Source of the DNA: a virus | Taxonomy: Duplodnaviria; Heunggongvirae; Uroviricota; Caudoviricetes | Virus record (IMG/VR): IMGVR_UViG_2778261250_000007 | Direction: 5' to 3' (one strand) | Length of the DNA: 34,974 nucleotides | Shown here: positions 1-34,974 of the stretch, piece by piece | Position numbering within the stretch: the first letter of the stretch is position 1 | Layout: each line of letters starts with the position of its first letter | Translations under genes and position numbers: made by a program | The notes under the pieces: model-generated | What the model was told of the DNA's origin: nothing | The model's database searches: none | The model's input: the letters and a program-made list of their open reading frames with translations, nothing else

Positions 1-258
1 ATGCAAACCGTTATTTTTGGTCGTTCGGGTTGCCCTTACTGTGTGCGTGCAAAAGATCTGGCTGAGAAATTGAGCAATGAACGCGATGATTTTCAGTATC
101 AGTATGTAGATATTCGTGCGGAAGGGATCACTAAAGAAGATCTACAACAAAAGGCAGGTAAACCCGTAGAAACCGTGCCGCAGATTTTTGTCGATCAGCA
201 ACATATCGGCGGCTATACCGATTTTGCTGCATGGGTGAAAGAAAATCTGGACGCCTGA
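1..258 (+). CDS. grxA: Glutaredoxin 1
   Basis: 85-aa ORF starting MQTVIFGRSGCPYCVRAKDLAEKL with the CPYC active site; recognised from memory as E. coli GrxA. ATG at 1, TGA at 256-258. Confidence 0.9.
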   Translation: MQTVIFGRSGCPYCVRAKDLAEKLSNERDDFQYQYVDIRAEGITKEDLQQKAGKPVETVPQIFVDQQHIGGYTDFAAWVKENLDA

Positions 259-267
259 TCGTCTGAC

Positions 268-300
268 AAGCCCTCGCGTTGAGGGCTTTACTGATTTTTT
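268..300. terminator. Hairpin between convergent grxA and ybjM (aagccctc-gcgtt-gagggctt, then T-rich tract)
   Basis: 8-bp inverted repeat at 268-288 followed by ctgatttttt. It overlaps the ybjM stop, so its role as a terminator is inferred. Confidence 0.35.
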
Positions 301-665
301 CTGTGCTGTGGTTTAAACAAACTACTGATAAATAAGAAACACAGTGCCCCCAGCGCACACCAGAACACCGCGCTTAGTAACCATGCCAGCTCTTGCCAGA
401 ATGAGCGCGTCGGTGAAAAAAACAGCCGCATAATGAGCATCGAACAGGGTGCCGCCAGCATTGCGCCAAACAGAGGTTTCAGGACTTCTCTACGCTGTGA
501 AAAGAAGCTGGCGACTGCTCCAGGAAGAATGAAAAATAGCAAGCCGATTTCAGGATGCCCGGCAGCCCGAAAAGCGCCTTTCATGTGCGTCGCCAGAAAA
601 AGGCACACCACAATGAAGAGGACAAAACAGCAGATTGCCCCCGCCCAACGTTGTTTATGTTTCAC
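288..665 (-). CDS. ybjM: Inner-membrane protein YbjM
   Basis: 125-aa hydrophobic ORF with GTG start at 665 preceded by GGAGGAACGA. Length and position between grxA and ybjL match the K-12 neighbourhood as I recall it. Confidence 0.75.
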   Translation of the reverse strand: MKHKQRWAGAICCFVLFIVVCLFLATHMKGAFRAAGHPEIGLLFFILPGAVASFFSQRREVLKPLFGAMLAAPCSMLIMRLFFSPTRSFWQELAWLLSAVFWCALGALCFLFISSLFKPQHRKNQ

Positions 666-934
666 TCGTTCCTCCTGACACTGCGTCTATCGAACACATT
701 TTTCGCCAGTGTGGCGTTCAGTAAGATAAAGCCGCTTCGCATTCCATGCTAATATAGGCCAACGCAATTCATATAGCCGTTGATACCTAATGTGATTACA
801 CTAGTAAAATATATTGTTACTTTACTATCGTTTAGGTGCGCTGAATGAATCTGCGCCCTGAATTCTGGTAAAAAACATTATCGTAAATTACCATTTCTTT
901 CAACAGCTTACTAGTAAACAAGAAGTTAGCCTCC

Positions 935-2620
935 GTGAATATAAACGTCGCCGAATTGTTAAATGGGAATTACATTCTGTTATTATTTGTGGTCCTCGCG
1001 CTTGGGCTATGTCTCGGAAAGTTACGACTTGGTTCGATCCAACTGGGTAATTCCATTGGCGTTTTAGTCGTATCGCTGTTATTAGGCCAACAACATTTCA
1101 GCATTAACACCGATGCGCTTAATCTTGGCTTTATGCTGTTTATTTTCTGCGTCGGGGTCGAAGCCGGACCGAACTTTTTTTCCATTTTTTTTCGCGATGG
1201 GAAAAATTACCTAATGTTAGCACTGGTGATGGTTGGCAGTGCGCTGGTGATCGCCTTAGGGTTAGGTAAGCTGTTTGGCTGGGATATTGGCCTGACGGCC
1301 GGTATGTTAGCAGGCTCTATGACGTCGACACCGGTTCTGGTCGGTGCTGGCGATACACTGCGTCATTCCGGCATGGAAAGCAGGCAGCTCTCACTGGCAC
1401 TGGATAATCTGAGCCTCGGGTATGCCTTAACCTATTTAATCGGTCTGGTGAGTTTGATTGTTGGTGCGCGTTACTTGCCGAAATTGCAGCATCAGGACTT
1501 ACAGACCAGCGCCCAGCAAATCGCCCGCGAACGTGGCCTGGACACTGATGCCAACCGTAAGGTTTATTTACCGGTGATCCGCGCCTATCGCGTCGGCCCG
1601 GAACTGGTGGCCTGGACCGACGGCAAAAATCTGCGTGAACTGGGTATTTATCGACAAACCGGCTGCTACATTGAACGTATTCGACGTAACGGGATTCTGG
1701 CAAATCCAGACGGTGATGCCGTGCTACAAATGGGCGATGAAATAGCGTTGGTAGGCTATCCCGACGCCCATGCCCGACTCGATCCCAGCTTCCGTAACGG
1801 TAAAGAAGTTTTCGATCGTGACCTTCTCGACATGCGTATCGTCACTGAAGAAGTGGTCGTTAAAAACCATAACGCTGTAGGTAAACGTCTCGCACAACTG
1901 AAGTTGACCGATCACGGTTGCTTCCTTAACCGCGTCATTCGTAGCCAGATTGAGATGCCGATAGATGACAACGTCGTGCTTAACAAAGGTGACGTTTTAC
2001 AAGTCAGCGGCGATGCCCGCCGCGTAAAAACCATCGCCGATCGCATCGGCTTTATCTCGATTCACAGCCAGGTCACTGACCTGCTGGCATTCTGCGCCTT
2101 CTTTGTTATTGGGCTGATGATCGGGATGATCACCTTCCAGTTCAGCACATTCAGTTTCGGCATGGGGAACGCTGCCGGGTTGTTATTCGCCGGAATTATG
2201 CTGGGCTTTATGCGTGCTAACCACCCGACCTTCGGTTACATTCCGCAAGGTGCATTAAGCATGGTGAAAGAGTTCGGCTTGATGGTGTTTATGGCAGGCG
2301 TTGGTCTGAGCGCCGGTAGCGGTATTAATAACGGCCTGGGCGCGATTGGCGGTCAGATGTTGATTGCCGGATTAATTGTCAGTCTTGTGCCCGTGGTTAT
2401 CTGTTTCTTGTTCGGTGCTTATGTATTGCGAATGAACCGCGCACTGTTGTTCGGCGCAATGATGGGCGCACGCACCTGCGCGCCGGCAATGGAGATCATC
2501 AGTGATACAGCTCGCAGTAACATCCCTGCGCTGGGCTATGCGGGCACCTACGCAATCGCCAACGTCCTGCTGACGCTGGCAGGGACAATCATCGTCATGG
2601 TATGGCCAGGATTAGGATAA
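935..2620 (+). CDS. ybjL: Putative AAE-family transporter YbjL
   Basis: 561-aa ORF with GTG start ([11 protein letters not shown]...), membrane domains flanking a soluble central region. Matches my recollection of E. coli YbjL. Confidence 0.85.
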
Positions 2621-2732
2621 AACTGAAGTTGCCCTGAAAATGAAATTTTTTTGCACAACCGCAGAACTTTTCCGCAGGGCATCAGTCTTAATTAGTGCCA
2701 CTGCTTTTCTTTGATGTCCCCATTTTGTGGAG

Positions 2733-2776
2733 CCCATCAACCCCGCCATTTCGGTTCAAGGTTGATGGGTTTTTTG
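2733..2776 (+). terminator. Terminator-like hairpin downstream of ybjL (cccatcaacc / ggttgatggg, 17-nt loop, then TTTTTTG)
   Basis: 10-bp perfect inverted repeat at 2733-2742 and 2760-2769 followed by a T-run. It lies in the host-prophage junction, so it may also be part of the attachment region. Confidence 0.35.
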
Positions 2777-2855
2777 TTGCCTGAAATTTATGCCGTTTAA
2801 AATCATGACGTTAGAAGCACTGTTTTTTAACGATGGCGACAAAATGGCGGCAGCG

Positions 2856-3074
2856 TCAAAGAGAGAGCGCCACCTGTCCTGATTTCATTGGATGCGGCTG
2901 AACCGGATTTGACTCTTTTGGCGTTGCAATCGAACGAACAAAAGTTTCATGGGTAACAAAAGTATGGCTGCAGTTAATGTTCTGGCACTGGTTGTAACGC
3001 TCTTTGGTCAATGAAGATACCTGAAAACTGCTGCGAGTATGGGCGGCACTTCCACACAGTGGGCAAATCATCAT
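2856..3074 (-). CDS. ogr: Late-gene transcriptional activator Ogr (zinc finger)
   Basis: 72-aa product MMICPLCGSAAHTRSS...QCQNINCSHTF with the C-x2-C...C-x4-C pattern typical of P2 Ogr. ATG at 3074 preceded by GGGGAGA; the track ORF is longer, and I chose the RBS-supported start. Confidence 0.8.
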   Translation of the reverse strand: MMICPLCGSAAHTRSSFQVSSLTKERYNQCQNINCSHTFVTHETFVRSIATPKESNPVQPHPMKSGQVALSL

Positions 3075-3164
3075 TTTTCGAGTTCTCCCCATTTTTGCTA
3101 AATTCACAATAATGATACCGCATTATTCCATTTTGCAAACTTAAAAGTTCTCCATTGCGAAGAA

Positions 3165-4265
3165 TCATTCCATTTCGAAATCATCAATCCTCACTTCAAG
3201 CTCCAGACTGGTCGTAAAACCGTTATCCGGGCTGACGGTATGTGTCAGAGTCGTAATGGTCCATTCCGCATCATCTATCGGCTGTTTAAAGCCACTGACT
3301 TTCACTGGCATTTCCGTGTAGAGATCTGCCCGCCCTTCTGCCAGTTGTAGCGAGAATGACGCAACGCCGCGTTGCAGGCGTTCCCACTGCATTTTCGCTG
3401 CCCGTTCAGCGTTGCTCCGGTTGGCATAAGTGCGATTAAGTACCAGCACATTTTCATCCGTACCCACCAGGTAATCGCCCTGCTTCGCTTCCGGCTCTTT
3501 CTTCTGCTTCTTAGTTCTGCGCTTACGCTTCACCGTGGTGCTTTCTTTCTTCGCAGGTTCGCGGGTATGCAACCAGCTGGCAATTACGCCCGTGTAGGCT
3601 CCGCGATCTGCCAGGGTAAAGCGGTGACTGTCGCCGTCCTTGCGTGTGATAGTGATCACTGGCAGTGGTTTACCAGTGGCGTTTTTGCCCTGTCCCTGCC
3701 GGATGAATAACAGATTGCCATTTTTCACCGACGCGATGGCACCGTACTGTCGCGCCAGCCGCATCAGAAAACTGCCGTCACTCTCATTAGTCTGGTCTAT
3801 ATGCTCCACGGGCTTATCCGACAGATCTTTACCCAGTGCCATCTTCAGCTTGTGCCGCGCGGCTATTTCCTTCACCACTTCCCCGACGGTGGTCTTGTGC
3901 CACGACTTTTCACGACGGGTATTCAGCGTTTCCCGAAAATCAGCACTTCGCGCCCGGATAGTCAGGCGGTCCGGTGCGCCAGTGTGTTCAATCTCGTCCA
4001 CCGTGAATGCCCCTTTCGGGAAAAGCGGCTGCCCCTTCCAGCCCAGCGCCAGCGTAATGACCGCACCACGGCGCGGCAGCACGATTTTTCCGTCGGCGTC
4101 GTCCAGCTCCAGATCAAGCTGGTCTGCGTCAAAGCCCCGGTTATCCGTCAGCGTCAGCCCCATCAGGCGGTTGTCCAGCACAGTGGTGATATCCCTGCCT
4201 TCAATACTGATGCTGAATGCCGGAGTTTTGTTGCCTTTGTTAAGCAGTTCAGAGCTGAAATTCAC
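3165..4265 (-). CDS. D: Tail protein D (late control D)
   Basis: 366 aa; position after U and before ogr. GTG start at 4265 with GGGAGGG upstream, overlapping the U stop (GTGA). Confidence 0.85.
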   Translation of the reverse strand: MNFSSELLNKGNKTPAFSISIEGRDITTVLDNRLMGLTLTDNRGFDADQLDLELDDADGKIVLPRRGAVITLALGWKGQPLFPKGAFTVDEIEHTGAPDRLTIRARSADFRETLNTRREKSWHKTTVGEVVKEIAARHKLKMALGKDLSDKPVEHIDQTNESDGSFLMRLARQYGAIASVKNGNLLFIRQGQGKNATGKPLPVITITRKDGDSHRFTLADRGAYTGVIASWLHTREPAKKESTTVKRKRRTKKQKKEPEAKQGDYLVGTDENVLVLNRTYANRSNAERAAKMQWERLQRGVASFSLQLAEGRADLYTEMPVKVSGFKQPIDDAEWTITTLTHTVSPDNGFTTSLELEVRIDDFEME

Positions 4266-4747
4266 GACAGCAGCCCTCCCACCGTTTTACTGATATCGCT
4301 TAATGCAGACGTTGCCGTATCCTGCAGATTATTCAGTTGAGTACTGAGATCCCCGAACATATCGGACAGGGATTCATCCACCCGTTTTAGCGAAAGGGTG
4401 AACTCAATCCTGCGCGGCATACCGTCGCGGAAAAACTCCGTTTTAGTCTGATTCAGTCCCTCAATCACATACATGCCGTAAATCGTGCCGCTGCCTTCAA
4501 TCAGGGGCCATGCTTTCCCCTGTTCTGCCATCTGCTCCAGTGCCAGCAACGACAGCCTGCCGCCTGTTATCTCCGGCATAAGAACACCGGAAAGCGTCAG
4601 CATGTCGTTTTCCGGTCCCAGAAACTGCGTGGACGGACGACGGTTTACCCGGCTGTTTGCCGCATGTCGCCAACTGCGTTGATACTGCAGTTCCTGATAC
4701 GGCACAGTGCGCAGCATAAACACGTACAATCCCAGCACCATCATCAT
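4262..4747 (-). CDS. U: Tail protein U
   Basis: 161 aa; ATG at 4747 overlapping the T stop; synteny T-U-D. Confidence 0.8.
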   Translation of the reverse strand: MMMVLGLYVFMLRTVPYQELQYQRSWRHAANSRVNRRPSTQFLGPENDMLTLSGVLMPEITGGRLSLLALEQMAEQGKAWPLIEGSGTIYGMYVIEGLNQTKTEFFRDGMPRRIEFTLSLKRVDESLSDMFGDLSTQLNNLQDTATSALSDISKTVGGLLS

Positions 4748-7700
4748 GCGTCGTATCCCCCCTGATCGCTGTAGTTACTCCTGGCTTTTGCCTTCAGCCT
4801 GCGTTCACGTTCATCAAGCTGGCGGGCCACCTCCCGCGCAATATCCTGCGCACTTTGTCCTGGCTGCGTCTGAATGATGATCTGCGTCGGTGCCTCAATC
4901 CGTTGAACGGGCGGCACAGTGGCTGCACGACTCACCATCGCTTCGCCGCCTTTCGCGGGAAGTGCCAAAGGATGCAACGGTGGAAGCTCTGCAGGCGCGG
5001 CAGCAACGCCCATCATTCCGGCAACAACGGCAGCCAGTGCAGCTGTATTTCTCCGGCTGGTCACATTTGCCGGGCCGTTAACAATTTCCGGCCCGTTTTC
5101 ACCGACGATGCCAAACTGCCCGCGCGGGATATACCCGCCGCTGTCATACATCCCCGCAAAGCCATATCCCCATGACGGAAAACCACCCGATGGCATCATC
5201 ACTTTACCGTCTGCATTCACCGTCGCAGGTTGCTGACGCGTCACGCTTTCCGGCAGTTTTGCCTTTGCAGCCTCTTTACTGACAATGCCGAGTTTCTCCA
5301 GCAACCAGGAAACGCCGGATTTCAGGGAGTCCAGCGGATGCATGACCATATTCAGCCCTTCCGCCAGTGCCTCCCCGAATCGTAGCCCCATTGCCGCTGC
5401 GCTCTGCAGTTCGGCAGAGGTCGACTTAACGGGCGTCAGCAGATCAGTAAACCAGCCCCACAACGCCTGCACTTTGTCGCAAATCCACTGAAACACAGGC
5501 TTAAGTGGTTCGAATGCTGCACTGATGGGACCTGCCGCCGCTTTGAATCCTTCCACCACACCAGCGAGAAATGCGGTGATGGGTTGCCAGTATTTCCAGA
5601 CAACCAGCGCCACGCCCGCCAGTGCAGTAACCACAAGACCTATCGGACTGAGCAGAGCACCTAACAGACCAGATATGGCATACAGAGCAACGCGCAGCAT
5701 CGCCAGCGGACCGGATGCCAGTACTCGCAGCACCGCGCCTGCGGCAGCCAGTCCACCGCGTAGTGCTGCCAGTGGATTCATAAACATCACAGCAACAGCA
5801 CGTAAACCGGATAATCCAGACCGCAACAGTGCAACCGGCACACCTGCAACAGTTTTCAGGACATTCCCCGTCAGTGATGCCGTGCGGCGCAAAGACGACA
5901 ACGGCGCAGTAAGTAAACCCGCTGCGTTGCCCGATGAAGCAAGCCCGCGTCGCAGCAGTGCCAGTGGAGCGCCAGCTAACCAGGACAACGCGCTGCTGGT
6001 TCGTGTTACTGCTACCGTAACGGAAGGTAACGTTTTGATACCCAGCACAGAGAATCCCAGACGGATGACTGCCAGCGGCCCCAGCACTGCAGCCAGCGCC
6101 ACCGCTAAGGTGCCGAGGCCTACGGTAACCGCAGCCACAACAGCCGCTACTTTCATCAGTGTGCCTGTCAGTTCCGGGTTAGCTTCCACCCAGCGGCGCA
6201 ACGCCCCCGTGATGCTTTTCACCGTGTACAGAATATCCATCAGCGGCTGGCGCAGCGTTTCGCCCAGGCTGCTGAAGGTGTTCTGCGCTCCGGTTTTGAC
6301 CAGCAACCACTGAGCAGAAAGTGAGTCTTTGTTGATGTCGGATTCTTTCTGCATGGAGCCGAGCGCATCATTGCCCGCTGTCAGTTTTAACTGACGCTGC
6401 AGTTCCGGCAGGTTGTTTGCCAGTTTCGCCGCGTCATCGCCAAACTCTTTACCAAACAACATGGTCATGGCAGACAGACGCTTATCCTGCGGCAGTGCGT
6501 TCACCTTCTCCAGCACACGCTGGATGGTTCCCATCGCATCCTTCGTCATCTGCTTTTCAATCACTTCAGGATTGAGTTTCAGCAGATTCATTCCTTCAAA
6601 GAAACTCTTGCTCTGCATGGTGGCAATGGACAATTCACGCACCATCGCGTTTGCTGCACTGGCTGCAACCTCCGGCGCAGCGCCCAGTGTCAGGAAGGTG
6701 GAACCCAGCGCCGCCGCTTTACGATAATCCAGACGGTCAGCCACACCGCCCAGACGTTGCATCACATCAATGATGTCTGCCCCTTTCGACATGGCGTTAT
6801 CATCCAGATAGTTCAGCGCATCACCGAGCTGTTCAATATTGCGGGTGGGAATTTTGTAGAGCTGGGCGATTTTCCCCAGACTTTCTGACAGTTCATCCGC
6901 TGGCAGCTCAAAGGCTGTTGCCGCCTTTGCTGCCGTACTGGCGAAGGCCAGCAGGTCACGTTTCTGGTCTTCCCAGCTGTCGTCAGGGTTTGCGACGTTC
7001 ATGCGCGCACCACCTTCAACCAGTGCAGCGAAGTCCACCGCACCGTTTTCCATCGGCAACTGTTCGCTGGCAGCTTTGATGGCATCCTGCATTTCGTAAA
7101 AACGCGCAGTGCGGTTGCCATTATCGTCACGCAGACCATTGACCTGCTTTGCCACACCTTTCATGGCATCTTCCATGCTGGTATAGCTTTTTACTGCCGC
7201 CATCACTGGCGCACCCATTGCCAGCCCTGCAGCCGTGGTAGTGGCTCCGGCTCCTGCGATGCGATCGCGCACTTCAAGCCGTCTTGAGTATTGTTCTCTG
7301 GCAGCGTTCATCCGTGCCTGTTGTTCACCCAGACGTTTAAGTGCTTTTTGCTGGCCCTCCAGTGCCTGCCTTGTTTCTTCAGCATTTTTCTTAAGTTCTC
7401 GCTGGGCACTACTGAGTTGTCTGGTATCAATCCCTGATTCTTTAAGTGCCTGACGTTGTCTCTGGACCGCCCCCAACAAGCCGTTATAGGTCTGCTGAAG
7501 TTCCTGTACTCGTGTTTTGGCCTGACTGAATAACTTTGCCTGCGCGGCGGTTGGCCTGTTAGTGGCAGCAAATTGTGTGGCGAGTTTTGCCGCCTCTTCG
7601 CGGGCTGCGTTCAGGTTGTTGGCTGTTATGGCTAGTTGCGAGCGCGTCTTGCGAAATTCATCAATTCTGCCAGACTGCTTATTCAGTTCTTTGAGGCTGT

Positions 7701-7821
7701 TTCGGGTATTCTGAATTGCGCCAGCCAGCTCTTTCGAACTGGCCTGTGCAGCACGGAATGGGCGGGTGAGTTTGTCAACCGCATTAAGAATGACCTGCAG
7801 GCGCAGGTTATTATCACTCAT
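4744..7821 (-). CDS. T: Tail tape-measure protein T
   Basis: 1025 aa with an N-terminal coiled-coil region and a long Ala/Gly/Leu-rich membrane-like segment, as in P2 gpT. ATG at 7821. Confidence 0.85.
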   Translation of the reverse strand: MSDNNLRLQVILNAVDKLTRPFRAAQASSKELAGAIQNTRNSLKELNKQSGRIDEFRKTRSQLAITANNLNAAREEAAKLATQFAATNRPTAAQAKLFSQAKTRVQELQQTYNGLLGAVQRQRQALKESGIDTRQLSSAQRELKKNAEETRQALEGQQKALKRLGEQQARMNAAREQYSRRLEVRDRIAGAGATTTAAGLAMGAPVMAAVKSYTSMEDAMKGVAKQVNGLRDDNGNRTARFYEMQDAIKAASEQLPMENGAVDFAALVEGGARMNVANPDDSWEDQKRDLLAFASTAAKAATAFELPADELSESLGKIAQLYKIPTRNIEQLGDALNYLDDNAMSKGADIIDVMQRLGGVADRLDYRKAAALGSTFLTLGAAPEVAASAANAMVRELSIATMQSKSFFEGMNLLKLNPEVIEKQMTKDAMGTIQRVLEKVNALPQDKRLSAMTMLFGKEFGDDAAKLANNLPELQRQLKLTAGNDALGSMQKESDINKDSLSAQWLLVKTGAQNTFSSLGETLRQPLMDILYTVKSITGALRRWVEANPELTGTLMKVAAVVAAVTVGLGTLAVALAAVLGPLAVIRLGFSVLGIKTLPSVTVAVTRTSSALSWLAGAPLALLRRGLASSGNAAGLLTAPLSSLRRTASLTGNVLKTVAGVPVALLRSGLSGLRAVAVMFMNPLAALRGGLAAAGAVLRVLASGPLAMLRVALYAISGLLGALLSPIGLVVTALAGVALVVWKYWQPITAFLAGVVEGFKAAAGPISAAFEPLKPVFQWICDKVQALWGWFTDLLTPVKSTSAELQSAAAMGLRFGEALAEGLNMVMHPLDSLKSGVSWLLEKLGIVSKEAAKAKLPESVTRQQPATVNADGKVMMPSGGFPSWGYGFAGMYDSGGYIPRGQFGIVGENGPEIVNGPANVTSRRNTAALAAVVAGMMGVAAAPAELPPLHPLALPAKGGEAMVSRAATVPPVQRIEAPTQIIIQTQPGQSAQDIAREVARQLDERERRLKAKARSNYSDQGGYDA

Positions 7822-8250
7822 CGTTGGCCCCGCTTCTCTGAATCGCTTTATACCGCCATTCCAGCACTTCGGTCAGCGGCATAACGTCAGTAACGGATGG
7901 CGGCCAGTGAAAGATGGTGGCGATATCAGCCACCAGATCGTCAACCGTCAGGCTGTCGGTAAACCGGCAAGCACCGACTTCTTCAACAAAAAAGTGACAA
8001 CCTCAACCGACATGGCAGTGAGATCTGCCGGGTCCATCTCTGCAATTTCCTGTGCAGTCAGTGCCGGACTGGAAATGCGGGGGATCACGGTCATCATCGC
8101 GTTCACATCCATATCCATAATGGCCTGCAGGCGTGTACCGCGCAGCGCACCGGACTGCGGTTTACGCAGCACAATTTCGGTAATTTCTGTTTTACCGCGC
8201 TTGATAGGGGTATCCAGTTGAATGGTCTTTTCAGTCTGCTTATCGCTCAT
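7814..8250 (-). CDS. E': Tail assembly chaperone E+E' (predicted -1 programmed frameshift product)
   Basis: Slippery heptamer T-TTT-TTG on the minus strand (plus coordinates 7987-7993) inside E. The -1 frame, translated by hand, continues about 57 codons (VEEVGACRFTDSLTVDDLVADIATIFHWPPSVTDVMPLTEVLEWRYKAIQRSGANDE) to a TGA at 7814-7816, just overlapping the T start. Total is about 144 aa, close to my recollection of P2 E+E'. Confidence 0.6.
7948..8250 (-). CDS. E: Tail assembly chaperone E
   Basis: 100 aa ending ...EVVTFLLKKSVLAGLPTA; lies between FII and T. Confidence 0.8.
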   Translation of the reverse strand: MSDKQTEKTIQLDTPIKRGKTEITEIVLRKPQSGALRGTRLQAIMDMDVNAMMTVIPRISSPALTAQEIAEMDPADLTAMSVEVVTFLLKKSVLAGLPTA

Positions 8251-8304
8251 TTTGTTGTCCTGTAAATTGGGTTCTGGCGCGGAATCCCGCGCCGTTCAGA
8301 TACA

Positions 8305-8820
8305 TCAGAGGCCGAGGGCGTTGCGGTGCGCTTCCATCAGGTCCACACCGTCCACAATTTCCACCATGTTGATAAGGTCCACTTCATAGAGCACCTCACC
8401 ATTGATGGTCAGCTTCGCGTAACTGTTGGTACTGGTCACTTTGGTGGTGTTGCTTTCGCCCGTCTTCCACTCACCGGAATCCACTTCTTTGTGACGTCCA
8501 CGCACCACAAGCTCCACGGCCTGCACTTCCCCGGTATCGTCACGCTGGATAGAGCCGGTAAAGCGCAACTGGATGCCATCCACCGTGGCTTTGCCCATCT
8601 GCTTAAACAGCAGCAGTTCAGTACCACCAATGGAAAATTCTGTGTCCAGCGCACTGTCATCAAGCCCCAGATCCACATCCACTGCCCCCGGCATTCCGCC
8701 GCCGCGATACTTCTCATATTTGCGGGTGAATTTCGGCAGCGTCAGCGACTCAACGATCCCCTGCCAGTTGTTCCCGTCGTTAAACAGGTTCAGGTGTTTT
8801 AATTTGCGTGGTAAAGCCAT
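8305..8820 (-). CDS. FII: Tail tube protein FII
   Basis: 171 aa, ATG at 8820, immediately downstream of FI. Confidence 0.85.
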   Translation of the reverse strand: MALPRKLKHLNLFNDGNNWQGIVESLTLPKFTRKYEKYRGGGMPGAVDVDLGLDDSALDTEFSIGGTELLLFKQMGKATVDGIQLRFTGSIQRDDTGEVQAVELVVRGRHKEVDSGEWKTGESNTTKVTSTNSYAKLTINGEVLYEVDLINMVEIVDGVDLMEAHRNALGL

Positions 8821-8829
8821 GTTGTCCCC

Positions 8830-10002
8830 TTACGCGCTGACCTGGCTGGCGAAATTCACCAGGTACTGATCGGTGATGCGCTGACGCAACATCAGGTTTT
8901 CAAGTGGCGGCACTGGCGTGTAGTCGTAGTCGATGGTGAGTTTTCCGGCTTTCAGAGTGTCTTTGTCGTTCACCGACTCGTCCAGCCAGCAATCACCACC
9001 AATGAGATACCCCTGACTGACCAGGCTGCGCATTTTGGCGCGGATGCCCTCGATAATGTCGCGCGCCAGCGACGGGTTCAGCGGTTTGTCCACTGCCCAC
9101 ATGTGCGCTTCTGCCATTGTGTCCGTCAGCACCTGCGCCGTGCGGGTGTAGTTTTCGAAGGCAAAGAGCGGGTCATCACTCAGGCAGCGGGAACCCCAGA
9201 AGCGGAAACCGTCTTTACGCACAAGCGTGGTGACGTCGTTCTGGTTCAGCAGACCTGCATCGGTTGCCGGGTCCTGCAGATCCCAGAACACATCTGCAGA
9301 AATTCCGGTGACACCGTTCACGCCCACGTTGGACAGGCTTTTGTGCCACCCAGTCTGCTCATCAATTTTGGCACGCAGACCAAGCGCACGGGCGGTGGCA
9401 TATGCCGTTGCTTCGGCATTCAGCACCGTATCCCAGCCAGTAAAGTCGGGCCAGATCAGCATTCCTTCGCGCTGGCTGAAGTTTTCACGGTAAGTGATCG
9501 CCTCCTGCACCGTCTTGCAGCCATACGCTGACAGGTAAGCAAACCCACGCAGGCTTTGCGCCACACTCAGCAACTCAGTAGCAACGGCTTTGTTATCGTG
9601 ACCTGGCACGCCGAGAATGCGCGGTTTAACGCCGAGCTGTGTCTGGGCAGATAACAGGGCTTTCATGCCTGTTTTTTTACCTTCAGCAGTCACTGCGCCG
9701 ATGATATTGGTCGTGGTTTCTTCTTCCGTTTCACCCTGCGGCACACGCACAACAACGGTCACGGGTTTTGCCTGGTCAGCGATGGCATCCAGCGAACGGG
9801 CCAGCGTGCCGGACTCACCCGCTTTACCGCTGGCAGTCAGCACATCAGTGATCAGCACGGGTTTATTAAGAGGAAACATTTTTGCATCGGCATCATCGCC
9901 CGTGCAGACCATACCCACGATGGCGGTGCTCACCGTGGTAATGGATCGGGTGCCTTCGTTGATTTCAACAACGCGCACCCCGTGGTGGTAATCCTGAGCC
10001 AT
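8830..10002 (-). CDS. FI: Contractile tail sheath protein FI
   Basis: 390 aa; N-terminus [35 protein letters not shown] closely resembles P2 FI as I recall it. Confidence 0.9.
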
Positions 10003-10078
10003 AGCGGCGAACCTCCTGATTGGATTAGGCTTCGCCCTATGTTGAAGTGATTGTGTCTGACAAGCAGCTAAGCGCAGT

Positions 10079-10096
10079 TGTACCGTTATTCACACA
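10079..10096. promoter_or_regulatory. Ogr-type late-promoter element TGT-N12-ACA upstream of FI
   Basis: TGTACCGTTATTCACACA, centred about 85 bp upstream of the FI ATG in the G-FI intergenic region. Shares TGTACCG...CACACA with the element between O and P. Confidence 0.45.
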
Positions 10097-10108
10097 AAAT
10101 GACGGTAT

Positions 10109-10522
10109 TTATCTGCTTGCAGGGAAAACAGGCCAAATAATATCAGGTGCGGTGCTGGTATCTGTTGCCGTCACAGCCTCGATATAATCCAGCACAACGT
10201 TAAGTCGGGTAGTTTCTTCTTGCGTCAGTTTGCGCCCGGCCTGCAGTTTTAACTGAATCACGCTGATATTGGCCATTGCTGCGTCTATCAGCGACTGTTT
10301 TTTCTGTTCAGCGTCAGCTACCAGTTCATCATGAGAACGTTCCGGAGTGGGTGGTGCAGTAAATCCCCCGTCTGAATACACCCAGCCGATTCCGGGCTGC
10401 TCACTGATATCAGAAATATTAATGAGCTGCAGATTATCCGACACAGTGAATTCATCCTCGCCATCCCAGACAATGACATTCACAACCATCCCATTTTCAA
10501 TAACTGCATATGACGCATTCAT
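10109..10522 (-). CDS. G: Tail fibre assembly protein (Tfa, gene G position)
   Basis: 137 aa from ATG at 10522 (MNASYAVIENG...), with GAGGAG upstream and overlapping the H stop. The C-terminus ...TATDTSTAPDIIWPVFPASR resembles the conserved Tfa C-terminal motif. Confidence 0.8.
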   Translation of the reverse strand: MNASYAVIENGMVVNVIVWDGEDEFTVSDNLQLINISDISEQPGIGWVYSDGGFTAPPTPERSHDELVADAEQKKQSLIDAAMANISVIQLKLQAGRKLTQEETTRLNVVLDYIEAVTATDTSTAPDIIWPVFPASR

Positions 10523-12441
10523 TATGCAAACTCCTCGATAATACAAACCCCATCAGCACCTTTCCCGCCCGTCATACTGGTTCCGCTATAACCTGCATCG
10601 TATGCACCACCTCCGCCTGAACCAAATGCCCTGCCTCTAACGCCACCGCCAGCGCCTGCGCGTCCACCGCCTCCCCAGTACGATGCACCGCCTTCACCGC
10701 TGACGCCGATATTCCCGGACTGACCGTCGCCTCCATCTCCACCAGTGATGCGGATATCGCCAATATTCGGTACGCCTCCGTTACCGCCGTTTGTGTTTGT
10801 GACTCCTACTTTTCCGGCGCCTTCACCACCAGGGGCTATTACCGATCCGAACGAGCTATCACCGCCCTTGAGGCCGTTCGTCGCACTAACGCCGCCAGCC
10901 CCACCTGCGCCGATAGTGACAGGATAACTATTCTGTGTCGGGGTCAGTATGGTGATTACTGTCCCTCCGGCCCCACCGCCAGCACCGAAAAACGTTTCAT
11001 TATTGGATGTAGCCTTGCAGCCGCCCCCTCCGCCACCGCCGCCAGTTATTGTGACCCTGATCCGTTTTGTTTCTGGTGATGGGGTATACGTACCTGATGA
11101 CGCGAAAGCCCGGGTACTCAGCCGGCGTCCCACGTATCCGCTTGTATCTCCCAAACCAAGATAACGAATAACCTCCTGTTTGCTTGTTTTAGCCAGAATA
11201 TCCCGTCCAACATTAGTCAGGGTTGTCAGGCTGGCTGTATCATTCCCCGTAAAATACGGTAGTTTGTCTGCCGCAGTGGCAAGGCCTGCCAGTGCGGTCA
11301 GTGTGGCGTCGGCAGGTTGTTTTCCATTGGCAAGGTCATATACAGCCTTCACGGCTTTTGGTGTGGCAGCCTGCGTTTCTGACGTGCTGTTAGTGGCGCT
11401 GCTGAGTTGCACGGTGCCTTTTACCGTCAGTGAAGCTGCAGGCACATCCGTTATCTGGCTCCATGGGTGCGTGTGACTGACAGGTGCCTTACCTGCTGCA
11501 AGGTCATATGCCGCCTTCACTGCCTTTGGTGTGGCAGCCTGCGTTTCTGACGTGCTGTTAGTGGCGCTGCTGAGTTGCACGGTGCCTTTTACCGTCAGTG
11601 AAGCTGCAGGCACATCCGTTATCTGATTCCACGGGTGTGTGTGACTGACAGGTGCCTTACCTGCTGCAAGGTCATATACCGCCTTCACTGCCTTTGGAGT
11701 GGCAGCCTGCGTTTCTGATGTGCTGTTAGTGGCGCTGCTGAGTTGCACAGTGCCTTTTACCGTCAGCGAGGCTGCAGGTACACCTGTTATCTGATTCCAC
11801 GGGTGTGTGTGACTGGCGGATGCTTTACCTGCTGCAAGATCATATGCAGCCTTTACAGCCTTCGGTGTTGCGGCCAGTATTTCGGATTCACTGTTGGTCG
11901 CACTGCTTAACTGAGTAAAACCTTTTGCGGTCAGCGAGGCGTCCGGGTGACGTCGTGACTGTTCGTGCTCTGATATTTTGTCATCCACATACTTGCGGGT
12001 TGCCAGCACTACGGCAGGGTCAATTTTCAGGGTGATATTGTCCGTACTGCTGGTAATCAGCACCATGCGCACGGTCTGGGTGCGCCCGCTGCCTTCAGCC
12101 AGTTGCGGCTTATAGCTTTCCGGGCAGTTGCCCACGGCAATTAGTGCCCCGGATTCATCAAACAGGCCCACTTCACGTATCCACCAACCGCCCTCGTTTT
12201 CAGGAATCACCTGTTCAGCAATAATCTGGCTGCTGTTTTGCGGGTCGATATAGAGCATATTCAGCGCAGCCCGGCGTTTCTCATTTACCAGTGCCGTCTG
12301 CTTTGCGTCCGGCGTTGGCAATACTCCGCCGCCATCGCCCACCGCCATATGGGTAATTTTTAGCGGCACACCGAGCGCGGCGGCGCTGGCAAGTTTCGCC
12401 GCGCCAATATCCGTCAGCAGGGTATAAAATTTTGTGCTCAT
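10522..12441 (-). CDS. H: Tail fibre protein H with internal tandem repeats and a glycine-rich C-terminal domain
   Basis: 639 aa. Conserved P2-H-like N-terminus (MSTKFYTLLTDIGAAKLASAAALG...), then about four copies of a 56-aa module (...TVKGTVQLSSATNSTSETQAATPKAVKAVYDLAAGKAPVSHTHPWNQITDVPAASL...), then a Gly-rich C-terminus including GGGGGGGG. Confidence 0.85.
   Translation of the reverse strand: MSTKFYTLLTDIGAAKLASAAALGVPLKITHMAVGDGGGVLPTPDAKQTALVNEKRRAALNMLYIDPQNSSQIIAEQVIPENEGGWWIREVGLFDESGALIAVGNCPESYKPQLAEGSGRTQTVRMVLITSSTDNITLKIDPAVVLATRKYVDDKISEHEQSRRHPDASLTAKGFTQLSSATNSESEILAATPKAVKAAYDLAAGKASASHTHPWNQITGVPAASLTVKGTVQLSSATNSTSETQAATPKAVKAVYDLAAGKAPVSHTHPWNQITDVPAASLTVKGTVQLSSATNSTSETQAATPKAVKAAYDLAAGKAPVSHTHPWSQITDVPAASLTVKGTVQLSSATNSTSETQAATPKAVKAVYDLANGKQPADATLTALAGLATAADKLPYFTGNDTASLTTLTNVGRDILAKTSKQEVIRYLGLGDTSGYVGRRLSTRAFASSGTYTPSPETKRIRVTITGGGGGGGGCKATSNNETFFGAGGGAGGTVITILTPTQNSYPVTIGAGGAGGVSATNGLKGGDSSFGSVIAPGGEGAGKVGVTNTNGGNGGVPNIGDIRITGGDGGDGQSGNIGVSGEGGASYWGGGGRAGAGGGVRGRAFGSGGGGAYDAGYSGTSMTGGKGADGVCIIEEFA
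11300..11935. repeat. Tandem 168-bp repeats inside tail-fibre gene H (three near-identical copies plus diverged flanking copies)
   Basis: The motif ctgcgtttct recurs at 11371, 11539 and 11707 (period exactly 168 bp = 56 codons) with near-identical surrounding sequence; diverged copies lie on either side. Confidence 0.7.
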
Positions 12442-13043
12442 GGATTCACTCTCATTGTGTCAATAACATGGACCGCCCCGCCTTCATGCGCGGTGCCACC
12501 GGAAATAATCGTTTCGTTGATATACGGATAGATGGTGATTTCTTCGCCAAGATAGCTGGCGGCTCCCACCCAATACGGGCCGCTGGTCTGCAGATTGATG
12601 GACATGCCGATCATGTGGCGGCTACATGGTTTGGCATCGCTTATCAGTCGCTCAAGTTCCAGATAGGTATCTTCAGTGATGCCCTGGTCCTGCACGCCGA
12701 TATCCAGGCGAAACGTGCCCGGTGCCTCTCCGGTTTGCCACCACTCAATAATGCGGATCAGAAAGCCGAACGGCTCCACCACCCGCCGCACGGCACTGGT
12801 GGTCCCTTTATGCTGATGAATATAAAAAGCATCCTTCACCACCTGGCGCTTGACGCTTTCTGTCCAGCCTTCGTCCCAGCGATCCACAGAGAACGCCCAG
12901 GCGAGATAAGGCAGGAAGCTGACCGGGCAGGTAGCCGGATTCCACAAGTCACGCAGCGGCACCTGCAGATCAGAAATCCCGCTGCACGTTTGCGCCAGTC
13001 GGCGCTCCAGTGAAGTTGACCCCGATGGCAGCAGACTATTCAT
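12438..13043 (-). CDS. I: Baseplate assembly protein I
   Basis: 201 aa, ATG at 13043, between J and H. Confidence 0.8.
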   Translation of the reverse strand: MNSLLPSGSTSLERRLAQTCSGISDLQVPLRDLWNPATCPVSFLPYLAWAFSVDRWDEGWTESVKRQVVKDAFYIHQHKGTTSAVRRVVEPFGFLIRIIEWWQTGEAPGTFRLDIGVQDQGITEDTYLELERLISDAKPCSRHMIGMSINLQTSGPYWVGAASYLGEEITIYPYINETIISGGTAHEGGAVHVIDTMRVNP

Positions 13044-13944
13044 CCGTTCCCCCGTTGGTCACGCTCCACTCCGTACATGATGCCGCCTGCGTTTTGTTCA
13101 AAACCACATCCGCCAGCGGCGAAGCCAGCTCCACACGCTGCACACCCTCAACATGCAGGGCGGCAAAGATGGCGCTACGGCGAATATCCCGACCAAGCCG
13201 CGTCTGACTGGCGATGTATTTCTGCAGGCTGGCTTTTGCCGCTGCCATTACCGGCTCTGCTTCCGGCCCCGGATAGAGAAAAATGGTGGCTTCCACGCGA
13301 TACGGGATGATTTCTGCGCTGCGAACCGTCAGACGGTCAGCCACCGGGCGAACGTTCTCACTGTTCAGAGCTTTTTCCACCACGTCCAGCAGGTCTTTTT
13401 CTGCTGTTCCGTCGCCTTCACGGCTTAGGACCGTTAGCACCACCTCTGCAGGTGCCGGGCTGGTTGCACTGGCATCCGCCACCCGACCGTCGGCGCTTCG
13501 GGCATGAAATTCATAAGCTGCGGTTGGCCCCGCAACCGAAAGCCCTTCAAAAGCCGCAGGCACACGCAGGCGTAACGCTTCATCGCTTTCCATCACAGCC
13601 GCAACGGGTGGCACAGCGTCATTATCAGCAGGCGTCACCGTCAGGCGTTTCACGTTGTAGTTGGCAGCGAGCTGGTCAAGATCGCCGCCCATTGCGTAAG
13701 CCACCATCACAGCATGCGCGGCTTCGTTAATGCGCTGGCGCAGAAGCAACTCACGGTAAGCGTTCTCCTGAAGCAATTTGGTGACGGGTTCAGATTCCAG
13801 TTCCAGCGTGCGGATCACTGCTTCCTGCTCATCTTTCGGATGAAGCGCAACAAATTCGGCCTTGCGTTCGGCAAGCAGCGTCTCAAAGTCCGGCACATCC
13901 ACAATCTGCGGCGCAGGCAACTGCGAAAGGTCAATCACTGCCAT
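13036..13944 (-). CDS. J: Baseplate protein J
   Basis: 302 aa from ATG at 13944 (MAVIDLSQLPAPQIV...) with AGGAG upstream. The track ORF extends 13 codons further upstream. Confidence 0.85.
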   Translation of the reverse strand: MAVIDLSQLPAPQIVDVPDFETLLAERKAEFVALHPKDEQEAVIRTLELESEPVTKLLQENAYRELLLRQRINEAAHAVMVAYAMGGDLDQLAANYNVKRLTVTPADNDAVPPVAAVMESDEALRLRVPAAFEGLSVAGPTAAYEFHARSADGRVADASATSPAPAEVVLTVLSREGDGTAEKDLLDVVEKALNSENVRPVADRLTVRSAEIIPYRVEATIFLYPGPEAEPVMAAAKASLQKYIASQTRLGRDIRRSAIFAALHVEGVQRVELASPLADVVLNKTQAASCTEWSVTNGGTDE

Positions 13945-14290
13945 TCTCTGCTCCTGTTGATACGGAAAGGGAAACAGGCACACCGTTATTACGCCGCCCG
14001 GTCAGCTCCACCACCATTGAACCGTCAAAATTGCTGTTAAGGGTGATGGAATCCAGCGTCAGCCGTGGCTCCCAGCGACTCAGCGCCACATACACTGCCG
14101 ACATGACCTGCAGGCGTAATGCCGGATTTTGTGGCTGGTCTATCAGTGCCGACAGCAGGGAACCATATTCCCGACGGGCAATGCGGCTACCCTGCGGCGT
14201 CAGCAAAATGTCCCGTACCGACTGGCGCAGATGGTCAATATCAGTAATGGCTTTACCGCTGGTATTGTTCATCCCGCTATAAAGCGTCAT
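13931..14290 (-). CDS. W: Baseplate wedge protein W
   Basis: 119 aa, ATG at 14290; synteny V-W-J. Confidence 0.8.
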   Translation of the reverse strand: MTLYSGMNNTSGKAITDIDHLRQSVRDILLTPQGSRIARREYGSLLSALIDQPQNPALRLQVMSAVYVALSRWEPRLTLDSITLNSNFDGSMVVELTGRRNNGVPVSLSVSTGAENGSD

Positions 14291-14865
14291 ACCGGGCCTC
14301 CGGTTGTATCGCCGCCTTTCAGGACGCCAGTATGCTGATGCGCATCAACCACGATCCCGTTAGAACTCATCGCTCCGCCGCCCTGAGTAACGCCACCATT
14401 GACCACCACTTCGCTGTTAATACGCGTGCACTCAGCCTCCAGCACAAACTCACTGGTTTTCAGGGTGATGTTATCGGCAGCCTCAATGACCATGGATTTG
14501 ATGCCCCTGACATACCAGCGCCCGGTGGCAGGTTCGTATTCAAACCAGCCACCGTCAGGATGTTCTGTCACGCAGGCATCCGCCGACGTCGACGGTGGTG
14601 CGAACTGATTCGAATAGACAGCGGGCAGCGCAAAGGCGGTTTCCAGATTGCCGCCCAGACTCAGCAGCACCACCTGCTCACCTTCCGATGGTCGCCACCA
14701 TGTGCGGGCATTCCCGGCACGCAGCGTCAGCCAGCTGATCCAGTTGGTTTCAAGCTCGCCCGTTTTCACCCGGCAAAGCCAGTGTTCCCGGTCCACTTCG
14801 GTGACTATCCCAGTGCGGATCAGGTTGGTGATAAGGCGCATGATTTCGGTTAGTTGTGCGTTCAT
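14287..14865 (-). CDS. V: Baseplate spike/hub protein V
   Basis: 192 aa, ATG at 14865, first gene of the V-W-J-I-H-G block. Confidence 0.8.
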   Translation of the reverse strand: MNAQLTEIMRLITNLIRTGIVTEVDREHWLCRVKTGELETNWISWLTLRAGNARTWWRPSEGEQVVLLSLGGNLETAFALPAVYSNQFAPPSTSADACVTEHPDGGWFEYEPATGRWYVRGIKSMVIEAADNITLKTSEFVLEAECTRINSEVVVNGGVTQGGGAMSSNGIVVDAHQHTGVLKGGDTTGGPV

Positions 14866-14911
14866 AAGGGGAGAATGACAGAAACAATTAATGAGAAGTA
14901 GCGTTGATATT

Positions 14912-14929
14912 TGTATGAAACTCTATACA
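14912..14929. promoter_or_regulatory. Ogr-type element TGT-N12-ACA upstream of V (late promoter PV)
   Basis: TGTATGAAACTCTATACA centred about 55 bp upstream of the V ATG, the same spacing as the element upstream of P. It overlaps a plus-strand sigma70-like pair TTGTAT(14911-14916)-18-TAGAAT(14935-14940) that could drive the cargo gene. Confidence 0.4.
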
Positions 14930-15002
14930 AAAACTAGAATTTCCAAGTCTTCGCAGATATATTATGTGGAGTTTTCTCATTGACATTATCCTAGGTATCA
15001 GA

Positions 15003-16709
15003 ATGGAACATCTAAAGCAACTACTAAAAAAAACTGAATTTATCGAAAAATACGGCATTGGGAATGCACATCTATTATGGGCCTTAGGTTTATATTTGGA
15101 CGAATCAGACTTTGACAAATTAGCCTCAGATGGTTTGACTGACGGAGGTAATGATAAAAAAATAGATTTCATTACTGTAATAAATTCAACTTTATTTATT
15201 GCGCAAGGTTATTACTGCACCCAAGATAAATTGAAAATTGTTGCGCCAGCAAATAAAGCTTCCGATCTCAACACTGCTTTAGCATGGATTATTTCAGGTT
15301 CTGGTCAATCACCAAATGAAAAATTAAGAGCTAAAATTGCTGAAGTTAGAAAACTTATTGACGATAATGAAATAGAAGCTGTAGAGCTTCTATATATTCA
15401 CAATTGTGCTGAGTCAGAACACGTAAGAGTTGAATTAGAAACATGTCGTGACTATTTAGCAAATCGCTTCTCTAATAAAGAGATAGAAGTAACCTGCAAA
15501 GAGTTGGGCGTATATAGCCTTGAAAAATTATATATTGCACTTTCGCAACAAATTGTAGTAAAAGATGATATAATTTTTGATGGTACTATTGTAGACTCGG
15601 TAGAAGGTGATGGTTGGACCTCACGTGTTGGCTTCGCTAATGGCAGTTGGCTGAACTCACTTTTCAAAACCCACGGCGCTGAATTATTCTCAGCTAACTA
15701 CCGTGGTTTTATGGGGTTGAGTAAAAGAAGAAAAATAAACTCTTCCATTAGAAGTACGGCAGAGACAACTCCTAAAGACTTTTTTGTTTTTAATAATGGA
15801 GTATCAATCCTTACAACAAAATTCAGACAAGATAATAATAAGGCAATTTTAGAGGGTATATCCATTATCAATGGAGCGCAAACTACTGGTTCCATAGGCT
15901 CTGTGCAAGATATACAAAAACTTGATGGATTGAAAGTACTATGTAAAGTTATTGAATGCAATGACGCAGATAAAGTAAAAAAAATAGTTCAATTTAATAA
16001 TACTCAAAACCATATCACGACCTGGGATCATTATTCAAATAGTCCAGAACAAAAGCAGGTAGAAGAAGAGTTTTCGACCTTAGGCTATATTTACTCGTTA
16101 AAAAGAGGCTTTGAGAATACTGGTTCTTTATTTGGTATTGAGTCAGTTGCACAACCCTTAATAGCTCTACATGGAGATTATGCAAGCGCAAACAGGGGTA
16201 AAAACTATGTTTTCGACACTAAAACTGCTTATGACAATGCATTTCATGAATCAAAAGCCCAACATATTCTATGTGCATATACCATTTCGAAAGCAATAGA
16301 AAAAGTCAAGGCACAGATTAAAAATAAAGATAATAAAATAACATCTGATGAAGACAACTTACTTTTCCTGCAAAACCTCAAGTCTCGCTTCTTTTTGATA
16401 TCTATAGTCGGTGAAATTCTGGAGGAACTGGCCGACAAACCATTAAATAAAAAGTTTGTTAAATATAAATATAATACTTCACTTGCAACAAACAATTCGC
16501 TAGACGACTTAATTAACCTATGGTCGCCAGTTATCGCTGCCATTCTACCCTTTATCATTAGAGTTACAGGTCAAGATCTAACAACTTACTTATCTGAAAC
16601 AGAAGATCCTTTGCATACCGTTGCCAGTGAAGTTAAAAACAATCTCAGATCCTTAAAAGCGTTTCAACCTATAGAACCATTAAGGATCTTAGCTGAAAAC
16701 TTAGAGTAA
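15003..16709 (+). CDS. AIPR-family (abortive infection phage resistance)-like protein; AT-rich cargo gene between S and V
   Basis: 569 aa from ATG 15003 (an alternative in-frame ATG at 14964 gives 581 aa). The motifs LTDGGNDKKIDF near the N-terminus and INGAQTTGSI match my recollection of AIPR-domain signatures. Strongly AT-rich and inserted in an otherwise conserved late-gene block. Confidence 0.55.
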   Translation: MEHLKQLLKKTEFIEKYGIGNAHLLWALGLYLDESDFDKLASDGLTDGGNDKKIDFITVINSTLFIAQGYYCTQDKLKIVAPANKASDLNTALAWIISGSGQSPNEKLRAKIAEVRKLIDDNEIEAVELLYIHNCAESEHVRVELETCRDYLANRFSNKEIEVTCKELGVYSLEKLYIALSQQIVVKDDIIFDGTIVDSVEGDGWTSRVGFANGSWLNSLFKTHGAELFSANYRGFMGLSKRRKINSSIRSTAETTPKDFFVFNNGVSILTTKFRQDNNKAILEGISIINGAQTTGSIGSVQDIQKLDGLKVLCKVIECNDADKVKKIVQFNNTQNHITTWDHYSNSPEQKQVEEEFSTLGYIYSLKRGFENTGSLFGIESVAQPLIALHGDYASANRGKNYVFDTKTAYDNAFHESKAQHILCAYTISKAIEKVKAQIKNKDNKITSDEDNLLFLQNLKSRFFLISIVGEILEELADKPLNKKFVKYKYNTSLATNNSLDDLINLWSPVIAAILPFIIRVTGQDLTTYLSETEDPLHTVASEVKNNLRSLKAFQPIEPLRILAENLE

Positions 16710-16715
16710 CAATTC

Positions 16716-16748
16716 TTGGGTGGCATTAAAACGCCACCCAACCATTTT
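16716..16748 (+). terminator. Intrinsic terminator downstream of the AIPR-like gene
   Basis: ttgggtggc / gccacccaa, a 9-bp stem with an 8-nt loop, followed by ccattttat, directly after the stop at 16707-16709. Confidence 0.5.
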
Positions 16749-16761
16749 ATATAATTGATTA

Positions 16762-17205
16762 TTATTTCAACCATCCTATTAAAACATCATAAATATGTTT
16801 TTCAATCCGTTCATTATTGCCAAGTAAACGCCGCTCTGCATAGCGGACCACCGGGCCTTTGCAACTGACGCGATCACGCAGGCCGTAATGGTGAACGCGG
16901 GCAATGCGCTGTACGTTACCTTCAAACTGCACGCTGGCAGAATCGGCGCTGGCGGCAGTTTTCAGGTATTTTGTGGTGCGCAGCTTTGTAAACATCTGAC
17001 GTTTGATGCGCCCCTTTTTACTACGTGCTGTTACCCTTCGCGGTTCATAGCTGCTGCCATCAGGATTACGCTGCATCCTGATGTTCTGCTGCTGTGTCCG
17101 GCGCAGTTCCTGCGCCAGCTGGCGCATCATGCGGCTTCTTGCGGCTGGCTCCAGATTCGCCAGCAAGGCACTCAGCCAGTCGTCCACCTTCTGCAATTCA
17201 GCCAC
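16762..17205 (-). CDS. S: Tail completion protein S
   Basis: 147 aa; GTG start at 17205 overlapping the R stop; synteny R-S. Confidence 0.8.
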   Translation of the reverse strand: MAELQKVDDWLSALLANLEPAARSRMMRQLAQELRRTQQQNIRMQRNPDGSSYEPRRVTARSKKGRIKRQMFTKLRTTKYLKTAASADSASVQFEGNVQRIARVHHYGLRDRVSCKGPVVRYAERRLLGNNERIEKHIYDVLIGWLK

Positions 17206-17629
17206 GTTTCACCATCCATATTTCTTCAGGTTCATCGGGTTCCGCTACAGCTTCAACACTAGACACACTGCCGTCAGTGCTGACCAGCACACGCTCCGTC
17301 AGTTGCAGGTTAAGACTGATATCACAGACATCGTTGCGCAAAATATCCACCTCAAAGGTGAATAACTTTTCCCGTAACGCCGGGTTATTGATGGCATCAG
17401 ACTGGTTATCCCGCAGCCACAATAAAACCGGGGCCATCAACAGATTCTGGTCGCCGCTGAAATCCTCAATCACCACGTTCAGGGTGTAACGGTACTCCCA
17501 TGACATGGAGCTGGCCCCCGTAGCAACCAGCGAACCGTTATCCACAAACAGATGCAGTTTGTCCGGGTTATTGCGGACATAAGGCACCGCTTTATTGAGG
17601 GCGTGGCGCAGGGATTGTGGTTTGTTCAC
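17198..17629 (-). CDS. R: Tail completion protein R
   Basis: 143 aa from GTG at 17629 with AGGAG 8 nt upstream (GTG-NKPQSLRHALNKAV...). The track ORF starts 7 codons upstream at TTG. Confidence 0.8.
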   Translation of the reverse strand: MNKPQSLRHALNKAVPYVRNNPDKLHLFVDNGSLVATGASSMSWEYRYTLNVVIEDFSGDQNLLMAPVLLWLRDNQSDAINNPALREKLFTFEVDILRNDVCDISLNLQLTERVLVSTDGSVSSVEAVAEPDEPEEIWMVKRG

Positions 17630-17882
17630 TGTTTCGCTCCTGACACGCAATAATCATGTCCACTTTGTCTGCACAGACCGCCCAGGCGGCCTCCGTTTCA
17701 TCCAGCAATGCGTTCAGATCACCGTTAGTGCGCGGCGTTGCCTGATCCAGCCGACACGGCGTCACTCGCGGACACCCACTGACGGTAAGCTGCACCTCCG
17801 GTGAATGCCGGACGTTTCCGCAGCCGGATAATGTCAGCAGGCAAAGGAGTATCAGCCCAGCGGCGTAAATCCTCGTTCTCAC
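17592..17882 (-). CDS. lysC: LysC-like outer-membrane lipoprotein (Rz1-type o-spanin), embedded in and extending past lysB
   Basis: 96 aa with a signal peptide and lipobox (LLTLSGC). GTG start at 17882 with GAGGAA upstream. Lies in an alternate frame overlapping the 3' half of lysB and the start of R. Confidence 0.55.
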   Translation of the reverse strand: MRTRIYAAGLILLCLLTLSGCGNVRHSPEVQLTVSGCPRVTPCRLDQATPRTNGDLNALLDETEAAWAVCADKVDMIIACQERNSEQTTIPAPRPQ

Positions 17883-18153
17883 GTTTCAGTTCCTCAATCC
17901 GGCGTTGTCGTTGTCTCAGCAGTGCACTGGTCTGTTCTGCTTCGGCGTAGAGCCGCGCCTGCTCCCGATTGTTGGTTTCAGCCAGAATGGACAGACTGAT
18001 CAGCTGGCTATTTTTCTTCGTTAGTTCGTGCGCTTTACTTTTCAGCGCCGCGCGCTGCGTTTCGATGGTGTGGCTGGCGCTGTTAAGCCGCCACGACTGC
18101 CAGCCCAGCGCAACGAGTGCCAGCGCCGCCACTACCGCCAGCACACGTGTCAT
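17725..18153 (-). CDS. lysB: LysB-like inner-membrane spanin (Rz-type)
   Basis: 142 aa with an N-terminal TM segment (VLAVVAALALVALGW) followed by a charged coiled-coil region. ATG at 18153 overlaps the endolysin stop. Confidence 0.7.
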   Translation of the reverse strand: MTRVLAVVAALALVALGWQSWRLNSASHTIETQRAALKSKAHELTKKNSQLISLSILAETNNREQARLYAEAEQTSALLRQRQRRIEELKRENEDLRRWADTPLPADIIRLRKRPAFTGGAAYRQWVSASDAVSAGSGNAAH

Positions 18154-18665
18154 AGTCCAGCTCCTTTAAGGCACCAGGCCATCTCCCGCGCACGGCGGTT
18201 ATCCAGCCCCTGATTAAACACACCTTTTACATAAACCCAGCGCGGCAACTGTCGGCACGCATCCACCCAGCGCCGCTGATTGAGCAATTTAACCAGCGTG
18301 GAGCTGCAGGCATTGCCCGTCCCCACGTTGAAGGCAAACGACACCGTAGCGTCATACACCTTCTGTGGTGGCTGTTGCTTCACACACCTTTCCAGTGCCC
18401 GCTCCACACGTAGCACGTTGGAGATCAGCCCTTCTGCTGCCTGTCGTTCCGTGATTGTTTTGCCGGGAATGACGCCCGATGTATTACCAATGCCGTCGGT
18501 CCAGACACCCGCGCTGCACTGATACGGCTGCAGACGACAGCCTTCGTAATCGGCAATCAGTTTCAGCCCCTCCACTGAGGTGTGAAGCTGCTGAAAACCC
18601 GGCAGCGTGGCAGCAATAGCCAGCACGGCCCCGACAAGGCAGCGTTTAACGATTGATGGATTCAT
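18150..18665 (-). CDS. K: Endolysin (lysozyme, K position) with N-terminal signal-anchor-release-like segment
   Basis: 171 aa; hydrophobic N-terminus LVGAVLAIAATLPGF followed by a lysozyme-like body. Confidence 0.8.
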   Translation of the reverse strand: MNPSIVKRCLVGAVLAIAATLPGFQQLHTSVEGLKLIADYEGCRLQPYQCSAGVWTDGIGNTSGVIPGKTITERQAAEGLISNVLRVERALERCVKQQPPQKVYDATVSFAFNVGTGNACSSTLVKLLNQRRWVDACRQLPRWVYVKGVFNQGLDNRRAREMAWCLKGAGL

Positions 18666-18861
18666 AGTCCTCCCGCGAGATCTGCCCGTCGCGCAGAAGC
18701 TGGTAGGCTTTGTGTTTGTAGTACCAGTTGATAGCCAGCATCAGCACACCAATCATCAGGCCGCCCAGCGTTGAGGCATCCTTGATGGACAAATCGCCCA
18801 GCCAGGCCAGCACAACGGCGATGCAGTACGTGATAAAGGCGCTGATTCGCTCAAGCGTCAT
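18646..18861 (-). CDS. Holin (small two-TM protein)
   Basis: 71 aa with two hydrophobic helices and a charged C-terminus, immediately upstream of the endolysin with a 20-nt overlap. Confidence 0.6.
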   Translation of the reverse strand: MTLERISAFITYCIAVVLAWLGDLSIKDASTLGGLMIGVLMLAINWYYKHKAYQLLRDGQISREDYESINR

Positions 18862-18864
18862 AAT

Positions 18865-19068
18865 TCAGCCCCATAGCTGGACGGTCTGCACGGTGGTGGT
18901 GGTCGGAATGTCCGGCAGCTCCACCTGCAGCCCGTGAGGTAAAAAGGGGCCATATTCGGCAAGCCCCGGATTTGCCTTCAGTACCTGCTCCGTGACACCC
19001 TGCGTGCGCCCGTAATGACGCCAGCAAAGCGCGTCCACCGTGTCATACTGATGCGCACGCACTTTCAT
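18865..19068 (-). CDS. X: Tail protein X
   Basis: 67 aa (MKVRAHQYDTVDALCWRHYGRTQG...); ATG overlaps the L stop (ATGA). Confidence 0.8.
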   Translation of the reverse strand: MKVRAHQYDTVDALCWRHYGRTQGVTEQVLKANPGLAEYGPFLPHGLQVELPDIPTTTTVQTVQLWG

Positions 19069-19532
19069 CAGATAAGCTCCACTGTGCAGTGCGGCGCATC
19101 CTGCACCCGGCTGATGGCCCAGCGGGCGTCACGCCACAAATCACCGCTGGATTCCGCCAGTTCCTCGCCTCGCTTCACACCGGATGCCGTGGCGTCATAG
19201 TCCTGGTATCGTTCGTTGAGCATGGCGCGTGCCCAGCAGTAAACCGCGTTGAAATAGTGCTGAATGCGCTCACTTTTGCCGTCCAGCTGTTCCGCCGGAA
19301 CCTCAGCCAGCGACACATACCCCAGCATCTGCTGGCGTCTGCGAAACTCATACAGCTCTGCGTTGACCTCCGAAATTGCCGACAGCGCAACCTGCTTTAA
19401 ACGCGGCTGCGTCACCGTGCCGTCAGTGCGCATGACACTGCGAAACTCCGACAGGTCCACATCAGGCCAGAACGGCGTATTTCTAATGATTTCCGCCTGT
19501 TCCGGTGCCTGTTCTGGCGCAACAAACTTCAT
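19068..19532 (-). CDS. L: Capsid completion protein L
   Basis: 154 aa from ATG at 19532 (MKFVAPEQ...) with AGGAG upstream. The track ORF begins further upstream at GTG. Confidence 0.8.
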   Translation of the reverse strand: MKFVAPEQAPEQAEIIRNTPFWPDVDLSEFRSVMRTDGTVTQPRLKQVALSAISEVNAELYEFRRRQQMLGYVSLAEVPAEQLDGKSERIQHYFNAVYCWARAMLNERYQDYDATASGVKRGEELAESSGDLWRDARWAISRVQDAPHCTVELI

Positions 19533-19627
19533 GCTGCTTTCTCCTGAAATAGAGGGCGGTGGACGGGGTTTTGATGTGGCAGTGCCTTTCGCCACCCCGT
19601 GCCGCCCGTGCGCGGGGGCACGTTCTG

Positions 19628-20278
19628 TCAGCGGCTGTCATTACGCAGTCTGCGCTCCAGCTGCTGTTTGTCTTTTTTCACGCCACAGCGGGGATCGAGC
19701 TGTAACGCATGGTTGAGATGGTTAAGGGCAGAAGCCGGATTGCTTTCACTTAGGACAGCGCCAATCGCTTTATGCAGACGCGCTCGTGACTGGTCCGGCA
19801 TATCCAGACCGTCTGTCAGCTCCAGCGTCTGCAACAACAGATCGGCATCAAAGCCGGTGGCGGCAAGCATTGCGCTCTGCGCCGCGTCTGCCATTTCCTC
19901 TGCCAGCACGGTCTGCACATTGCGGTTACCCAGCGGCATCACCCAGCCATGACGCAGGGCATGACGCCCGATCTCCAGCGCCCCGGCATAATCTCCGGCA
20001 TCAATGCGCCACAGCATCACGTACATCAGCACGTCATCCTGCTGTGCGCCTCCAGCAGTCAGGACACCCTCTGCCCAGGCGGCGTACTTCGGCAGCAGCT
20101 CCACCTTAATTTCCGCTTTTTTCACCGTGGACTGAACGCCCTTGAGACGGCGGCGGTCTTCCGCCAGTTGCAGCAGCATCAGGTCATAACCCGACGCGTG
20201 GCGAACACTGCCGCCCTCGCGGGCGGCCTGTTCAGCCTGAACGCGCAGGCGATGCTGCCGTGCGGGACTCAGGCTCAT
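19628..20278 (-). CDS. M: Terminase endonuclease (small) subunit M
   Basis: 216 aa, ATG at 20278, downstream of N. Confidence 0.8.
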   Translation of the reverse strand: MSLSPARQHRLRVQAEQAAREGGSVRHASGYDLMLLQLAEDRRRLKGVQSTVKKAEIKVELLPKYAAWAEGVLTAGGAQQDDVLMYVMLWRIDAGDYAGALEIGRHALRHGWVMPLGNRNVQTVLAEEMADAAQSAMLAATGFDADLLLQTLELTDGLDMPDQSRARLHKAIGAVLSESNPASALNHLNHALQLDPRCGVKKDKQQLERRLRNDSR

Positions 20279-20281
20279 GGT

Positions 20282-21337
20282 TTATGCTCCGGCTTCTGCG
20301 GCGGCGCTGAAGTCACCAATCTGGATGTTTTCCACCAGTGCTGCGCAGCGGTAGTCCTCAACCACATAGGCTTCGTTAACTGATTCAAAGTTTTCAATCC
20401 GGTCACGTTTCGGGTTGTCGATAACCGAACGGCGGCGGGTGTCCTCCTGCCAGTAAATGGACAGGTTATCCAGACGGGTGATCAGCAGCGCATTCGGCGG
20501 GAAGAACGGCGCACGCACGGCCTGCAGGCCACCCATGCGTTTCTGACTGATGATCATATCGGCAGCCAGTTTTTCACTGTTTTCCTGGTCTTTGTTGACC
20601 AGCGGGAAATACTTGTCAGACAGCAGCTCACGACCACAAATCACCACCAGATCGTCATCGTCCTGGTAGACCACGTCGATAAGCTCATTGACCGCATCCA
20701 TCACCACGGCGTCCAGGTTGGCATATTCGCCACCTTTCCCGACTTTCACCGCACCCGGTGTGGTTTCACCGCCCGTGGTGGTGCTGCCCATGACGTGATC
20801 CGGTGCATCCTCACGGATTTTCTGCAGCCAGCCTTTGTTCACATCCTGCAGCAGCGGGTTTTCGCTACGGTTAGAGGTTTTCGCACGCTTCACGCCGTTA
20901 AAGCCGATCATGATGCGGTCCAGCGCCTGACGTTTCACGATGGCGTTACGGATACGCACCTGGAAATCCTGAAACTTCGCCCACAGGTCCAGCTTCGCGT
21001 AGGTCAGCACCGTATCAAAGTTGGTCTGTTCGCATTTGTATTCCACATCGACCATCAGCGTCGGATCGACAGGTTCACGCTCTTTCGCGGTGGTGTCAGT
21101 GGTTCCGGCAATGGTGCTGCCAACCCCCAGCCCCAGCAGCTGACCGGACTGCTCAGTCACTGGCGTGACGTTAATCAGCGTCAGGAAAGCGGCGGACTGC
21201 TGGATCTGGTCTTCCAGCGTCTGCTGCACAGACGGCTCTACAGTGAACTTGCTGGACAGTTCTTCAACTGCCACACCGTTCAGACGCGCCAGTTGCTGCA
21301 GGTAAGCGTTAAAAGCAAAGCGGGTATTCTTCTTCAT
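20282..21337 (-). CDS. N: Major capsid protein N
   Basis: 351 aa, ATG at 21337; synteny O-N-M-L. Confidence 0.9.
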   Translation of the reverse strand: MKKNTRFAFNAYLQQLARLNGVAVEELSSKFTVEPSVQQTLEDQIQQSAAFLTLINVTPVTEQSGQLLGLGVGSTIAGTTDTTAKEREPVDPTLMVDVEYKCEQTNFDTVLTYAKLDLWAKFQDFQVRIRNAIVKRQALDRIMIGFNGVKRAKTSNRSENPLLQDVNKGWLQKIREDAPDHVMGSTTTGGETTPGAVKVGKGGEYANLDAVVMDAVNELIDVVYQDDDDLVVICGRELLSDKYFPLVNKDQENSEKLAADMIISQKRMGGLQAVRAPFFPPNALLITRLDNLSIYWQEDTRRRSVIDNPKRDRIENFESVNEAYVVEDYRCAALVENIQIGDFSAAAEAGA

Positions 21338-21353
21338 CAGGTTTTGTGCTCCA

Positions 21354-22187
21354 TCAGCAATTGGTCAGAGTGTCAGCGGGGGCGTTACCGCCTGTTACAC
21401 GCTGGCGGTAGTCCTGGCGGCTGTCTTCATGACTCAGCTTATTCACCAGTTCGTTAAAGGCGGTTTGCTGCTCCTGCAGAGCAGTCTCCAGCTCAGACAG
21501 GCGTTCTTCCTGCTCAGACAGGGATTTTTCGGTGCGTGCGCTCAGGTTCTGCTGCTCAGTGGCGACCAGCTCCACGGCCTTATGCACATCAGCGAACCGG
21601 GCGTCATCGGACTGCTCTTTTTTGGTAAACAACGCCGTGACGCGGGCAAACAGGGACGGTTTGTCATCCTGGACTTCTTCCAGTTCGATCACCGTTTCCT
21701 CTGCAGCGGTAAAAAGATTGGCGGGATTCTGCTTGCGGTTTGCCAGCGGGTTATGGGCTGCACTGGCGCTGAATGTCAGCATTTCCGTACCCAGACTGGC
21801 AGGATCATCAGTGGCAGCCAGGCCAACCAGGTAGGCTTTGCCCGTATCAGCGAACTTCGGGCTGACTTCCATAGAGGTGAATAATTTCTGGCCTTTTTTC
21901 ACCAGTTCCACCAAGGACTCCGTTGGCTCAACGTCGGCATACAGCGCCATCTTGCCTGCCAGCGGACCTTCCGTGATTTCTTCAGCAAACAGCGCCGTCA
22001 CTTTGCCGTAGCGGTTAAAGGTGCTGTCCGGCAGATAAGACTTGATGTGCTCAAGGTTAATCAGCGCGGTATACACCGCCGGGTTGTAGCTGGCTGCCAT
22101 CTGTTCCAGCCATTCACGCTGGATTTCGCGTCCGTCGGTAGTGGCACCTTCCACCCCGATGCGAAAACGCTTTGCTTTCACTGTCAT
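21354..22187 (-). CDS. O: Capsid scaffolding protein O
   Basis: 277 aa with an acidic coiled-coil C-terminus; ATG at 22187; divergent from P. Confidence 0.85.
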   Translation of the reverse strand: MTVKAKRFRIGVEGATTDGREIQREWLEQMAASYNPAVYTALINLEHIKSYLPDSTFNRYGKVTALFAEEITEGPLAGKMALYADVEPTESLVELVKKGQKLFTSMEVSPKFADTGKAYLVGLAATDDPASLGTEMLTFSASAAHNPLANRKQNPANLFTAAEETVIELEEVQDDKPSLFARVTALFTKKEQSDDARFADVHKAVELVATEQQNLSARTEKSLSEQEERLSELETALQEQQTAFNELVNKLSHEDSRQDYRQRVTGGNAPADTLTNC

Positions 22188-22265
22188 GAGCCGTGCTCCG
22201 TTAGAAAAAACTTACTGGAGCCTTATGGTTGCGGTGATGGGGGCAGTGAAACAATGCGCGGTATT

Positions 22266-22283
22266 TGTACCGACAACCACACA
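22266..22283. promoter_or_regulatory. Ogr-type late-promoter element TGT-N12-ACA in the divergent O/P promoter region
   Basis: TGTACCGACAACCACACA, about 87 bp from the O ATG and about 55 bp from the P ATG. Confidence 0.45.
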
Positions 22284-22329
22284 AACCGCAGGCGGGGAAA
22301 GCCTTCATTCAAGGCTGTAGGTTTGTGCC

Positions 22330-24096
22330 ATGAACACCACACTGACACCCGCAGATCTCGATCCCCGTCGGCAGGCCATGCTGCTGTACTTTCAGGGATA
22401 CCGCGTAGCCCGCATTGCTGAAATGCTGGGCGAGAAAGTTGCAACTGTTCACAGCTGGAAAAAACGCGACAAGTGGGGTGATTATGGGCCGCTGGATCAG
22501 ATGCAGCTCACCACCGCCGCACGCTATTGCCAGCTCATTATGAAGGAGCACAAAGAAGGGAAAGATTTCAAAGAAATTGACCTGCTGGCGCGCCAGTCGG
22601 AGCGCCACGCGCGGATCGGCAAGTTTAACAATGGCGGCAACGAAGCCGACTTAAACCCTAACGTCGCCAACCGCAACAAAGGCCCACGCCGTCAACCGGA
22701 AAAGAATGTCTTCACCGATGAACAGATTAAGAAGCTGGAAGAAATCTTCCATTCCTCCATGTTCAACTACCAGCGCCACTGGTGGGAAGCCGGAAAAACC
22801 AACCGCATCCGCAACCTGCTGAAGTCACGCCAGATCGGCGCGACCTTTTACTTTGCCCGTGAAGCCCTGATTGACGCCCTGCTTACCGGACGTAACCAGA
22901 TTTTCCTTTCTGCCAGTAAGGCACAGGCTCACGTTTTTAAGCAGTACATCATCGACTTCGCCAAAGAAGTCGAGGTGGAGCTGAAAGGCGATCCGATGGT
23001 GCTTCCTAACGGAGCCACGCTTTACTTCCTCGGCACCAATGCCCGCACGGCCCAGAGTTACCACGGCAACCTGTATCTGGATGAATATTTCTGGATACCG
23101 AAATTCCAGGAACTGCGCAAAGTGGCTTCCGGTATGGCTATTCACAAAAAATGGCGACAAACCTATTTTTCCACGCCATCCAGCCTGACACACAGTGCTT
23201 ATCCGTTCTGGTCCGGTGCGCTGTTCAACCGTGGGCGCAACAAAGCCGATAAGGTGGACATCGACCTGTCCCACAGCAATCTGGCCCCCGGCCTGCTGTG
23301 CGCAGACGGGCAATACCGCCAGATAGTCACCGTGGAAGATGCAGTGCGCGGCGGATGTAACCTTTTCGACCTTGACCAGTTGCGCATGGAGTACAGCCCG
23401 GACGAATACCAGAACCTGCTGATGTGCGAGTTTGTGGACGATCTCGCGTCCGTGTTTCCGCTCAGCGAGCTGCAGGCGTGCATGGTGGACAGCTGGGAAG
23501 TCTGGACCGACTTTCATGCACTGGCTCTGCGCCCGTTTGGCTGGCGCGAAGTGTGGATCGGTTATGACCCGGCAAAAGGTACGCAAAACGGCGACAGCGC
23601 CGGATGCGTGGTGGTGGCACCGCCAGCCGTGCCGGGCGGTAAGTTCCGCATTCTTGAGCGTCACCAGTGGCGCGGGATGGACTTCCGCGCCCAGGCTGAC
23701 GCCATCAAAAAACTGACCGAACAGTACAACGTGACCTATATCGGTATCGACTCGACCGGCGTTGGTCACGGGGTTTATGAGAACGTGAAAGCGTTCTTTC
23801 CTGCCGTCCGGGAGTTTGTCTACAACCCCAACGTTAAAAACGCCCTGGTACTCAAGGCCTACGACATTATCAGCCACCGCCGTCTGGAGTTTGACGCCGG
23901 GCACACCGACATTGCGCAGTCATTCATGGCTATCCGTCGCGCCACCACCGCCAGCGGCAACCGCCCGACCTATGAAGCCAACCGCAGCGAAGAAGCCAGC
24001 CACGCCGATCTGGCCTGGGCAACAATGCACGCACTGTTTAACGAACCGCTGCAGGGCGAGTCCGCCAATACCAGCAATATTGTGGAGATTTTTTGA
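22330..24096 (+). CDS. P: Terminase ATPase (large) subunit P
   Basis: 588 aa, ATG at 22330; a P2-type large terminase by size and position. Confidence 0.9.
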   Translation: MNTTLTPADLDPRRQAMLLYFQGYRVARIAEMLGEKVATVHSWKKRDKWGDYGPLDQMQLTTAARYCQLIMKEHKEGKDFKEIDLLARQSERHARIGKFNNGGNEADLNPNVANRNKGPRRQPEKNVFTDEQIKKLEEIFHSSMFNYQRHWWEAGKTNRIRNLLKSRQIGATFYFAREALIDALLTGRNQIFLSASKAQAHVFKQYIIDFAKEVEVELKGDPMVLPNGATLYFLGTNARTAQSYHGNLYLDEYFWIPKFQELRKVASGMAIHKKWRQTYFSTPSSLTHSAYPFWSGALFNRGRNKADKVDIDLSHSNLAPGLLCADGQYRQIVTVEDAVRGGCNLFDLDQLRMEYSPDEYQNLLMCEFVDDLASVFPLSELQACMVDSWEVWTDFHALALRPFGWREVWIGYDPAKGTQNGDSAGCVVVAPPAVPGGKFRILERHQWRGMDFRAQADAIKKLTEQYNVTYIGIDSTGVGHGVYENVKAFFPAVREFVYNPNVKNALVLKAYDIISHRRLEFDAGHTDIAQSFMAIRRATTASGNRPTYEANRSEEASHADLAWATMHALFNEPLQGESANTSNIVEIF

Positions 24097-25127
24097 TGGG
24101 AAAGAGTAAGAAAAACCGCGCTGCGGCGACGAAACAGAGCCAGCATAAAAATCAAACTTCAGCCGAAGCTTTCAGCTTTGGTGATCCCATTCCTGTACTG
24201 GACCGCCGCGAACTGCTGGACTATGTGGAATGCGTACAGACGGATCGCTGGTATGAGCCACCCGTAAGTTTTGACGGACTGGCACGCACCTTCCGCGCTG
24301 CCGTGCATCACAGCTCCCCGATTGCAGTAAAATGCAACATTCTGACCAGTACCTACATCCCTCACCCGCTGCTCAGCCAGCAGGCTTTTTCACGTTTTGT
24401 GCAGGACTATCTGGTATTTGGTAACGCCTACCTGGAGAAACGCACGAACCGCTTCGGTGAAGTTATCGCCCTTGAACCGGCCCTGGCAAAATACACCCGA
24501 CGCGGGTTAGACCTGGAAACCTACTGGTTTGTGCAATACGGTATGACAACACAGCCGTATCAGTTCACGAAAGGCAGCATCTTTCATCTGATGGAACCGG
24601 ACATCAACCAGGAGATCTACGGCCTGCCCGGTTATCTTTCTGCCATCCCATCCGCTTTGCTCAACGAGTCCGCCACGCTGTTCCGCCGCAAGTATTACAT
24701 CAACGGCAGCCATGCAGGCTTCATCATGTATATGACCGATGCCGCGCAGAATCAGGAGGATGTGAACAATCTCCGCAATGCGATGAAAAGCGCCAAAGGC
24801 CCTGGCAACTTCCGCAACCTGTTTATGTACTCGCCTAACGGCAAAAAGGACGGGATTCAGATCATCCCGTTGTCAGAAGTCGCGGCGAAGGATGAGTTTC
24901 TGAATATCAAAAATGTCAGCCGCGATGACATGATGGCAGCGCATCGTGTGCCGCCGCAAATGATGGGGATTATGCCGAATAATGTTGGGGGGTTTGGGGA
25001 TGTGGAGAAGGCAAGTAATGTATTTGTTCGTAACGAACTTATCCCCTTACAAAAACGTATCGAACAATTAAATCAATGGATAGGAAACACAATTATTAAT
25101 TTTTTACCATATTCTCTCCAAAGTTAA
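24096..25127 (+). CDS. Q: Portal protein Q
   Basis: 343 aa from ATG at 24096 (MGKSKKNRAAATKQ...), overlapping the P stop. Confidence 0.9.
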   Translation: MGKSKKNRAAATKQSQHKNQTSAEAFSFGDPIPVLDRRELLDYVECVQTDRWYEPPVSFDGLARTFRAAVHHSSPIAVKCNILTSTYIPHPLLSQQAFSRFVQDYLVFGNAYLEKRTNRFGEVIALEPALAKYTRRGLDLETYWFVQYGMTTQPYQFTKGSIFHLMEPDINQEIYGLPGYLSAIPSALLNESATLFRRKYYINGSHAGFIMYMTDAAQNQEDVNNLRNAMKSAKGPGNFRNLFMYSPNGKKDGIQIIPLSEVAAKDEFLNIKNVSRDDMMAAHRVPPQMMGIMPNNVGGFGDVEKASNVFVRNELIPLQKRIEQLNQWIGNTIINFLPYSLQS

Positions 25128-25139
25128 AAAATAGCATAT

Positions 25140-25162
25140 GGGTGCATAATGTTTATGCACCC
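25140..25162. terminator. Bidirectional terminator hairpin between convergent Q and the TIR gene
   Basis: Perfect 10-bp inverted repeat gggtgcataa / ttatgcaccc with a 3-nt loop, flanked by T-rich sequence on both strands. Confidence 0.45.
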
Positions 25163-25167
25163 TCTTA

Positions 25168-25785
25168 TTACCAGTTAAAAATTGATGAGCTGCGAATTGC
25201 AGGAACATCCGATGGATTTCGTTTAGCAGCTGGTTCCATCAACTTACGCTTATTAAATGCCTGATCAATATAATACTCAGGATTTTTAATAAAGACAGAG
25301 TATTTTACCAATGCACAATATACGTCAGAGTCATTATAATGGGGAACTGTTTTTTCATAAACATGATTCTTTCTAACCAGATAAGGCAAATAATAATCAT
25401 ATCCCAAACCTGGCGTTCTTAGACTTATAGAACATCCGCATGATGGATCTGCACATACTGCAGGAGTAAACACACTGTCGTAAATTTCATCTCTGATAAC
25501 ACCAATTAGACCATTATAGTTTTCTCCCCAGAGTGATGCTTGAATTTCAGTGTTTACAAATGGACGATTTTTGGTTTCCGTTCCAATAAGAACGACAGTA
25601 ACCGTTGAGTCTTTTAAAAAATCCTCACGAATAGTCCTCATTATTGTTTCATCAGTGTTAGTTGTACTAATGTCACCATCACTTACCGACTTATCAATAA
25701 ACGATTCTCCTCCGAATAAATCAATAATCTCATCTTTGAGATCTTGTTCGTTAGCATGATGATAACTAAGAAACGTCTTATGCAT
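25168..25785 (-). CDS. ThsB-like TIR-domain protein (TIR_like/DUF1863 type)
   Basis: 205 aa. N-terminal TFLSYHHANEQD and central STVTVVLIGTETKNRPFVNTEI resemble my recollection of Bacillus ThsB (VFFSFHYQDV and TSVTCVLIGSQTFNRRWVRYEI). ATG at 25785 preceded by GGAGTG and overlapping the upstream gene's TAA (TAATG). AT-rich. Confidence 0.7.
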   Translation of the reverse strand: MHKTFLSYHHANEQDLKDEIIDLFGGESFIDKSVSDGDISTTNTDETIMRTIREDFLKDSTVTVVLIGTETKNRPFVNTEIQASLWGENYNGLIGVIRDEIYDSVFTPAVCADPSCGCSISLRTPGLGYDYYLPYLVRKNHVYEKTVPHYNDSDVYCALVKYSVFIKNPEYYIDQAFNKRKLMEPAAKRNPSDVPAIRSSSIFNW

Positions 25786-26516
25786 TATTCACTCCATTTA
25801 TCAACATTTATATCAAACTCTTTGACTACCTTATCATTGAAGAAATCGTTTACTTCTTTAAAACCTTCCAATACTTGACTAAAATGATAATAATGCTTTT
25901 GTATAATACTTATAGGGGTTAAATGATACGGCAATGATATAAATTCGCCGTTAGGGTCTCTATCCTTTGTGGTCACTTTATCATGATCTGAAACATATTT
26001 ATGCCATCTCCGATAATTATTTTGATGTTTTGTTAAAAAAGAGTTTAAGGTTTTCAAAATTTCATTTGAAAGTAAATACAGTTTTTTATCTCTTTTTTTC
26101 TTCACATCTAGTAATTTCATTTCATCTCTAATGAATTTATAGCACTCATAATATGAGTTTAAAACTTCTTCAATTGAGTCATAATTCGGATCAAATTTAA
26201 ATAATGTTCGCTTCGTATCCAGATAATTTTTTACGCTCTTTTTAAAAAGAAGATCAGACTTATTTAGTAAAATATTAATACCACCAAAACTAAGTTGCTC
26301 CAATCTCAATGAATATCTTTGATGAAATGCACCGACCAGCAAGATATAAGCAACTAAAAATAGTATTAATACTGATAAAAAAGCACGAATTATGCTTACA
26401 TTTGACATGAAATTAACTATAAACCACCATTTTTCAAACGGTGAAAACGGAATGCTCCCCATGATAATAAGTAGAAGAACAAAGATACAACTCCATAAAA
26501 CCCACAATCTGTACAT
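25785..26516 (-). CDS. Two-TM membrane protein with a ~170-aa helical cytoplasmic domain; candidate effector partner of the TIR protein
   Basis: 243 aa from ATG at 26516 (RBS AAGGA). TM helices LWVLWSCIFVLLLIIMGSIPF and IIRAFLSVLILFLVAYILLVGAF. The soluble domain has no motifs I can assign (no Macro or SIR2 hallmarks). AT-rich; translationally coupled to the TIR gene. Confidence 0.6.
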   Translation of the reverse strand: MYRLWVLWSCIFVLLLIIMGSIPFSPFEKWWFIVNFMSNVSIIRAFLSVLILFLVAYILLVGAFHQRYSLRLEQLSFGGINILLNKSDLLFKKSVKNYLDTKRTLFKFDPNYDSIEEVLNSYYECYKFIRDEMKLLDVKKKRDKKLYLLSNEILKTLNSFLTKHQNNYRRWHKYVSDHDKVTTKDRDPNGEFISLPYHLTPISIIQKHYYHFSQVLEGFKEVNDFFNDKVVKEFDINVDKWSE

Positions 26517-26538
26517 AAGAAAGATCCTTTTTCTTTTT

Positions 26539-26566
26539 ATAATACTGCAACTACACCTCAAGTCAA
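26539..26566 (-). promoter_or_regulatory. Sigma70-like promoter for the TM/TIR operon (TTGACT-16-TATTAT)
   Basis: Minus-strand -35 TTGACT (26566..26561) and -10 TATTAT (26544..26539) with a 16-nt spacer, about 22 nt upstream of the ATG at 26516. Confidence 0.45.
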
Positions 26567-26668
26567 AACCCTCTTCTGATATTACCCTCTACTACAGTAA
26601 CCCATCACATGACCTCCGACTTATCAGAAGACTAGCCAAACTTTCTCAATCAAATCAGGTTGCGCGCG

Positions 26669-26687
26669 CTCGTATCCCCGCCACGCC
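26669..26687 (-). other. Candidate cos (cohesive-end) site of the P2/186 family
   Basis: The minus-strand sequence GGCGTGGCGGGGATACGAG matches the first 13 nt of the 186 cohesive end as I recall it (GGCGTGGCGGGGAAAGCAT; P2 is GGCGAGGCGGGGAAAGCAC). Exact termini not established. Confidence 0.4.
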
Positions 26688-26730
26688 TGCCCGCTTTATG
26701 TAGTGGTTTTCATGCACCTGCATGATCTAC

Positions 26731-26756
26731 GCAAAAGCCCGCCAGTTCTGGCGGGC
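26731..26756 (-). terminator. Intrinsic terminator (minus strand) downstream of the DinI-like gene
   Basis: 8-bp GC-rich stem (26737-26744 / 26749-26756, loop gttc), followed on the minus strand by TTTTGC. Confidence 0.4.
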
Positions 26757-26891
26757 CTTAGCAAAAACGATCCTCAAACGATCATGCGATCTCATGCGGC
26801 ATAGACATGCACTACAGAGCTAACGCCTCGCAAGGGCTCGTTGTTCAACCTTGCTGACGCCAGAAGCAAGTTCAGACGCCAGCAACGTTTC

Positions 26892-27125
26892 TTAATGCAG
26901 CCAGCTGTCGTCTTCCCACACCTTCTGCATAATTTTCATCACTTGTTTTCTTTCTTCGTCCAGTTGCAGTCCGGTTAGTTCCACACCGTTAGAGCTACCT
27001 TTGCGAATGCGAATTACCGTTTTGGGATACAGGGGGCGCAGATTGCGGTAAAGCTCGGATTCAAGGGCGTCCAGGGTAGACTGGCTAATCTTCTGCTCTT
27101 TATCGATCATTATTTCAATGCGCAT
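26892..27125 (-). CDS. DinI-family protein (SOS-associated; 186 tum-region-like)
   Basis: 77 aa from ATG at 27125 (RBS GAGGTG): MRIEIMIDKEQKISQSTLDALESELYRNL...VWEDDSWLH, resembling the DinI start MRIEVTI... and C-terminal W-E-x-D-D-W. The track ORF is longer (101 aa). Confidence 0.7.
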   Translation of the reverse strand: MRIEIMIDKEQKISQSTLDALESELYRNLRPLYPKTVIRIRKGSSNGVELTGLQLDEERKQVMKIMQKVWEDDSWLH

Positions 27126-27135
27126 AAAAGTCACC

Positions 27136-27324
27136 TCAGCTGATGACATCCATTGAGCGGTTGTATTCGTGGGTTCTGATTTTTGCCATGAGTTCATCAG
27201 TCAATTCAGAAACCCACTGCAGAGCCAGCCCCTTCTCTTCATCACTACACTCACTAGCCGCTACAAGCTTAAGAAAAAAATCAATGCGCTGGAGCTTCAA
27301 AGACTCCAAAAAATAGTCCTGCAT
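27136..27324 (-). CDS. Small hypothetical protein, first gene of the LexA-controlled unit
   Basis: 62 aa from ATG at 27324 with GGAGGA upstream (MQDYFLESLKLQRIDFF...). No recognisable domain. Confidence 0.4.
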   Translation of the reverse strand: MQDYFLESLKLQRIDFFLKLVAASECSDEEKGLALQWVSELTDELMAKIRTHEYNRSMDVIS

Positions 27325-27365
27325 CTTTCCTCCTATGACACCACACGCAACACTGTATGTATAAC

Positions 27366-27385
27366 CACTGTTTATATTTACAGTA
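27366..27385. promoter_or_regulatory. LexA (SOS) box
   Basis: cACTGTttATATtTACAGTA matches the LexA consensus TACTGTATATATATACAGTA at 17 of 20 positions (CTG-N10-CAG intact). It lies about 45 bp upstream of the small ORF and DinI-like gene. Confidence 0.6.
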
Positions 27386-27477
27386 TATAATAATCTTACT
27401 GATGTAAAACGTTTTTTTACGTTCATCAGCCTGATATGCCTGGTATTATTAAGAGCACGAATTGTTAATCCGCGTAA

Positions 27478-29892
27478 TTAATACAGGTTCCGCCACTGAT
27501 CATCTTCCTGCAAACGCTGGTTCCGATAGAAGATACGCAGGCCTGCTCCTGACGGAATACTGCCTCCGCGAAGGAGTAAATCGACCTCTTTCTCGCTGCC
27601 ATCAAATCCTCTGGACTTCAGCTCATACACGAGCTGCAGTCGCTGATGGTCTGTAATTCGCTGTTTGTAGTCTTTACGCCGTTTCGGTTTCACCAGGCGT
27701 AACCTTGCTGCCAGTTCCCGGCGCTCTTTTTTGCTCATACTGTGCAGGTAATCGTGCAACTCCTTGTCATCCATGCTGGTAATGTCCGTTCTGGGGTCCC
27801 CATCAGCTGATTTATCTTTCTCCTGTTGGTTCAAATTTTCAGCAAGGGGACAGTTATTGCCACGAGTCCAAGGGGCGCAAGCGCCCTGGTCGGCTGCCGC
27901 CTCCTGAACGTCAACGGCCTTACGAACCATTTTCCACTTCACCGCATGAGTGCAGATCTTGCCCTCTGCAATGGGTGACCAGATGCCATAAATACGAATA
28001 CCGTGATCGCCATATGCGGTCGGTTCTTCGTTGATTTCATAAGCAGTTCTGATGAGGTGATATTTGCGGGGAACCAGTACGCCGCCCTGCTTCATGATGT
28101 AGGTGGCAAAACAACCAGCATCAGCAGCAGCCAGGATTGCATCAAGGCGCGGGTTATCCAGTACCGGCGCACCTGCTTTTTTGTCCCCCTGTTGCCTTGC
28201 CGCCTGACCAGCCAGCAATCGCAGTTCACGGTAAGCCTGACGCCCCGGAATGCCAAAGAAGCGGAATTGCTGAACACGATGCAGAGACGCCCAGGCATTA
28301 ACGTATTCAGCGTTATCACGCAGGGATTTACCCGTTTCCTTGCTGATCTCGCCAGCCAGACCACGCCCGTCAATGTTCTTACTGATGTATTTCGCGATGT
28401 AGCTTGTTGGCGTACCTTTGCGCGGGTTTATCAGCTCAGACTTAAAGCGTGGTCCCGTGTTATTACCCAGCTCCTCGCGGTCTTCACGAATGGCAAACTT
28501 ACGCAACAAAGCAGTAATGGCGCGGCGATCTTTTTTGCGCATAAAACACAACAGGTGCCAGTGAACTGTACCGTCATGATGCGGCTCAGCCACCCGCACG
28601 CCATACCAGCGCAATCCGGCTTTGTGCATCGCCTTACGAAATGCAGCAAACATGCCGACCAGATAATCACTGCTTTGTCTTACCGTCGTATTTGTCCAGG
28701 TCGGGTTGGGCCTGCCGTTATTTAGCGTGGAATGGAAACGTGACGGACAGGTGATGGTGTAGAAAACGGCGCAGTCACCACGCATTTCCGCGATAAGCTC
28801 CAGACCTTTAACACAGGCCATCATCTCATTGCGGCGATGCGCAGGGTTGCTGCTGCTGGCGTTTACCACATCCTCCATGTCCAGCGTGTCGCCGTCTTCG
28901 TTCACCAGTTCATGAGAACGGAAAAACTCCAGCGACTTACGGCGCTGCTCACGTTTATGCATCACGGCTTCATAGCTGACATAGGGAGATGCTTTTTTGC
29001 TGACCAGGCAAACAGCACGCAACTGCTCTTCCCGCCATTCGCAACGCATCTTCCATAATTTCCGGTACCACCAGTCGGCGCACAACATACGCGCCAGCGA
29101 ACCCGGAATGAGTTCATAAGGCACGGGTTTACGGCGGTTTCTTTTCCGGCGGAGTTGCTCAAACGCAGGCGGTATGACATCCAGTCGCAGGGTTTCTGCT
29201 GCCACCTTTTCCCATGTCTTGCGGATTTCTTCAGGCTTAACGTCATCGGTGGCATACAAATCGCCACAAGCTGCATCAAGGCACATGCTCATATGCGCAG
29301 CAACAAGGGTGGACAGGCGTTTCACCTGATCCTGACTCATTTCAGGCAGAATCAGCAGGCCGTCCAGCCCTTCATGGCTTGCCATAAAGCGAAAAGAAGT
29401 GGATAGCTGACTGTCGCGTACATGCTCCAGCCGTTCCAGACATGGCTTAATCGTCTCACGCAAATAGCGGGAATAAGCCTTTGGCCTGCCAAGGCTGCTG
29501 AAGTATTCAATACGTTGCATCAGCGGCTTGCTGATATGGGAAGGCTGGGCATTGACGTCCGCCAGAATGACCATATCTGGATTAAAACGCTGCTGCTCAT
29601 GCGCCAGCTTTGCCCGACTAATGAGCTTATCCTGCTCCATTTCGCGCTGGACAGGATCACGGGATTCATTAAAGAAATAACGCTCCCAGACCTGATCACT
29701 CAGTGCCTCGCGGCGCAGCTGTTCCTGCTCGTTATCGACAGCGTACAGAGTGATCAGGTTTGAAAGTGCAGAAACCGGCGCAACTTCCGCCGGGTCCAGA
29801 TAAGGGTTAATGGCCTTTTTCGGGCTGTTCCATGAGAACGATGCGGCAGCCTCGTTAAAGCCGCAGCAGTTGTTCATATCGGCATGGCTCAT
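27478..29892 (-). CDS. A: Replication initiation protein A (rolling-circle endonuclease)
   Basis: 804 aa, ATG at 29892; size and position as P2/186 gpA. Confidence 0.85.
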
Positions 29893-30746
29893 GCACGTAC
29901 TCCGTACACGGCAGAACTATCCACGCCACGCGAATAATCAAATCCCACCCAGCAGCGCGGCCCGGAAACAGCAATGATTTCTGTTGCTGATTTACCCTCG
30001 CCAGCTGCCACACCGATGCTGCGTTTTGCCTTGATGTAGTGGTGAGTAAAATTGCGATACAGCGAACGGATCAGGGATGTGTCACTGTTAGAAACAATGA
30101 CCGGATGTCCTTCTGATGACCGATGTTCAAGAACAGATGCCAGGTGATACTGGTCATCTTCAGTGAAACCATCAGTGTGATAGCCGGAAAACTTACCGTC
30201 ATACGGCGGATCGCAATACACCACATCCCCCGCCTTCAACATCGCCAGCGTTTCATCAAAGCTGGCGCAGATAAACGTTGCTCGCTGGGCCTTTTCTGCA
30301 AATGCGCGAATTTCTTTTTCAGGGAAATACGGATTTTTATAATTACCGTAGGGAATGTTGAAATGCCCGCTCTTGTTATAGCGACATAAACCACGGTAAC
30401 CGTGACGATTGAGATACAGGAAATATACCGCTTTCATGAAATCAGTAATTTCAGTGGAGTAATTAAACTCCTGCCTTATGTTGTAATAAGCCACCTCCCT
30501 GTTTGCGATCTCAAATAAAACTCTGGCGCGAGATATAAACGATTCACAATCAGCAGCAACCTTTTTATAGAGGTTGATTAAATCAGGATTAATATCCGCA
30601 ACCAGATAGCTGGGGTAATCCGTCTCCATCATCACAGCACAGGAACCCACGAAAGGTTCAACCAGTCGCGGGCCAGCAGGAAGGTGTTTTTTCAGTTCGG
30701 ACATAATGGCGGTTTTATTTCCCGCCCATTTCAGGATGGTGCTCAT
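29889..30746 (-). CDS. DNA N6-adenine methyltransferase (Dam-like, D12 class)
   Basis: 285 aa from ATG at 30746 ([11 protein letters not shown]...), with motif I PFVGSCAV and motif IV DPPY. RBS GGAGGTG. The track ORF extends 20 codons upstream. Confidence 0.8.
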
Positions 30747-30970
30747 ACAGCACCTCCGTTGTAATGTTTGCCTTTCAGCTCTGCGATTTCCTGACAGGTA
30801 ATGCAAAGCTGCACCCCCGGAATGGCACGGCGGCGTGCTGGCGGAATTGGCGCTTCACACTCAACGCAAAGCACGCGGGACACGCCCGGCGTTTTGGCAC
30901 GGGCAGCACGGATATGACGTTGGCGTTCTTCTTCAACTCGCTGCTGTACGAGATCCATTGCATCAGCCAT
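30743..30970 (-). CDS. TraR/DksA-family C4 zinc-finger protein
   Basis: 75 aa with CVECEAPIPPARRRAIPGVQLCITC (C-x2-C ... C-x2-C). Confidence 0.6.
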   Translation of the reverse strand: MADAMDLVQQRVEEERQRHIRAARAKTPGVSRVLCVECEAPIPPARRRAIPGVQLCITCQEIAELKGKHYNGGAV

Positions 30971-31203
30971 CAGTGGATCTCCTGCGCTTCGTTCTGGATT
31001 GCTTCAGCAGTCACACGCAGCAGTTCTGCCGCTTCGACGTGGTTTAGTTGGCGGGATGTGATATGACACGCCAGGTTATCAAGGCGAGCTGCCATTGCTT
31101 CAGCCCTTGCCCGGCGTTCTTCCAGACGAGCCTCTGTCAGTAAAATATTAAGCCCTGCATCATCCGGTCCGGTTTTAGTCGTGAGGGTTTCAATATTACG
31201 CAT
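30970..31203 (-). CDS. Small early-region protein (DUF2732-like, recalled)
   Basis: 77 aa from ATG at 31203 with AGGAG upstream. Confidence 0.45.
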   Translation of the reverse strand: MRNIETLTTKTGPDDAGLNILLTEARLEERRARAEAMAARLDNLACHITSRQLNHVEAAELLRVTAEAIQNEAQEIH

Positions 31204-31270
31204 AATCAATTCTCCTGAATTTAGATAAAGGGATGCCCGGCGGGTTTACGCCATTAATTTCATTAGTTGG

Positions 31271-31612
31271 TTAATTCGGCATGGTTAGCCGTCTGGGAAA
31301 TAAGCTCACCACTGCACGAAAATGATTCATTGCTTTAATCAGCTCCCGCTTTTCGTCAGTGGTCAGCTCATTAATGCTGATGCTATGACGTTCAGCTGGA
31401 ATTTTTGCCATAAAGAATATGGCAGCCAGTGCCCGTTTATTTTGTTCATTATTGATATCCCGTGGATCACGCATATCTTTAATAAACCGCTCAAGCTCTG
31501 ACTCAATATTCATGCCAAAAACTTTCGCCCTTAACTCCGCAATGTGATTAAGTCCATTCAGGCGTTCACCGGGGCTTAATGGAACAGTTGCTGCAGCGCC
31601 ATTAATTGCCAT
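31271..31612 (-). CDS. Hypothetical early-region protein
   Basis: 113-aa ORF with ATG at 31612; no recognised domain. Confidence 0.5.
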   Translation of the reverse strand: MAINGAAATVPLSPGERLNGLNHIAELRAKVFGMNIESELERFIKDMRDPRDINNEQNKRALAAIFFMAKIPAERHSISINELTTDEKRELIKAMNHFRAVVSLFPRRLTMPN

Positions 31613-31634
31613 ACTTCATATCCCCCAAACGCAG

Positions 31635-31859
31635 CTATCGTTCTTTGTTCTTACGGTAACGCTCAAGAGGAGATACATTTTTTCGTATCGTCTCTTTAAC
31701 CTGCTCTCCCCGTAAAAACGTCCCATCCTTTAACGTGAAAAAGTAACTGCCATCGCCCGACAATGACGGATAGCAACAGAGCAAATCATCTTCAGGTACT
31801 GAATAACTCTCCCCTCTGTAACGAAACTGATAAACCACTTCACTTTCTGCCGCATACAT
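31635..31859 (-). CDS. Hypothetical early-region protein (DUF2724-like, recalled)
   Basis: 74 aa, ATG at 31859 (MYAAESEVVYQFRYRGESY...). Confidence 0.5.
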   Translation of the reverse strand: MYAAESEVVYQFRYRGESYSVPEDDLLCCYPSLSGDGSYFFTLKDGTFLRGEQVKETIRKNVSPLERYRKNKER

Positions 31860-32026
31860 TTGGACTTTCTCCGTTTCCTCGTGGTCAATTCAGACAGCAA
31901 TTCATCTTGTGAATGACATGGATGCCAGCGTTTTCCATCCTCACCCGTGATCCAGCCGTGACCGTAGTGCATTGCCGGACTTTGTTTTACCAGCAGCGAC
32001 GCAAATGATGGTTCTTTCGTCAGCAT
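31730..32026 (-). CDS. Possible small early protein overlapping the previous gene in another frame
   Basis: 98 aa from ATG at 32026, directly downstream of cII. It overlaps the 31635-31859 ORF by about 130 nt, so at most one of the two may be fully correct. Confidence 0.25.
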   Translation of the reverse strand: MLTKEPSFASLLVKQSPAMHYGHGWITGEDGKRWHPCHSQDELLSELTTRKRRKSKCMRQKVKWFISFVTEGRVIQYLKMICSVAIRHCRAMAVTFSR

Positions 32027-32033
32027 AAGCACC

Positions 32034-32543
32034 TCACAGCAAACCGAATGAAGCACCGAGGCCAGTCACGGTATCAACTGCACTCGCCATCGCAGGATTA
32101 GCCTGTAAACGGGCCTGCAATGAAACAGCCGCCAGCGCCATCAGTCGTGTTACAGAGTTAATGCTGCTGATAGCATCACGACGACCTGCACTGGTTTTTA
32201 CATCGCCAGATACCGCACCTGCAGCAACACGCCCGATCTCTGCGGTTGCACTCATGACGTAATGTGGCAGTTTCTCTTTTGCTACCTCATTAATCGGTAC
32301 ACATGGCAGACAATGAATCTGTGCCAGAAAACCATCTACCAACGTTGAATCTTCAGTCAGATCGGTAAGCAGCCAGATTTCTGGTGCGGTTAATAAATGA
32401 GGTTGAGCTGGGTTCAGCTTGTTCCGCAGAATCTGCACATTCATGCCCGCACGTTCTGCCAGTTGCACCAGATTGTGGCGCAGTGCGAATGCACGACAGG
32501 CTTCATCAAAATGTGGATGTTTGGAAACTTGGTAATCAAACAT
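32034..32543 (-). CDS. cII: Phage regulatory protein CII (186-type)
   Basis: 169 aa from ATG at 32543 ([45 protein letters not shown]...) with GGAG upstream. Confidence 0.7.
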
Positions 32544-32607
32544 GGTTTTCAACTCCGAACTTATCGCAAAATCGAACTCAGCGTCTTATTGCGAAAATAG
32601 ACGTCTA

Positions 32608-32811
32608 TTAAGCAGACAAAGCATCAACAGTCAGAGCAGCCAGGTTAATCATTACCTTTTCACGTTTTTTGTCTTTACGAAGACGATGACGAGGTAGTCG
32701 GCCATCAGCCAACATGTCGTTAATCGTATCAATAGAAAGGCCAGTCAGTTCGCTATAACGTTCGATTGTGACATGTGGTGTATTCAGAGTAATTGAAATG
32801 TTAGGTGTCAT
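32608..32811 (-). CDS. Apl/Cox-like small HTH DNA-binding protein (excision/lytic regulator)
   Basis: 67 aa, ATG at 32811, first gene of the lytic operon divergent from cI. HTH-like segment [22 protein letters not shown]. Confidence 0.6.
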
Positions 32812-32900
32812 AAGGCAACATTCCTTCTAGATATGGCTTGTGGCGAGCCGTTGTTTGTCGTGATTAGTAGTGAAGGCTCCAAAAGAACACTTCTGGTTCA

Positions 32901-32929
32901 ACTTTAAGATCGCTTTTGGAATCTGTCAA
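32901..32929 (-). promoter_or_regulatory. Candidate early lytic promoter (pR/Pe-like), -35 TTGACA / -10 TAAAGT, within a repeat-containing operator region
   Basis: Minus-strand TTGACA (32929..32924), 17-nt spacer, TAAAGT (32906..32901). Plus-strand TTTTGGA copies at 32914 and 32934 flank the -35, with a third TTTGGA at 32945. Confidence 0.4.
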
Positions 32930-32956
32930 CGAATTTTGGATTTCTTTGGAGGACTT

Positions 32957-33526
32957 GTGGATTTCAATAGCGGCGGTAAGAAAGCCATAGAACGTTTAGT
33001 TGAAGCATATGGGTTCGGTACTCGTCAGGCTCTCTGTGATCATTTAGGTGTTTCTAAGAGCACTATGGCAACGCGCTATATGCGTGATATTTTTCCAGCA
33101 GATTGGGTAATCCAGTGCGCCCTTGAAACGGGCACCTCGCTTAATTGGCTAACAACAGGGCATGGTTCAAAGCAAGCATCAGCAAATACAAATACTATAG
33201 AAGTAGAAAAATATTTATTGTCTGATGGAGCATTGCAGAAAGACGGTTTTTATATTTTTGATAAGGGATTTCTACCCTCTACGTTTAAAAAACCTTTTGT
33301 CATCACAGATAACAATTCTGAATTTATTTGTGATAAAGAATTTGATGATATACGTGATGGTAAATGGGTAATAAGTATTGATGGCGAAATAACGATCCGT
33401 GACATTACTCGTTTACCCGGTGGAAGAATCTTCGTCGAGGGTGGAAACAGAGCCTTCGAATGCAAGATAGAAGACATTGAAATAATTGGTAAAATTATAA
33501 GTTTAACAGTCAAGTATGTTAAATAG
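32957..33526 (+). CDS. cI: CI-type immunity repressor (186 CI-like)
   Basis: 189 aa from GTG at 32957 (strong RBS GGAGGA): (M)DFNSGGKKAIERLVEAYGFGTRQALCDHLGVSKSTMATRYMRD... The track ORF starts 29 codons upstream at a GTG without an RBS. Confidence 0.7.
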   Translation: MDFNSGGKKAIERLVEAYGFGTRQALCDHLGVSKSTMATRYMRDIFPADWVIQCALETGTSLNWLTTGHGSKQASANTNTIEVEKYLLSDGALQKDGFYIFDKGFLPSTFKKPFVITDNNSEFICDKEFDDIRDGKWVISIDGEITIRDITRLPGGRIFVEGGNRAFECKIEDIEIIGKIISLTVKYVK

Positions 33527-33541
33527 TACCGGGAGGAAACT

Positions 33542-33733
33542 ATGCTTGGTAAGGTATTTTTTGTGGTTTTGTCATGTTCTTTGTTATTAAACCCACTAAC
33601 TACCTATGCTAGAAATTATCCCTGCTCAGGGAAAAAGGGAGGTGTTTCTCACTGTACCTCAGATGGCAAATTCGTTTGCAATGATGGAACTATTAGTAAA
33701 TCCAAAAAAATCTGTACTAAAAACTCACGATAA
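33542..33733 (+). CDS. Small secreted Cys-rich protein (moron candidate) between cI and int
   Basis: 63 aa, ATG with strong RBS GGGAGGAAAC. Signal peptide [23 protein letters not shown], then a 40-aa mature region with four Cys and many Lys. AT-rich. Confidence 0.5.
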
Positions 33734-33921
33734 TTTTTGTTTTTATATCTGCGTCTAAAATAAAAATGAGCCGCAGGTTAACCGCAAAAGTTACATGCTC
33801 ACATAGCAAAAAGAATAGCCAACTTCATTATGGCTTCAGTGAGATGTATGGTCGTAGGATTTCATACATTGACACTGGTTATACATACAGTAAAAATGCT
33901 CTCTACTGGAGGGCATTTTTT

Positions 33922-34974
33922 ATGGCAGTACGAAAACTCACCACAGGGAAATGGCTTTGCGAATGTTACCCCGCCGGACGAAGTGGGCGTCGTGTGCGTA
34001 AACAATTCGCCACCAAAGGCGAAGCTCTGGCTTTTGAGCGTCACACGATGGAAGAAACCGAATCAAAGCCCTGGCTGGGCGAATCAGTGGATCGTCGAAC
34101 CCTGAAAGACGTGGTTGAGCTATGGTTCAAACTACATGGTAAATCTCTGACTGCTGGACAGCATGTCTATGACAAATTGCTGCTGATGGTTGACGCTCTA
34201 GGCAATCCTCTTGCAACCGATCTCACCTCTAAAATGTTTGCCCACTATCGAGATAAACGCCTGACAGGCGAGATCTACTTCAGCGAGAAATGGAAGAAAG
34301 GAGCAAGCCCGGTCACCATTAACCTGGAGCAAAGCTATCTAAGTAGTGTTTTTAGCGAACTATCCCGTCTGGGCGAATGGTCGTATCCGAACCCACTGGA
34401 GAACATGCGAAAATTCACCATCGCAGAAAAAGAGATGGCATGGCTTACCCATGAGCAGATTGTTGAATTGCTGGCTGATTGCAAACGTCAGGACCCAATT
34501 CTGGCACTGGTAGTTAAGATATGCTTAAGCACAGGCGCACGCTGGCGTGAAGCCGTAAATCTTACCCGCTCGCAGGTGACCAAATACCGAATTACCTTTG
34601 TCAGAACGAAGGGGAAGAAAAACAGAAGCATCCCTATCAGTAAAGAGCTTTACGAAGAGATCATGGCGCTTGATGGGTTCAATTTCTTCACAGACTGCTA
34701 TTTTCAATTTTTATCCGTGATGGAAAAAACGTCTATCGTGCTCCCTCGCGGTCAACTCACACACGTTCTGCGCCATACGTTTGCGGCGCACTTCATGATG
34801 TCGGGTGGAAACATTCTGGCCTTACAAAAAATTCTCGGACACCACGATATAAAAATGACTATGCGTTACGCACATCTGGCACCGGATCATCTGGAAACGG
34901 CGCTCCGTTTCAATCCTCTGGCAACGCTGCCAAGTGGCGACAAAGTGGCGGCAGCGGTTGGCATTACCCCGTAA
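33922..34974 (+). CDS. int: Tyrosine integrase (P2/186 family)
   Basis: 350 aa from ATG at 33922 (RBS GGAGGG; MAVRKLTTGKWLCECYPAG...). C-terminal catalytic region HVLRHTFAAHFMMSGGNILALQKILGHHDIKMTMRYAHL carries the R...H-x-x-R...Y signature. Stop at 34972-34974, the window end. Confidence 0.85.
   Translation: MAVRKLTTGKWLCECYPAGRSGRRVRKQFATKGEALAFERHTMEETESKPWLGESVDRRTLKDVVELWFKLHGKSLTAGQHVYDKLLLMVDALGNPLATDLTSKMFAHYRDKRLTGEIYFSEKWKKGASPVTINLEQSYLSSVFSELSRLGEWSYPNPLENMRKFTIAEKEMAWLTHEQIVELLADCKRQDPILALVVKICLSTGARWREAVNLTRSQVTKYRITFVRTKGKKNRSIPISKELYEEIMALDGFNFFTDCYFQFLSVMEKTSIVLPRGQLTHVLRHTFAAHFMMSGGNILALQKILGHHDIKMTMRYAHLAPDHLETALRFNPLATLPSGDKVAAAVGITP

Follow-up and report, generated by a model that had tools for sequence, protein, structure and literature searches.

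Do the TGT-N12-ACA dyads found in front of the late genes FI, V and O/P mark the sites through which this element switches on its late operons, or are they matches of the kind that any genome of this size contains? The window, which here means the whole stretch of 34,974 nt that was analysed, is a P2-like prophage of E. coli (Peduoviridae, Elveevirus/Fels-2-like). Control of the late (head, tail and packaging) genes by an Ogr-type activator is already well known, and to that extent the finding is correct but ordinary. On the sequence evidence set out below, we put the probability at about 0.9 that the three dyads are the sites of the window's own Ogr-family zinc-finger activator, which would switch on four late operons.

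Dyads in the three late intergenic regions

A motif scan of the whole window placed three dyads exactly at the coordinates given in the original prediction:

10079-10096, upstream of FI: dyad TGTACCGTTATTCACACA
14912-14929, upstream of V: dyad TGTATGAAACTCTATACA
22266-22283, between O and P: dyad TGTACCGACAACCACACA

The bare motif had been expected by chance about once per 4 kb, and this estimate holds. There is no global enrichment of TGT-N12-ACA in the whole window (9 matches found, 9.94 ± 2.8 expected from shuffles), and the remaining six of the nine matches fall in coding or host DNA. Both observations are compatible with the three matches being chance occurrences of a short degenerate motif with no regulatory role. 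Their placement argues against this. The late intergenic regions (10003-10108, 14866-14963 and 22188-22329) together make up 346 bp (1% of the window), and there is one match in each of them, so that the proposed non-random placement is borne out (P about 1.5e-5); when these regions were shuffled 20,000 times, a match in all three never occurred. When ~35,000 window positions were scored with a weight matrix whose 25 training sites all came from other phages, the three dyads ranked first to third, at 20.3 (FI), 19.5 (O/P) and 14.8 bits (V). The mean shuffle maximum of this matrix is 12.0 bits, and the score of the V site is near the highest third-best shuffle score, 15.1.

The comparative data point the same way, with a fixed dyad-to-ATG distance in dozens of otherwise unrelated upstream sequences. 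In relatives, 61/61 distinct sequences upstream of FI have kept the perfect dyad, at 78.5-85.5 bp from the ATG. At V, a perfect dyad stands 54.5-57.5 bp from the ATG in each of about 12 upstream cassettes that are unrelated to one another. For the O/P dyad, the first related loci, found by the O protein, had 98-100% identity, too high for footprinting, and show no more than that the TGT, the ACA and the −10 hexamers do not vary; in 79 close relatives the TGT and ACA are invariant and variation is confined to the central spacer. These sequence comparisons effectively refute the chance reading, which we consider exceedingly improbable.

A fourth exact match, TGTGCCATGAACACCACA at 22324-22341, lies over the P start codon and was absent from the original list. 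We rejected it as an activator site: its 12.2 bits is about the mean shuffle maximum, and its TGT is changed to TAT in one close relative. It is treated here as chance or as a by-product of coding and promoter constraints.

The activator gene and the proposed layout of the late promoters

The element itself encodes a cognate zinc-finger gene of the Ogr/Delta/B family:

2856..3074, minus strand: ogr homologue, 72 aa (MMICPLCGS...), CX2CX22CX4C zinc finger, predicted late-gene activator

Alignment to P2 Ogr favoured a start at the second Met cluster; the protein shares 51% identity with P2 Ogr across all 72 residues and matches the Pfam family Ogr_Delta (PF04606) at 78 bits (cut-off 26.3). PMC3931495 gives TGT-N12-ACA as the P2 late-promoter consensus and describes an activator with the CX2CX22CX4C motif. 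Perfect matches to this partial dyad lie 5′ of the core promoter at all three sites of the window. The assignment of the dyads as Ogr-type late sites is supported by the annotated positions in P2 and 186, by the Ogr homologue of the window, and by a motif and spacing conserved in relatives whose surroundings have diverged.

TGT/ACA half-sites are recognised by many dimeric regulators, and another regulator, from host or phage, might bind the dyads in place of the Ogr homologue. We regard this as highly improbable, since the dyads agree with the P2/186 system in their N12 spacing, in the T and A that flank them, in their distance to the genes and in their co-occurrence with an Ogr-family gene. 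CRP-type sites have the form TGTGA-N6-TCACA, and a site of this type was rejected because the spacing does not fit.

Read as Ogr sites, the dyads may be assigned to operons by comparison with the two annotated systems. P2 (PF, PV, PO and PP, with Ogr) has the same four operons in the same order, and its RefSeq record marks where the activator binds and where transcription begins at pF, at pV and at a common pO/pP site, with the window dyads at the corresponding places. The record of coliphage 186, in which the activator is protein B, annotates one B site for the divergent pV/p12 and one for pJ, and the window dyads correspond to these as well. Gene order, homology and distances thus give one site per late operon (F, V, O and P homologues), with a common site for O and P. 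The suggestion that a single dyad may serve both divergent promoters agrees with the P2 and 186 records, each of which has one annotated site for the pair.

The distances from dyad centre to ATG had been put at about 86 bp for FI and O and about 55 bp for V and P; we measured 85.5 (FI), 87.5 (O), 55.5 (V) and 55.5 bp (P). P2 is nearly equal at FI (82.5 bp) and V (56.5 bp), and 186 is similar at its FI and O homologues (81.5 and 87.5 bp). The P2 dyads are imperfect (TGT-N12-CCA at PF and PO/PP, poorer at PV), whereas those of the window are perfect, and the dyad-to-ATG promoter sequences of P2 and the window are unrelated. Unlike the window, 186 has only a half-site-like match upstream of its V homologue (orf32). 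The closest relatives are the late regions of Fels-2 and SEN8 (Felsduovirus) and of Cartapus and 4LV2017 (Elveevirus). Cartapus is 96.8% identical to the window in DNA across the late region, and these relatives have an O-P intergenic region and a PF promoter nearly identical to those of the window, with the same 55.5-bp geometry at V and P.

The promoter geometry proposed for the window phage is taken from what is annotated for P2 and 186. The three sites would serve four late promoters, each site (TTGTrY-N8-rYACAA) being centred ~55 bp 5′ of the transcription start. PF would drive FI-FII-E-T-U-D and PV would drive V-W-J-I-H-G, while the single central site would act on the divergent PO (O-N-M-L-X-lysis-R-S) and PP (P-Q). 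When 39 late promoters, including the four of the window, were aligned on the dyad centre, a conserved A appeared at +44.5 and a conserved T at +48.5. These are the two key positions of a −10 hexamer, and the hexamer has the form nAnnnT at 43.5-48.5 bp from the centre. A consensus scan found no recognisable −35 element and no self-sufficient sigma-70 promoter at PF, at PV or in the O-P region. Each late promoter would have a weak −10 hexamer without a −35 element, and an activator at the dyad would therefore be needed to recruit RNA polymerase.

The features at PF are:

10078..10097, minus strand: predicted PF activator site, TTGTGTGAATAACGGTACAA on the transcribed strand; core dyad 10079-10096, centre 10087.5
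10039..10044, minus strand: predicted PF −10 hexamer CAACAT, which fits the conserved A/T signal of the 39 aligned late promoters
10032, minus strand: predicted PF transcription start (A), giving a 30-nt leader with the Shine-Dalgarno sequence AGGAGG and the FI ATG at 10002

The consensus scan of the FI-upstream DNA (9900-10300) detected no complete sigma-70 promoter. A hairpin around the FI dyad was considered as a terminator of the V operon and rejected, as the fold is not significant (z = −1.6) and has no T-run.

The features at the central site, on its O side, are:

22265..22284, no strand assigned: predicted common PO/PP activator site, TTGTACCGACAACCACACAA; core dyad 22266-22283, centre 22274.5
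22225..22230, minus strand: predicted PO −10 hexamer AACCAT, placed by geometry and fitting only after a 1-bp shift
~22219 (±3), minus strand: predicted PO transcription start, giving a leader with the Shine-Dalgarno sequence GGAG and the O ATG at 22187

As at PF, the consensus scan revealed no complete sigma-70 promoter, here in the O-P intergenic DNA at 22100-22450.

The V promoter and the exchanged S-V cassette

The V dyad had been described as adjoining an AIPR-like cargo insertion. The proximity is confirmed, but the dyad is in fact part of the exchanged cassette. The features are:

14870..16855, plus strand: exchanged low-GC cassette with an AIPR/AbiU-like gene, the complete PV promoter and the 3′ end of S
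14911..14930, minus strand: predicted PV activator site, TTGTATAGAGTTTCATACAA on the transcribed strand; core dyad 14912-14929, centre 14920.5
14872..14877, minus strand: predicted PV −10 hexamer CATTCT, positioned from the 39-promoter alignment
14865, minus strand: predicted PV transcription start, the A of the V ATG; the mRNA would be leaderless, and there is no Shine-Dalgarno sequence

The dyad and the core promoter are placed inside the swapped cassette because homology with Cartapus stops at 14869, 4 nt 5′ of the V ATG; it restarts at 16856. The cassette has a GC content of 32-35%, compared with 51% for the window. Its AIPR/AbiU-like gene has a coding sequence that extends to 16709 and a probable start at 15003, and is recognised by Pfam AIPR (93 bits) and by PADLOC as AbiU (E = 5e-28). 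The V-upstream cassette carries no cargo in Fels-2, a 176-aa hypothetical gene in Cartapus and AIPR/AbiU in the window; because of this difference the PV promoter of the window, including the interior of the dyad, is wholly unlike that of Fels-2 or Cartapus. The allele of the cassette in E. coli S88 is 76% identical and keeps TTGT and ATACAA, with 8 of the 12 spacer bases different; it also keeps the half-site spacing and the −10 A/T. A stop codon directly precedes the ATG of the S88 allele that is equivalent to window position 15003.

The V dyad might also control the divergent AIPR/AbiU gene, either as a bidirectional activator site of the kind proposed at O/P or through occlusion of a cargo promoter by Ogr. 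Between its centre and the probable AIPR start (15003) there are 82.5 bp, a spacing of the FI/O class, and a possible sigma-70 promoter (TTGTAT-18-TAGAAT, 14911-14940) overlaps the dyad. That candidate promoter, however, failed the consensus scan. On the cargo side, none of the candidate hexamers at 43.5-48.5 bp from the centre (TATGTG, ATGTGG and TGTGGA) has the form nAnnnT, and ten other cassettes share no geometry, their distances from dyad to cargo start ranging from ~25 to 100 bp. We consider control of the AIPR/AbiU gene in the window distinctly unlikely. A bidirectional V site that drives AIPR as a general rule was rejected, given the absent cargo-side hexamer and the inconsistent cargo starts across the ten cassettes.

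Predicted starts of the V and P mRNAs

The two distance classes lead to different predictions for translation. At FI and O the predicted start would leave a leader of ~30 nt with a Shine-Dalgarno sequence, and at V and P it would fall on the A of the ATG and yield leaderless mRNAs. The 55-bp class would then be a geometry of its own and not a shortened 86-bp class. The V mRNA, as in the P2 record, and here also the P mRNA are predicted to be leaderless because the dyad-to-ATG spacing is 55.5 bp. The features on the P side of the central site are:

22318..22323, plus strand: predicted PP −10 hexamer TAGGTT (P2 counterpart TAGCCT)
22330, plus strand: predicted PP transcription start, the A of the P ATG, which would leave the mRNA leaderless

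The V and P hexamers stand at −12 to −7 relative to their ATGs. P2 gene V is a classic leaderless mRNA; a literature search for a statement to this effect returned nothing usable. The P2 RefSeq record places the V transcription start at the first base of the V coding sequence, an annotated start that matches the one predicted for the window. In P2 the P transcription start is annotated at 3016, 7 nt after the hexamer TAGCCT, and the window P ATG aligns with the N-terminus of P2 P. P2 has its P ATG 78.5 bp from the dyad with a 23-nt leader, whereas the window has it at 55.5 bp with no Shine-Dalgarno sequence; the P homologue of 186 likewise has a leader (78.5 bp).

Alternatively, the central dyad may activate PO only, with a P promoter that is differently organised and starts ~14 nt 5′ of the ATG, leaving a short leader. 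The sequence TTCATT at 22304-22309 could act as its −10 hexamer and an AGG 8 nt before the P ATG as a weak ribosome-binding site, and the P mRNA of P2, 186 and PSP3 has a 23-nt leader with a Shine-Dalgarno sequence. Fels-2 and SEN8, however, have kept TAnGTT at −12 to −7 and not TTCATT, and P2 and 186 put the P start 55.5 bp from the common site. At least ten phages of several genera place the P ATG 55.5-57 bp from the dyad and lack a Shine-Dalgarno sequence there, an arrangement seen in Fels-2, SEN8, Cartapus, a Dagavirus, a Yersinia phage, Ralstonia RSY1, phiCTX and two Burkholderia phages. Phages with the 78.5-bp P spacing carry GAGG. A short-leader P promoter is unlikely on this evidence, and we retain the common site with a leaderless P mRNA as the preferred prediction.

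In Ralstonia RSY1/RSA1, phiCTX and Burkholderia P2-like phages, a TGT...ACA dyad separates the divergent O and P and has its centre 56-57 bp from the P ATG. Their dyads have a 13-nt spacer compared with 12 in the window, and the late-promoter dyad of RSY1 is TGTTGT-N13-ACAACA (PMC5694545). Across relatives, both V and P combine the absence of a Shine-Dalgarno sequence with a rigid spacing between promoter and ATG. We lean slightly towards a two-part generalisation: that the 55.5-57 bp spacing marks leaderless V (baseplate) and P (large terminase) mRNAs in most P2-like phages, from E. coli to Burkholderia, with the 23-nt P leader of P2, 186 and PSP3 as the exception, and that the essential V promoter (dyad and −10) travels in an exchangeable S-V defence cassette, each new cassette having to bring or rebuild an Ogr site in exact register with the V ATG.

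The late transcription units of this E. coli prophage can now be annotated with confidence, with three activator sites, four promoters and predicted starts. The bare motif is no more frequent than chance predicts, yet a simple position-aware rule picks out the Ogr sites reliably. It is a testable prediction that the V mRNA and, in the lineage of the window, the P mRNA begin with AUG. The defence-gene hotspot between S and V contains an essential late promoter, which sets limits on cassette exchange there, and one may ask whether Ogr, if it binds at PV inside the hotspot, disturbs the expression of the defence gene next to it.

Late gene order and the activator gene

The ORF map and the closest phage records show that the late genes are arranged as in P2-like phages but run in reverse:

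ogr, D, U, T, E, FII, FI, then G, H, I, J, W, V: minus strand
cargo gene, after V: plus strand
S, R, lysis genes, X, L, M, N, O, after the cargo gene: minus strand
P, Q, after O: plus strand
2856-3074, minus strand: Ogr homologue of 72 aa with a CX2CX22CX4C motif in the ORF

The window matches Escherichia phage Cartapus (Peduoviridae, Elveevirus) best, with 96.8% identity, and the same DNA is also present in E. coli chromosomes, indicating that the window is an E. coli prophage. In P2, the zinc-finger protein Ogr (CX2CX22CX4C) activates the P, O, V, and F operons through the consensus TGT-N12-ACA, which has been carried to other P2-like phages (PMC3931495; PMC5694545). Across its full length the window homologue shares 51% identity with P2 Ogr, and it matches the Pfam Ogr_Delta family with 78 bits (cut-off 26.3). 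Judged by its sequence, this protein is the activator matching the dyads.

At the ogr end the prophage is flanked by a plus-strand ORF (935-2620) for a 561-aa multi-pass membrane protein that looks like a host gene, so the att site (prophage-host junction) is expected between ~2620 and 2856. Directly past Q, the minus strand has two ORFs (25168-26561; 205 and 258 aa). The main defense hotspot described for P2-like phages, which separates the portal gene from the replication genes (PMC13586616), is at the corresponding position.

Number, placement, and conservation of the dyads

An exact search of the 34,974-bp window for the inverted repeat TGT-N12-ACA returned 9 matches, compared to 9.94 ± 2.8 expected from dinucleotide-preserving shuffles. 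The motif by itself therefore occurs at chance rate, in agreement with the estimate in the original prediction. The three dyads proposed there as Ogr-type late promoter sites (10079-10096, 14912-14929, and 22266-22283) are among the nine, and the argument that their placement exceeds chance was borne out. The three late regions make up 346 bp, 1% of the window, and each contains one dyad:

10003-10108: FI-upstream region, one dyad
14866-14963: V-upstream region, one dyad
22188-22329: O-P intergenic region, one dyad

At the observed motif rate this arrangement has P ~1.5e-5, and 0 of 20,000 shuffles of the late regions gave matches in all three. Distances from dyad center to ATG were 85.5 (FI), 55.5 (V), 87.5 (O), and 55.5 bp (P), as anticipated.

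We compared nine genomes, which represent six genera (the window, Cartapus, P2, 186, PSP3, SEN8, Fels-2, and two Yersinia phages), and found that the spacing between a TGT-N12-(A/C)CA dyad and each late gene is consistent: 80.5-85.5 bp from the FI ATG and 85.5-97.5 bp from the O ATG; for the V ATG it is 55.5-56.5 bp in six of the nine, with poorer matches in P2, 186, and PSP3. In a set of 80 viral contigs whose FI proteins are 89-100% identical to that of the window, all 61 distinct upstream sequences had a perfect dyad 78.5-85.5 bp from the FI ATG. The strongest comparative test comes from 80 contigs with V proteins 96-97% identical, whose upstream sequences fall into ~12 mutually unrelated types; every type has a perfect TGT-N12-ACA whose center is 54.5-57.5 bp from the V ATG, most often 55.5 bp. 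In more distant P2-like phages (Ralstonia RSY1, phiCTX, and Burkholderia phages) the O-P intergenic dyad has a spacer one base longer, TGT-N13-ACA, with its center still 56-57 bp from the P ATG.

A symmetrized weight matrix was built from 25 sites of other phages, leaving the window and Cartapus-type sequence out of training. The three dyads rank 1, 2, and 3 in the window (20.3, 19.5, and 14.8 bits), against a mean maximum of 12.0 and a mean third-best score of 9.3 in shuffled sequence, the highest third-best being 15.1. A fourth exact match, TGTGCCATGAACACCACA (22324-22341), covers the start codon of P together with its predicted transcription start. It scores 12.2 bits, equal to the mean of the shuffle maxima, and in one close relative the TGT reads TAT. 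By these measures it is probably a chance occurrence; it may be a second, low-affinity Ogr site at the P start.

Promoter geometry and predicted leaderless mRNAs

Alignment of 39 late promoters on the dyad center gave extended half-sites, T-TGT-R-Y ... R-Y-ACA-A, with a conserved A at +44.5 and T at +48.5. From their positions, these bases are putatively the second and sixth of a −10 hexamer at 43.5-48.5, which places the transcription start 55.5 bp from the dyad center.

Anatomy of the four late promoters, from the window sequence and the geometry of the 39-promoter alignment (transcription starts deduced from the two)
PF, minus strand: dyad center 10087.5; −10 CAACAT, 10044-10039; predicted start A at 10032; 30-nt leader with AGGAGG; FI ATG at 10002
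PV, minus strand: dyad center 14920.5; −10 CATTCT, 14877-14872; predicted start 14865, the A of the V ATG; no leader, no Shine-Dalgarno sequence
PO, minus strand: dyad center 22274.5; −10 AACCAT, 22230-22225; predicted start ~22219 (22216-22222); leader carries GGAG; O ATG at 22187
PP, plus strand: dyad center 22274.5, shared with PO; −10 TAGGTT, 22318-22323; predicted start 22330, the A of the P ATG; no leader, no Shine-Dalgarno sequence

No complete sigma-70 promoter was found in the FI-upstream or O-P intergenic regions, which fits activator-dependent promoters.

The P2 RefSeq record annotates one activator-binding site (3057-3087) for pO and pP, with transcription starts at 3127 for O and 3016 for P. 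The pV site (10239-10266) has its start at 10308, the first base of the V coding sequence, and the pF site (17555-17583) has starts at 17626-17628. Read from the P2 sequence, these sites are imperfect dyads (TGTGCTGTCGATTAGCCA at PF, TGTGTCAGTGATAAGCCA at PO/PP, and a poorer match at PV) centered 55.5-58.5 bp from the annotated starts. In the 186 record, a single B-protein site is given for the divergent pair pV/p12, and pJ has a site of its own. The proposal that one dyad serves both O and P thus has precedent in the single shared site of each record.

For both P and V, alignment to the P2 protein begins at residues 3-5 of the N-terminus, indicating that the start codons are homologous. In P2, 186, PSP3, and Klebsiella phage Kp4884-2, P has a 23-nt leader with GAGG and a center-to-ATG distance of 78.5 bp, whereas in ten phages (the window, Cartapus, Fels-2, SEN8, a Dagavirus, Yersinia phage 06.16-2, RSY1, phiCTX, and two Burkholderia phages) the P ATG directly follows the hexamer, 55.5-57 bp from the dyad center. 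This geometry predicts a leaderless P mRNA in the window. The window hexamer TAGGTT corresponds to TAGCCT in P2, 7 nt before the annotated P start, and we consider it unlikely that P transcription begins ~14 nt upstream of the predicted position instead. The 55.5-bp class is predicted to correspond to leaderless V and P mRNAs.

Upstream of PF, the stop codon of a minus-strand tail-fiber assembly ORF (10109-10546) lies just 12 bp from the dyad, and no terminator was found between the two (10097-10111). A GC hairpin and a T-run immediately precede the FI dyad in many relatives; at this site Cartapus carries an invertase and alternative fiber genes. In the window phage, transcription of the V operon probably continues into the F operon.

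The V dyad and the exchanged cassette

The V dyad had been described as adjacent to an AIPR-like cargo insertion. The AIPR label stands (Pfam AIPR 93 bits; PADLOC AbiU E = 5e-28), but the dyad lies inside the insertion rather than beside it. Homology to Cartapus ends 4 nt before the V ATG, at 14869, and restarts at 16856, inside S; the segment between has a GC content of 32-35% versus 51% for the window, so the PV dyad, spacer, and −10 hexamer are part of the exchanged cassette. E. coli HUM3355 (NZ_CP093317) contains DNA identical to this cassette. Since S ends at 16762, ~31 last codons of this tail-completion gene were swapped with the cassette. A 9-bp GC-rich hairpin between the convergent AIPR and S genes (16716-16741) is likely a two-way terminator ending the cargo transcript and the O operon.

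TTGT, ATACAA, and their spacing are unchanged in the 76%-identical cassette allele of E. coli strain S88, as are the A and T of the −10 hexamer, while 8 of the 12 spacer bases of the PV dyad differ, a pattern that would be expected under selection on a binding site. The AIPR/AbiU ORF opens at ATG 14964. In S88 the ATG equivalent to 15003, from which NCBI annotates the S88 gene, is immediately preceded by a stop codon, and the true start is probably 15003 (MEHLKQ...).

The V dyad could also drive the cargo gene, in the manner of the O/P site, but this is unlikely: no suitable −10-type hexamer was found on the cargo side of the dyad, and cargo start positions are inconsistent in ten other cassettes. 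A candidate sigma-70 cargo promoter (TTGTAT-18-TAGAAT, plus strand, 14911-14940), whose −35 would be the left half of the V dyad, failed a consensus scan. If this promoter is real, Ogr binding could switch off the defense gene late in infection.

Placement, the P2 and 186 sites, the Ogr homologue, conserved spacing, and the weight-matrix ranks together support the proposed reading of the three dyads as Ogr-type late promoter sites of a P2-like prophage. Ogr-type late control is already well characterized, as is the annotation of one site for two promoters in P2 and 186, and the window adds another case. The refinements, predicted leaderless mRNAs and a PV inside a swapped defense cassette, are modest in novelty.

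Follow-up and report, generated by a model that had tools for sequence, protein, structure and literature searches.

The gene that lies between the tail genes S and V of a P2/186-like prophage of Escherichia coli encodes a protein of the AIPR (AbiU-type) family, and it is most likely a horizontally acquired single-gene moron whose stand-alone product protects the lysogen against other phages. The prophage is integrated beside ybjL, and the window (the whole stretch of 34,974 nt that was analysed) is identical to a segment of NZ_OZ501612.1. The features of the locus are collected in Table 1.

Table 1. Features of the S-V region and of the encoded protein, with positions numbered from the first nucleotide of the window.
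Feature	Position	Strand	Remarks
gpV gene	14287-14865	-	Pfam Phage_base_V, 7.5e-18
Divergent intergenic region	14866-15002	+	Must hold the AIPR promoter
TGT-N12-ACA dyad	14912-14929	-	Ogr/Delta-type activator site, V-operon late promoter
Mechanical ORF	14964-16709	+	581 aa; from the ORF list
AIPR family (AbiU-type) protein gene	15003-16709	+	568 aa from the second in-frame ATG (likely start)
N-terminal PD-(D/E)xK-like nuclease-fold domain	15108-15545	+	Residues ~36-181
AIPR core	15549-16337	+	Residues 183-445; ParB/sulfiredoxin-like fold (predicted)
C-terminal all-helical domain	16338-16706	+	Residues ~446-568; AlphaFold2 pLDDT >90, helices only
GC-rich hairpin	16716-16741	.	Separates AIPR and S, which converge; stem of 9 pairs, then CCATTTTATA; probable bidirectional terminator
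Cassette-specific 3' end of S	16762-16828	-	Last ~18-22 codons; S-side module boundary
gpS gene	16762-17205	-	Pfam Phage_tail_S, 1e-39

A preliminary description of this DNA had drawn attention to an AT-rich open reading frame on the strand opposite to the flanking late genes, splitting the block of tail genes. The ORF list, the base composition and the Pfam assignments all agree with this. The GC content falls to 0.34 over positions 15001-16500, against ~0.55 in the flanks, and the flanking genes on the minus strand also include those of gpW and gpR, as identified by Pfam. The length of the frame had been given as 569-581 aa, of which the larger figure stands and the smaller is too long by one residue, since the second in-frame ATG gives a protein of 568 aa. 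The ATG at 15003 is the likely start. It is the one chosen by RefSeq/PGAP (WP_049032186.1, 'AIPR family protein'), and the resulting length fits the 565-575 aa found in more than 100 homologs.

How variable is the junction between S and V? In most close relatives the two genes are adjacent, separated by 68 nt, as in Escherichia phage 500465-1 and many Klebsiella P2-like phages. Of the E. coli records, 1,047 have matches to the flanking DNA, and we sampled these at even steps; S and V were joined in 52 of the sampled rows. The empty configuration of 1,094 bp accounts for 33 of these 52, and in the other 19 the site is filled by one gene, which is DUF6216 in seven rows, TIR in two and a hypothetical gene in eight, with one row each for FRG and AIPR. 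In Klebsiella phage Kp4865-2 the site holds a 503-aa P-loop NTPase. Nine E. coli genomes have an AIPR gene at the S-V site; in five of these, out of 5,426 complete E. coli genomes, it is the allele described here, with 99.9-100% identity, while other prophages have a second allele, of 83% amino acid identity, at the site and in the same orientation. The site of this single-gene, opposite-strand cargo is empty in most relatives, and comparison across P2-like prophages reveals a polymorphism of presence and absence with varied cargo between conserved flanks. The annotated order in P2 is S, the rho-independent terminator of the O operon, the reverse-oriented and non-essential orf30, the activator-binding site of pV, and V. 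Thus orf30 has the same place and orientation as the gene studied here, as expected from the earlier suggestion that this is the variable, non-essential orf30 position. The position and layout are identical to those of orf30 and the other S-V cargos, with an AIPR protein as the cargo instead; the product of P2 orf30 is a protein of 261 aa, unrelated to the AIPR protein and lacking any family match. Moura de Sousa et al. [quoted passage not shown]

The boundaries of the exchanged segment can be placed rather precisely. The variable module runs from 14866 to ~16828, that is from the start codon of V to a point inside the 3' end of S, and it is at ~16828 that DNA homology to other P2-like phages resumes. 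The last ~18 residues of S differ with the type of cargo, the remainder of the protein being ~98% identical. Neither direct nor inverted repeats flank the cargo, which rules out an insertion of the transposon type and makes recombination in the conserved flanks the likely route of exchange, as proposed for other P2 hotspots. The cassette exchanged in this way would extend from the start codon of V into the 3' end of S.

Assignment of the protein to the AIPR family is secure. The preliminary description had proposed it on the basis of two motifs and had suggested a search against Pfam PF10592. The AIPR model scores 93.3 bits in that search, where the cut-off is 25 (E = 3e-26), over residues 242-452 of the longer, 581-aa frame; the core region alone gives 96.2 bits. 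The protein matches PHROG 1841 over its full length (5.6e-150), and the assignment is supported by the best PADLOC profile, AbiU (PDLC02357; 5.1e-28), in which residues 118-526 align with positions 124-513 of a model of 537 (~72%). There are more than 1,500 homologs, distributed across Proteobacteria, Firmicutes, Bacteroidota, Cyanobacteria, Nitrospirota and Acidobacteriota. Core motifs NNG, (I/V)NGAQT and NNxQN are invariant in 32 homologs, and the same motifs, the last as NN(T/R)QN, align in the P4-borne AIPR protein of Rousset (2022); they align also in a Klebsiella-phage AIPR protein. Of the two motifs originally taken as signatures of the AIPR domain, INGAQTTGSI does fall inside the Pfam match; LTDGGNDKKIDF lies outside it, and is a motif of the N-terminal PD-(D/E)xK-like domain. 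Membership of the MZA system as MzaE was considered and rejected. The profiles for MzaE (NCBIfam NF041935, 4.2e-14; PADLOC MzaE, 1.5e-10) match residues ~224-372 only, so that the AIPR core and nothing beyond it is held in common; the score reaches 52 bits where 1050 are required of an equivalog, and no other Mza genes adjoin. Whether the query was the single protein or the family profile, sequence searches of the PDB detected no solved structure of an AIPR-family protein, and lactococcal AbiU was not among the matches of a tblastn search of plasmids.

We modelled the protein with AlphaFold2 from an alignment of 32 sequences, obtaining a mean pLDDT of 80.8. A Foldseek comparison of the full-length model with the PDB returned nothing significant (best E = 0.1), and permissive Pfam scans of three regions matched only AIPR, in the core, with none for the N-terminal 225 residues. 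The protein is predicted to comprise three parts. The N-terminal domain adopts in the model a restriction-endonuclease-like alpha-beta-beta-beta-alpha-beta fold, and its fold matches are to PD-(D/E)xK proteins. Its motif reads T46-D47..D51-K-K-I-D55..Q68-G-Y70..N84-K85-A-S-D88-L-N90..H133-N134..E137, of which T46, D47, D51, D55, Q68, K85, D88, N90, H133, N134 and E137 are invariant in the 32-homolog alignment. The N-terminal domain of AIPR proteins has been described as HEPN (Makarova 2012). We reject this for the present protein, where no Rx4-6H is found among the invariant residues and the fold matches PD-(D/E)xK.

The canonical D...(D/E/Q)xK signature is nevertheless absent from this domain. 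The position of the lysine in QSK is taken by Tyr70, which is nearly invariant. An hhalign comparison with the P4-borne AIPR protein of Rousset (2022), at 99.4% probability over 313 columns, places Q68-G-Y70 opposite a canonical Q-S-K. Klebsiella P2-like phages carry in their A-Q hotspot an AIPR protein 30% identical to ours, which also has Q-C-Y followed by APANKASDLN, and this clade is therefore without the canonical lysine. The invariant Lys85 nearby may substitute for it.

The AIPR core contains the invariant motifs LFSANYRGF, NNG, INGAQTT, NNTQN, WD and KR. Modelled alone (residues 183-445; pLDDT 82.8), it gives fold matches that are coherent but weak, namely PadC (5.3), sulfiredoxin (5.1), ParB-N (4.6), KorB (4.5), BrxU (4.4) and SspE (3.4), with SbnI and SerK also among the weak matches of ParB/sulfiredoxin fold. 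INGAQTT lacks the arginine of the DGQHR-type motifs. The core probably binds a nucleotide or DNA. The C-terminal domain is the least conserved part of the protein, with low column conservation, and a permissive Pfam scan found no family match; it could act as a sensor or as an oligomerisation module. Makarova et al. (2013) assign AbiU1/AIPR/COG1479 to the ParB superfamily, as a domain frequently found fused to other nucleases, and an AlphaFold2 model of lactococcal AbiUi is reported to superimpose on FokI (2026 review). The folds predicted here fit both of these predictions.

A number of transcription signals can be assigned in the region. The hairpin that separates the AIPR gene from the convergent S gene has a folding free energy of -16.9 kcal/mol as read on the plus strand (z -3.8) and of -19.3 kcal/mol on the minus strand, with z about -3.7. 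The 83% allele retains the structure, the outer pairs having changed in a compensatory way, and there the energy is -22.6 kcal/mol (z -6.1). The hairpin had been regarded as an intrinsic terminator belonging to the cargo itself. Its presence and conservation are upheld; given that it stands between convergent genes, at the position of the O-operon terminator of P2, it probably serves both transcripts, and is therefore better viewed as a bidirectional intrinsic terminator common to AIPR and S than as the cargo's own. A similar reassignment applies to the Ogr-type dyad upstream of V, which is present as first written, with its centre 55 nt from the ATG of V. The empty site has it, as do Kp4865-2 with its different cargo and the sister allele, and since it is retained with or without the AIPR gene it is a conserved late-promoter element of the V operon and not a feature of the cargo. 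The annotation of P2 likewise has an activator-binding site upstream of V, and sets the start of the V operon at the first base of V.

The promoter of the AIPR gene is less clear. The sequence put forward earlier, TTGTAT (14911-16)-18-TAGAAT (14935-40), is there, yet it is a weak candidate that agrees with consensus at only 8 of 12 positions and was not called in a promoter scan of the region, and its -10 hexamer reads TGGCAA at the same site in the sister allele. Promoter-like sites in the region do not exceed those in shuffled sequences (5 found, 7.3 expected). Some conservation in the sister allele and in the plasmid copy is seen over an AT-rich block at 14955-14990. Neither the scan nor the comparison with the sister allele yielded a convincing or conserved sigma-70 promoter for the gene. 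We envisage that the gene would be expressed in the lysogen, being transcribed away from the late promoter of V, from a promoter of its own, and ending at the hairpin shared with S.

Does the protein require a partner? Distant homologs lie beside thrABC (Aeromonas), at an nSTAND/NNH5 conflict locus, next to a serine recombinase gene (Clostridium), among metabolic genes or, on Klebsiella plasmids, close to IS elements. No neighbour is conserved among Aeromonas, Clostridium, two metagenomic genomes and the Klebsiella plasmids, and neighbourhoods with nothing in common indicate that the AIPR protein works alone. Among the three alleles compared, two from S-V sites and one from a plasmid, pS is 0.77-0.84, which is saturated, and pN is 0.10-0.16, demonstrating long-standing purifying selection; polar residues are invariant across phyla. 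Flanking phage genes are ~95% identical despite the saturation of pS, so the alleles did not diverge in place.

These observations bear on what the gene is for. It might be a selfish or addiction-type toxin, or a passenger kept by mobility that gives no natural protection against phages, for example through H-NS silencing of the AT-rich island. This we consider unlikely. The gene is certainly rare (5 of the 5,426 genomes for this allele, nine with AIPR at the site), it has homologs on plasmids by IS elements and beside a serine recombinase, the promoter scan gave no good promoter, and the related AIPR protein stands outside the validated systems of Rousset (2022). A GC content of 0.34 is moreover typical of H-NS targets, and silencing of immunity loci by H-NS is the subject of a preprint. 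Set against this are the strong purifying selection over saturated synonymous divergence, the conservation of protein length across many phyla, and the recurrence of AIPR in the defence hotspots of P2 and P4 and beside an nSTAND conflict system, none of which is expected of a functionless passenger.

A role in the service of the prophage itself, either in the lytic cycle or in competition with satellites, seems to us improbable. Such a protein might degrade host or P4 DNA, or be a ParB-like DNA-binding regulator, and indeed DndB and KorB, which share the ParB fold, are DNA-binding regulators, while the canonical nuclease lysine is missing. The promoter region also overlaps the Ogr-dependent activator site of pV, so that expression could change late in infection. 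Yet the empty site in most close relatives makes the gene dispensable for the phage, the same subfamily is found outside phages in chromosomes and plasmids, and the gene is antisense to late transcription. A structural or morphogenetic component of the tail can be practically dismissed: only the position inside the tail block suggests it, against which the gene lies on the opposite strand, is foreign to its surroundings in base composition, is lacking in most relatives with intact S and V, and has matches to the AIPR/AbiU family only. Protection of the lysogen against other phages remains the reading that we prefer.

How might such protection operate? In the mechanism that we propose, the ParB-like core, of DndB/DUF262 type, together with the variable helical C-terminus would form a switch or sensor that licenses the PD-(D/E)xK-fold nuclease domain, and the licensed nuclease would cut nucleic acid during infection. 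By analogy, the logic would resemble that of GmrSD, BrxU and SspE, in which the nuclease is fused to a ParB-like NTPase that controls it. An anti-phage phenotype of AbiU is known only for the Lactococcus protein (Dai 2001, cited in a 2026 review). In that case plaquing is lowered only 10- to 100-fold, and the effect is described as delayed transcription (2026 review). One AIPR gene only, pFR77, has been cloned from a P2/P4 hotspot, and it appears under 'additional tested systems' in Table S2B, outside the validated set (Rousset 2022).

Much of this was already known, including the RefSeq name, the PHROG family, the cargos of Rousset (2022), the hotspot of Moura de Sousa et al. (2026) and the annotation of orf30 as non-essential, which dates from the annotation of the P2 genome itself. 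With both family and site documented, the identification as AIPR is correct, but of a known kind of gene in a known kind of site; the AIPR/AbiU family has been recognised since 2001, and neither gene nor site will surprise specialists. The present analysis adds one more documented P2-like prophage whose tail-gene cargo site contains a presumed defence gene. Its further additions are modest, comprising the exact boundaries of the cassette, the swap of the S C-terminus, the QxY variant of the active site, and corrected assignments of promoter, dyad and terminator. In practical terms it makes available, in E. coli, an AIPR protein that is compact, stand-alone and well conserved, and on which the mechanism of the family could be probed. 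A bolder proposal can be framed, which we regard as speculative and rather doubtful, that this widespread clade of stand-alone AIPR proteins has a non-canonical QxY nuclease centre drawing its lysine from the APANKASDLN helix and gated by a ParB-like domain whose nucleotide-binding motif (INGAQTT) is without its arginine, and that each cassette brings its own C-terminus of S. Were it so, this would be a mechanistically new single-protein defence gated by nucleotide or DNA, and the exchange of cargo would be linked to a structural gene through the C-terminus of S, the tail-completion protein.

Comparison with known systems places the protein well within its family. Its predicted architecture, a ParB-superfamily core fused to another nuclease, is that published for AIPR, and it matches the PHROG family end to end, while its clade differs in having QxY in place of QxK together with the invariant APANKASDLN helix. 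Lactococcal AbiU (AbiUi/AbiU1) is likewise a single protein of ~570-590 aa, whose AlphaFold2 model also superimposes on FokI; in the comparison made through the PADLOC profile, the first ~117 residues of our protein, which include the nuclease motif, are unaligned. The likeness to GmrSD, BrxU and SspE (DUF262 plus DUF1524) would be one of mechanism only, with no detectable relationship in sequence. In those systems the order of the domains is reversed, the nuclease is of HNH type and the motif is DGQQR or DGQHR, whereas the protein of the S-V site has a predicted PD-(D/E)xK-like nuclease domain followed by a core with INGAQTT.

The variation that goes with the cargo at the junction between tail genes S and V extends into S. 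We compared the C-termini of tail-completion protein S encoded beside AIPR allele 1 (that of the window), beside the sister allele 2, beside the putative NTPase cargo of Klebsiella phage Kp4865-2 and at an empty site. The final ~18 residues vary by cargo type, while the remainder is ~98% identical. The cassette boundary is contained within S itself, an essential structural gene. The Kp4865-2 cargo is oriented on the late-gene strand and gives weak STAND/AAA-type matches only (best E ~0.003); an NTPase with a defence role, as yet uncharacterised, is one possibility.

Coordinates of features in the window and in the loci compared with it
Feature	Sequence	Position	Strand	Remarks
Host sRNA gene RybB	window	2700-2778	+	Rfam RF00110, 105 bits
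Cassette-specific S 3′ end	window	16762-16828	-	compared with L001, L006 (further S-V loci) and L002
Second AT-rich island	window	25168-26516	-	GC 0.28-0.34
S-V cargo, 503 aa	L002 (Klebsiella phage Kp4865-2)	1706-3217	-	Walker A motif
Annotated AIPR CDS, 481 aa	L003 (Klebsiella phage ST512-KPC3phi13.2)	3307-4752		
AIPR allele, 78% identical	L005 (Klebsiella plasmid NZ_CP009116.1)	3001-4701		

On the other side of the cargo, the V start codon lies 55 nt from the centre of the Ogr/Delta-type dyad (window 14866-14929). In P2 the V-operon transcription start is annotated at the first base of V (L008, the P2 record, 2240-2309). Together these positions imply that the V mRNA would be leaderless, and there is no Shine-Dalgarno sequence 5′ of V in the window. 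At the prophage's ogr end (ogr ~2856-3074), RybB lies ~150 bp beyond, in the chromosomal flank.

The second AT-rich island occupies the classic P2 A-Q hotspot, between the replication endonuclease and the portal. Two proteins are encoded there: a ThsB-like TIR protein of 205 aa (PF08937, 1e-14; PADLOC ThsB, 4e-12) and, after it, one of 243 aa that has no family match. With the AIPR gene at S-V, this island brings the number of candidate defence cargos in the prophage to two. The TIR and 243-aa pair (WP_000549632 + WP_000286099) is found again in Table S5A of Rousset 2022.

How widely is this AIPR subfamily distributed? The 78%-identical allele is present on ~40 Klebsiella plasmids, where it adjoins an IS3 transposase with a NACHT-domain gene nearby. 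Its subfamily is mobile among plasmids, prophages and chromosomes. In ST512-KPC3phi13.2 the annotated AIPR start appears to be too far downstream; the frame is open upstream to an ATG, adding the N-terminal nuclease-motif region (ITDGHDDKKCD...AQCYF).

Follow-up and report, generated by a model that had tools for sequence, protein, structure and literature searches.

The window, that is, the whole stretch of 34,974 nucleotides analysed here, is an E. coli 186/P2-like (Peduoviridae) prophage inserted at the rybB/ybjL site. Genome NZ_OZ501612.1 matches it at 99.9% identity overall (100% across the queried stretches) and is the only one of 5426 complete E. coli genomes, the set over which all frequencies were counted, to carry islands 1 and 2 together. 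The features of the three AT-rich islands and their borders are the following:

14870-16828, no strand: island 1, AT-rich cassette of 1959 bp in the S-V slot (P2 "orf30"), GC 0.34
14912-14929, no strand: TGT-N12-ACA dyad TGTATGAAACTCTATACA, with its centre 55.5 nt 5' of the V start codon
15003-16709, plus strand: AIPR-family/AbiU-type gene by profile matches, 568 aa, antisense to the late operons
16716-16741, plus strand: terminator-like hairpin where the AIPR and S genes converge (9-bp stem with 6 GC pairs, T-rich tail)
16762-16828, minus strand: 3' end of essential gene S as carried by the cassette, ~20-22 codons, GC 0.26 against 0.58 in the rest of S
25058-25127, plus strand: 3' end of portal gene Q as carried by the cassette, GC 0.24 over the final 66 nt against 0.52 in the rest
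25140-25162, no strand: terminator-like hairpin where Q and thsB converge, 10-bp stem, GGGTGCATAATGTTTATGCACCC
25168-25785, minus strand: thsB, ThsB-type TIR protein of 205 aa, putative sensor and signal synthase of a type VI Thoeris system
25785-26516, minus strand: thsG, putative effector of 243 aa, TM helices at the N-terminus and a helical domain at the C-terminus
26539-26566, minus strand: promoter-like site upstream of thsG, TTGACT-16-TATTAT, matching the consensus at 10/12 positions
26669-26687, minus strand: cos core, 14/19 identical to the P2 cohesive end in reverse complement (20/22 with flank)
26811-26893, no strand: second cargo slot, from cos to dinI, empty here and filled in relatives
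32863-33861, no strand: island 3, AT-rich segment (GC 0.374) of immunity and cargo genes
32870-33526, plus strand: 186-type CI repressor, AT-rich (RefSeq start 32957)
33542-33733, plus strand: YdcA-family small Cys-rich protein of 63 aa, signal-peptide-like N-terminus, Shine-Dalgarno-coupled to cI

Composition and extent of the islands

The backbone has a mean GC of 0.546 (sd 0.047, 124 intervals of 200 bp), and only two of these intervals fall below 0.42. GC is not uniform along the prophage: the islands stand at 0.34 (14870-16828), 0.32 (~25105-26654) and 0.374 (32863-33861), 18-22 GC points or 3.7 to 4.9 sd below the backbone mean (4.4 sd for island 1). The AT-richness claimed by the original prediction for the AIPR, TM/TIR and small genes is thus borne out, with GC values of 0.345 for the AIPR gene (GC3 0.264), 0.354 for the TIR gene (GC3 0.248), 0.286 for the TM gene (GC3 0.258) and 0.354 for the small gene (GC3 0.297); structural genes range from 0.51 to 0.61, with the exception of the tail-fibre assembly gene G (0.47). 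The picture of a small AT-rich island in GC-rich surroundings does not hold for island 3, where the neighbouring cI (GC 0.382, GC3 0.315) and apl (0.41) genes are AT-rich as well and the early region as a whole reaches merely 0.43-0.53. The predicted extents also had to be redrawn, since comparison with relatives gives 14870-16828, ~25058/25105-26654 and 32863/33166-33861, island 3 being wider and including cI.

Each island had further been credited with promoter-like and/or terminator-like elements of its own. This stands for the hairpin of island 1 (16716-16741) and for the 10/12 site and the hairpin of island 2 (25140-25162), at the equivalent place of which the P2 annotation has the terminator tQ. 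It fails for a promoter in island 1, where no consensus match was found upstream of the AIPR gene, and for the small gene, which starts only 15 nt past the cI stop codon, behind a GGGAGG Shine-Dalgarno sequence, leaving no space for a separate promoter. Promoter-like matches show no excess over shuffled controls in the islands (5 vs 7.1 in island 1; 12 vs 7.7, sd 3.2, in island 2; 3 vs 4.4 in island 3).

Proposed cassette exchange and the meaning of low GC

In island 1, homology with Klebsiella phage KP12 ends at 14869 and restarts at 16829, and the S-V spacer of KP12 and most E. coli relatives is just 68 bp long. Depending on whether the query was the island only or the flanks plus island, the AIPR island was found in 5 to 9 of the 1043 E. 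coli genomes having the S-V flanks, and all eight other assemblies among the matches listed carry an identical AIPR protein in the same slot. At the other S-V slots there is either no cargo, just the 68-bp spacer, or a DUF6216, DUF2971, AAA-ATPase, P-loop NTPase or hypothetical gene, and the five alternative cargos all have a GC of 0.30-0.35. In island 2, homology with five relatives breaks off between 25057 and 25104, and the right junction (26655-26662) abuts the cos core. The Thoeris island occupies this slot in 42 of 1290 E. coli genomes having the Q-DinI flanks; elsewhere the cargo is a retron, AIPR+HEPN, HipA+HIRAN, DprA, PIN, SieB or others, and KP12, 4LV2017 and ST11-VIM1phi8.4 carry ~845 bp with a 678-bp gene at the cos-dinI slot. 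In island 3, megablast homology with relatives is absent from 32863 to 33861, weak similarity (69%) alone being found over 32703-33165, and a 558-aa ATPase or a 349-aa hypothetical protein replaces the small gene in the cI-int slot of relatives. The YdcA segment is present in 631 of the 5426 genomes at 90-100% identity, diverged as much as the backbone. Presence/absence polymorphism at the same junctions in related prophages, as the original prediction anticipated, is thus seen at the S-V, Q-DinI and cI-int slots, and the islands, of which 1 and 2 are absent from most flank-carrying genomes, are non-core exchangeable cargo.

Island 1 takes in the final ~20 codons of S and island 2 those of Q, both of them essential genes; the C-terminus of S is AT-rich and different with each alternative S-V cargo, and that of Q likewise varies with each cargo. 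The TGT-N12-ACA dyad, presumably, going by what is established for P2 late promoters, the Ogr-activator box of the late promoter PV, is kept at 55.5-57.5 nt in six of six S-V variants compared, empty or filled, amid otherwise unrelated sequence. Judging from these break-points, the cargo would be swapped as cassettes by recombination, with end-points in the conserved core (V start, S and Q 3' ends, cos). Because the end-points lie inside core sequence, each cassette brings its own AT-rich phage-functional sequence (the ~20 C-terminal codons of S or Q, the dyad upstream of V), and the cassettes therefore circulate among P2-like phages as units. The AT-rich patches are genuine, but they are well-documented swappable cargo slots of P2-like prophages and as such already known. 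We hold it very probable that the window as a whole is a 186/P2-like prophage whose three AT-rich islands fill documented accessory slots of the family and exchange their cargo as cassettes.

The original prediction went further and took low GC as a mark that each island arrived recently from a lower-GC donor pool, in which case composition would date the transfer. We consider this unlikely. The islands do lie 18-22 GC points under the backbone, and the rarity of islands 1 and 2 in related prophages, together with their 99-100% identity where found, fits a recent spread within E. coli. Distant relatives also exist in low-GC organisms: those of ThsG in Priestia, those of the TIR protein in Streptococcus and Enterococcus phages and those of YdcA in Moraxella, Acinetobacter and Haemophilus phages. 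However, the closest low-GC relatives are only ~31-39% identical (ThsG, TIR) or matched over ~34-38 residues (YdcA) and hence are not donors; the search identified no donor of the islands. Moreover, homologous ThsG-ThsB pairs with 50-74% protein identity remain equally AT-rich (GC 0.31-0.37) in the GC-rich contexts of a Serratia P2-like prophage, a Klebsiella michiganensis mobile element and the Cedecea chromosome, and a composition that does not drift toward the host over such long divergence cannot date a transfer. The low GC of all five alternative S-V cargos, the phage-specific functional sequence inside the cassettes and the abundance of island 3, which has diverged like the backbone, also argue against recency. 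AT-richness is thus a stable property of a shuttling gene pool and no clock of arrival.

Predicted functions of the cargo

As judged from their sequences, the three cargos are an AbiU-type defence gene, a two-gene Thoeris system and a common small secreted YdcA-family protein; two of the three match defence families, in line with the original guess of defence cargo. The product of the AIPR gene scores 93 bits against Pfam PF10592 AIPR (cut-off 25), matches PADLOC AbiU over residues 118-526 (E 5e-28) and phrog_1841 "Abi alpha-like" (7e-150), and is labelled "AIPR family protein" in RefSeq. Most likely, 15003-16709 is a candidate single-protein abortive infection gene acting via a nuclease-like protein. 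An identity with MzaE was rejected (52 bits against a cut-off of 1050, Mza neighbours absent).

ThsB matches Pfam PF08937 ThsB_TIR (1e-14), is also called ThsB by PADLOC, and its motif NRPFVNTEI aligns to NRRWVRYEI in B. cereus ThsB (6LHY/9B7D). Its residues 1-173 coincide with the TIR sequence that is given for IMG gene 2638504641 in E. coli ACN001. ThsG (AF2 model, pLDDT 84) gave no match in Pfam or PADLOC; hmmscan found Pfam DUF6650 (PF20355) neither on ThsG nor on 26 homologues, and this label comes from a preprint annotation and one precomputed match (P0026). thsG and thsB share one base, and a ThsB_TIR gene lies directly 3' of thsG in seven of seven contexts, among them this window, E. 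coli APEC, Priestia, Serratia, K. michiganensis and Cedecea, the adjacency of E. coli still holding in Priestia, at 39% identity. The whole 1511-bp cassette is 100% identical at the nucleotide level to the thsG-thsB pair of ACN001, which Tables S1 and S2 of a preprint (bioRxiv 10.64898/2025.12.03.692087) give as type VI Thoeris, positive for defence, with the effector "DUF6650 and TM". According to the same preprint, the identical sequence protects MG1655 against phage and the system is active when cloned under its native promoter; type VI combines a TIR sensor, a TM+DUF6650 effector and 2'cADPR signalling, 2'cADPR halts growth in cells with type VI systems, and the molecule was measured for three TIRs, the searched text leaving unstated whether the ACN001 TIR is among them. 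Following this literature on the identical sequence, the ThsB TIR would sense infection and synthesise a cyclic ADP-ribose signal (2'cADPR as reported for type VI), which would activate ThsG, a membrane-anchored DUF6650 effector, and lead to growth arrest or membrane breach. The words "prophage" and "P2-like" do not occur in the searched text of the preprint; the ACN001-type system is here placed as P2-hotspot cargo.

In island 3, CI matches Pfam Phage_CI_repr (3e-31) and Phage_CI_C (5e-29). The small protein reaches 115.8 bits against NCBIfam NF007463 (equivalog cut-off 93) and 2e-34 against phrog_6000, and RefSeq labels it "YdcA family protein". The lysogenic cI-int transcript is its predicted message, so that lysogens would express it. 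Our literature search found no functional study of any YdcA family member, and a role in cell-envelope conversion or exclusion is only a guess.

The YdcA-like gene lacks a defence annotation, shares its predicted transcript with cI and keeps its position in the same slot of Haemophilus phage HP2, and P2 hotspots also hold non-defence genes, for example partition systems and a cytolethal distending toxin (PMC9122126). The islands might accordingly serve the phage's own lytic/lysogenic cycle or host virulence and conversion rather than anti-phage defence. We find this quite improbable: islands 1 and 2 are dispensable, being missing from most relatives with some S-V sites empty, both match defence families, and the preprint reports phage protection of MG1655 by the sequence of island 2. 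That the TIR protein is instead a stand-alone NAD-depleting effector, or the pair a toxin-antitoxin module with a TM protein unrelated to Thoeris, would fit the lack of Pfam and PADLOC matches for ThsG but is hardly credible given the one-base overlap and conserved adjacency, the ThsB type of the TIR and the cataloguing and validation of the ACN001 pair as type VI Thoeris, with growth arrest by 2'cADPR in type VI cells, in the preprint.

Comparison with known systems

Of the hotspots mapped in the P2 family, one lies at GpA-GpQ, one among the tail genes (16%) and one in the integrase-primase interval (8%) (PMC13586616); the first adjoins cos (PMC9122126), and the TO region, the Z region and orf30 were described as three loci of horizontal transfer (PMC3091744). 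Islands 2, 1 and 3 match the positions of the TO region (old/tin at gpA-gpQ), orf30 and the integrase-primase hotspot, respectively, and the slots of the window share with these hotspots extreme allelic diversity, AT-rich cargo and richness in defence genes. There are differences: in P2, Q abuts cos and the A side of cos carries old/tin, whereas the window has its cargo on the Q side and an empty A-side slot, and immunity is of the C/Cox type in P2 but of the 186 type (CI/Apl/CII) here.

AbiU has been found in P2 and P2-like prophages (PMC13586616). Like AbiU (AbiUi) of Lactococcus, island 1 encodes one large protein (568 aa) with an AIPR domain (PF10592) above the Pfam threshold. Its similarity to the lactococcal prototype, which confers merely modest protection, is only remote (profile E 5e-28), and the AIPR paralogue of Klebsiella P2-like phages is 30% identical and located in another slot, Q-A. 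Proteins of the YdcA family (NCBIfam NF007463/PRK10040; Pfam PF27300) measure ~60 aa and combine a hydrophobic N-terminus with a mature part containing four Cys, as here; unlike the chromosomal ydcA, the window copy is prophage-borne and coupled to cI. For island 2, phage AC1 (Rousset et al. 2022, PMC9122126) resembles the window by its description, with a TIR protein and membrane effectors in the same gpA-gpQ hotspot and a proposed TIR-made signal, but has three genes (two TM proteins and a TIR) instead of two. The type VI Thoeris system of E. coli ACN001 has the same gene order as the window, the effector gene lying upstream and overlapping thsB, and no sequence differences.

The prophage and the extent of its AT-rich islands

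The window matches the E. coli chromosome NZ_OZ501612.1 at 99.9% identity overall, rising to 100% in those stretches that were queried directly, and at this locus RefSeq annotates a complete P2/186-like prophage with rcdA and ybjL on either side. Collinear late genes together with gpA replication, a CI-type repressor and a tyrosine integrase (Pfam matches of the neighbours and RefSeq annotation) place the element in the Peduoviridae, and its backbone DNA is 91-98% identical to that of Klebsiella and E. coli P2-like phages (e.g. KP12, 4LV2017 and vB_EcoM-813R9). An Rfam scan of the whole window returned a sole match, the RybB sRNA (RF00110, 105 bits) at 2700-2778, on the edge of the prophage with ybjL and ogr as its neighbours, and no RNA element within the islands. 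This match marks the attachment region: the prophage site is rybB / ybjL-rcdA, where vB_EcoM-813R9 and a deleted prophage of E. coli APEC E19057 also reside. The gene order is as follows.

Gene order of the prophage
Minus strand: ogr, D, U, T, E, FII, FI, G, H, I, J, W, V, then S, R, lysB, K, Y, X, L, M, N, O
Plus strand: P and Q
Remaining order: dinI, a small ORF, A, dam, fil, cII, apl, then cI, int

The original prediction of three AT-rich islands is borne out by quantitative analysis. Against a backbone mean GC of 0.546 (sd 0.047; 200-bp windows, n = 124), with just two windows below 0.42, island 1 (AIPR gene, between S and V), island 2 (the thsG-thsB pair, between Q and dinI) and island 3 (YdcA-like gene, between cI and int) lie 4.4, 4.9 and 3.7 sd below the mean, respectively, so that they are real and far beyond chance. 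With the exception of G, the gene for tail-fibre assembly (GC 0.47, GC3 0.44), the structural genes have a GC of 0.51-0.61 and a GC3 of 0.51-0.75; values in the island genes are far lower.

Composition of the island genes
AIPR gene, island 1: GC 0.345, GC3 0.264
25168-25785, TIR gene (thsB), island 2: GC 0.354, GC3 0.248
25785-26516, TM gene (thsG), island 2: GC 0.286, GC3 0.258
33542-33733, small YdcA-like gene, island 3: GC 0.354, GC3 0.297

Alignment with relatives places the boundaries at 14870-16828 for island 1, about 25058/25105 to 26654 for island 2 and 32863/33166 to 33861 for island 3. The third island had been drawn too narrowly: it is AT-rich as stated, but its 190 bp do not stand out from GC-rich neighbours, because the adjoining cI repressor gene (GC 0.382, GC3 0.315) and apl (GC 0.41) make the whole immunity segment AT-rich. 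Two further regions of lowered GC had escaped the sequence-only reading, namely the moderately AT-rich 5' part of a Dam-type orphan methyltransferase gene (29889-30806; GC 0.43-0.44 in 400-bp windows over ~30201-30800) and the small ORF adjoining dinI (27136-27426; GC 0.40).

The backbone has other features of note. Its GC over 3165-25057 (~0.55-0.57) exceeds the 0.51 of ybjL, the E. coli gene that flanks it, and, in aligned stretches, it is ~91-95% identical at the DNA level to Klebsiella pneumoniae phages; the phage backbone itself looks shared across genera. The tail-fibre gene H contains internal direct repeats of ~168 bp (11330-11940; 85-88% identity in self-alignment at that offset).

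Proposed cassette exchange, and the low GC of the islands

Comparison of the junctions in relatives, the check proposed with the original prediction, revealed presence/absence polymorphism at the S-V, Q-DinI and cI-int slots: in all three, core genes flank unrelated cargo that differs among close relatives. The S-V slot is empty in KP12 and in most E. coli relatives (V-S gap of 68 bp). Its flanks occur in 1043 of 5426 complete E. coli genomes, and the AIPR island is found in 5 (island-only query) to 9 (flank-plus-island query, at least 80% coverage) of these; both counts are reported. Elsewhere the slot holds DUF6216, DUF2971, AAA ATPase, P-loop NTPase or hypothetical genes; the five variants with cargo that were retrieved have it antisense to the late genes and at a GC of 0.30-0.35. 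The Q-DinI flanks are present in 1290 of the 5426 genomes, 42 of which carry the Thoeris island at 98-100% identity. Five phage relatives have five different cargos there (a Hypoth_Ymh protein, AIPR, retron St85, a frameshifted gene and three hypothetical genes), to which the E. coli genomes add HipA+HIRAN, SieB, DprA, PIN+HNH, AIPR+HEPN and more. The cI-int slot is filled by a 558-aa 'chromosome segregation ATPase' in KP12 and 813R9 and by a 349-aa hypothetical protein in 4LV2017. The islands assort independently: those of AIPR and Thoeris occur together only in NZ_OZ501612.1, and NCTC9008 has the Thoeris island alongside another S-V cargo.

The view that the islands are horizontally exchanged defence or conversion cargo is thus upheld, whereas their recent acquisition from a low-GC donor is unsupported for three reasons: (i), the ThsG-ThsB pairs of the Cedecea chromosome, a K. 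michiganensis mobile element and a Serratia P2-like prophage, homologues with a protein identity of 50-74%, remain AT-rich, with a GC of 0.33-0.37 against 0.41-0.58 in their flanks; (ii), all the alternative S-V cargo is of equally low GC; and (iii), the cassettes include phage-functional sequence. In a Priestia ThsG-ThsB pair, GC matches the AT-rich surroundings. The composition of the pair is stable across deep divergence, and low GC in P2-type slots should not count as a sign of recent transfer.

The phage-functional part of the cassettes is of two kinds. The first consists of the AT-rich 3' ends of S and Q, both essential genes, which differ with each cargo. Per cassette, the last ~20 codons of S have a GC of 0.26-0.36 against 0.56-0.58 in the rest of the gene, and those of Q 0.21-0.35 against 0.51-0.52.

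AT-rich gene ends in the window
16762-16828, minus strand, 3' end of S, GC 0.26
25058-25127, plus strand, 3' end of Q, GC 0.24

Since the S and Q ends vary with the cargo, the exchange units reach into virion-gene coding sequence. The second is a TGT-N12-ACA dyad centred 55.5-57.5 nt 5' of the V start codon in 6 of 6 S-V variants, empty or filled; it lies at 14912-14929 in the window and at equivalent positions in the comparison sequences L015-L019 and L001, within cassette sequence that is otherwise unrelated. Going by what is established for P2 late promoters, this dyad is presumably the Ogr/Delta activator site (Ogr box) of the late promoter PV, carried by each cassette.

The simplest reading of these data is cassette exchange among P2-like phages. 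Cargo would be swapped as cassettes, with recombination end-points in the conserved core, probably at the V start, the RYAER(R/Q/K)LLG stretch of S, the Q 3' end and cos. Because each cassette brings its own S and Q C-termini and its own PV activator box, a more speculative reading, which we consider rather unlikely, is that virion genes set limits on the exchange of cargo and may be co-adapted with it.

A moron, in the sense of Hendrix and Juhala, sits between phage genes and is transcribed autonomously, from its own promoter to its own terminator. The proposal that each island has promoter-like and/or terminator-like elements of its own is borne out only in part. In island 2 there is a promoter-like site (10/12, 26566-26539) as well as a hairpin (25140-25162). 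A convincing terminator hairpin (16716-16741) is present in island 1, where the promoter scan gave no match 5' of the AIPR gene. In island 3 the small gene starts only 15 nt past the cI stop, behind GGGAGG, which leaves no room for a promoter of its own. In none of the three island regions did promoter-like matches exceed shuffled controls; the counts being at or below chance, they were not used as evidence of island autonomy.

Cargo of the three slots

The 568-aa product of island 1 is of the AIPR/AbiU type (PF10592, 93.3 bits against a cut-off of 25; PADLOC AbiU, 5.1e-28 over residues 118-526) and matches phrog_1841 end to end (7e-150). Exactly this protein is widespread, being indexed in 777 blocks of the assembly collection, and in 8 of 8 cases among the matches listed it sits in the S-V slot of P2-like prophages with differing tail fibres. 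An AIPR paralogue of Klebsiella P2-like phages, 30% identical over the full length, occupies another slot, Q-A. Assignment to MzaE was rejected (NF041935, 52 bits against a cut-off of 1050; the gene stands solitary between V and S). A PDB sequence search gave no match and a literature search no experimental report on this protein. According to a 2026 review, AbiU is a single-protein system with a nuclease-like predicted fold that delays phage transcription and gives modest protection; in lactococcal AbiU the delay is accompanied by a 10- to 100-fold reduction in plating. The N-terminal TDGGNDKKID of the window protein fits a putative D...(D/E)xK nuclease motif, and we infer its mechanism and activity from sequence.

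Island 2 encodes a known, experimentally supported system, because the 1511-bp thsG-thsB cassette is 100% identical to that of E. coli ACN001 (NZ_CP007442.1, 865236-866746), a type VI Thoeris system; the original prediction had seen in it a 'TM/TIR pair'. The TIR sequence in Table S1 of the preprint that defines type VI (bioRxiv 10.64898/2025.12.03.692087) equals residues 1-173 of the window ThsB. This 205-aa product is a ThsB-type TIR (PF08937, 55 bits against a cut-off of 21, 1e-14; PADLOC ThsB), in which NRPFVNTEI aligns with the catalytic-glutamate motif NRRWVRYEI of the B. cereus ThsB structures 6LHY and 9B7D. ThsG (243 aa), encoded by the upstream, overlapping gene, combines TM helices at the N-terminus with a helical domain at the C-terminus (AF2 pLDDT 84), and has no Pfam, PADLOC or NCBIfam match and no informative structural neighbour. 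A hmmscan at E <= 1 found DUF6650 (PF20355) neither in ThsG nor in 26 homologues, and a single precomputed match exists in the family, on the homologue P0026; in Table S2 of the preprint, the ACN001 effector, identical to ThsG, is annotated 'DUF6650 and TM'. A homologue search returned 39 proteins, mostly from Enterobacterales, and a ThsB_TIR gene directly follows thsG in 7 of 7 contexts examined (the window, E. coli APEC, Priestia at 39% identity, Serratia, K. michiganensis and Cedecea), which makes the pair a conserved two-gene operon.

Table S2 also scores the ACN001 system as defending MG1655, with ThsB activated by T7 (bioRxiv 10.64898/2025.12.03.692087). The same preprint reports that type VI TIRs make 2'cADPR (measured for three TIRs) and that external 2'cADPR arrests type VI-carrying cells; it models the ThsG effector as a hexameric tube, of which TM-bearing versions are presumed to breach the membrane. 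By analogy with what is reported for the identical ACN001 system and for type VI, the window ThsB-ThsG pair probably acts as a phage defence via 2'cADPR. In RefSeq, this validated system is still annotated 'hypothetical protein + TIR domain-containing protein'.

The right junction of island 2 (26655-26662) abuts the cos core, so placed as to put the Thoeris cargo on the Q side of cos, whereas P2's own old and tin lie on the A side.

Sites around cos
26669-26687, cos core, between the Thoeris cassette and dinI; P2 cos match 14/19, 20/22 with flank
26811-26893, A-side cargo slot, empty here; a 678-bp gene in KP12, 4LV2017 and ST11-VIM1phi8.4

A tblastn search of the phage collection with the TIR returned only Streptococcus and Enterococcus phages (31-36% identity), one of which has a DUF4231/SLATT-type neighbour, a different effector from ThsG, and no P2-like phage of the collection with this TIR. 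The same Thoeris cassette was found at 98% identity on a 36-kb E. coli plasmid record (NZ_CP019257.1, 241-1740); CP019275.1 (37 kb) is likewise a plasmid record with P2-like genes, and both may be P2-like phage-plasmids. At the same chromosomal site as the window prophage, APEC E19057 (comparison sequence L009, CP126934.1, 6001-8803) has a deleted prophage that keeps thsG-thsB; the deletion joins window position 24625 to 5174, so that every late gene from the 3' part of Q to the end of T is missing. In this strain, the defence pair outlived prophage decay.

The 63-aa product of island 3 is a YdcA family protein by its RefSeq name and by its score (115.8 bits against the cut-off of 93 of the NCBIfam equivalog NF007463); it also matches phrog_6000, and PF27300 is present in its homologues. 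The N-terminus of the protein is hydrophobic and ends in TYA, and the mature part contains four Cys. At 90-100% identity, the 335-bp segment occurs in 631 of 5426 E. coli genomes, BL21(DE3) among them, so that it is a common element with about the same divergence as the backbone. By tblastn, the Cys-rich core is 71-76% identical in Moraxella, Acinetobacter and Haemophilus phages. Haemophilus phage HP2 (comparison sequence L028, NC_003315) has at 2420-2602 an unannotated 60-aa ORF that starts at the cI stop codon, between cI and orf1/int, with a signal-peptide-like N-terminus and the same core, C.DG..S.SK..C included. Judging from these comparisons, the YdcA-like gene seems to have long been part of one type of immunity module, expressed in the lysogen, rather than to be a recent moron. 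A literature search found no functional study of the YdcA family. It is tempting to speculate that the gene encodes an ancient secreted P2-family factor, expressed in the lysogen and with a specific role such as envelope modification or superinfection exclusion, and we consider this rather unlikely.

P2-family hotspots

Horizontal transfer at such loci has precedents: the TO region, the Z region and orf30 of P2-like phages were described as horizontal-transfer loci (PMC3091744), and the gpA-gpQ interval next to cos was defined as a defence hotspot by Rousset et al. (2022), who validated a TIR-plus-TM system of phage AC1 from it (PMC9122126). In the catalogue of Moura de Sousa et al. (2026), hotspots lie at GpA-GpQ, inside the tail-gene region (16% of systems) and in the stretch from integrase to primase (8%), and AbiU is listed among P2 cargo (PMC13586616). 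The cassette model agrees with the rapid-swapping picture of the latter study. What is new here is context: ACN001-type Thoeris is cos-adjacent P2-hotspot cargo, and one lysogen combines it, as a validated type VI system, with an AbiU-type gene, a combination present in 1 of 5426 complete E. coli genomes. Everything of substance in the three-island finding is already known, and the prophage serves as a worked example of P2-like prophages as platforms that shuffle anti-phage systems: all three of its islands fall in the P2-family slots of PMC3091744, PMC9122126 and PMC13586616.

Follow-up and report, generated by a model that had tools for sequence, protein, structure and literature searches.

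Where the DNA of a P2-like prophage is cut for packaging, and which genes can sit beside the cut, are the questions raised by a short G+C-rich sequence in IMG/VR virus record IMGVR_UViG_2778261250_000007. The window, as the whole analyzed stretch of 34,974 nt is called here, carries this sequence at positions 26669–26687, between the portal gene Q and the replication gene A. Comparison with related phages makes it highly likely that the surrounding block, at 26662–26812, is the packaging site (cos) of a 186/Fels-2-type (Peduoviridae) prophage of E. coli that appears to be intact. The sequence at 26669–26687 is very probably a genuine P2/186-family cos. The evidence for this assignment is considered first, followed by the genes found on either side of cos and by the way in which the two sides may be constrained.

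A P2-type cohesive-end sequence and its register

Read on the minus strand, positions 26687 to 26669 of the window give GGCGTGGCGGGGATACGAG, the predicted 19-nt cohesive-end sequence. It agrees with the annotated cohesive end of 186 (GGCGTGGCGGGGAAAGCAT; NC_001317, positions 1–19) at 15 of 19 positions overall and at all 13 leading positions, and with that of P2 (GGCGAGGCGGGGAAAGCAC; NC_001895, positions 1–19) at 14 of 19 positions and at 12 of the leading 13. An earlier sequence-only reading of this DNA had stated that the first 13 nt match the 186/P2 cohesive ends, which holds in full for 186 and misses by a single base for P2. The window contains one copy of the 13-mer, with about 0.001 exact matches expected by chance, and the G+C-rich 19-mer contains the complete 12-nt core of P2-type cos, GGCG(A/T)GGCGGGG. 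The phages P2 and 186 and the satellite P4 are described as sharing a 55-bp cos core and 19-nt 5′ cohesive ends (Ziermann and Calendar, 1990, as cited in PMC5694545, PMC3931495 and PMC9594776). For comparison with the window, the right and left ends of these three genomes were joined and anchored on the overhang. Across the 55-bp core (−29 to +26), the window is identical to P2 at 42 positions, to 186 at 44, to P4 at 43, to Fels-2 at all 55 and to SEN8 at 54. The window has in common with P2, 186 and P4 the sequence TGCAT-AAAACC...AAGCGGGC(A/G) before the 19-mer and YGCGCGC directly after it. Alignment with the cos regions of P2 and 186, the check that the sequence-only reading had proposed, thus shows agreement in sequence, register, flanking motifs and genomic position, and P4 agrees likewise. 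The P2 terminase packages P4, a satellite described as having little in common with P2 apart from cos (PMC9594776).

By homology only, in the register of the annotated P2 and 186 cohesive ends, the predicted nicks fall between 26688 and 26687 on the minus strand and between 26668 and 26669 on the plus strand. Overhang positions 13–19 read ATACGAG in the window versus AAAGCAC/T in P2 and 186, so the exact cut register is assumed. The 19-mer and the CGCGCGC that follows it are identical in Fels-2, SEN8 and Cartapus, and the sequence records of SEN8 and Cartapus begin at the cos site. The published cos of SEN8, a phage isolated as infectious particles, is ggcgtggcggggatacgag, which contains the same 19-mer and was identified by annotation (PMC5427200). 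The cos assignments of SEN8, SEN4/5 and Smp131 were all made by analogy with P2, and no literature report of mapped virion ends was found for the GGCGTGGCGGGGATACGAG variant of the 19-mer. A true cos that is cut in a register unlike that of P2, with an overhang of another length or position, would be consistent with assignments made by analogy, with the divergence at overhang positions 13–19 and with the variability of position 13 within the group (conservation 0.60). Such a register is nonetheless improbable, as AAGCGGGCA and YGCGCGC flank exactly 19 nt in every member, just as they do in P2, 186 and P4, whose ends are annotated as experimentally known. On the plus strand, an ORF of 103 aa (26392–26703) spans the 19-mer; this ORF is probably spurious, since it has no family match and lies antisense to the cargo gene thsG described below.

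A one-sided 151-bp cos module

The extent of the site was defined by a survey that used the portal protein as a probe and covered 80 loci from different species. In 68 of these 80 loci a cos core was located in the interval from Q to gpA, and its orientation was the same every time. Among 58–59 distinct sequences from different species, conservation is 0.75–1.0 from −125 to +26, counted from the first base of the 19-mer, and falls to 0.3–0.4 on both sides, with sharp edges at −125 and +26. The complete conserved cos module of the window is accordingly 151 bp long (26662–26812, minus strand). Its conservation is one-sided, covering about 125 bp on the gpA side versus only 7–10 bp on the Q side. 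Over its whole length the module is identical to that of Fels-2 at 144 of 151 positions and to that of SEN8 at 139 of 151, and its distal part is only about 40–50% identical to the P2-type cos sites of P2, 186 and P4.

The distal part contains three GCAT(G) boxes at offsets −123, −110 and −100 (26784–26810, minus strand), which are putative terminase recognition repeats, a role suggested by their conservation. GCAT boxes stand at matching offsets (−123/−122, −110, −100 and −28) in P2, 186, P4 and the window, the distal boxes of P2 being found at −122, −110 and −100. The use of GCAT repeats at fixed distances as a mark of cos was derived here from P2, 186 and P4 rather than taken from a verified published criterion. 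The sequence GCATG or CATGC is found five times in the 140 nt before the cut versus 0.25 expected per 140 nt of window. Closer to the 19-mer, a perfect palindrome, TCATGCA-GG-TGCATGA (TCATGCAggTGCATGA; 26710–26725, minus strand), carries the proximal GCAT box at −28, and a GCAT at this offset is common to the window, P2, 186 and P4. The module is present in 1253–1277 of 5426 complete E. coli genomes (about 23%), and in the E. coli records among the matches listed, PGAP leaves it without an annotated feature.

Packaging genes and the state of the prophage

The genes expected beside a P2-type cos are present: the site lies between Q and gpA, in a prophage that carries the cognate gpM/gpP terminase genes. 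The large terminase gene P (22330–24096, plus strand) matches Terminase_5, Terminase_6N and Terminase_6C, and the portal gene Q (24096–25127, plus strand) matches PF04860 and is named ‘phage portal protein’ in RefSeq. The small terminase gene M (19628–20278, minus strand; PF05944 Phage_term_smal, 5e-40) encodes the presumed cos-recognition subunit. The replication gene A (27478–29892, minus strand; PF05840 Phage_GPA, 4e-127) forms the far boundary of the cos-proximal variable region. Genes P, Q, M, N and O are intact, and the gene products of full length comprise both terminase subunits, portal, scaffold, capsid, gpA, CI, CII and integrase. The arrangement is kept at 97.6–100% identity in 42 complete genomes. 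Host genes are found at 288–2620 (YbjM, 288–665; an Asp-Al_Ex/TrkA_C permease, 935–2620), which places one prophage end near 2.7–3.1 kb, with the integrase (33766–34974) at the other end of the window.

The site could also be a relic in a defective prophage, homologous to cos and no longer cut or used, a reading that would fit the fact that many genomic P2-like prophages are cryptic and that PGAP annotates the site in none of about 1,280 E. coli genomes among the matches listed. This is improbable, because the module keeps the identities to Fels-2 and SEN8 given above with every conserved column intact, because the terminases, portal, scaffold, capsid, gpA, CI, CII and integrase are full-length and because the 42 complete genomes hold the same arrangement. 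A functional cos in an apparently intact prophage is the reading followed here.

Away from cos, a gene at 14964–16709 (plus strand) encodes a 581-aa AIPR-domain protein (PF10592, 3e-26; PADLOC AbiU, 5e-28). Flanked by the homologues of gpS and gpV and encoded on the strand opposite to them, it occupies the orf30 moron slot of P2. Judged by these domain matches, the AIPR protein is a second defence-type cargo in the prophage.

The gpA side of cos holds an SOS operon

Between cos and gpA lies a small operon downstream of a LexA box, CTGTTTATATTTACAG (27368–27383), the only perfect CTGT-N8-ACAG in the window. The first gene of this SOS operon is a 62-aa ORF (27136–27324, minus strand; RefSeq WP_001154434), and the second is a DinI-like gene of 77 aa (26892–27125, minus strand; PF06183, 1e-22). 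The DinI-like protein is homologous to the C-terminal half of 186 Tum, with 41% identity to Tum residues 71–145 (E 3e-24). The repressor of the prophage carries both Pfam domains of 186 CI, PF07022 and PF16452, so that a LexA operator upstream of a Tum/DinI-like gene is found in a phage with a 186-type CI, as in a 186-type SOS module. The p95-LexA-tum-terminator-cos layout of 186 is mirrored here by the LexA box, the small operon ending in the DinI-like protein, a terminator and cos. In contrast to 186, the DinI-like domain forms a 77-aa protein of its own, the 62-aa ORF before it shows no similarity to the N-terminus of Tum, so that no full-length Tum was found, and there is no orf97. The DinI-like gene is present in 30 of the 80 related loci and the 62-aa ORF is conserved in 45, so that the unit is a semi-core induction module and not swappable cargo. 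The sequence-only reading had placed a DinI/LexA module on the old/tin side of cos; the side is correct, whereas the LexA element is an operator, with no lexA gene, and the operon is a recurrent 186-type SOS-induction operon and not swappable cargo of the old/tin kind. A Dam-type N6-adenine methyltransferase (29889–30806, minus strand; PF02086, 2e-76; PADLOC orphan MTase, 6e-112) is encoded directly upstream of gpA, overlapping it.

The terminator of this operon lies inside the cos module. It is a G+C-rich stem-loop followed by a T-run (26733–26757, minus strand), conserved in the survey, that folds with −24.8 kcal/mol (z = −4.3; zero shuffles fold as well) and is read as the intrinsic terminator of the SOS (tum-like) operon. 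No Rfam match was found in 26400–27000. It is very improbable that the block is mainly transcriptional, combining this strong terminator with the promoter-like site just past the block as the promoter region of the cargo and owing its GGCG...GGGG likeness to cos to chance or regulation, since the 19-mer, the CGCGCGC and the GCAT boxes stand at identical offsets in P4, which has other neighbours and no tum operon, the 13-mer has the low chance expectation given above, Rfam offers no match and the conservation covers far more than the hairpin.

The Q side of cos holds an exchangeable cassette

The interval from Q to cos is 1541 nt in the window versus 148–250 nt in empty-slot relatives. As the sequence-only reading had proposed, a TM/TIR cargo sits between the 3′ end of Q and cos, with its genes at 25168–26516 on the minus strand, the Q stop at 25127 and the 19-mer at 26669. 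The GC content of the cassette is 27–36% versus about 53% for the phage backbone. On the cos side, the match to empty-slot relatives runs through the 19-mer and the adjoining cgcgcgcaac and then diverges; on the Q side, identity to relatives drops from about 0.9 to about 0.5 at approximately 25005–25040, inside Q. These two points delimit the swapped unit at about 25020–26658, and GC content and boundary comparisons together describe it as a low-GC exchangeable cassette (25020–26658, minus strand) that fills the cos-to-Q slot and includes a replacement for the 3′ end of Q. Over its final ~100 nt (25005–25127), Q is AT-rich and only about 50% identical to relatives, with the C-terminal portal motif kept; by this comparison, the incoming cassette supplies the 3′ end of the gene itself. 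Foreign, compositionally distinct DNA replaces the ~150-nt cos-to-Q spacer, as in a cosL-to-Q moron slot. A hairpin between the convergent Q and thsB (25140–25162), with a 10-bp stem and then a T-rich tail in a terminator scan, is likely a bidirectional terminator. Between cos and the thsG ATG, a consensus scan gives a promoter-like site, TTGACT-16-TATTAT (26539–26566, minus strand; 10/12, a consensus match only). The cargo DNA (25128–26668) has no match in 50,697 phage records.

The cos-to-Q slot has been described before as a hotspot. [quoted passage not shown] As with these retrons and ctx, the short stretch that separates cos from the portal gene's end has given way to foreign DNA in the window. 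The window differs from them in that the cargo is a Thoeris cassette and in that the Q-side breakpoint falls within the 3′ end of Q and not at the portal terminator. A cargo boundary at the portal terminator, as in the title of Dodd and Egan, was rejected for the window, since the breakpoint is internal to Q and the two terminators show no homology.

The cargo is a probable type VI Thoeris gene pair

The cassette encodes two proteins. The thsG-like effector gene (25785–26516, minus strand; 243 aa, RefSeq WP_000286099) is assigned from hydropathy, an AlphaFold model and its pairing with ThsB; hydropathy gives two N-terminal TM helices, and the model gives a helical cytoplasmic domain (pLDDT 85). 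This helical domain has no Pfam or PADLOC match, and Foldseek against the PDB gave nothing below E = 0.7. The thsB TIR gene (25168–25785, minus strand; 205 aa) matches PF08937 ThsB_TIR (1e-14) and PADLOC ThsB (4e-12); a tblastn search of phage records with this protein gave only distant matches in Streptococcus and Enterococcus phages. Type VI Thoeris consists of ThsB and ThsG (DUF6650, with or without TM helices) and uses 2′cADPR as its signal (Dec 2025 preprint, bioRxiv 10.64898/2025.12.03.692087). In the same preprint, the system of E. coli ACN001, for which the effector is listed as ‘DUF6650 and TM’, is reported to protect E. coli when driven by its native promoter (Table S2). The TIR protein of the window is identical over residues 1–173, all that are listed, to IMG 2638504641, the ThsB of this validated ACN001 system, and E. 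coli ACN001 carries the region of the window at 99.5% identity. An hmmscan of 28 members of the thsG-like family found PF20355 (DUF6650) in none at E ≤ 1; one 51%-identical relative of WP_000286099 has a precomputed PF20355 match. Unlike type I and type II Thoeris, the cassette has no PADLOC or Pfam match to ThsA, SIR2 or Macro, and the effector model is all-helical with a single hairpin.

The thsG-like family is small (39 clusters), and its genes are always followed by a ThsB TIR gene. Outside the window, the pair occupies the cos-to-Q slot of a Serratia P2-like prophage, where identity is 58%, and three further settings: in Cedecea a site unrelated to phage, in Klebsiella surroundings that resemble a transposon, and in Priestia an island rich in TIR genes. 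In the diverged Serratia P2-like prophage, the stretch at 4780–6354 of the locus holds the pair in this slot, with cos at 4917–4935. These sequence comparisons identify the ACN001 type VI Thoeris system, already validated, as a moron carried by a P2-like prophage, 10 nt from the predicted cohesive end; the context terms ‘prophage’ and ‘P2-like’ are absent from the text of the preprint (bioRxiv 10.64898/2025.12.03.692087). The two proteins had been listed before, in an entry ‘hypothetical + DinI + hypothetical + DUF1863’ that includes WP_000286099 and WP_000549632 (Rousset, 2022, Table S5A; PMC9122126), and both proteins are encoded by the window cassette. The validated AC1 TIR+TM system of the same study (2TM + 1TM + TIR) was considered as the identity of the cargo and rejected, as there is no significant similarity.

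Two variable slots split by cos

Among the surveyed loci, the distance from Q to cos ranges from 101 to 3499 nt (median 1530). The cargo of this slot is of very diverse defence type and includes bSEFIR, TIR_2, AbiLi, AriA, PD-T4-9, putAbiC, KAP NTPase, RES and Fic. Almost all of its ORFs (95 of 99 with an ATG start and at least 90 aa) read from cos toward Q, and gop and beta of P4 have the same polarity relative to cos. In the Fels-2, SEN8, RE2010 and Cartapus group (Felsduovirus/Elveevirus), which has the 19-mer and CGCGCGC of the window and agrees with its module at 139–144 of 151 positions, the cargo in the cos-to-Q slot differs from phage to phage: Fels-2 has a 565-aa protein there, SEN8 a hypothetical protein and an HNH protein, and Cartapus DUF4145. 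On the other side, cos and gpA are 460 to 4390 nt apart, and the genes in between include those for reverse transcriptase, Abi_2, HEPN, GmrSD, methyltransferases and PD-Lambda-5; in P2 itself, old and tin lie on the gpA side of cos. The statement of the sequence-only reading that both flanks of cos are known accessory regions in this family is therefore supported by the literature (PMC5694545, citing Dodd and Egan, 1996, and Nakayama, 1999; PMC9122126) as well as by the survey.

The P2 defence hotspot has been described as gpA to gpQ, adjoining cos (Rousset, 2022; PMC9122126). This is the same locus, treated there as one gpA–gpQ hotspot spanning cos, whereas the cargo of the window is resolved to the Q side. 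As the terminase-side constraints lie almost wholly on the gpA side, the published ‘gpA-gpQ hotspot’ is better seen as two separate slots with cos between them. The idea that cassettes move between P4 and P2 by a cos-anchored shuttle was considered and rejected; a 2026 NAR study reports that defence genes are hardly exchanged between P2 and P4.

A model for the locus and its implications

By homology with P2 and its relatives, the gpM/gpP terminase would recognise a one-sided array on the gpA side of the site, made up of the GCAT boxes at −123, −110, −100 and −28, the stem-loop and AAAACC...AAGCGGGCA. It would then nick the two strands 19 nt apart and so leave the 5′ overhang GGCGTGGCGGGGATACGAG. 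On the Q side only about 7–10 bp beyond the overhang are constrained, so that everything between this point and the final ~100 nt of Q would be free for swapping. Here the swappable segment would hold thsG-thsB, a two-gene type VI Thoeris cassette whose genes point from cos toward Q. While the phage is integrated, cos would be internal, and the cassette may act as a lysogenic-conversion defence driven by its own promoter. Packaged virion DNA would have the cassette at its extreme left end and, at its extreme right end, the LexA-controlled Tum/DinI operon.

Every element of this account has been described before, including the SEN8 cos, the slot hotspot, the gene pair and the ACN001 ThsB, and the finding is thus already known. 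As a discovery it is minor; it confirms that a reading made without tools placed a P2-family cos and both of its cargo flanks correctly. A modest but useful by-product is the precise 151-bp definition of this cos variant, which is present in roughly one in four complete E. coli genomes and has no PGAP annotation among the matches listed.

The Q-side cargo starts 7–10 nt from the cohesive end in the 68 related loci. It is conceivable, if rather unlikely, that the slot beside cos is functional and not merely permissive, with the position serving the cargo; the polarity of the slot may alternatively reflect selection to keep transcription from crossing cos. If the position does serve the cargo, it could do so through the order of packaging and injection. 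Should the GCAT-box side anchor the terminase and be packaged first, as for lambda cosB, packaging would finish, and injection would begin, at the cassette end, and a cell that has just been infected could then express a prophage-borne Thoeris system from a very early stage.

Follow-up and report, generated by a model that had tools for sequence, protein, structure and literature searches.

We are confident that the locus analysed here, which lies within a 34,974-bp stretch of viral DNA (the window), is the operon for SOS induction in a prophage of the Fels-2/186 type (Peduoviridae), and that it has the two-gene form, tumA followed by tumB. The cassette as such is already known, having been characterised genetically in 186, PSP3, Fels-2 and DuoHS. 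The initial annotation had proposed a LexA-repressed cassette resembling tum of phage 186, and this proposal is supported by the 41% identity of TumB to residues 71–145 of 186 Tum (E = 3e-24), by a profile-based link between the family of the 62-aa TumA protein and the same phage protein, and by a promoter laid out like 186 p95. When the two ORFs were aligned to 186 Tum, the DinI-family ORF gave a direct match, while the 62-aa ORF was linked to it by HMM and not by BLASTP. The original emphasis on a DinI-like module holds in so far as a DinI gene is present, but the inducer appears to be the 62-aa gene upstream of it.

On the minus strand, gene A is followed by the promoter and LexA box, tumA, tumB, a stem-loop, a terminator-like hairpin and cos (Table 1). 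The SOS cassette therefore sits between gene A and cos, as expected of a 186-type tum.

In a lysogen, host LexA would occupy the box over the -10 region, just downstream of gene A, and keep the operon off. Upon DNA damage, activation of RecA would lead to LexA self-cleavage, and the operon would be transcribed. TumA would then bind the 186-type CI repressor and free the lytic promoter, allowing lytic growth without CI cleavage, while TumB, translated from its own ribosome-binding site, would act on RecA filaments. The SOS transcript would stop at the terminator located just before cos. Such an induction route would consist of a LexA–TumA–CI relay in place of repressor cleavage.

Table 1. Features of the SOS-induction operon and associated elements in the 34,974-bp window.
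Feature	Position	Strand	Description
186-type CI repressor, presumed target of TumA	32957–33526	+	Start codon uncertain; mechanical ORF from 32870
Replication gene A	27478–29892	-	Ends at 27478
-35 hexamer of the putative SOS promoter (counterpart of 186 p95)	27403–27408	-	TTTACA; read from sequence
-10 region of the putative SOS promoter	27380–27387	-	Overlaps the LexA box; two candidate hexamers, choice presumptive
LexA (SOS) box	27366–27385	.	Minus-strand reading TACTGTAAATATAAACAGTG; 17/20 versus consensus
tumA	27136–27324	-	62-aa putative antirepressor; AGGAGG ribosome-binding site at 27334–27329
tumB	26892–27125	-	77-aa DinI-family protein; own GAGGTG ribosome-binding site
Conserved stem-loop	26847–26889	-	Directly 3' of tumB; minimum-free-energy fold
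Intrinsic-terminator-like hairpin	26733–26757	-	GCCCGCCAG-AA-CTGGCGGGC then TTTT; GC-rich; from sequence and fold
cos cohesive-end sequence	26669–26687	-	GGCGTGGCGGGGATACGAG; 15/19 versus the 186 cos 19-mer

LexA box and SOS promoter

A near-consensus SOS box, reported earlier at about 45 bp before the 62-aa ORF, is present, with 41 nt between the box edge and the ATG of the ORF and 43 nt between the core and this ATG. The 20-mer CACTGTTTATATTTACAGTA (27366–27385) agrees with the LexA consensus TACTGTATATATATACAGTA at 17 of 20 positions and forms a 20-bp palindrome, the left arm of which reads TACTGT on the minus strand. It is the sole match with at most three mismatches in the 34,974-bp window, and none of 100 shuffled sequences contained such a match. 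The CTGT-N8-ACAG core also occurs only once in the window (27368–27383); taken by itself, this bare core is weak evidence, since at least one match was found in 33 of 100 shuffles. The same box sequence is present in Fels-2 and DuoHS, and all eight of the divergent phages examined carry a near-consensus box ahead of their tumA-like gene. LexA is predicted to bind the box in the window.

The promoter was positioned by analogy with the mapped p95 promoter of 186, annotated as TTCACA and TACTGT separated by 18 nt. As in 186, where the LexA box covers the -10 hexamer TACTGT and the cassette follows gene A, the -10 region of the putative promoter in the window lies inside the LexA box. Its -35 hexamer, TTTACA (27408–27403), is found about 70 nt downstream of the end of gene A on the minus strand and is kept in six related modules despite diverging flanks. 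Two hexamers could serve as the -10 element, both overlapping the LexA box: TACTGT (27385–27380), with a 17-nt spacer and the same layout as in 186, and TATACT (27387–27382), with a 15-nt spacer. A scan for sigma-70 consensus promoters reported none at the SOS module, because a -10 element overlapping the LexA box is weak.

Two additional sequence elements were observed around the promoter. About 5 nt past the full LexA box, a conserved sequence at 27351–27360 (minus strand, ACATACAGTG) resembles the right half of a LexA site; the related modules all retain ATACAG within it, whereas the neighbouring bases vary. The promoters of 186 and PSP3 are instead preceded by ACATACAG. In the interval separating gene A from the SOS promoter, an AT-rich inverted repeat (CTGATGAACGT-AAAAAAA-ACGTTTTACATCAG) spans positions 27400–27430, with the -35 hexamer located in its right arm. 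This repeat, which is not conserved in more distant modules, may act as an insulator or terminator against read-through from the early operon.

Products of tumA and tumB

The 62-aa ORF begins 5 nt downstream of an AGGAGG sequence, and its product shares 61 of 62 residues with STM2728 of Fels-2 and likewise with the tum product of DuoHS. No match to this protein was found in Pfam, no relative was found in a search of PDB sequences, and a BLASTP comparison with 186 Tum gave no match. Nevertheless, it could be recognised as a remote homologue of the N-terminal part of 186 Tum. An ungapped Smith–Waterman alignment with Tum residues 6–41 scored 57, against 21 ± 4 for shuffled sequences. An HMM of the 62-aa family scored 19.9 bits on the N-terminus of 186 Tum and 21–30 bits (maximum 29.7) on Yersinia TumA-like proteins, and the reverse HMM, based on Tum N-terminal proteins, scored 23–27 bits on the 62-aa family. 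The motif common to the two groups is roughly LERIDxIARLxAxxxCxxRDRExALxWIAELA. Together, the profile scores of 20–30 bits, obtained against small targeted sets, and the Smith–Waterman score support placing the 62-aa protein and the N-terminal half of 186 Tum in one family. The AlphaFold2 model of TumA is a two-helix hairpin with a pLDDT of 90; the predicted hairpin is acidic.

The presence of a DinI-family ORF after the 62-aa ORF was confirmed by a match of its product to the entire PF06183 profile (positions 1–63 of 63, E = 6.5e-23, 81.3 bits with a cut-off of 24.2). TumB can also be aligned along its full length with the E. coli DinI structure 1GHH (residues 1–77, E = 2.7e-6), and it matches positions 71–148 of 151 in phrog_189. 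All 77 residues are identical in Fels-2 (STM2726.1) and DuoHS, and the identity to PSP3 TumB is 78%. Relative to E. coli DinI (PDB 1GHH, 7YWA), the full-length alignment is accompanied by low identity (about 30–35% for the TumB group) and, unlike the host protein, TumB is phage-encoded and co-transcribed with the antirepressor.

The DinI ORF had initially been drawn with an upstream extension (26892–27197). A mechanical ORF of 101 aa does exist, but the true start is ATG 27125, which is also the start called by NCBI, and the protein is 77 aa long. This ATG lies 10 nt past the TGA codon of tumA, which is overlapped by the GAGGTG sequence of tumB. The 101-aa form is a mechanical artefact, since the open stretch upstream of this start shrinks from 25 codons to 14 or 4 in relatives.

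DinI homologues modulate RecA and are common prophage cargo. TumB is probably a generic modulator of RecA filaments which tunes the SOS signal, and it is most likely dispensable for the switch itself. In Gifsy prophages, deletions of the dinI homologues caused no measurable change in induction (PMC3121763).

Comparison with characterised prophages and the role of tumA in induction

The P2-like prophage DuoHS of E. coli HS carries the same pair of genes (ECHS_RS04495, ECHS_RS04500). The single difference in TumA is conservative, with T51 in the window and S in DuoHS, and the DNA from the -35 hexamer through the LexA box is identical. Both prophages have the same chromosomal neighbourhood (ybjL side), and their CI proteins are about 90% identical. 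The DNA sequences diverge immediately past the tumB stop codon, and different cargo is found between tumB and the portal gene.

In DuoHS, either an in-frame deletion of tum or the lexA G85D (Ind-) allele abolishes mitomycin C-induced lysis and the formation of virion foci (PMC12055606, PMC11195241). The tum-deletion primers, ATAGGAGGAAAGATG and TGAGGTGACTTTTATGCGCATTG, join the ATG and the TGA of exactly the 62-aa ORF, and their sequences indicate that the design leaves tumB and its ribosome-binding site intact; the core of each primer is found once in the window. The lexA(Ind-) result establishes SOS dependence, which is distinct from direct binding of LexA at the box. The suggestion that the prophage is likely to be SOS-inducible is thus supported through DuoHS, the tum gene product of which differs by one residue. 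By this analogy, DNA damage (UV, mitomycin C and probably fluoroquinolones) would very probably induce the window prophage, with LexA binding, transcription and inducibility of its own copy being extrapolated from the relatives. The prophage could be defective elsewhere and yield no phage even with a working switch.

Fels-2 of Salmonella Typhimurium LT2 has the same module, with an identical LexA box; unlike in the window, further genes follow tumB. According to Lemire et al. 2011 (PMC3121763), tum is split into two halves in Fels-2 and PSP3, and in PSP3 the upstream half is the antirepressor and the downstream half is a DinI homologue. The PSP3 record describes tumA as 'similar to 5' end 186 tum; UV induction of prophage' and tumB as 'similar to dinI and 3' end of 186 tum'. 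The two genes of PSP3 have the same order as in the window, follow a LexA box and are likewise flanked by gene A and cos; PSP3 TumA has about 19% identity (12/62) to that of the window. PSP3 tumA and tumB are in the same frame with a stop codon between them, whereas in the window they are 10 nt apart and in different frames.

In phage 186, the 146-aa Tum protein carries its antirepressor part at the N-terminus and its DinI-like part at the C-terminus, fused in one frame, while in the window these parts are encoded by separate genes; an annotated internal start in 186 yields a free DinI-like product. The Tum protein of 186 sequesters CI (PMC7708051). More distant parallels are provided by the dinI-gfoA/gftA operons of Gifsy prophages and by AntC of N15, where, as proposed for the window, LexA-repressed small antirepressors act against a non-cleavable repressor. 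In the Gifsy operons, the antirepressor is likewise paired with a dinI homologue, but in the reversed order, with dinI first. The repressors and antirepressors of Gifsy and N15 belong to families different from those of the window.

An alternative interpretation assigns induction to the DinI-like protein itself, which might for instance boost RecA activity against the repressor, and leaves the 62-aa ORF as no more than a leader or accessory peptide. Within the module, only DinI has a database family, 186 Tum is DinI-like in its C-terminal half, and the 62-aa protein is labelled hypothetical in databases. However, in DuoHS the deletion of the 62-aa ORF alone, with tumB intact, abolishes induction, and in PSP3 the antirepressor activity is ascribed to the upstream gene (PMC3121763). 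Moreover, a LexA box and a TumA-like gene with no DinI gene nearby were found in Erwinia phage ENT90, three Yersinia enterocolitica phages and the ESSI-2 group. The values for PSP3, whose TumB is 78% identical and whose TumA is only about 19% identical to the window counterparts, indicate that specificity resides in the variable TumA, with TumB as a generic component. We therefore consider it very unlikely that TumB is the inducer and retain TumA in this role.

Two conserved cistrons

The initial annotation left open whether the two ORFs derive from one tum-like gene by a frameshift or encode two separate proteins. The modules of the window, DuoHS, Fels-2, SopEPhi, a Klebsiella phage and a Yersinia phage were compared. 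In all six, TumA is 62 aa long and TumB is 77 aa long, while the tumA–tumB spacer is 10, 11 or 12 nt across relatives, resulting in relative frames of +1, +2 or 0. A phmmer search against 1.84 billion representative proteins retrieved 66 relatives of the 62-aa protein, nearly all of them small, and in none of the 66 is the part C-terminal to the TumA match long enough to hold a DinI domain. Because the TGA codon, the 10-nt spacer and the frame change separate the two parts, the window module represents the split form and not the single-polypeptide form found in 186; judging from the sequences collected, the fused form of 186 looks like the exception.

If tumA and tumB were the frameshift remains of one 186-like tum, the locus would be a pseudogene and SOS inducibility would have been lost. 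The combined length of the two products (62 + 77 = 139 aa, compared to 146 aa for 186 Tum), the location of the two ORFs in different frames, and the 25 codons for which the DinI frame remains open upstream are all in line with such an origin. Against it, the arrangement is the same base for base in Fels-2 and DuoHS, the latter being inducible through its tumA-equivalent gene, and relatives keep both lengths with spacers that give every frame relation. The upstream extension is reduced to 14 or 4 codons in these relatives, tumB starts at a separate ATG behind a separate ribosome-binding site, none of the 66 relatives is a fused protein of the tumA type, and the annotated internal start in 186 falls at the same domain boundary. 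The frameshift origin was thus rejected as extremely unlikely, and the view that the locus encodes two separate proteins, as two conserved cistrons, was adopted.

In one phage record the reading frames of the module are broken. The sequence of NC_049342.1 (Escherichia phage 500465-1) at positions 601–1131 is nearly identical to that of the window except for single-base indels within tumA and within tumB, which disrupt both frames and give rise to the annotation of a 106-aa 'DinI' protein. These indels are probably a sequencing error in the record.

TumA type and the CI repressor

The CI protein of the window contains both a helix-turn-helix domain and a CI C-terminal domain (PF07022 and PF16452). 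The genes alongside it encode Apl/Cox-like and CII proteins according to PHROGs, indicating that the matching 186-type switch is present.

The two domains of CI were compared separately between phages. The window and DuoHS CI proteins are 88% identical in the N-terminal domain and 91% identical in the C-terminal domain. The corresponding values for Fels-2 are 71% and 28%, despite the 61/62 identity of its TumA. For 186 CI, the identity in the N-terminal domain (roughly residues 30–100 of the window ORF) is 42%. In all 11 of the 11 phages carrying a TumA of the same type as the window (ORF1-type, 84–100% identity), the N-terminal domain of CI is 70–82% identical and the C-terminal domain 27–43% identical to those of the window, while in phages with other TumA types the identity of the N-terminal domain is in the range of 37–51%. 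Across 22 related, and thus phylogenetically non-independent, phages, the Spearman correlation of TumA type with CI identity was 0.93 when the N-terminal domain was considered and 0.00 for the C-terminal one.

Linkage cannot explain this contrast, because both domains are adjacent in one gene, and the contrast suggests that TumA recognises the DNA-binding domain of CI. One could tentatively hypothesise, with rather less than even confidence, that a single near-invariant TumA inactivates CI proteins with differing C-terminal oligomerisation domains by recognising their N-terminal DNA-binding domain. If true, Fels-2-type prophages of different immunity that share a host cell would induce one another in trans through their TumA proteins. 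Our literature search, outside which the older work on 186 fell, found no paper stating which domain of CI is bound by Tum.

The co-variation of TumA type with the N-terminal domain of CI, together with the near-identity of the module to the DuoHS tum that is needed for induction and its conserved position by gene A in phages with a 186-type CI, makes it extremely improbable that the cassette is merely an SOS-regulated accessory 'moron' which aids the host during DNA damage and has no role in prophage induction, even though DinI homologues are frequent modulators of RecA among prophage cargo and the Gifsy dinI deletions left induction unchanged.

Prevalence and annotation of the module

The tumA/tumB module was found in 1281 of 5426 complete E. 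coli genomes, or about a quarter, and in 88 phage records. The putative inducer gene is nevertheless still labelled 'hypothetical protein' by the NCBI pipeline and assigned to phrog_698, of 'unknown function', in PHROGs, and it has no Pfam family. Since the module is common and its inducer remains unlabelled, the useful outcome of this analysis is a correction of annotation, with the 62-aa protein named as the TumA antirepressor, and no discovery is claimed.

Public gene calls often lengthen the 62-aa protein to 84–101 aa (27136–27426, minus strand). A 96-aa ORF starting from ATG 27426, used in many metagenome gene calls, was rejected because this start lies upstream of the -35 hexamer and the LexA box. 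In UniRef, the family of the 62-aa protein also appears under the name 'Levan regulatory protein', for which this analysis gave no support.

Downstream region, cargo genes and genomic position

The stem-loop directly 3' of tumB (26847–26889) has compensatory changes in 6 of its 18 pairs, in a comparison of only four sequences, and its flanks are conserved. It is not a standard terminator, because it has no U-tract; possible functions are those of an RNA 3'-end or stability element and of a partial terminator. The hairpin at 26733–26757, to judge by its sequence, is the probable end of the SOS transcript. A terminator scan did not report this hairpin, because its T run is only 4 bases long.

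The location of the cassette next to cos, noted in the initial annotation, was borne out by the cohesive-end sequence, in which 15 of 19 positions match 186 cos, and by the cos flank, which has 77% identity to the 186 end junction over 93 nt. The 243-aa gene downstream of cos was considered as a homologue of orf97, which lies downstream in 186, on account of a length equal to those of 186 orf97 and Fels-2 STM2726. This size match is a coincidence, because BLASTP shows no similarity, and the window gene is unrelated to orf97.

Between cos and the portal gene, the window carries a two-gene cargo on the minus strand (25168–26561), at a spot occupied by other genes in DuoHS and Fels-2. One of these genes encodes a ThsB-like TIR protein of 205 aa (PF08937, 1e-14; PADLOC ThsB, 4e-12). 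Its overlapping upstream partner, of about 243 aa with hydrophobic N-terminal segments, had no match in Pfam, PADLOC or PHROGs. The gene pair may constitute a Thoeris-like defence pair. A 581-aa AIPR/AbiU-like protein (PF10592, 3e-26; PADLOC AbiU, 5e-28) is encoded between tail genes on the opposite strand (14964–16706, plus), at a position where DuoHS has no gene, and is likely abortive-infection cargo.

At the ogr end of the prophage, the RybB sRNA was identified about 80 bp away (2700–2778, plus strand; Rfam RF00110, 105 bits), adjoined by a ybjL-like gene at 935–2617. The placement of RybB indicates that the prophage is integrated beside or at the 3' end of rybB, a neighbourhood it shares with DuoHS of E. 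coli HS.

Follow-up and report, generated by a model that had tools for sequence, protein, structure and literature searches.

Copies of the motif CTTNTGGA at the lytic promoter of a 186-like prophage probably serve as recognition elements of the prophage's own 186-family CI repressor and form an operator array of the 186 type across the promoter pR. This reading was supported by the overlap of the copies with pR, from about +16 to beyond the -35 hexamer. The window (the whole stretch of DNA that was analyzed, 34,974 nucleotides) most likely carries an uncharacterized immunity type of the known 186 switch, with no new architecture and no hybrid.

Gene content of the immunity region

The immunity region of a 186-like (Peduoviridae) Escherichia coli prophage makes up the final 3 kb of the window. 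Positions 32800-33760 were 100% identical to NZ_OZ501612.1, where the RefSeq annotation lists CII, a hypothetical protein (corresponding to the apl-like gene), the repressor CI, a protein of the YdcA family, and an integrase; on the far side of the integrase come the host genes rcdA and ybjJ. Based on open reading frames and the RefSeq annotation, the genes form divergent operons, with int and cI on one strand and the apl/cox-like gene, cII, and fil on the opposite strand. The prophage was present in 125 of 5,426 complete E. coli genomes (~2%; at least 95% identity). No deposited phage record matched the cI region at the megablast level, and the best CI protein match among phages had 58% identity. 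The genes and the CII site were as follows.

32037-32543, minus strand: cII, 169 amino acids (Pfam Phage_CP76, E 3.2e-42; RefSeq annotation)
32517-32543, plus strand: CII-binding inverted repeat ATGTTTG-N13-CAAACAT at the cII start, marking the establishment promoter pE
32608-32811, minus strand: apl-like gene, 67 amino acids (phrog_575, "Cox-like excisionase and repressor," E 1e-29)
32957-33526, plus strand: cI, 189 amino acids, with a GTG start at 32957-59, the start also used by RefSeq for the identical E. coli locus

Judged from its sequence, the repressor is a two-domain member of the 186 CI family, a family defined by a helix-turn-helix domain at the N terminus and an oligomerization domain at the C terminus; homology to 2FKD concerns the C-terminal domain. 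The cI product matched both PF07022 (Phage_CI_repr, E 2.5e-31) and PF16452 (Phage_CI_C, E 3.4e-29) in Pfam, as well as the PDB entries 2FJR (186 CI; E 1.5e-31, residues 10-183) and 2FKD (E 1.1e-14), and was 33% identical to 186 CI. The apl-like product had no match in Pfam. The CII half-sites at 32517-43 were identical to those of the annotated 186 CII site of pE.

Lytic and lysogenic promoters

A consensus scan of positions 32400-33200 returned only one promoter, located on the minus strand, with a 17-nucleotide spacer and 10 of 12 consensus matches. The facing promoter for cI was sought by position, and the promoter elements considered here were as follows.

32924-32929, minus strand: TTGACA, -35 hexamer of pR (promoter scan), the lytic promoter, from which apl, cII, and the early genes are transcribed
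32901-32906, minus strand: TAAAGT, -10 hexamer of pR (promoter scan), within the invariant block 32896-32926
32793-32821, plus strand: candidate pL, the cI maintenance promoter, with TTGAAA at 32793-98, a 17-nucleotide spacer, and CAACAT at 32816-21

Conservation was assessed in a 10-sequence alignment (A1) of the window and nine sequences of the same CI N-terminal-domain type, which came from three E. coli variants, Citrobacter, Scandinavium, Silvania, Enterobacter, Kosakonia, and one metagenome bin. The TTGACA hexamer was kept in 8 of the 10 sequences; exceptions to it included TGTTAA in L098 and, outside A1, TGCCAA in L047. Transcription from pR would start at about 32894. The candidate pL was assigned from its position and its conservation: its placement with respect to the apl start codon matches that of the annotated pL of 186 (TTGCGA-17-CATGAT), and both of its hexamers were invariant in A1. 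It fell below the threshold of the consensus scan, and its -35 hexamer lies inside the apl coding sequence. Its putative start, at about 32828, would stand face to face with that of pR, ~66 bp away.

Repeat copies at pR

Six copies of the motif, labeled a (inverted), f (weak), b, c, d, and e, were found at the switch and gave the consensus CTTNTGGA.

32878-32885, minus strand: copy a, TCCAAAAG on the plus strand and CTTTTGGA on the minus strand; pR positions of about +9 to +16
32890-32896, plus strand: copy f, CTTCTGG, a weak half-site on the right side of candidate dyad O1
32913-32920, plus strand: copy b, CTTTTGGA, in the pR spacer adjoining the -35 hexamer; candidate O2
32933-32940, plus strand: copy c, ATTTTGGA, upstream of the -35 hexamer; candidate O3 or an auxiliary site
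32944-32952, plus strand: copy d, CTTTGGAGG, overlapping the cI Shine-Dalgarno sequence GGAGG
32954-32965, plus strand: copy e, CTTGTGGATTTC, spanning the cI start codon

Relative to the -35 hexamer, the copies lie at -46 (inverted), -34, -11, +10, +20, and +31. The starts of f, b, c, and e are spaced by 23, 20, and 21 bp and span +16 to beyond the -35 hexamer, and c, d, and e lie about 20, 30, and 40 bp from b. Copies a and b together form a perfect 8-bp inverted repeat (CTTTTGGA at 32913-20 being the other arm) whose members are 35 bp apart, which is not a whole number of helical turns. Copy e matched TTTTGGATTTC (32934-44), 21 bp away, at 10 of 11 positions. The left half within copy a and copy f compose the candidate dyad O1 (CCAAAAG-AACA-CTTCTGG, 32879-32896), and a scan of the whole window for CCAAAAG-N4-CTTTTGG returned this site as the best match (13/14), followed by 32902-19 (11/14). 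The O2 dyad, at 11/14, has a poor left half, and O3 has none.

Several of these elements had been described in a first-pass annotation of the region. The TTTTGGA copies at 32914-32920 and 32934-32940 (20 bp start to start), the TTTGGA at 32945-32950, and the minus-strand TTGACA-17-TAAAGT between the apl-like gene and cI were all recovered, the repeats in the sequence itself and the promoter by the scan. The identification of the region as a 186-like immunity switch, with the minus-strand promoter as its lytic promoter, was borne out, as was that of the repressor as the large 186 type (both Pfam domains and the 2FJR match). Its suggestion of a cI promoter face to face with pR gained support from positional homology with the 186 pL, at a location (32793-32821) partly outside the stretch it covered, and the repeats that it proposed as operators are plausible candidates, lying in a block that is exchanged with the cI N-terminal domain while Apl stays. 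Copies a, f, and e were absent from it.

Comparison with 186, P2, and other switches

Operators of coliphage 186 (genus Eganvirus) were taken from its GenBank annotation and from secondary descriptions. In the GenBank record, pR is covered by three CI sites (57 bp), seven Apl sites fall between the two promoters, FL and FR lie ~300 bp away, and the pL -35 hexamer overlaps the apl start; three operators two turns apart, covering 56 bp at pR, have been described, with weak, poorly defined extra sites on the wheel (PMC3675496). The window resembled 186 in gene order (int-cI and apl-cII-fil), in its two-domain CI with the solved homologues 2FJR and 2FKD, in its strong lytic promoter facing a weak candidate cI promoter with a -35 hexamer over the apl start codon, in the predicted gap between start sites (~66 bp, versus 62 bp in 186), and in having the same CII half-sites at pE. 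The candidate operators would also fall about two turns apart, as the three pR operators of 186 do, with one at the +1/-10 edge, one inside the spacer, and others upstream of the -35 hexamer as far as the cI start codon. It differed from 186 in the motif (CTTNTGGA here, ATTCAC-N5-GTGAAT and TCTCCCAATTGAGAGA in 186), in having one site with a dyad and no FL/FR-like sites found within ~500 bp, in its 67-amino-acid Cox-like Apl (phrog_575), which is unrelated in sequence to the 87-amino-acid 186 Apl, and in integrating beside rcdA/ybjJ instead of in a tRNA-Ile gene.

The repeat motifs of eight other switches were placed relative to the -35 hexamer in the same manner. In L089, TCACAWWTCG was found in the same orientation at -34, -14, and +15, the last copy lying within a perfect palindrome, and in L087/L005, TTCAC/ATCAC was found in the same orientation at -35, -15, and +14. 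L088 carried the perfect palindrome GTACCCAATTGGGTAC where copies a and f sit in the window, plus a lone half-site at +13. L097 carried an 11-bp perfect inverted pair around the -10 hexamer, with the 35-bp center-to-center distance and the right-arm position of copies a and b. At the station of copy b (-15 to -7 from the -35 hexamer), other CI types had their own motif. Since the same stations are used in other 186-type switches, direct repeats around the -35 hexamer are a normal look for the family.

The uncharacterized Escherichia phage ESSI2_ev129 (Quadragintavirus) has a CI that is 44% identical to that of the window, with the similar recognition helix STSTMGTRWMRD. It likewise carries TTTGGAA/TTCCAAA at two stations, one downstream of the start of pR and one inside the spacer adjoining the -35 hexamer, with a further same-orientation repeat upstream of the hexamer. 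Unlike in the window, its motif orientation is mirrored relative to the promoter, its inverted pair is 27 bp apart (versus 35 bp), and its direct repeats around the -35 hexamer measure 11 bp (AATAACTTTCC) with a separation of 29 bp.

Copies b and c could instead be a true direct-repeat pair of the P2 C type, set 20 bp apart around the -35 hexamer and read asymmetrically, in which case the switch would join a 186 protein to P2 logic; a mixed P2/186 architecture had been proposed in the first-pass annotation, and we consider it unlikely. Its appeal lies in two exact TTTTGGA copies placed two turns apart on either side of the -35 hexamer, together with the use by P2-family C repressors of direct half-sites two to three turns apart that span the -10 or the -35 hexamer, with one C dimer per half-site and only one helix in specific contact (PMC2995052; PMC1904263). 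The operators of P2, P2 Hy dis, and W-phi resemble the window array in having same-orientation half-sites about two turns apart across a promoter element, and same-orientation copies flank the -35 hexamer in ev129 and L089 as well. However, copy c falls in the least conserved part of the switch and the inverted copy a is conserved, so that the conserved pair is a and b around the -10 hexamer, not b and c around the -35 hexamer. The third copy (32945) falls on the Shine-Dalgarno sequence of cI, where TTGGAG is also found in a CI type with a different motif. The protein is unrelated to P2 C and has both 186 CI domains; P2 C is a single-domain protein of ~99 amino acids, versus 189 amino acids and two domains here, and the two families are without similarity in sequence (PMC2995052). 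The half-sites of P2 number exactly two, and P2 lacks cII, whereas the window has at least five copies, including an inverted one, and a cII gene with its CII site at pE, as in 186.

A hybrid origin is also unnecessary, as many 186-type switches share the layout, and in L089, L087/L005, and ev129, copies in one orientation recur close to +1, within the spacer, and upstream of the -35 hexamer. The statement that P2 C half-sites flank the -35 hexamer needs amending, as the half-sites of P2 span the -10 hexamer and those of P2 Hy dis span the -35 hexamer (PMC2995052). The likely logic of P2 C, in which a dimer at each direct half-site makes one specific and one less specific helix contact (PMC2995052), may by analogy still describe how the window array is read.

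Conservation of the copies among relatives

Conservation within A1 differed from copy to copy. A 31-bp block (32896-32926) was invariant in all 10 sequences and took in the -10 hexamer, the complete spacer (copy b included), and some of the -35 hexamer; copy b was thus identical in 10/10. RNA polymerase alone would not need an invariant spacer, so its conservation counts toward an operator role for copy b. Copy a was identical in 9/10 sequences, the exception being L098 (TCCGAAAG). Copy c lies in the most variable part of the switch and was represented in relatives by TTTTAGA, TTTAAGA, TTTAGA, TTCAGA, and TTTGGA, with its A/T-rich character retained; a role as an UP-like element is possible. 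Copy d was a full TTTTGGAGG in L093 to L096, and TTGGAG was also present at its place in the B-type (L006-like) switch, whose operator motif differs. Copy e was CTTTTGGATTTC, with a TTG start, in L094 to L096. The conservation of d and e is ambiguous, since d falls on the Shine-Dalgarno sequence, and e on the start codon together with the Asp-Phe codons. Copy f had lost TGG in relatives of other genera (CTTCGAG or CTTCGGG), and the O1 dyad is weak because this half-site is without TGG outside E. coli.

This pattern bears on a narrower reading, in which the inverted pair a/b (35 bp, straddling the -10 hexamer) would be the only functional part and copies c to e by-products of an UP-like element, the ribosome-binding site, and the start and Asp-Phe codons. 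We give it a small chance, comparable to that of a P2-type direct pair. The conservation of a and b but not of c is what it predicts, and it accounts for copy d as the Shine-Dalgarno sequence, for copy e as the start codon plus GAT TTC, and for TTGGAG at the Shine-Dalgarno position of the B type. The same 35-bp geometry with an unrelated 11-bp motif in L097 fits it too. An UP-element A-tract is expected at about -45 to -38, and copy c, read on the pR strand as CCAAAATT, occupies approximately those positions. Against this reading, in L093 to L096 the decay of copy c is accompanied by perfect TTTTGGA at d and e, which resembles turnover of sites, not an absence of constraint. The regular phasing of c, d, and e at 20, 30, and 40 bp from b would be left over, and ev129, L089, and L087 have a clear motif copy upstream of the -35 hexamer.

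Action of the repeats at the RNA level was judged very improbable. In the cI leader, taken as the transcript from pL or pE, CUCCAAA (32877-83, at copy a) would pair as an anti-Shine-Dalgarno sequence with the ribosome-binding UUUGGAG (32945-51), and the other copies would compete, tuning cI translation. Complementarity is perfect over 7 nucleotides for a/d and 8 nucleotides for a/b, and the pairing potential was retained in 97% and 100% of alignment cells, but these counts are uninformative, as the helices almost never vary and no compensatory changes were seen. The leader did not fold better than shuffled sequences (z = -0.70), its minimum-energy fold was without these pairings, and it had no match in Rfam. 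Pairing also leaves unexplained the spacer station (copy b), at which many CI types put different motifs.

Clustering of the motif and its exchange with cI

TTTTGGA occurred 5 times in the 34,974-bp window (both strands), with 3 of these inside 63 bp at the switch, and TTTGGA occurred 11 times, with 4 inside 73 bp. Among 300 first-order Markov versions of the window, any 6-mer present at least four times in 75 bp was found ~0.16 times per 35 kb, affecting ~14% of simulated windows. Given this rarity in simulations, a cluster inside an intergenic stretch of ~100 bp is unlikely by chance. For CTTNTGG, 14 occurrences were found in the window, 4 of them within 97 bp here, and 0 of 500 simulations reached 4, in a test that was post hoc, the consensus having come from these same copies. 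A chance, functionless feature of A/T-rich intergenic DNA is a poor account of the cluster and is given very little weight. The motif is short, its longer form was defined post hoc, and 6-mer clusters of this kind do turn up somewhere in a 35-kb sequence at the simulated frequency, but the three clustered TTTTGGA copies coincide exactly with the lytic promoter, conservation of a and b extends across genera, and parallel arrays occupy the same stations in other CI types.

The boundaries of the exchanged DNA associated the motif with cI. Where phages have apl and cII in common with the window (~90% identity) and a different cI allele, homology stops at ~32863; Apl was nearly identical across switches with five CI types, and the sequence to the right of 32863 was type specific. 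The window type and the B type, its closest sister type, could not be aligned only over 32830-32990, a segment made up of the inter-promoter region, the operators, and the first ~10 cI codons. The motif is thus inherited with the cI N-terminal module and not with Apl, which makes the copies candidate CI operators and not excisionase sites. Possible Apl sites were found elsewhere in the intergenic region.

32840-32873, plus strand: possible Apl sites GTGG, GTTG, GTGA, and GTGA at exact 10-bp intervals, between pL and pR

This GTGR array falls in DNA common to switches with the same Apl and other CI types. In 186, the Apl sites are direct repeats 10 to 11 bp apart between pR and pL (PMC7498355). 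The array is assigned to Apl with low confidence, and tentatively so because the B type has a similar Apl and different DNA there. Least probable of all is that the TTTTGGA repeats are themselves sites of the Apl/Cox-like excisionase-repressor, which in P2-like phages are direct repeats one helical turn apart: the ~10-bp spacing of c, d, and e and the 10- to 11-bp spacing of the direct repeats at the 186 excisionase (RDF) sites (PMC7498355) would fit, but the copies lie within and upstream of pR, on its cI side and not between pR and pL, near-identical Apl is encoded in switches that lack TTTTGGA and are wholly different to the right of 32863, and the separate 10-bp-periodic GTGR array is present in the DNA that these switches have in common.

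Proposed mechanism and repressor specificity

In the favored reading, that of a CI operator array, the core would be the conserved inverted pair, with copy a just downstream of the pR start and copy b in the spacer. Copies c, d, and e would be same-orientation upstream copies that turn over among relatives and are probably weaker auxiliary sites. Each dimer-sized site would contain one good half-site, with a recognizable dyad at O1 only, and an array with one good half-site per site would take on the look of direct repeats with a period of about two helical turns. If the homology with 186 is a guide, CI would occupy pR from about +16 to -60 as an oligomer, a wheel of dimers whose helix-turn-helix domains stand about two turns apart, and would exclude RNA polymerase. 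With pR silenced, the weak convergent pL would be freed from interference, as in 186, and would transcribe cI and int. Counting against this reading are the variability of copy c, the ambiguous conservation of d and e, the weakness of the O1 dyad, the 35-bp spacing of a and b, the recognition helix shared between types with different motifs, and the results for distal sites and the ogr/B promoter given below. We infer CI binding, its stoichiometry, the wheel, and the promoter start sites.

The recognition helices of the window CI and the B-type CI are the same at the usual base-contacting residues (SKST[M/L]ATRYMRD), with TTTTGGA and GTGAAC as the respective motifs. Differences between the two proteins were located in the N-terminal arm and at G21K, V32I, M37L, I45S, and D49E. 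A shared helix with different motifs means either that specificity is set elsewhere (in the N-terminal arm and flanking residues) or that the motif is part of the recognition element. The helix was nearly the same in types with the unrelated motifs TTTTGGA, GTGAAC, ACCCAATTTCG, and GTACCCAA. It is conceivable, if rather doubtful, that the N-terminal arm, together with a few residues flanking the helix, determines specificity, with one specific half-site per dimer of the wheel-forming repressor and same-orientation arrays, not dyads, as the natural operators. The N-terminal arm codons and the operators share the unalignable block 32830-32990.

Searches of the window for distal FL/FR-like sites (TTTTGGA with at most one mismatch, and the dyad) returned none near +/-300 bp; within ~500 bp, the one exception was a TTTGGA that belongs to the CII site. 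Three further candidates for CI sites were rejected. The exact TTTTGGA at 33701 belongs to ydcA-like coding sequence that B-type loci carry as well. At the FR position (32596-609), the palindrome AATAGACGTCTATT bears no relation to the pR motif, and the other types lack it. A CI site at the ogr/B late-activator promoter, as in 186, was considered for the ATGGAAT that occurs twice in 3108-3175; this region is identical in window-type and B-type lysogens and so does not covary with CI type. A second 186-like switch was found in 0 of 60 window-type genomes, a count that cannot separate site competition from homoimmunity, as the integrase and attachment site are common to these prophages.

Implications for 186-type switches

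For genome annotation, the region is an ordinary, standard 186-type immunity region. The 186 switch is a model for DNA-wrapping repressor wheels and for control by convergent promoters, with a CI that forms a 14-mer wheel wrapping operator DNA, and to our knowledge 186 alone has been dissected among the switches of this type. The window represents a natural heteroimmune relative of 186 with a simple candidate operator motif, and its close sister types differ mainly in the operators and the first ten cI codons. The motif and such sister types make it a convenient system for asking how the family shifts specificity and how much dyad symmetry the wheel needs.

Distribution of switches and the late-activator promoter

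Among the 60 E. coli genomes bearing the window immunity type (H121 to H180), none carried a second 186-like switch; the B type, the L006-like sister type, is by itself found in ~13% of the complete genomes of this species. The absence of a second 186-like switch could result from attachment-site competition or homoimmunity. The late-activator promoter region (window 3108-3175, minus strand), located upstream of an ogr/B-like gene (2856-3071), contained two copies of ATGGAAT, together with ATGGAG and TTGTGAAT, and did not differ between lysogens with window-type and B-type CI.

CI variants and the interval between cI and int

In some related loci (L005, 1321-2265; L087, 2386-3327), the encoded CI was 314 aa long and its N-terminal helix-turn-helix domain was duplicated; PSP3 cI was likewise long (861 nt). 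The cargo between cI and int varied among relatives and included the following:

Window 33542-33733, between cI and int: YdcA-like secreted peptide, 63 aa
L003, 1984 onward, between cI and int: KAP P-loop NTPase
L004 (1945 onward) and L088, between cI and int: DUF4041 protein

This interval resembles a variable slot for morons or defence genes. After int, just past the window's end, the end of the integrase gene in locus L001 (5197-5235) was adjoined by CTAACTTATTGTTTT, present twice in tandem, and by a pair of ACCACCA repeats with a 10-bp spacing; these repeats are probably attachment-site arm sites or excisionase sites.

Elements flanking the switch

A perfect 14-bp palindrome, AATAGACGTCTATT (window 32596-32609), overlapped the apl stop codon and occupied the place of FR, a distal CI operator, in 186. 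The palindrome had no sequence relation to the pR motif, was degenerate in L003, and was missing from switches with a 73-aa Apl. On the plus strand, a terminator-like hairpin, ATGGCTTGTGGCGAGCCGT (window 32833-32851), followed by a T-rich tail, lay a few bases past the predicted start of pL, the candidate cI promoter, and was kept in relatives. The hairpin could act as an attenuator or as a stabilizing 5' stem of the cI leader.

The pR spacer and adjoining GATC

The spacer of the lytic promoter pR in B-type IMG/VR loci (L050 to L086) had the form GATCGCAC[NNN]GAAATCGTCAA, with a hypervariable patch of 3 to 4 nt (AGT, AAT, GGT, ATT, TAT, GAT, CAT, and others) in otherwise near-identical switches. 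The window-type counterpart of this patch was the invariant copy b of the candidate CI operator motif, which forms an inverted pair with copy a. In L097, from a Pantoea metagenome-assembled genome, an 11-bp perfect inverted repeat (ACCCAATTTCG and CGAAATTGGGT) straddled the pR -10 element upstream of cI, at a distance of ~70 to 105 bp from that gene. Its arms were spaced as in the a/b pair of the window (35 bp centre to centre), and its right arm had the same position as in that pair.

A GATC immediately adjoined the pR -10 element of the window (32908-32911, within AAGATCGC), and a GATC beside this element was common to five CI types (the window type, the B type, L088, L089, and L097). A Dam-type methylase was encoded by the prophage within the pR operon (window 29889-30806). 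Either pR activity or repressor binding might be linked to methylation.
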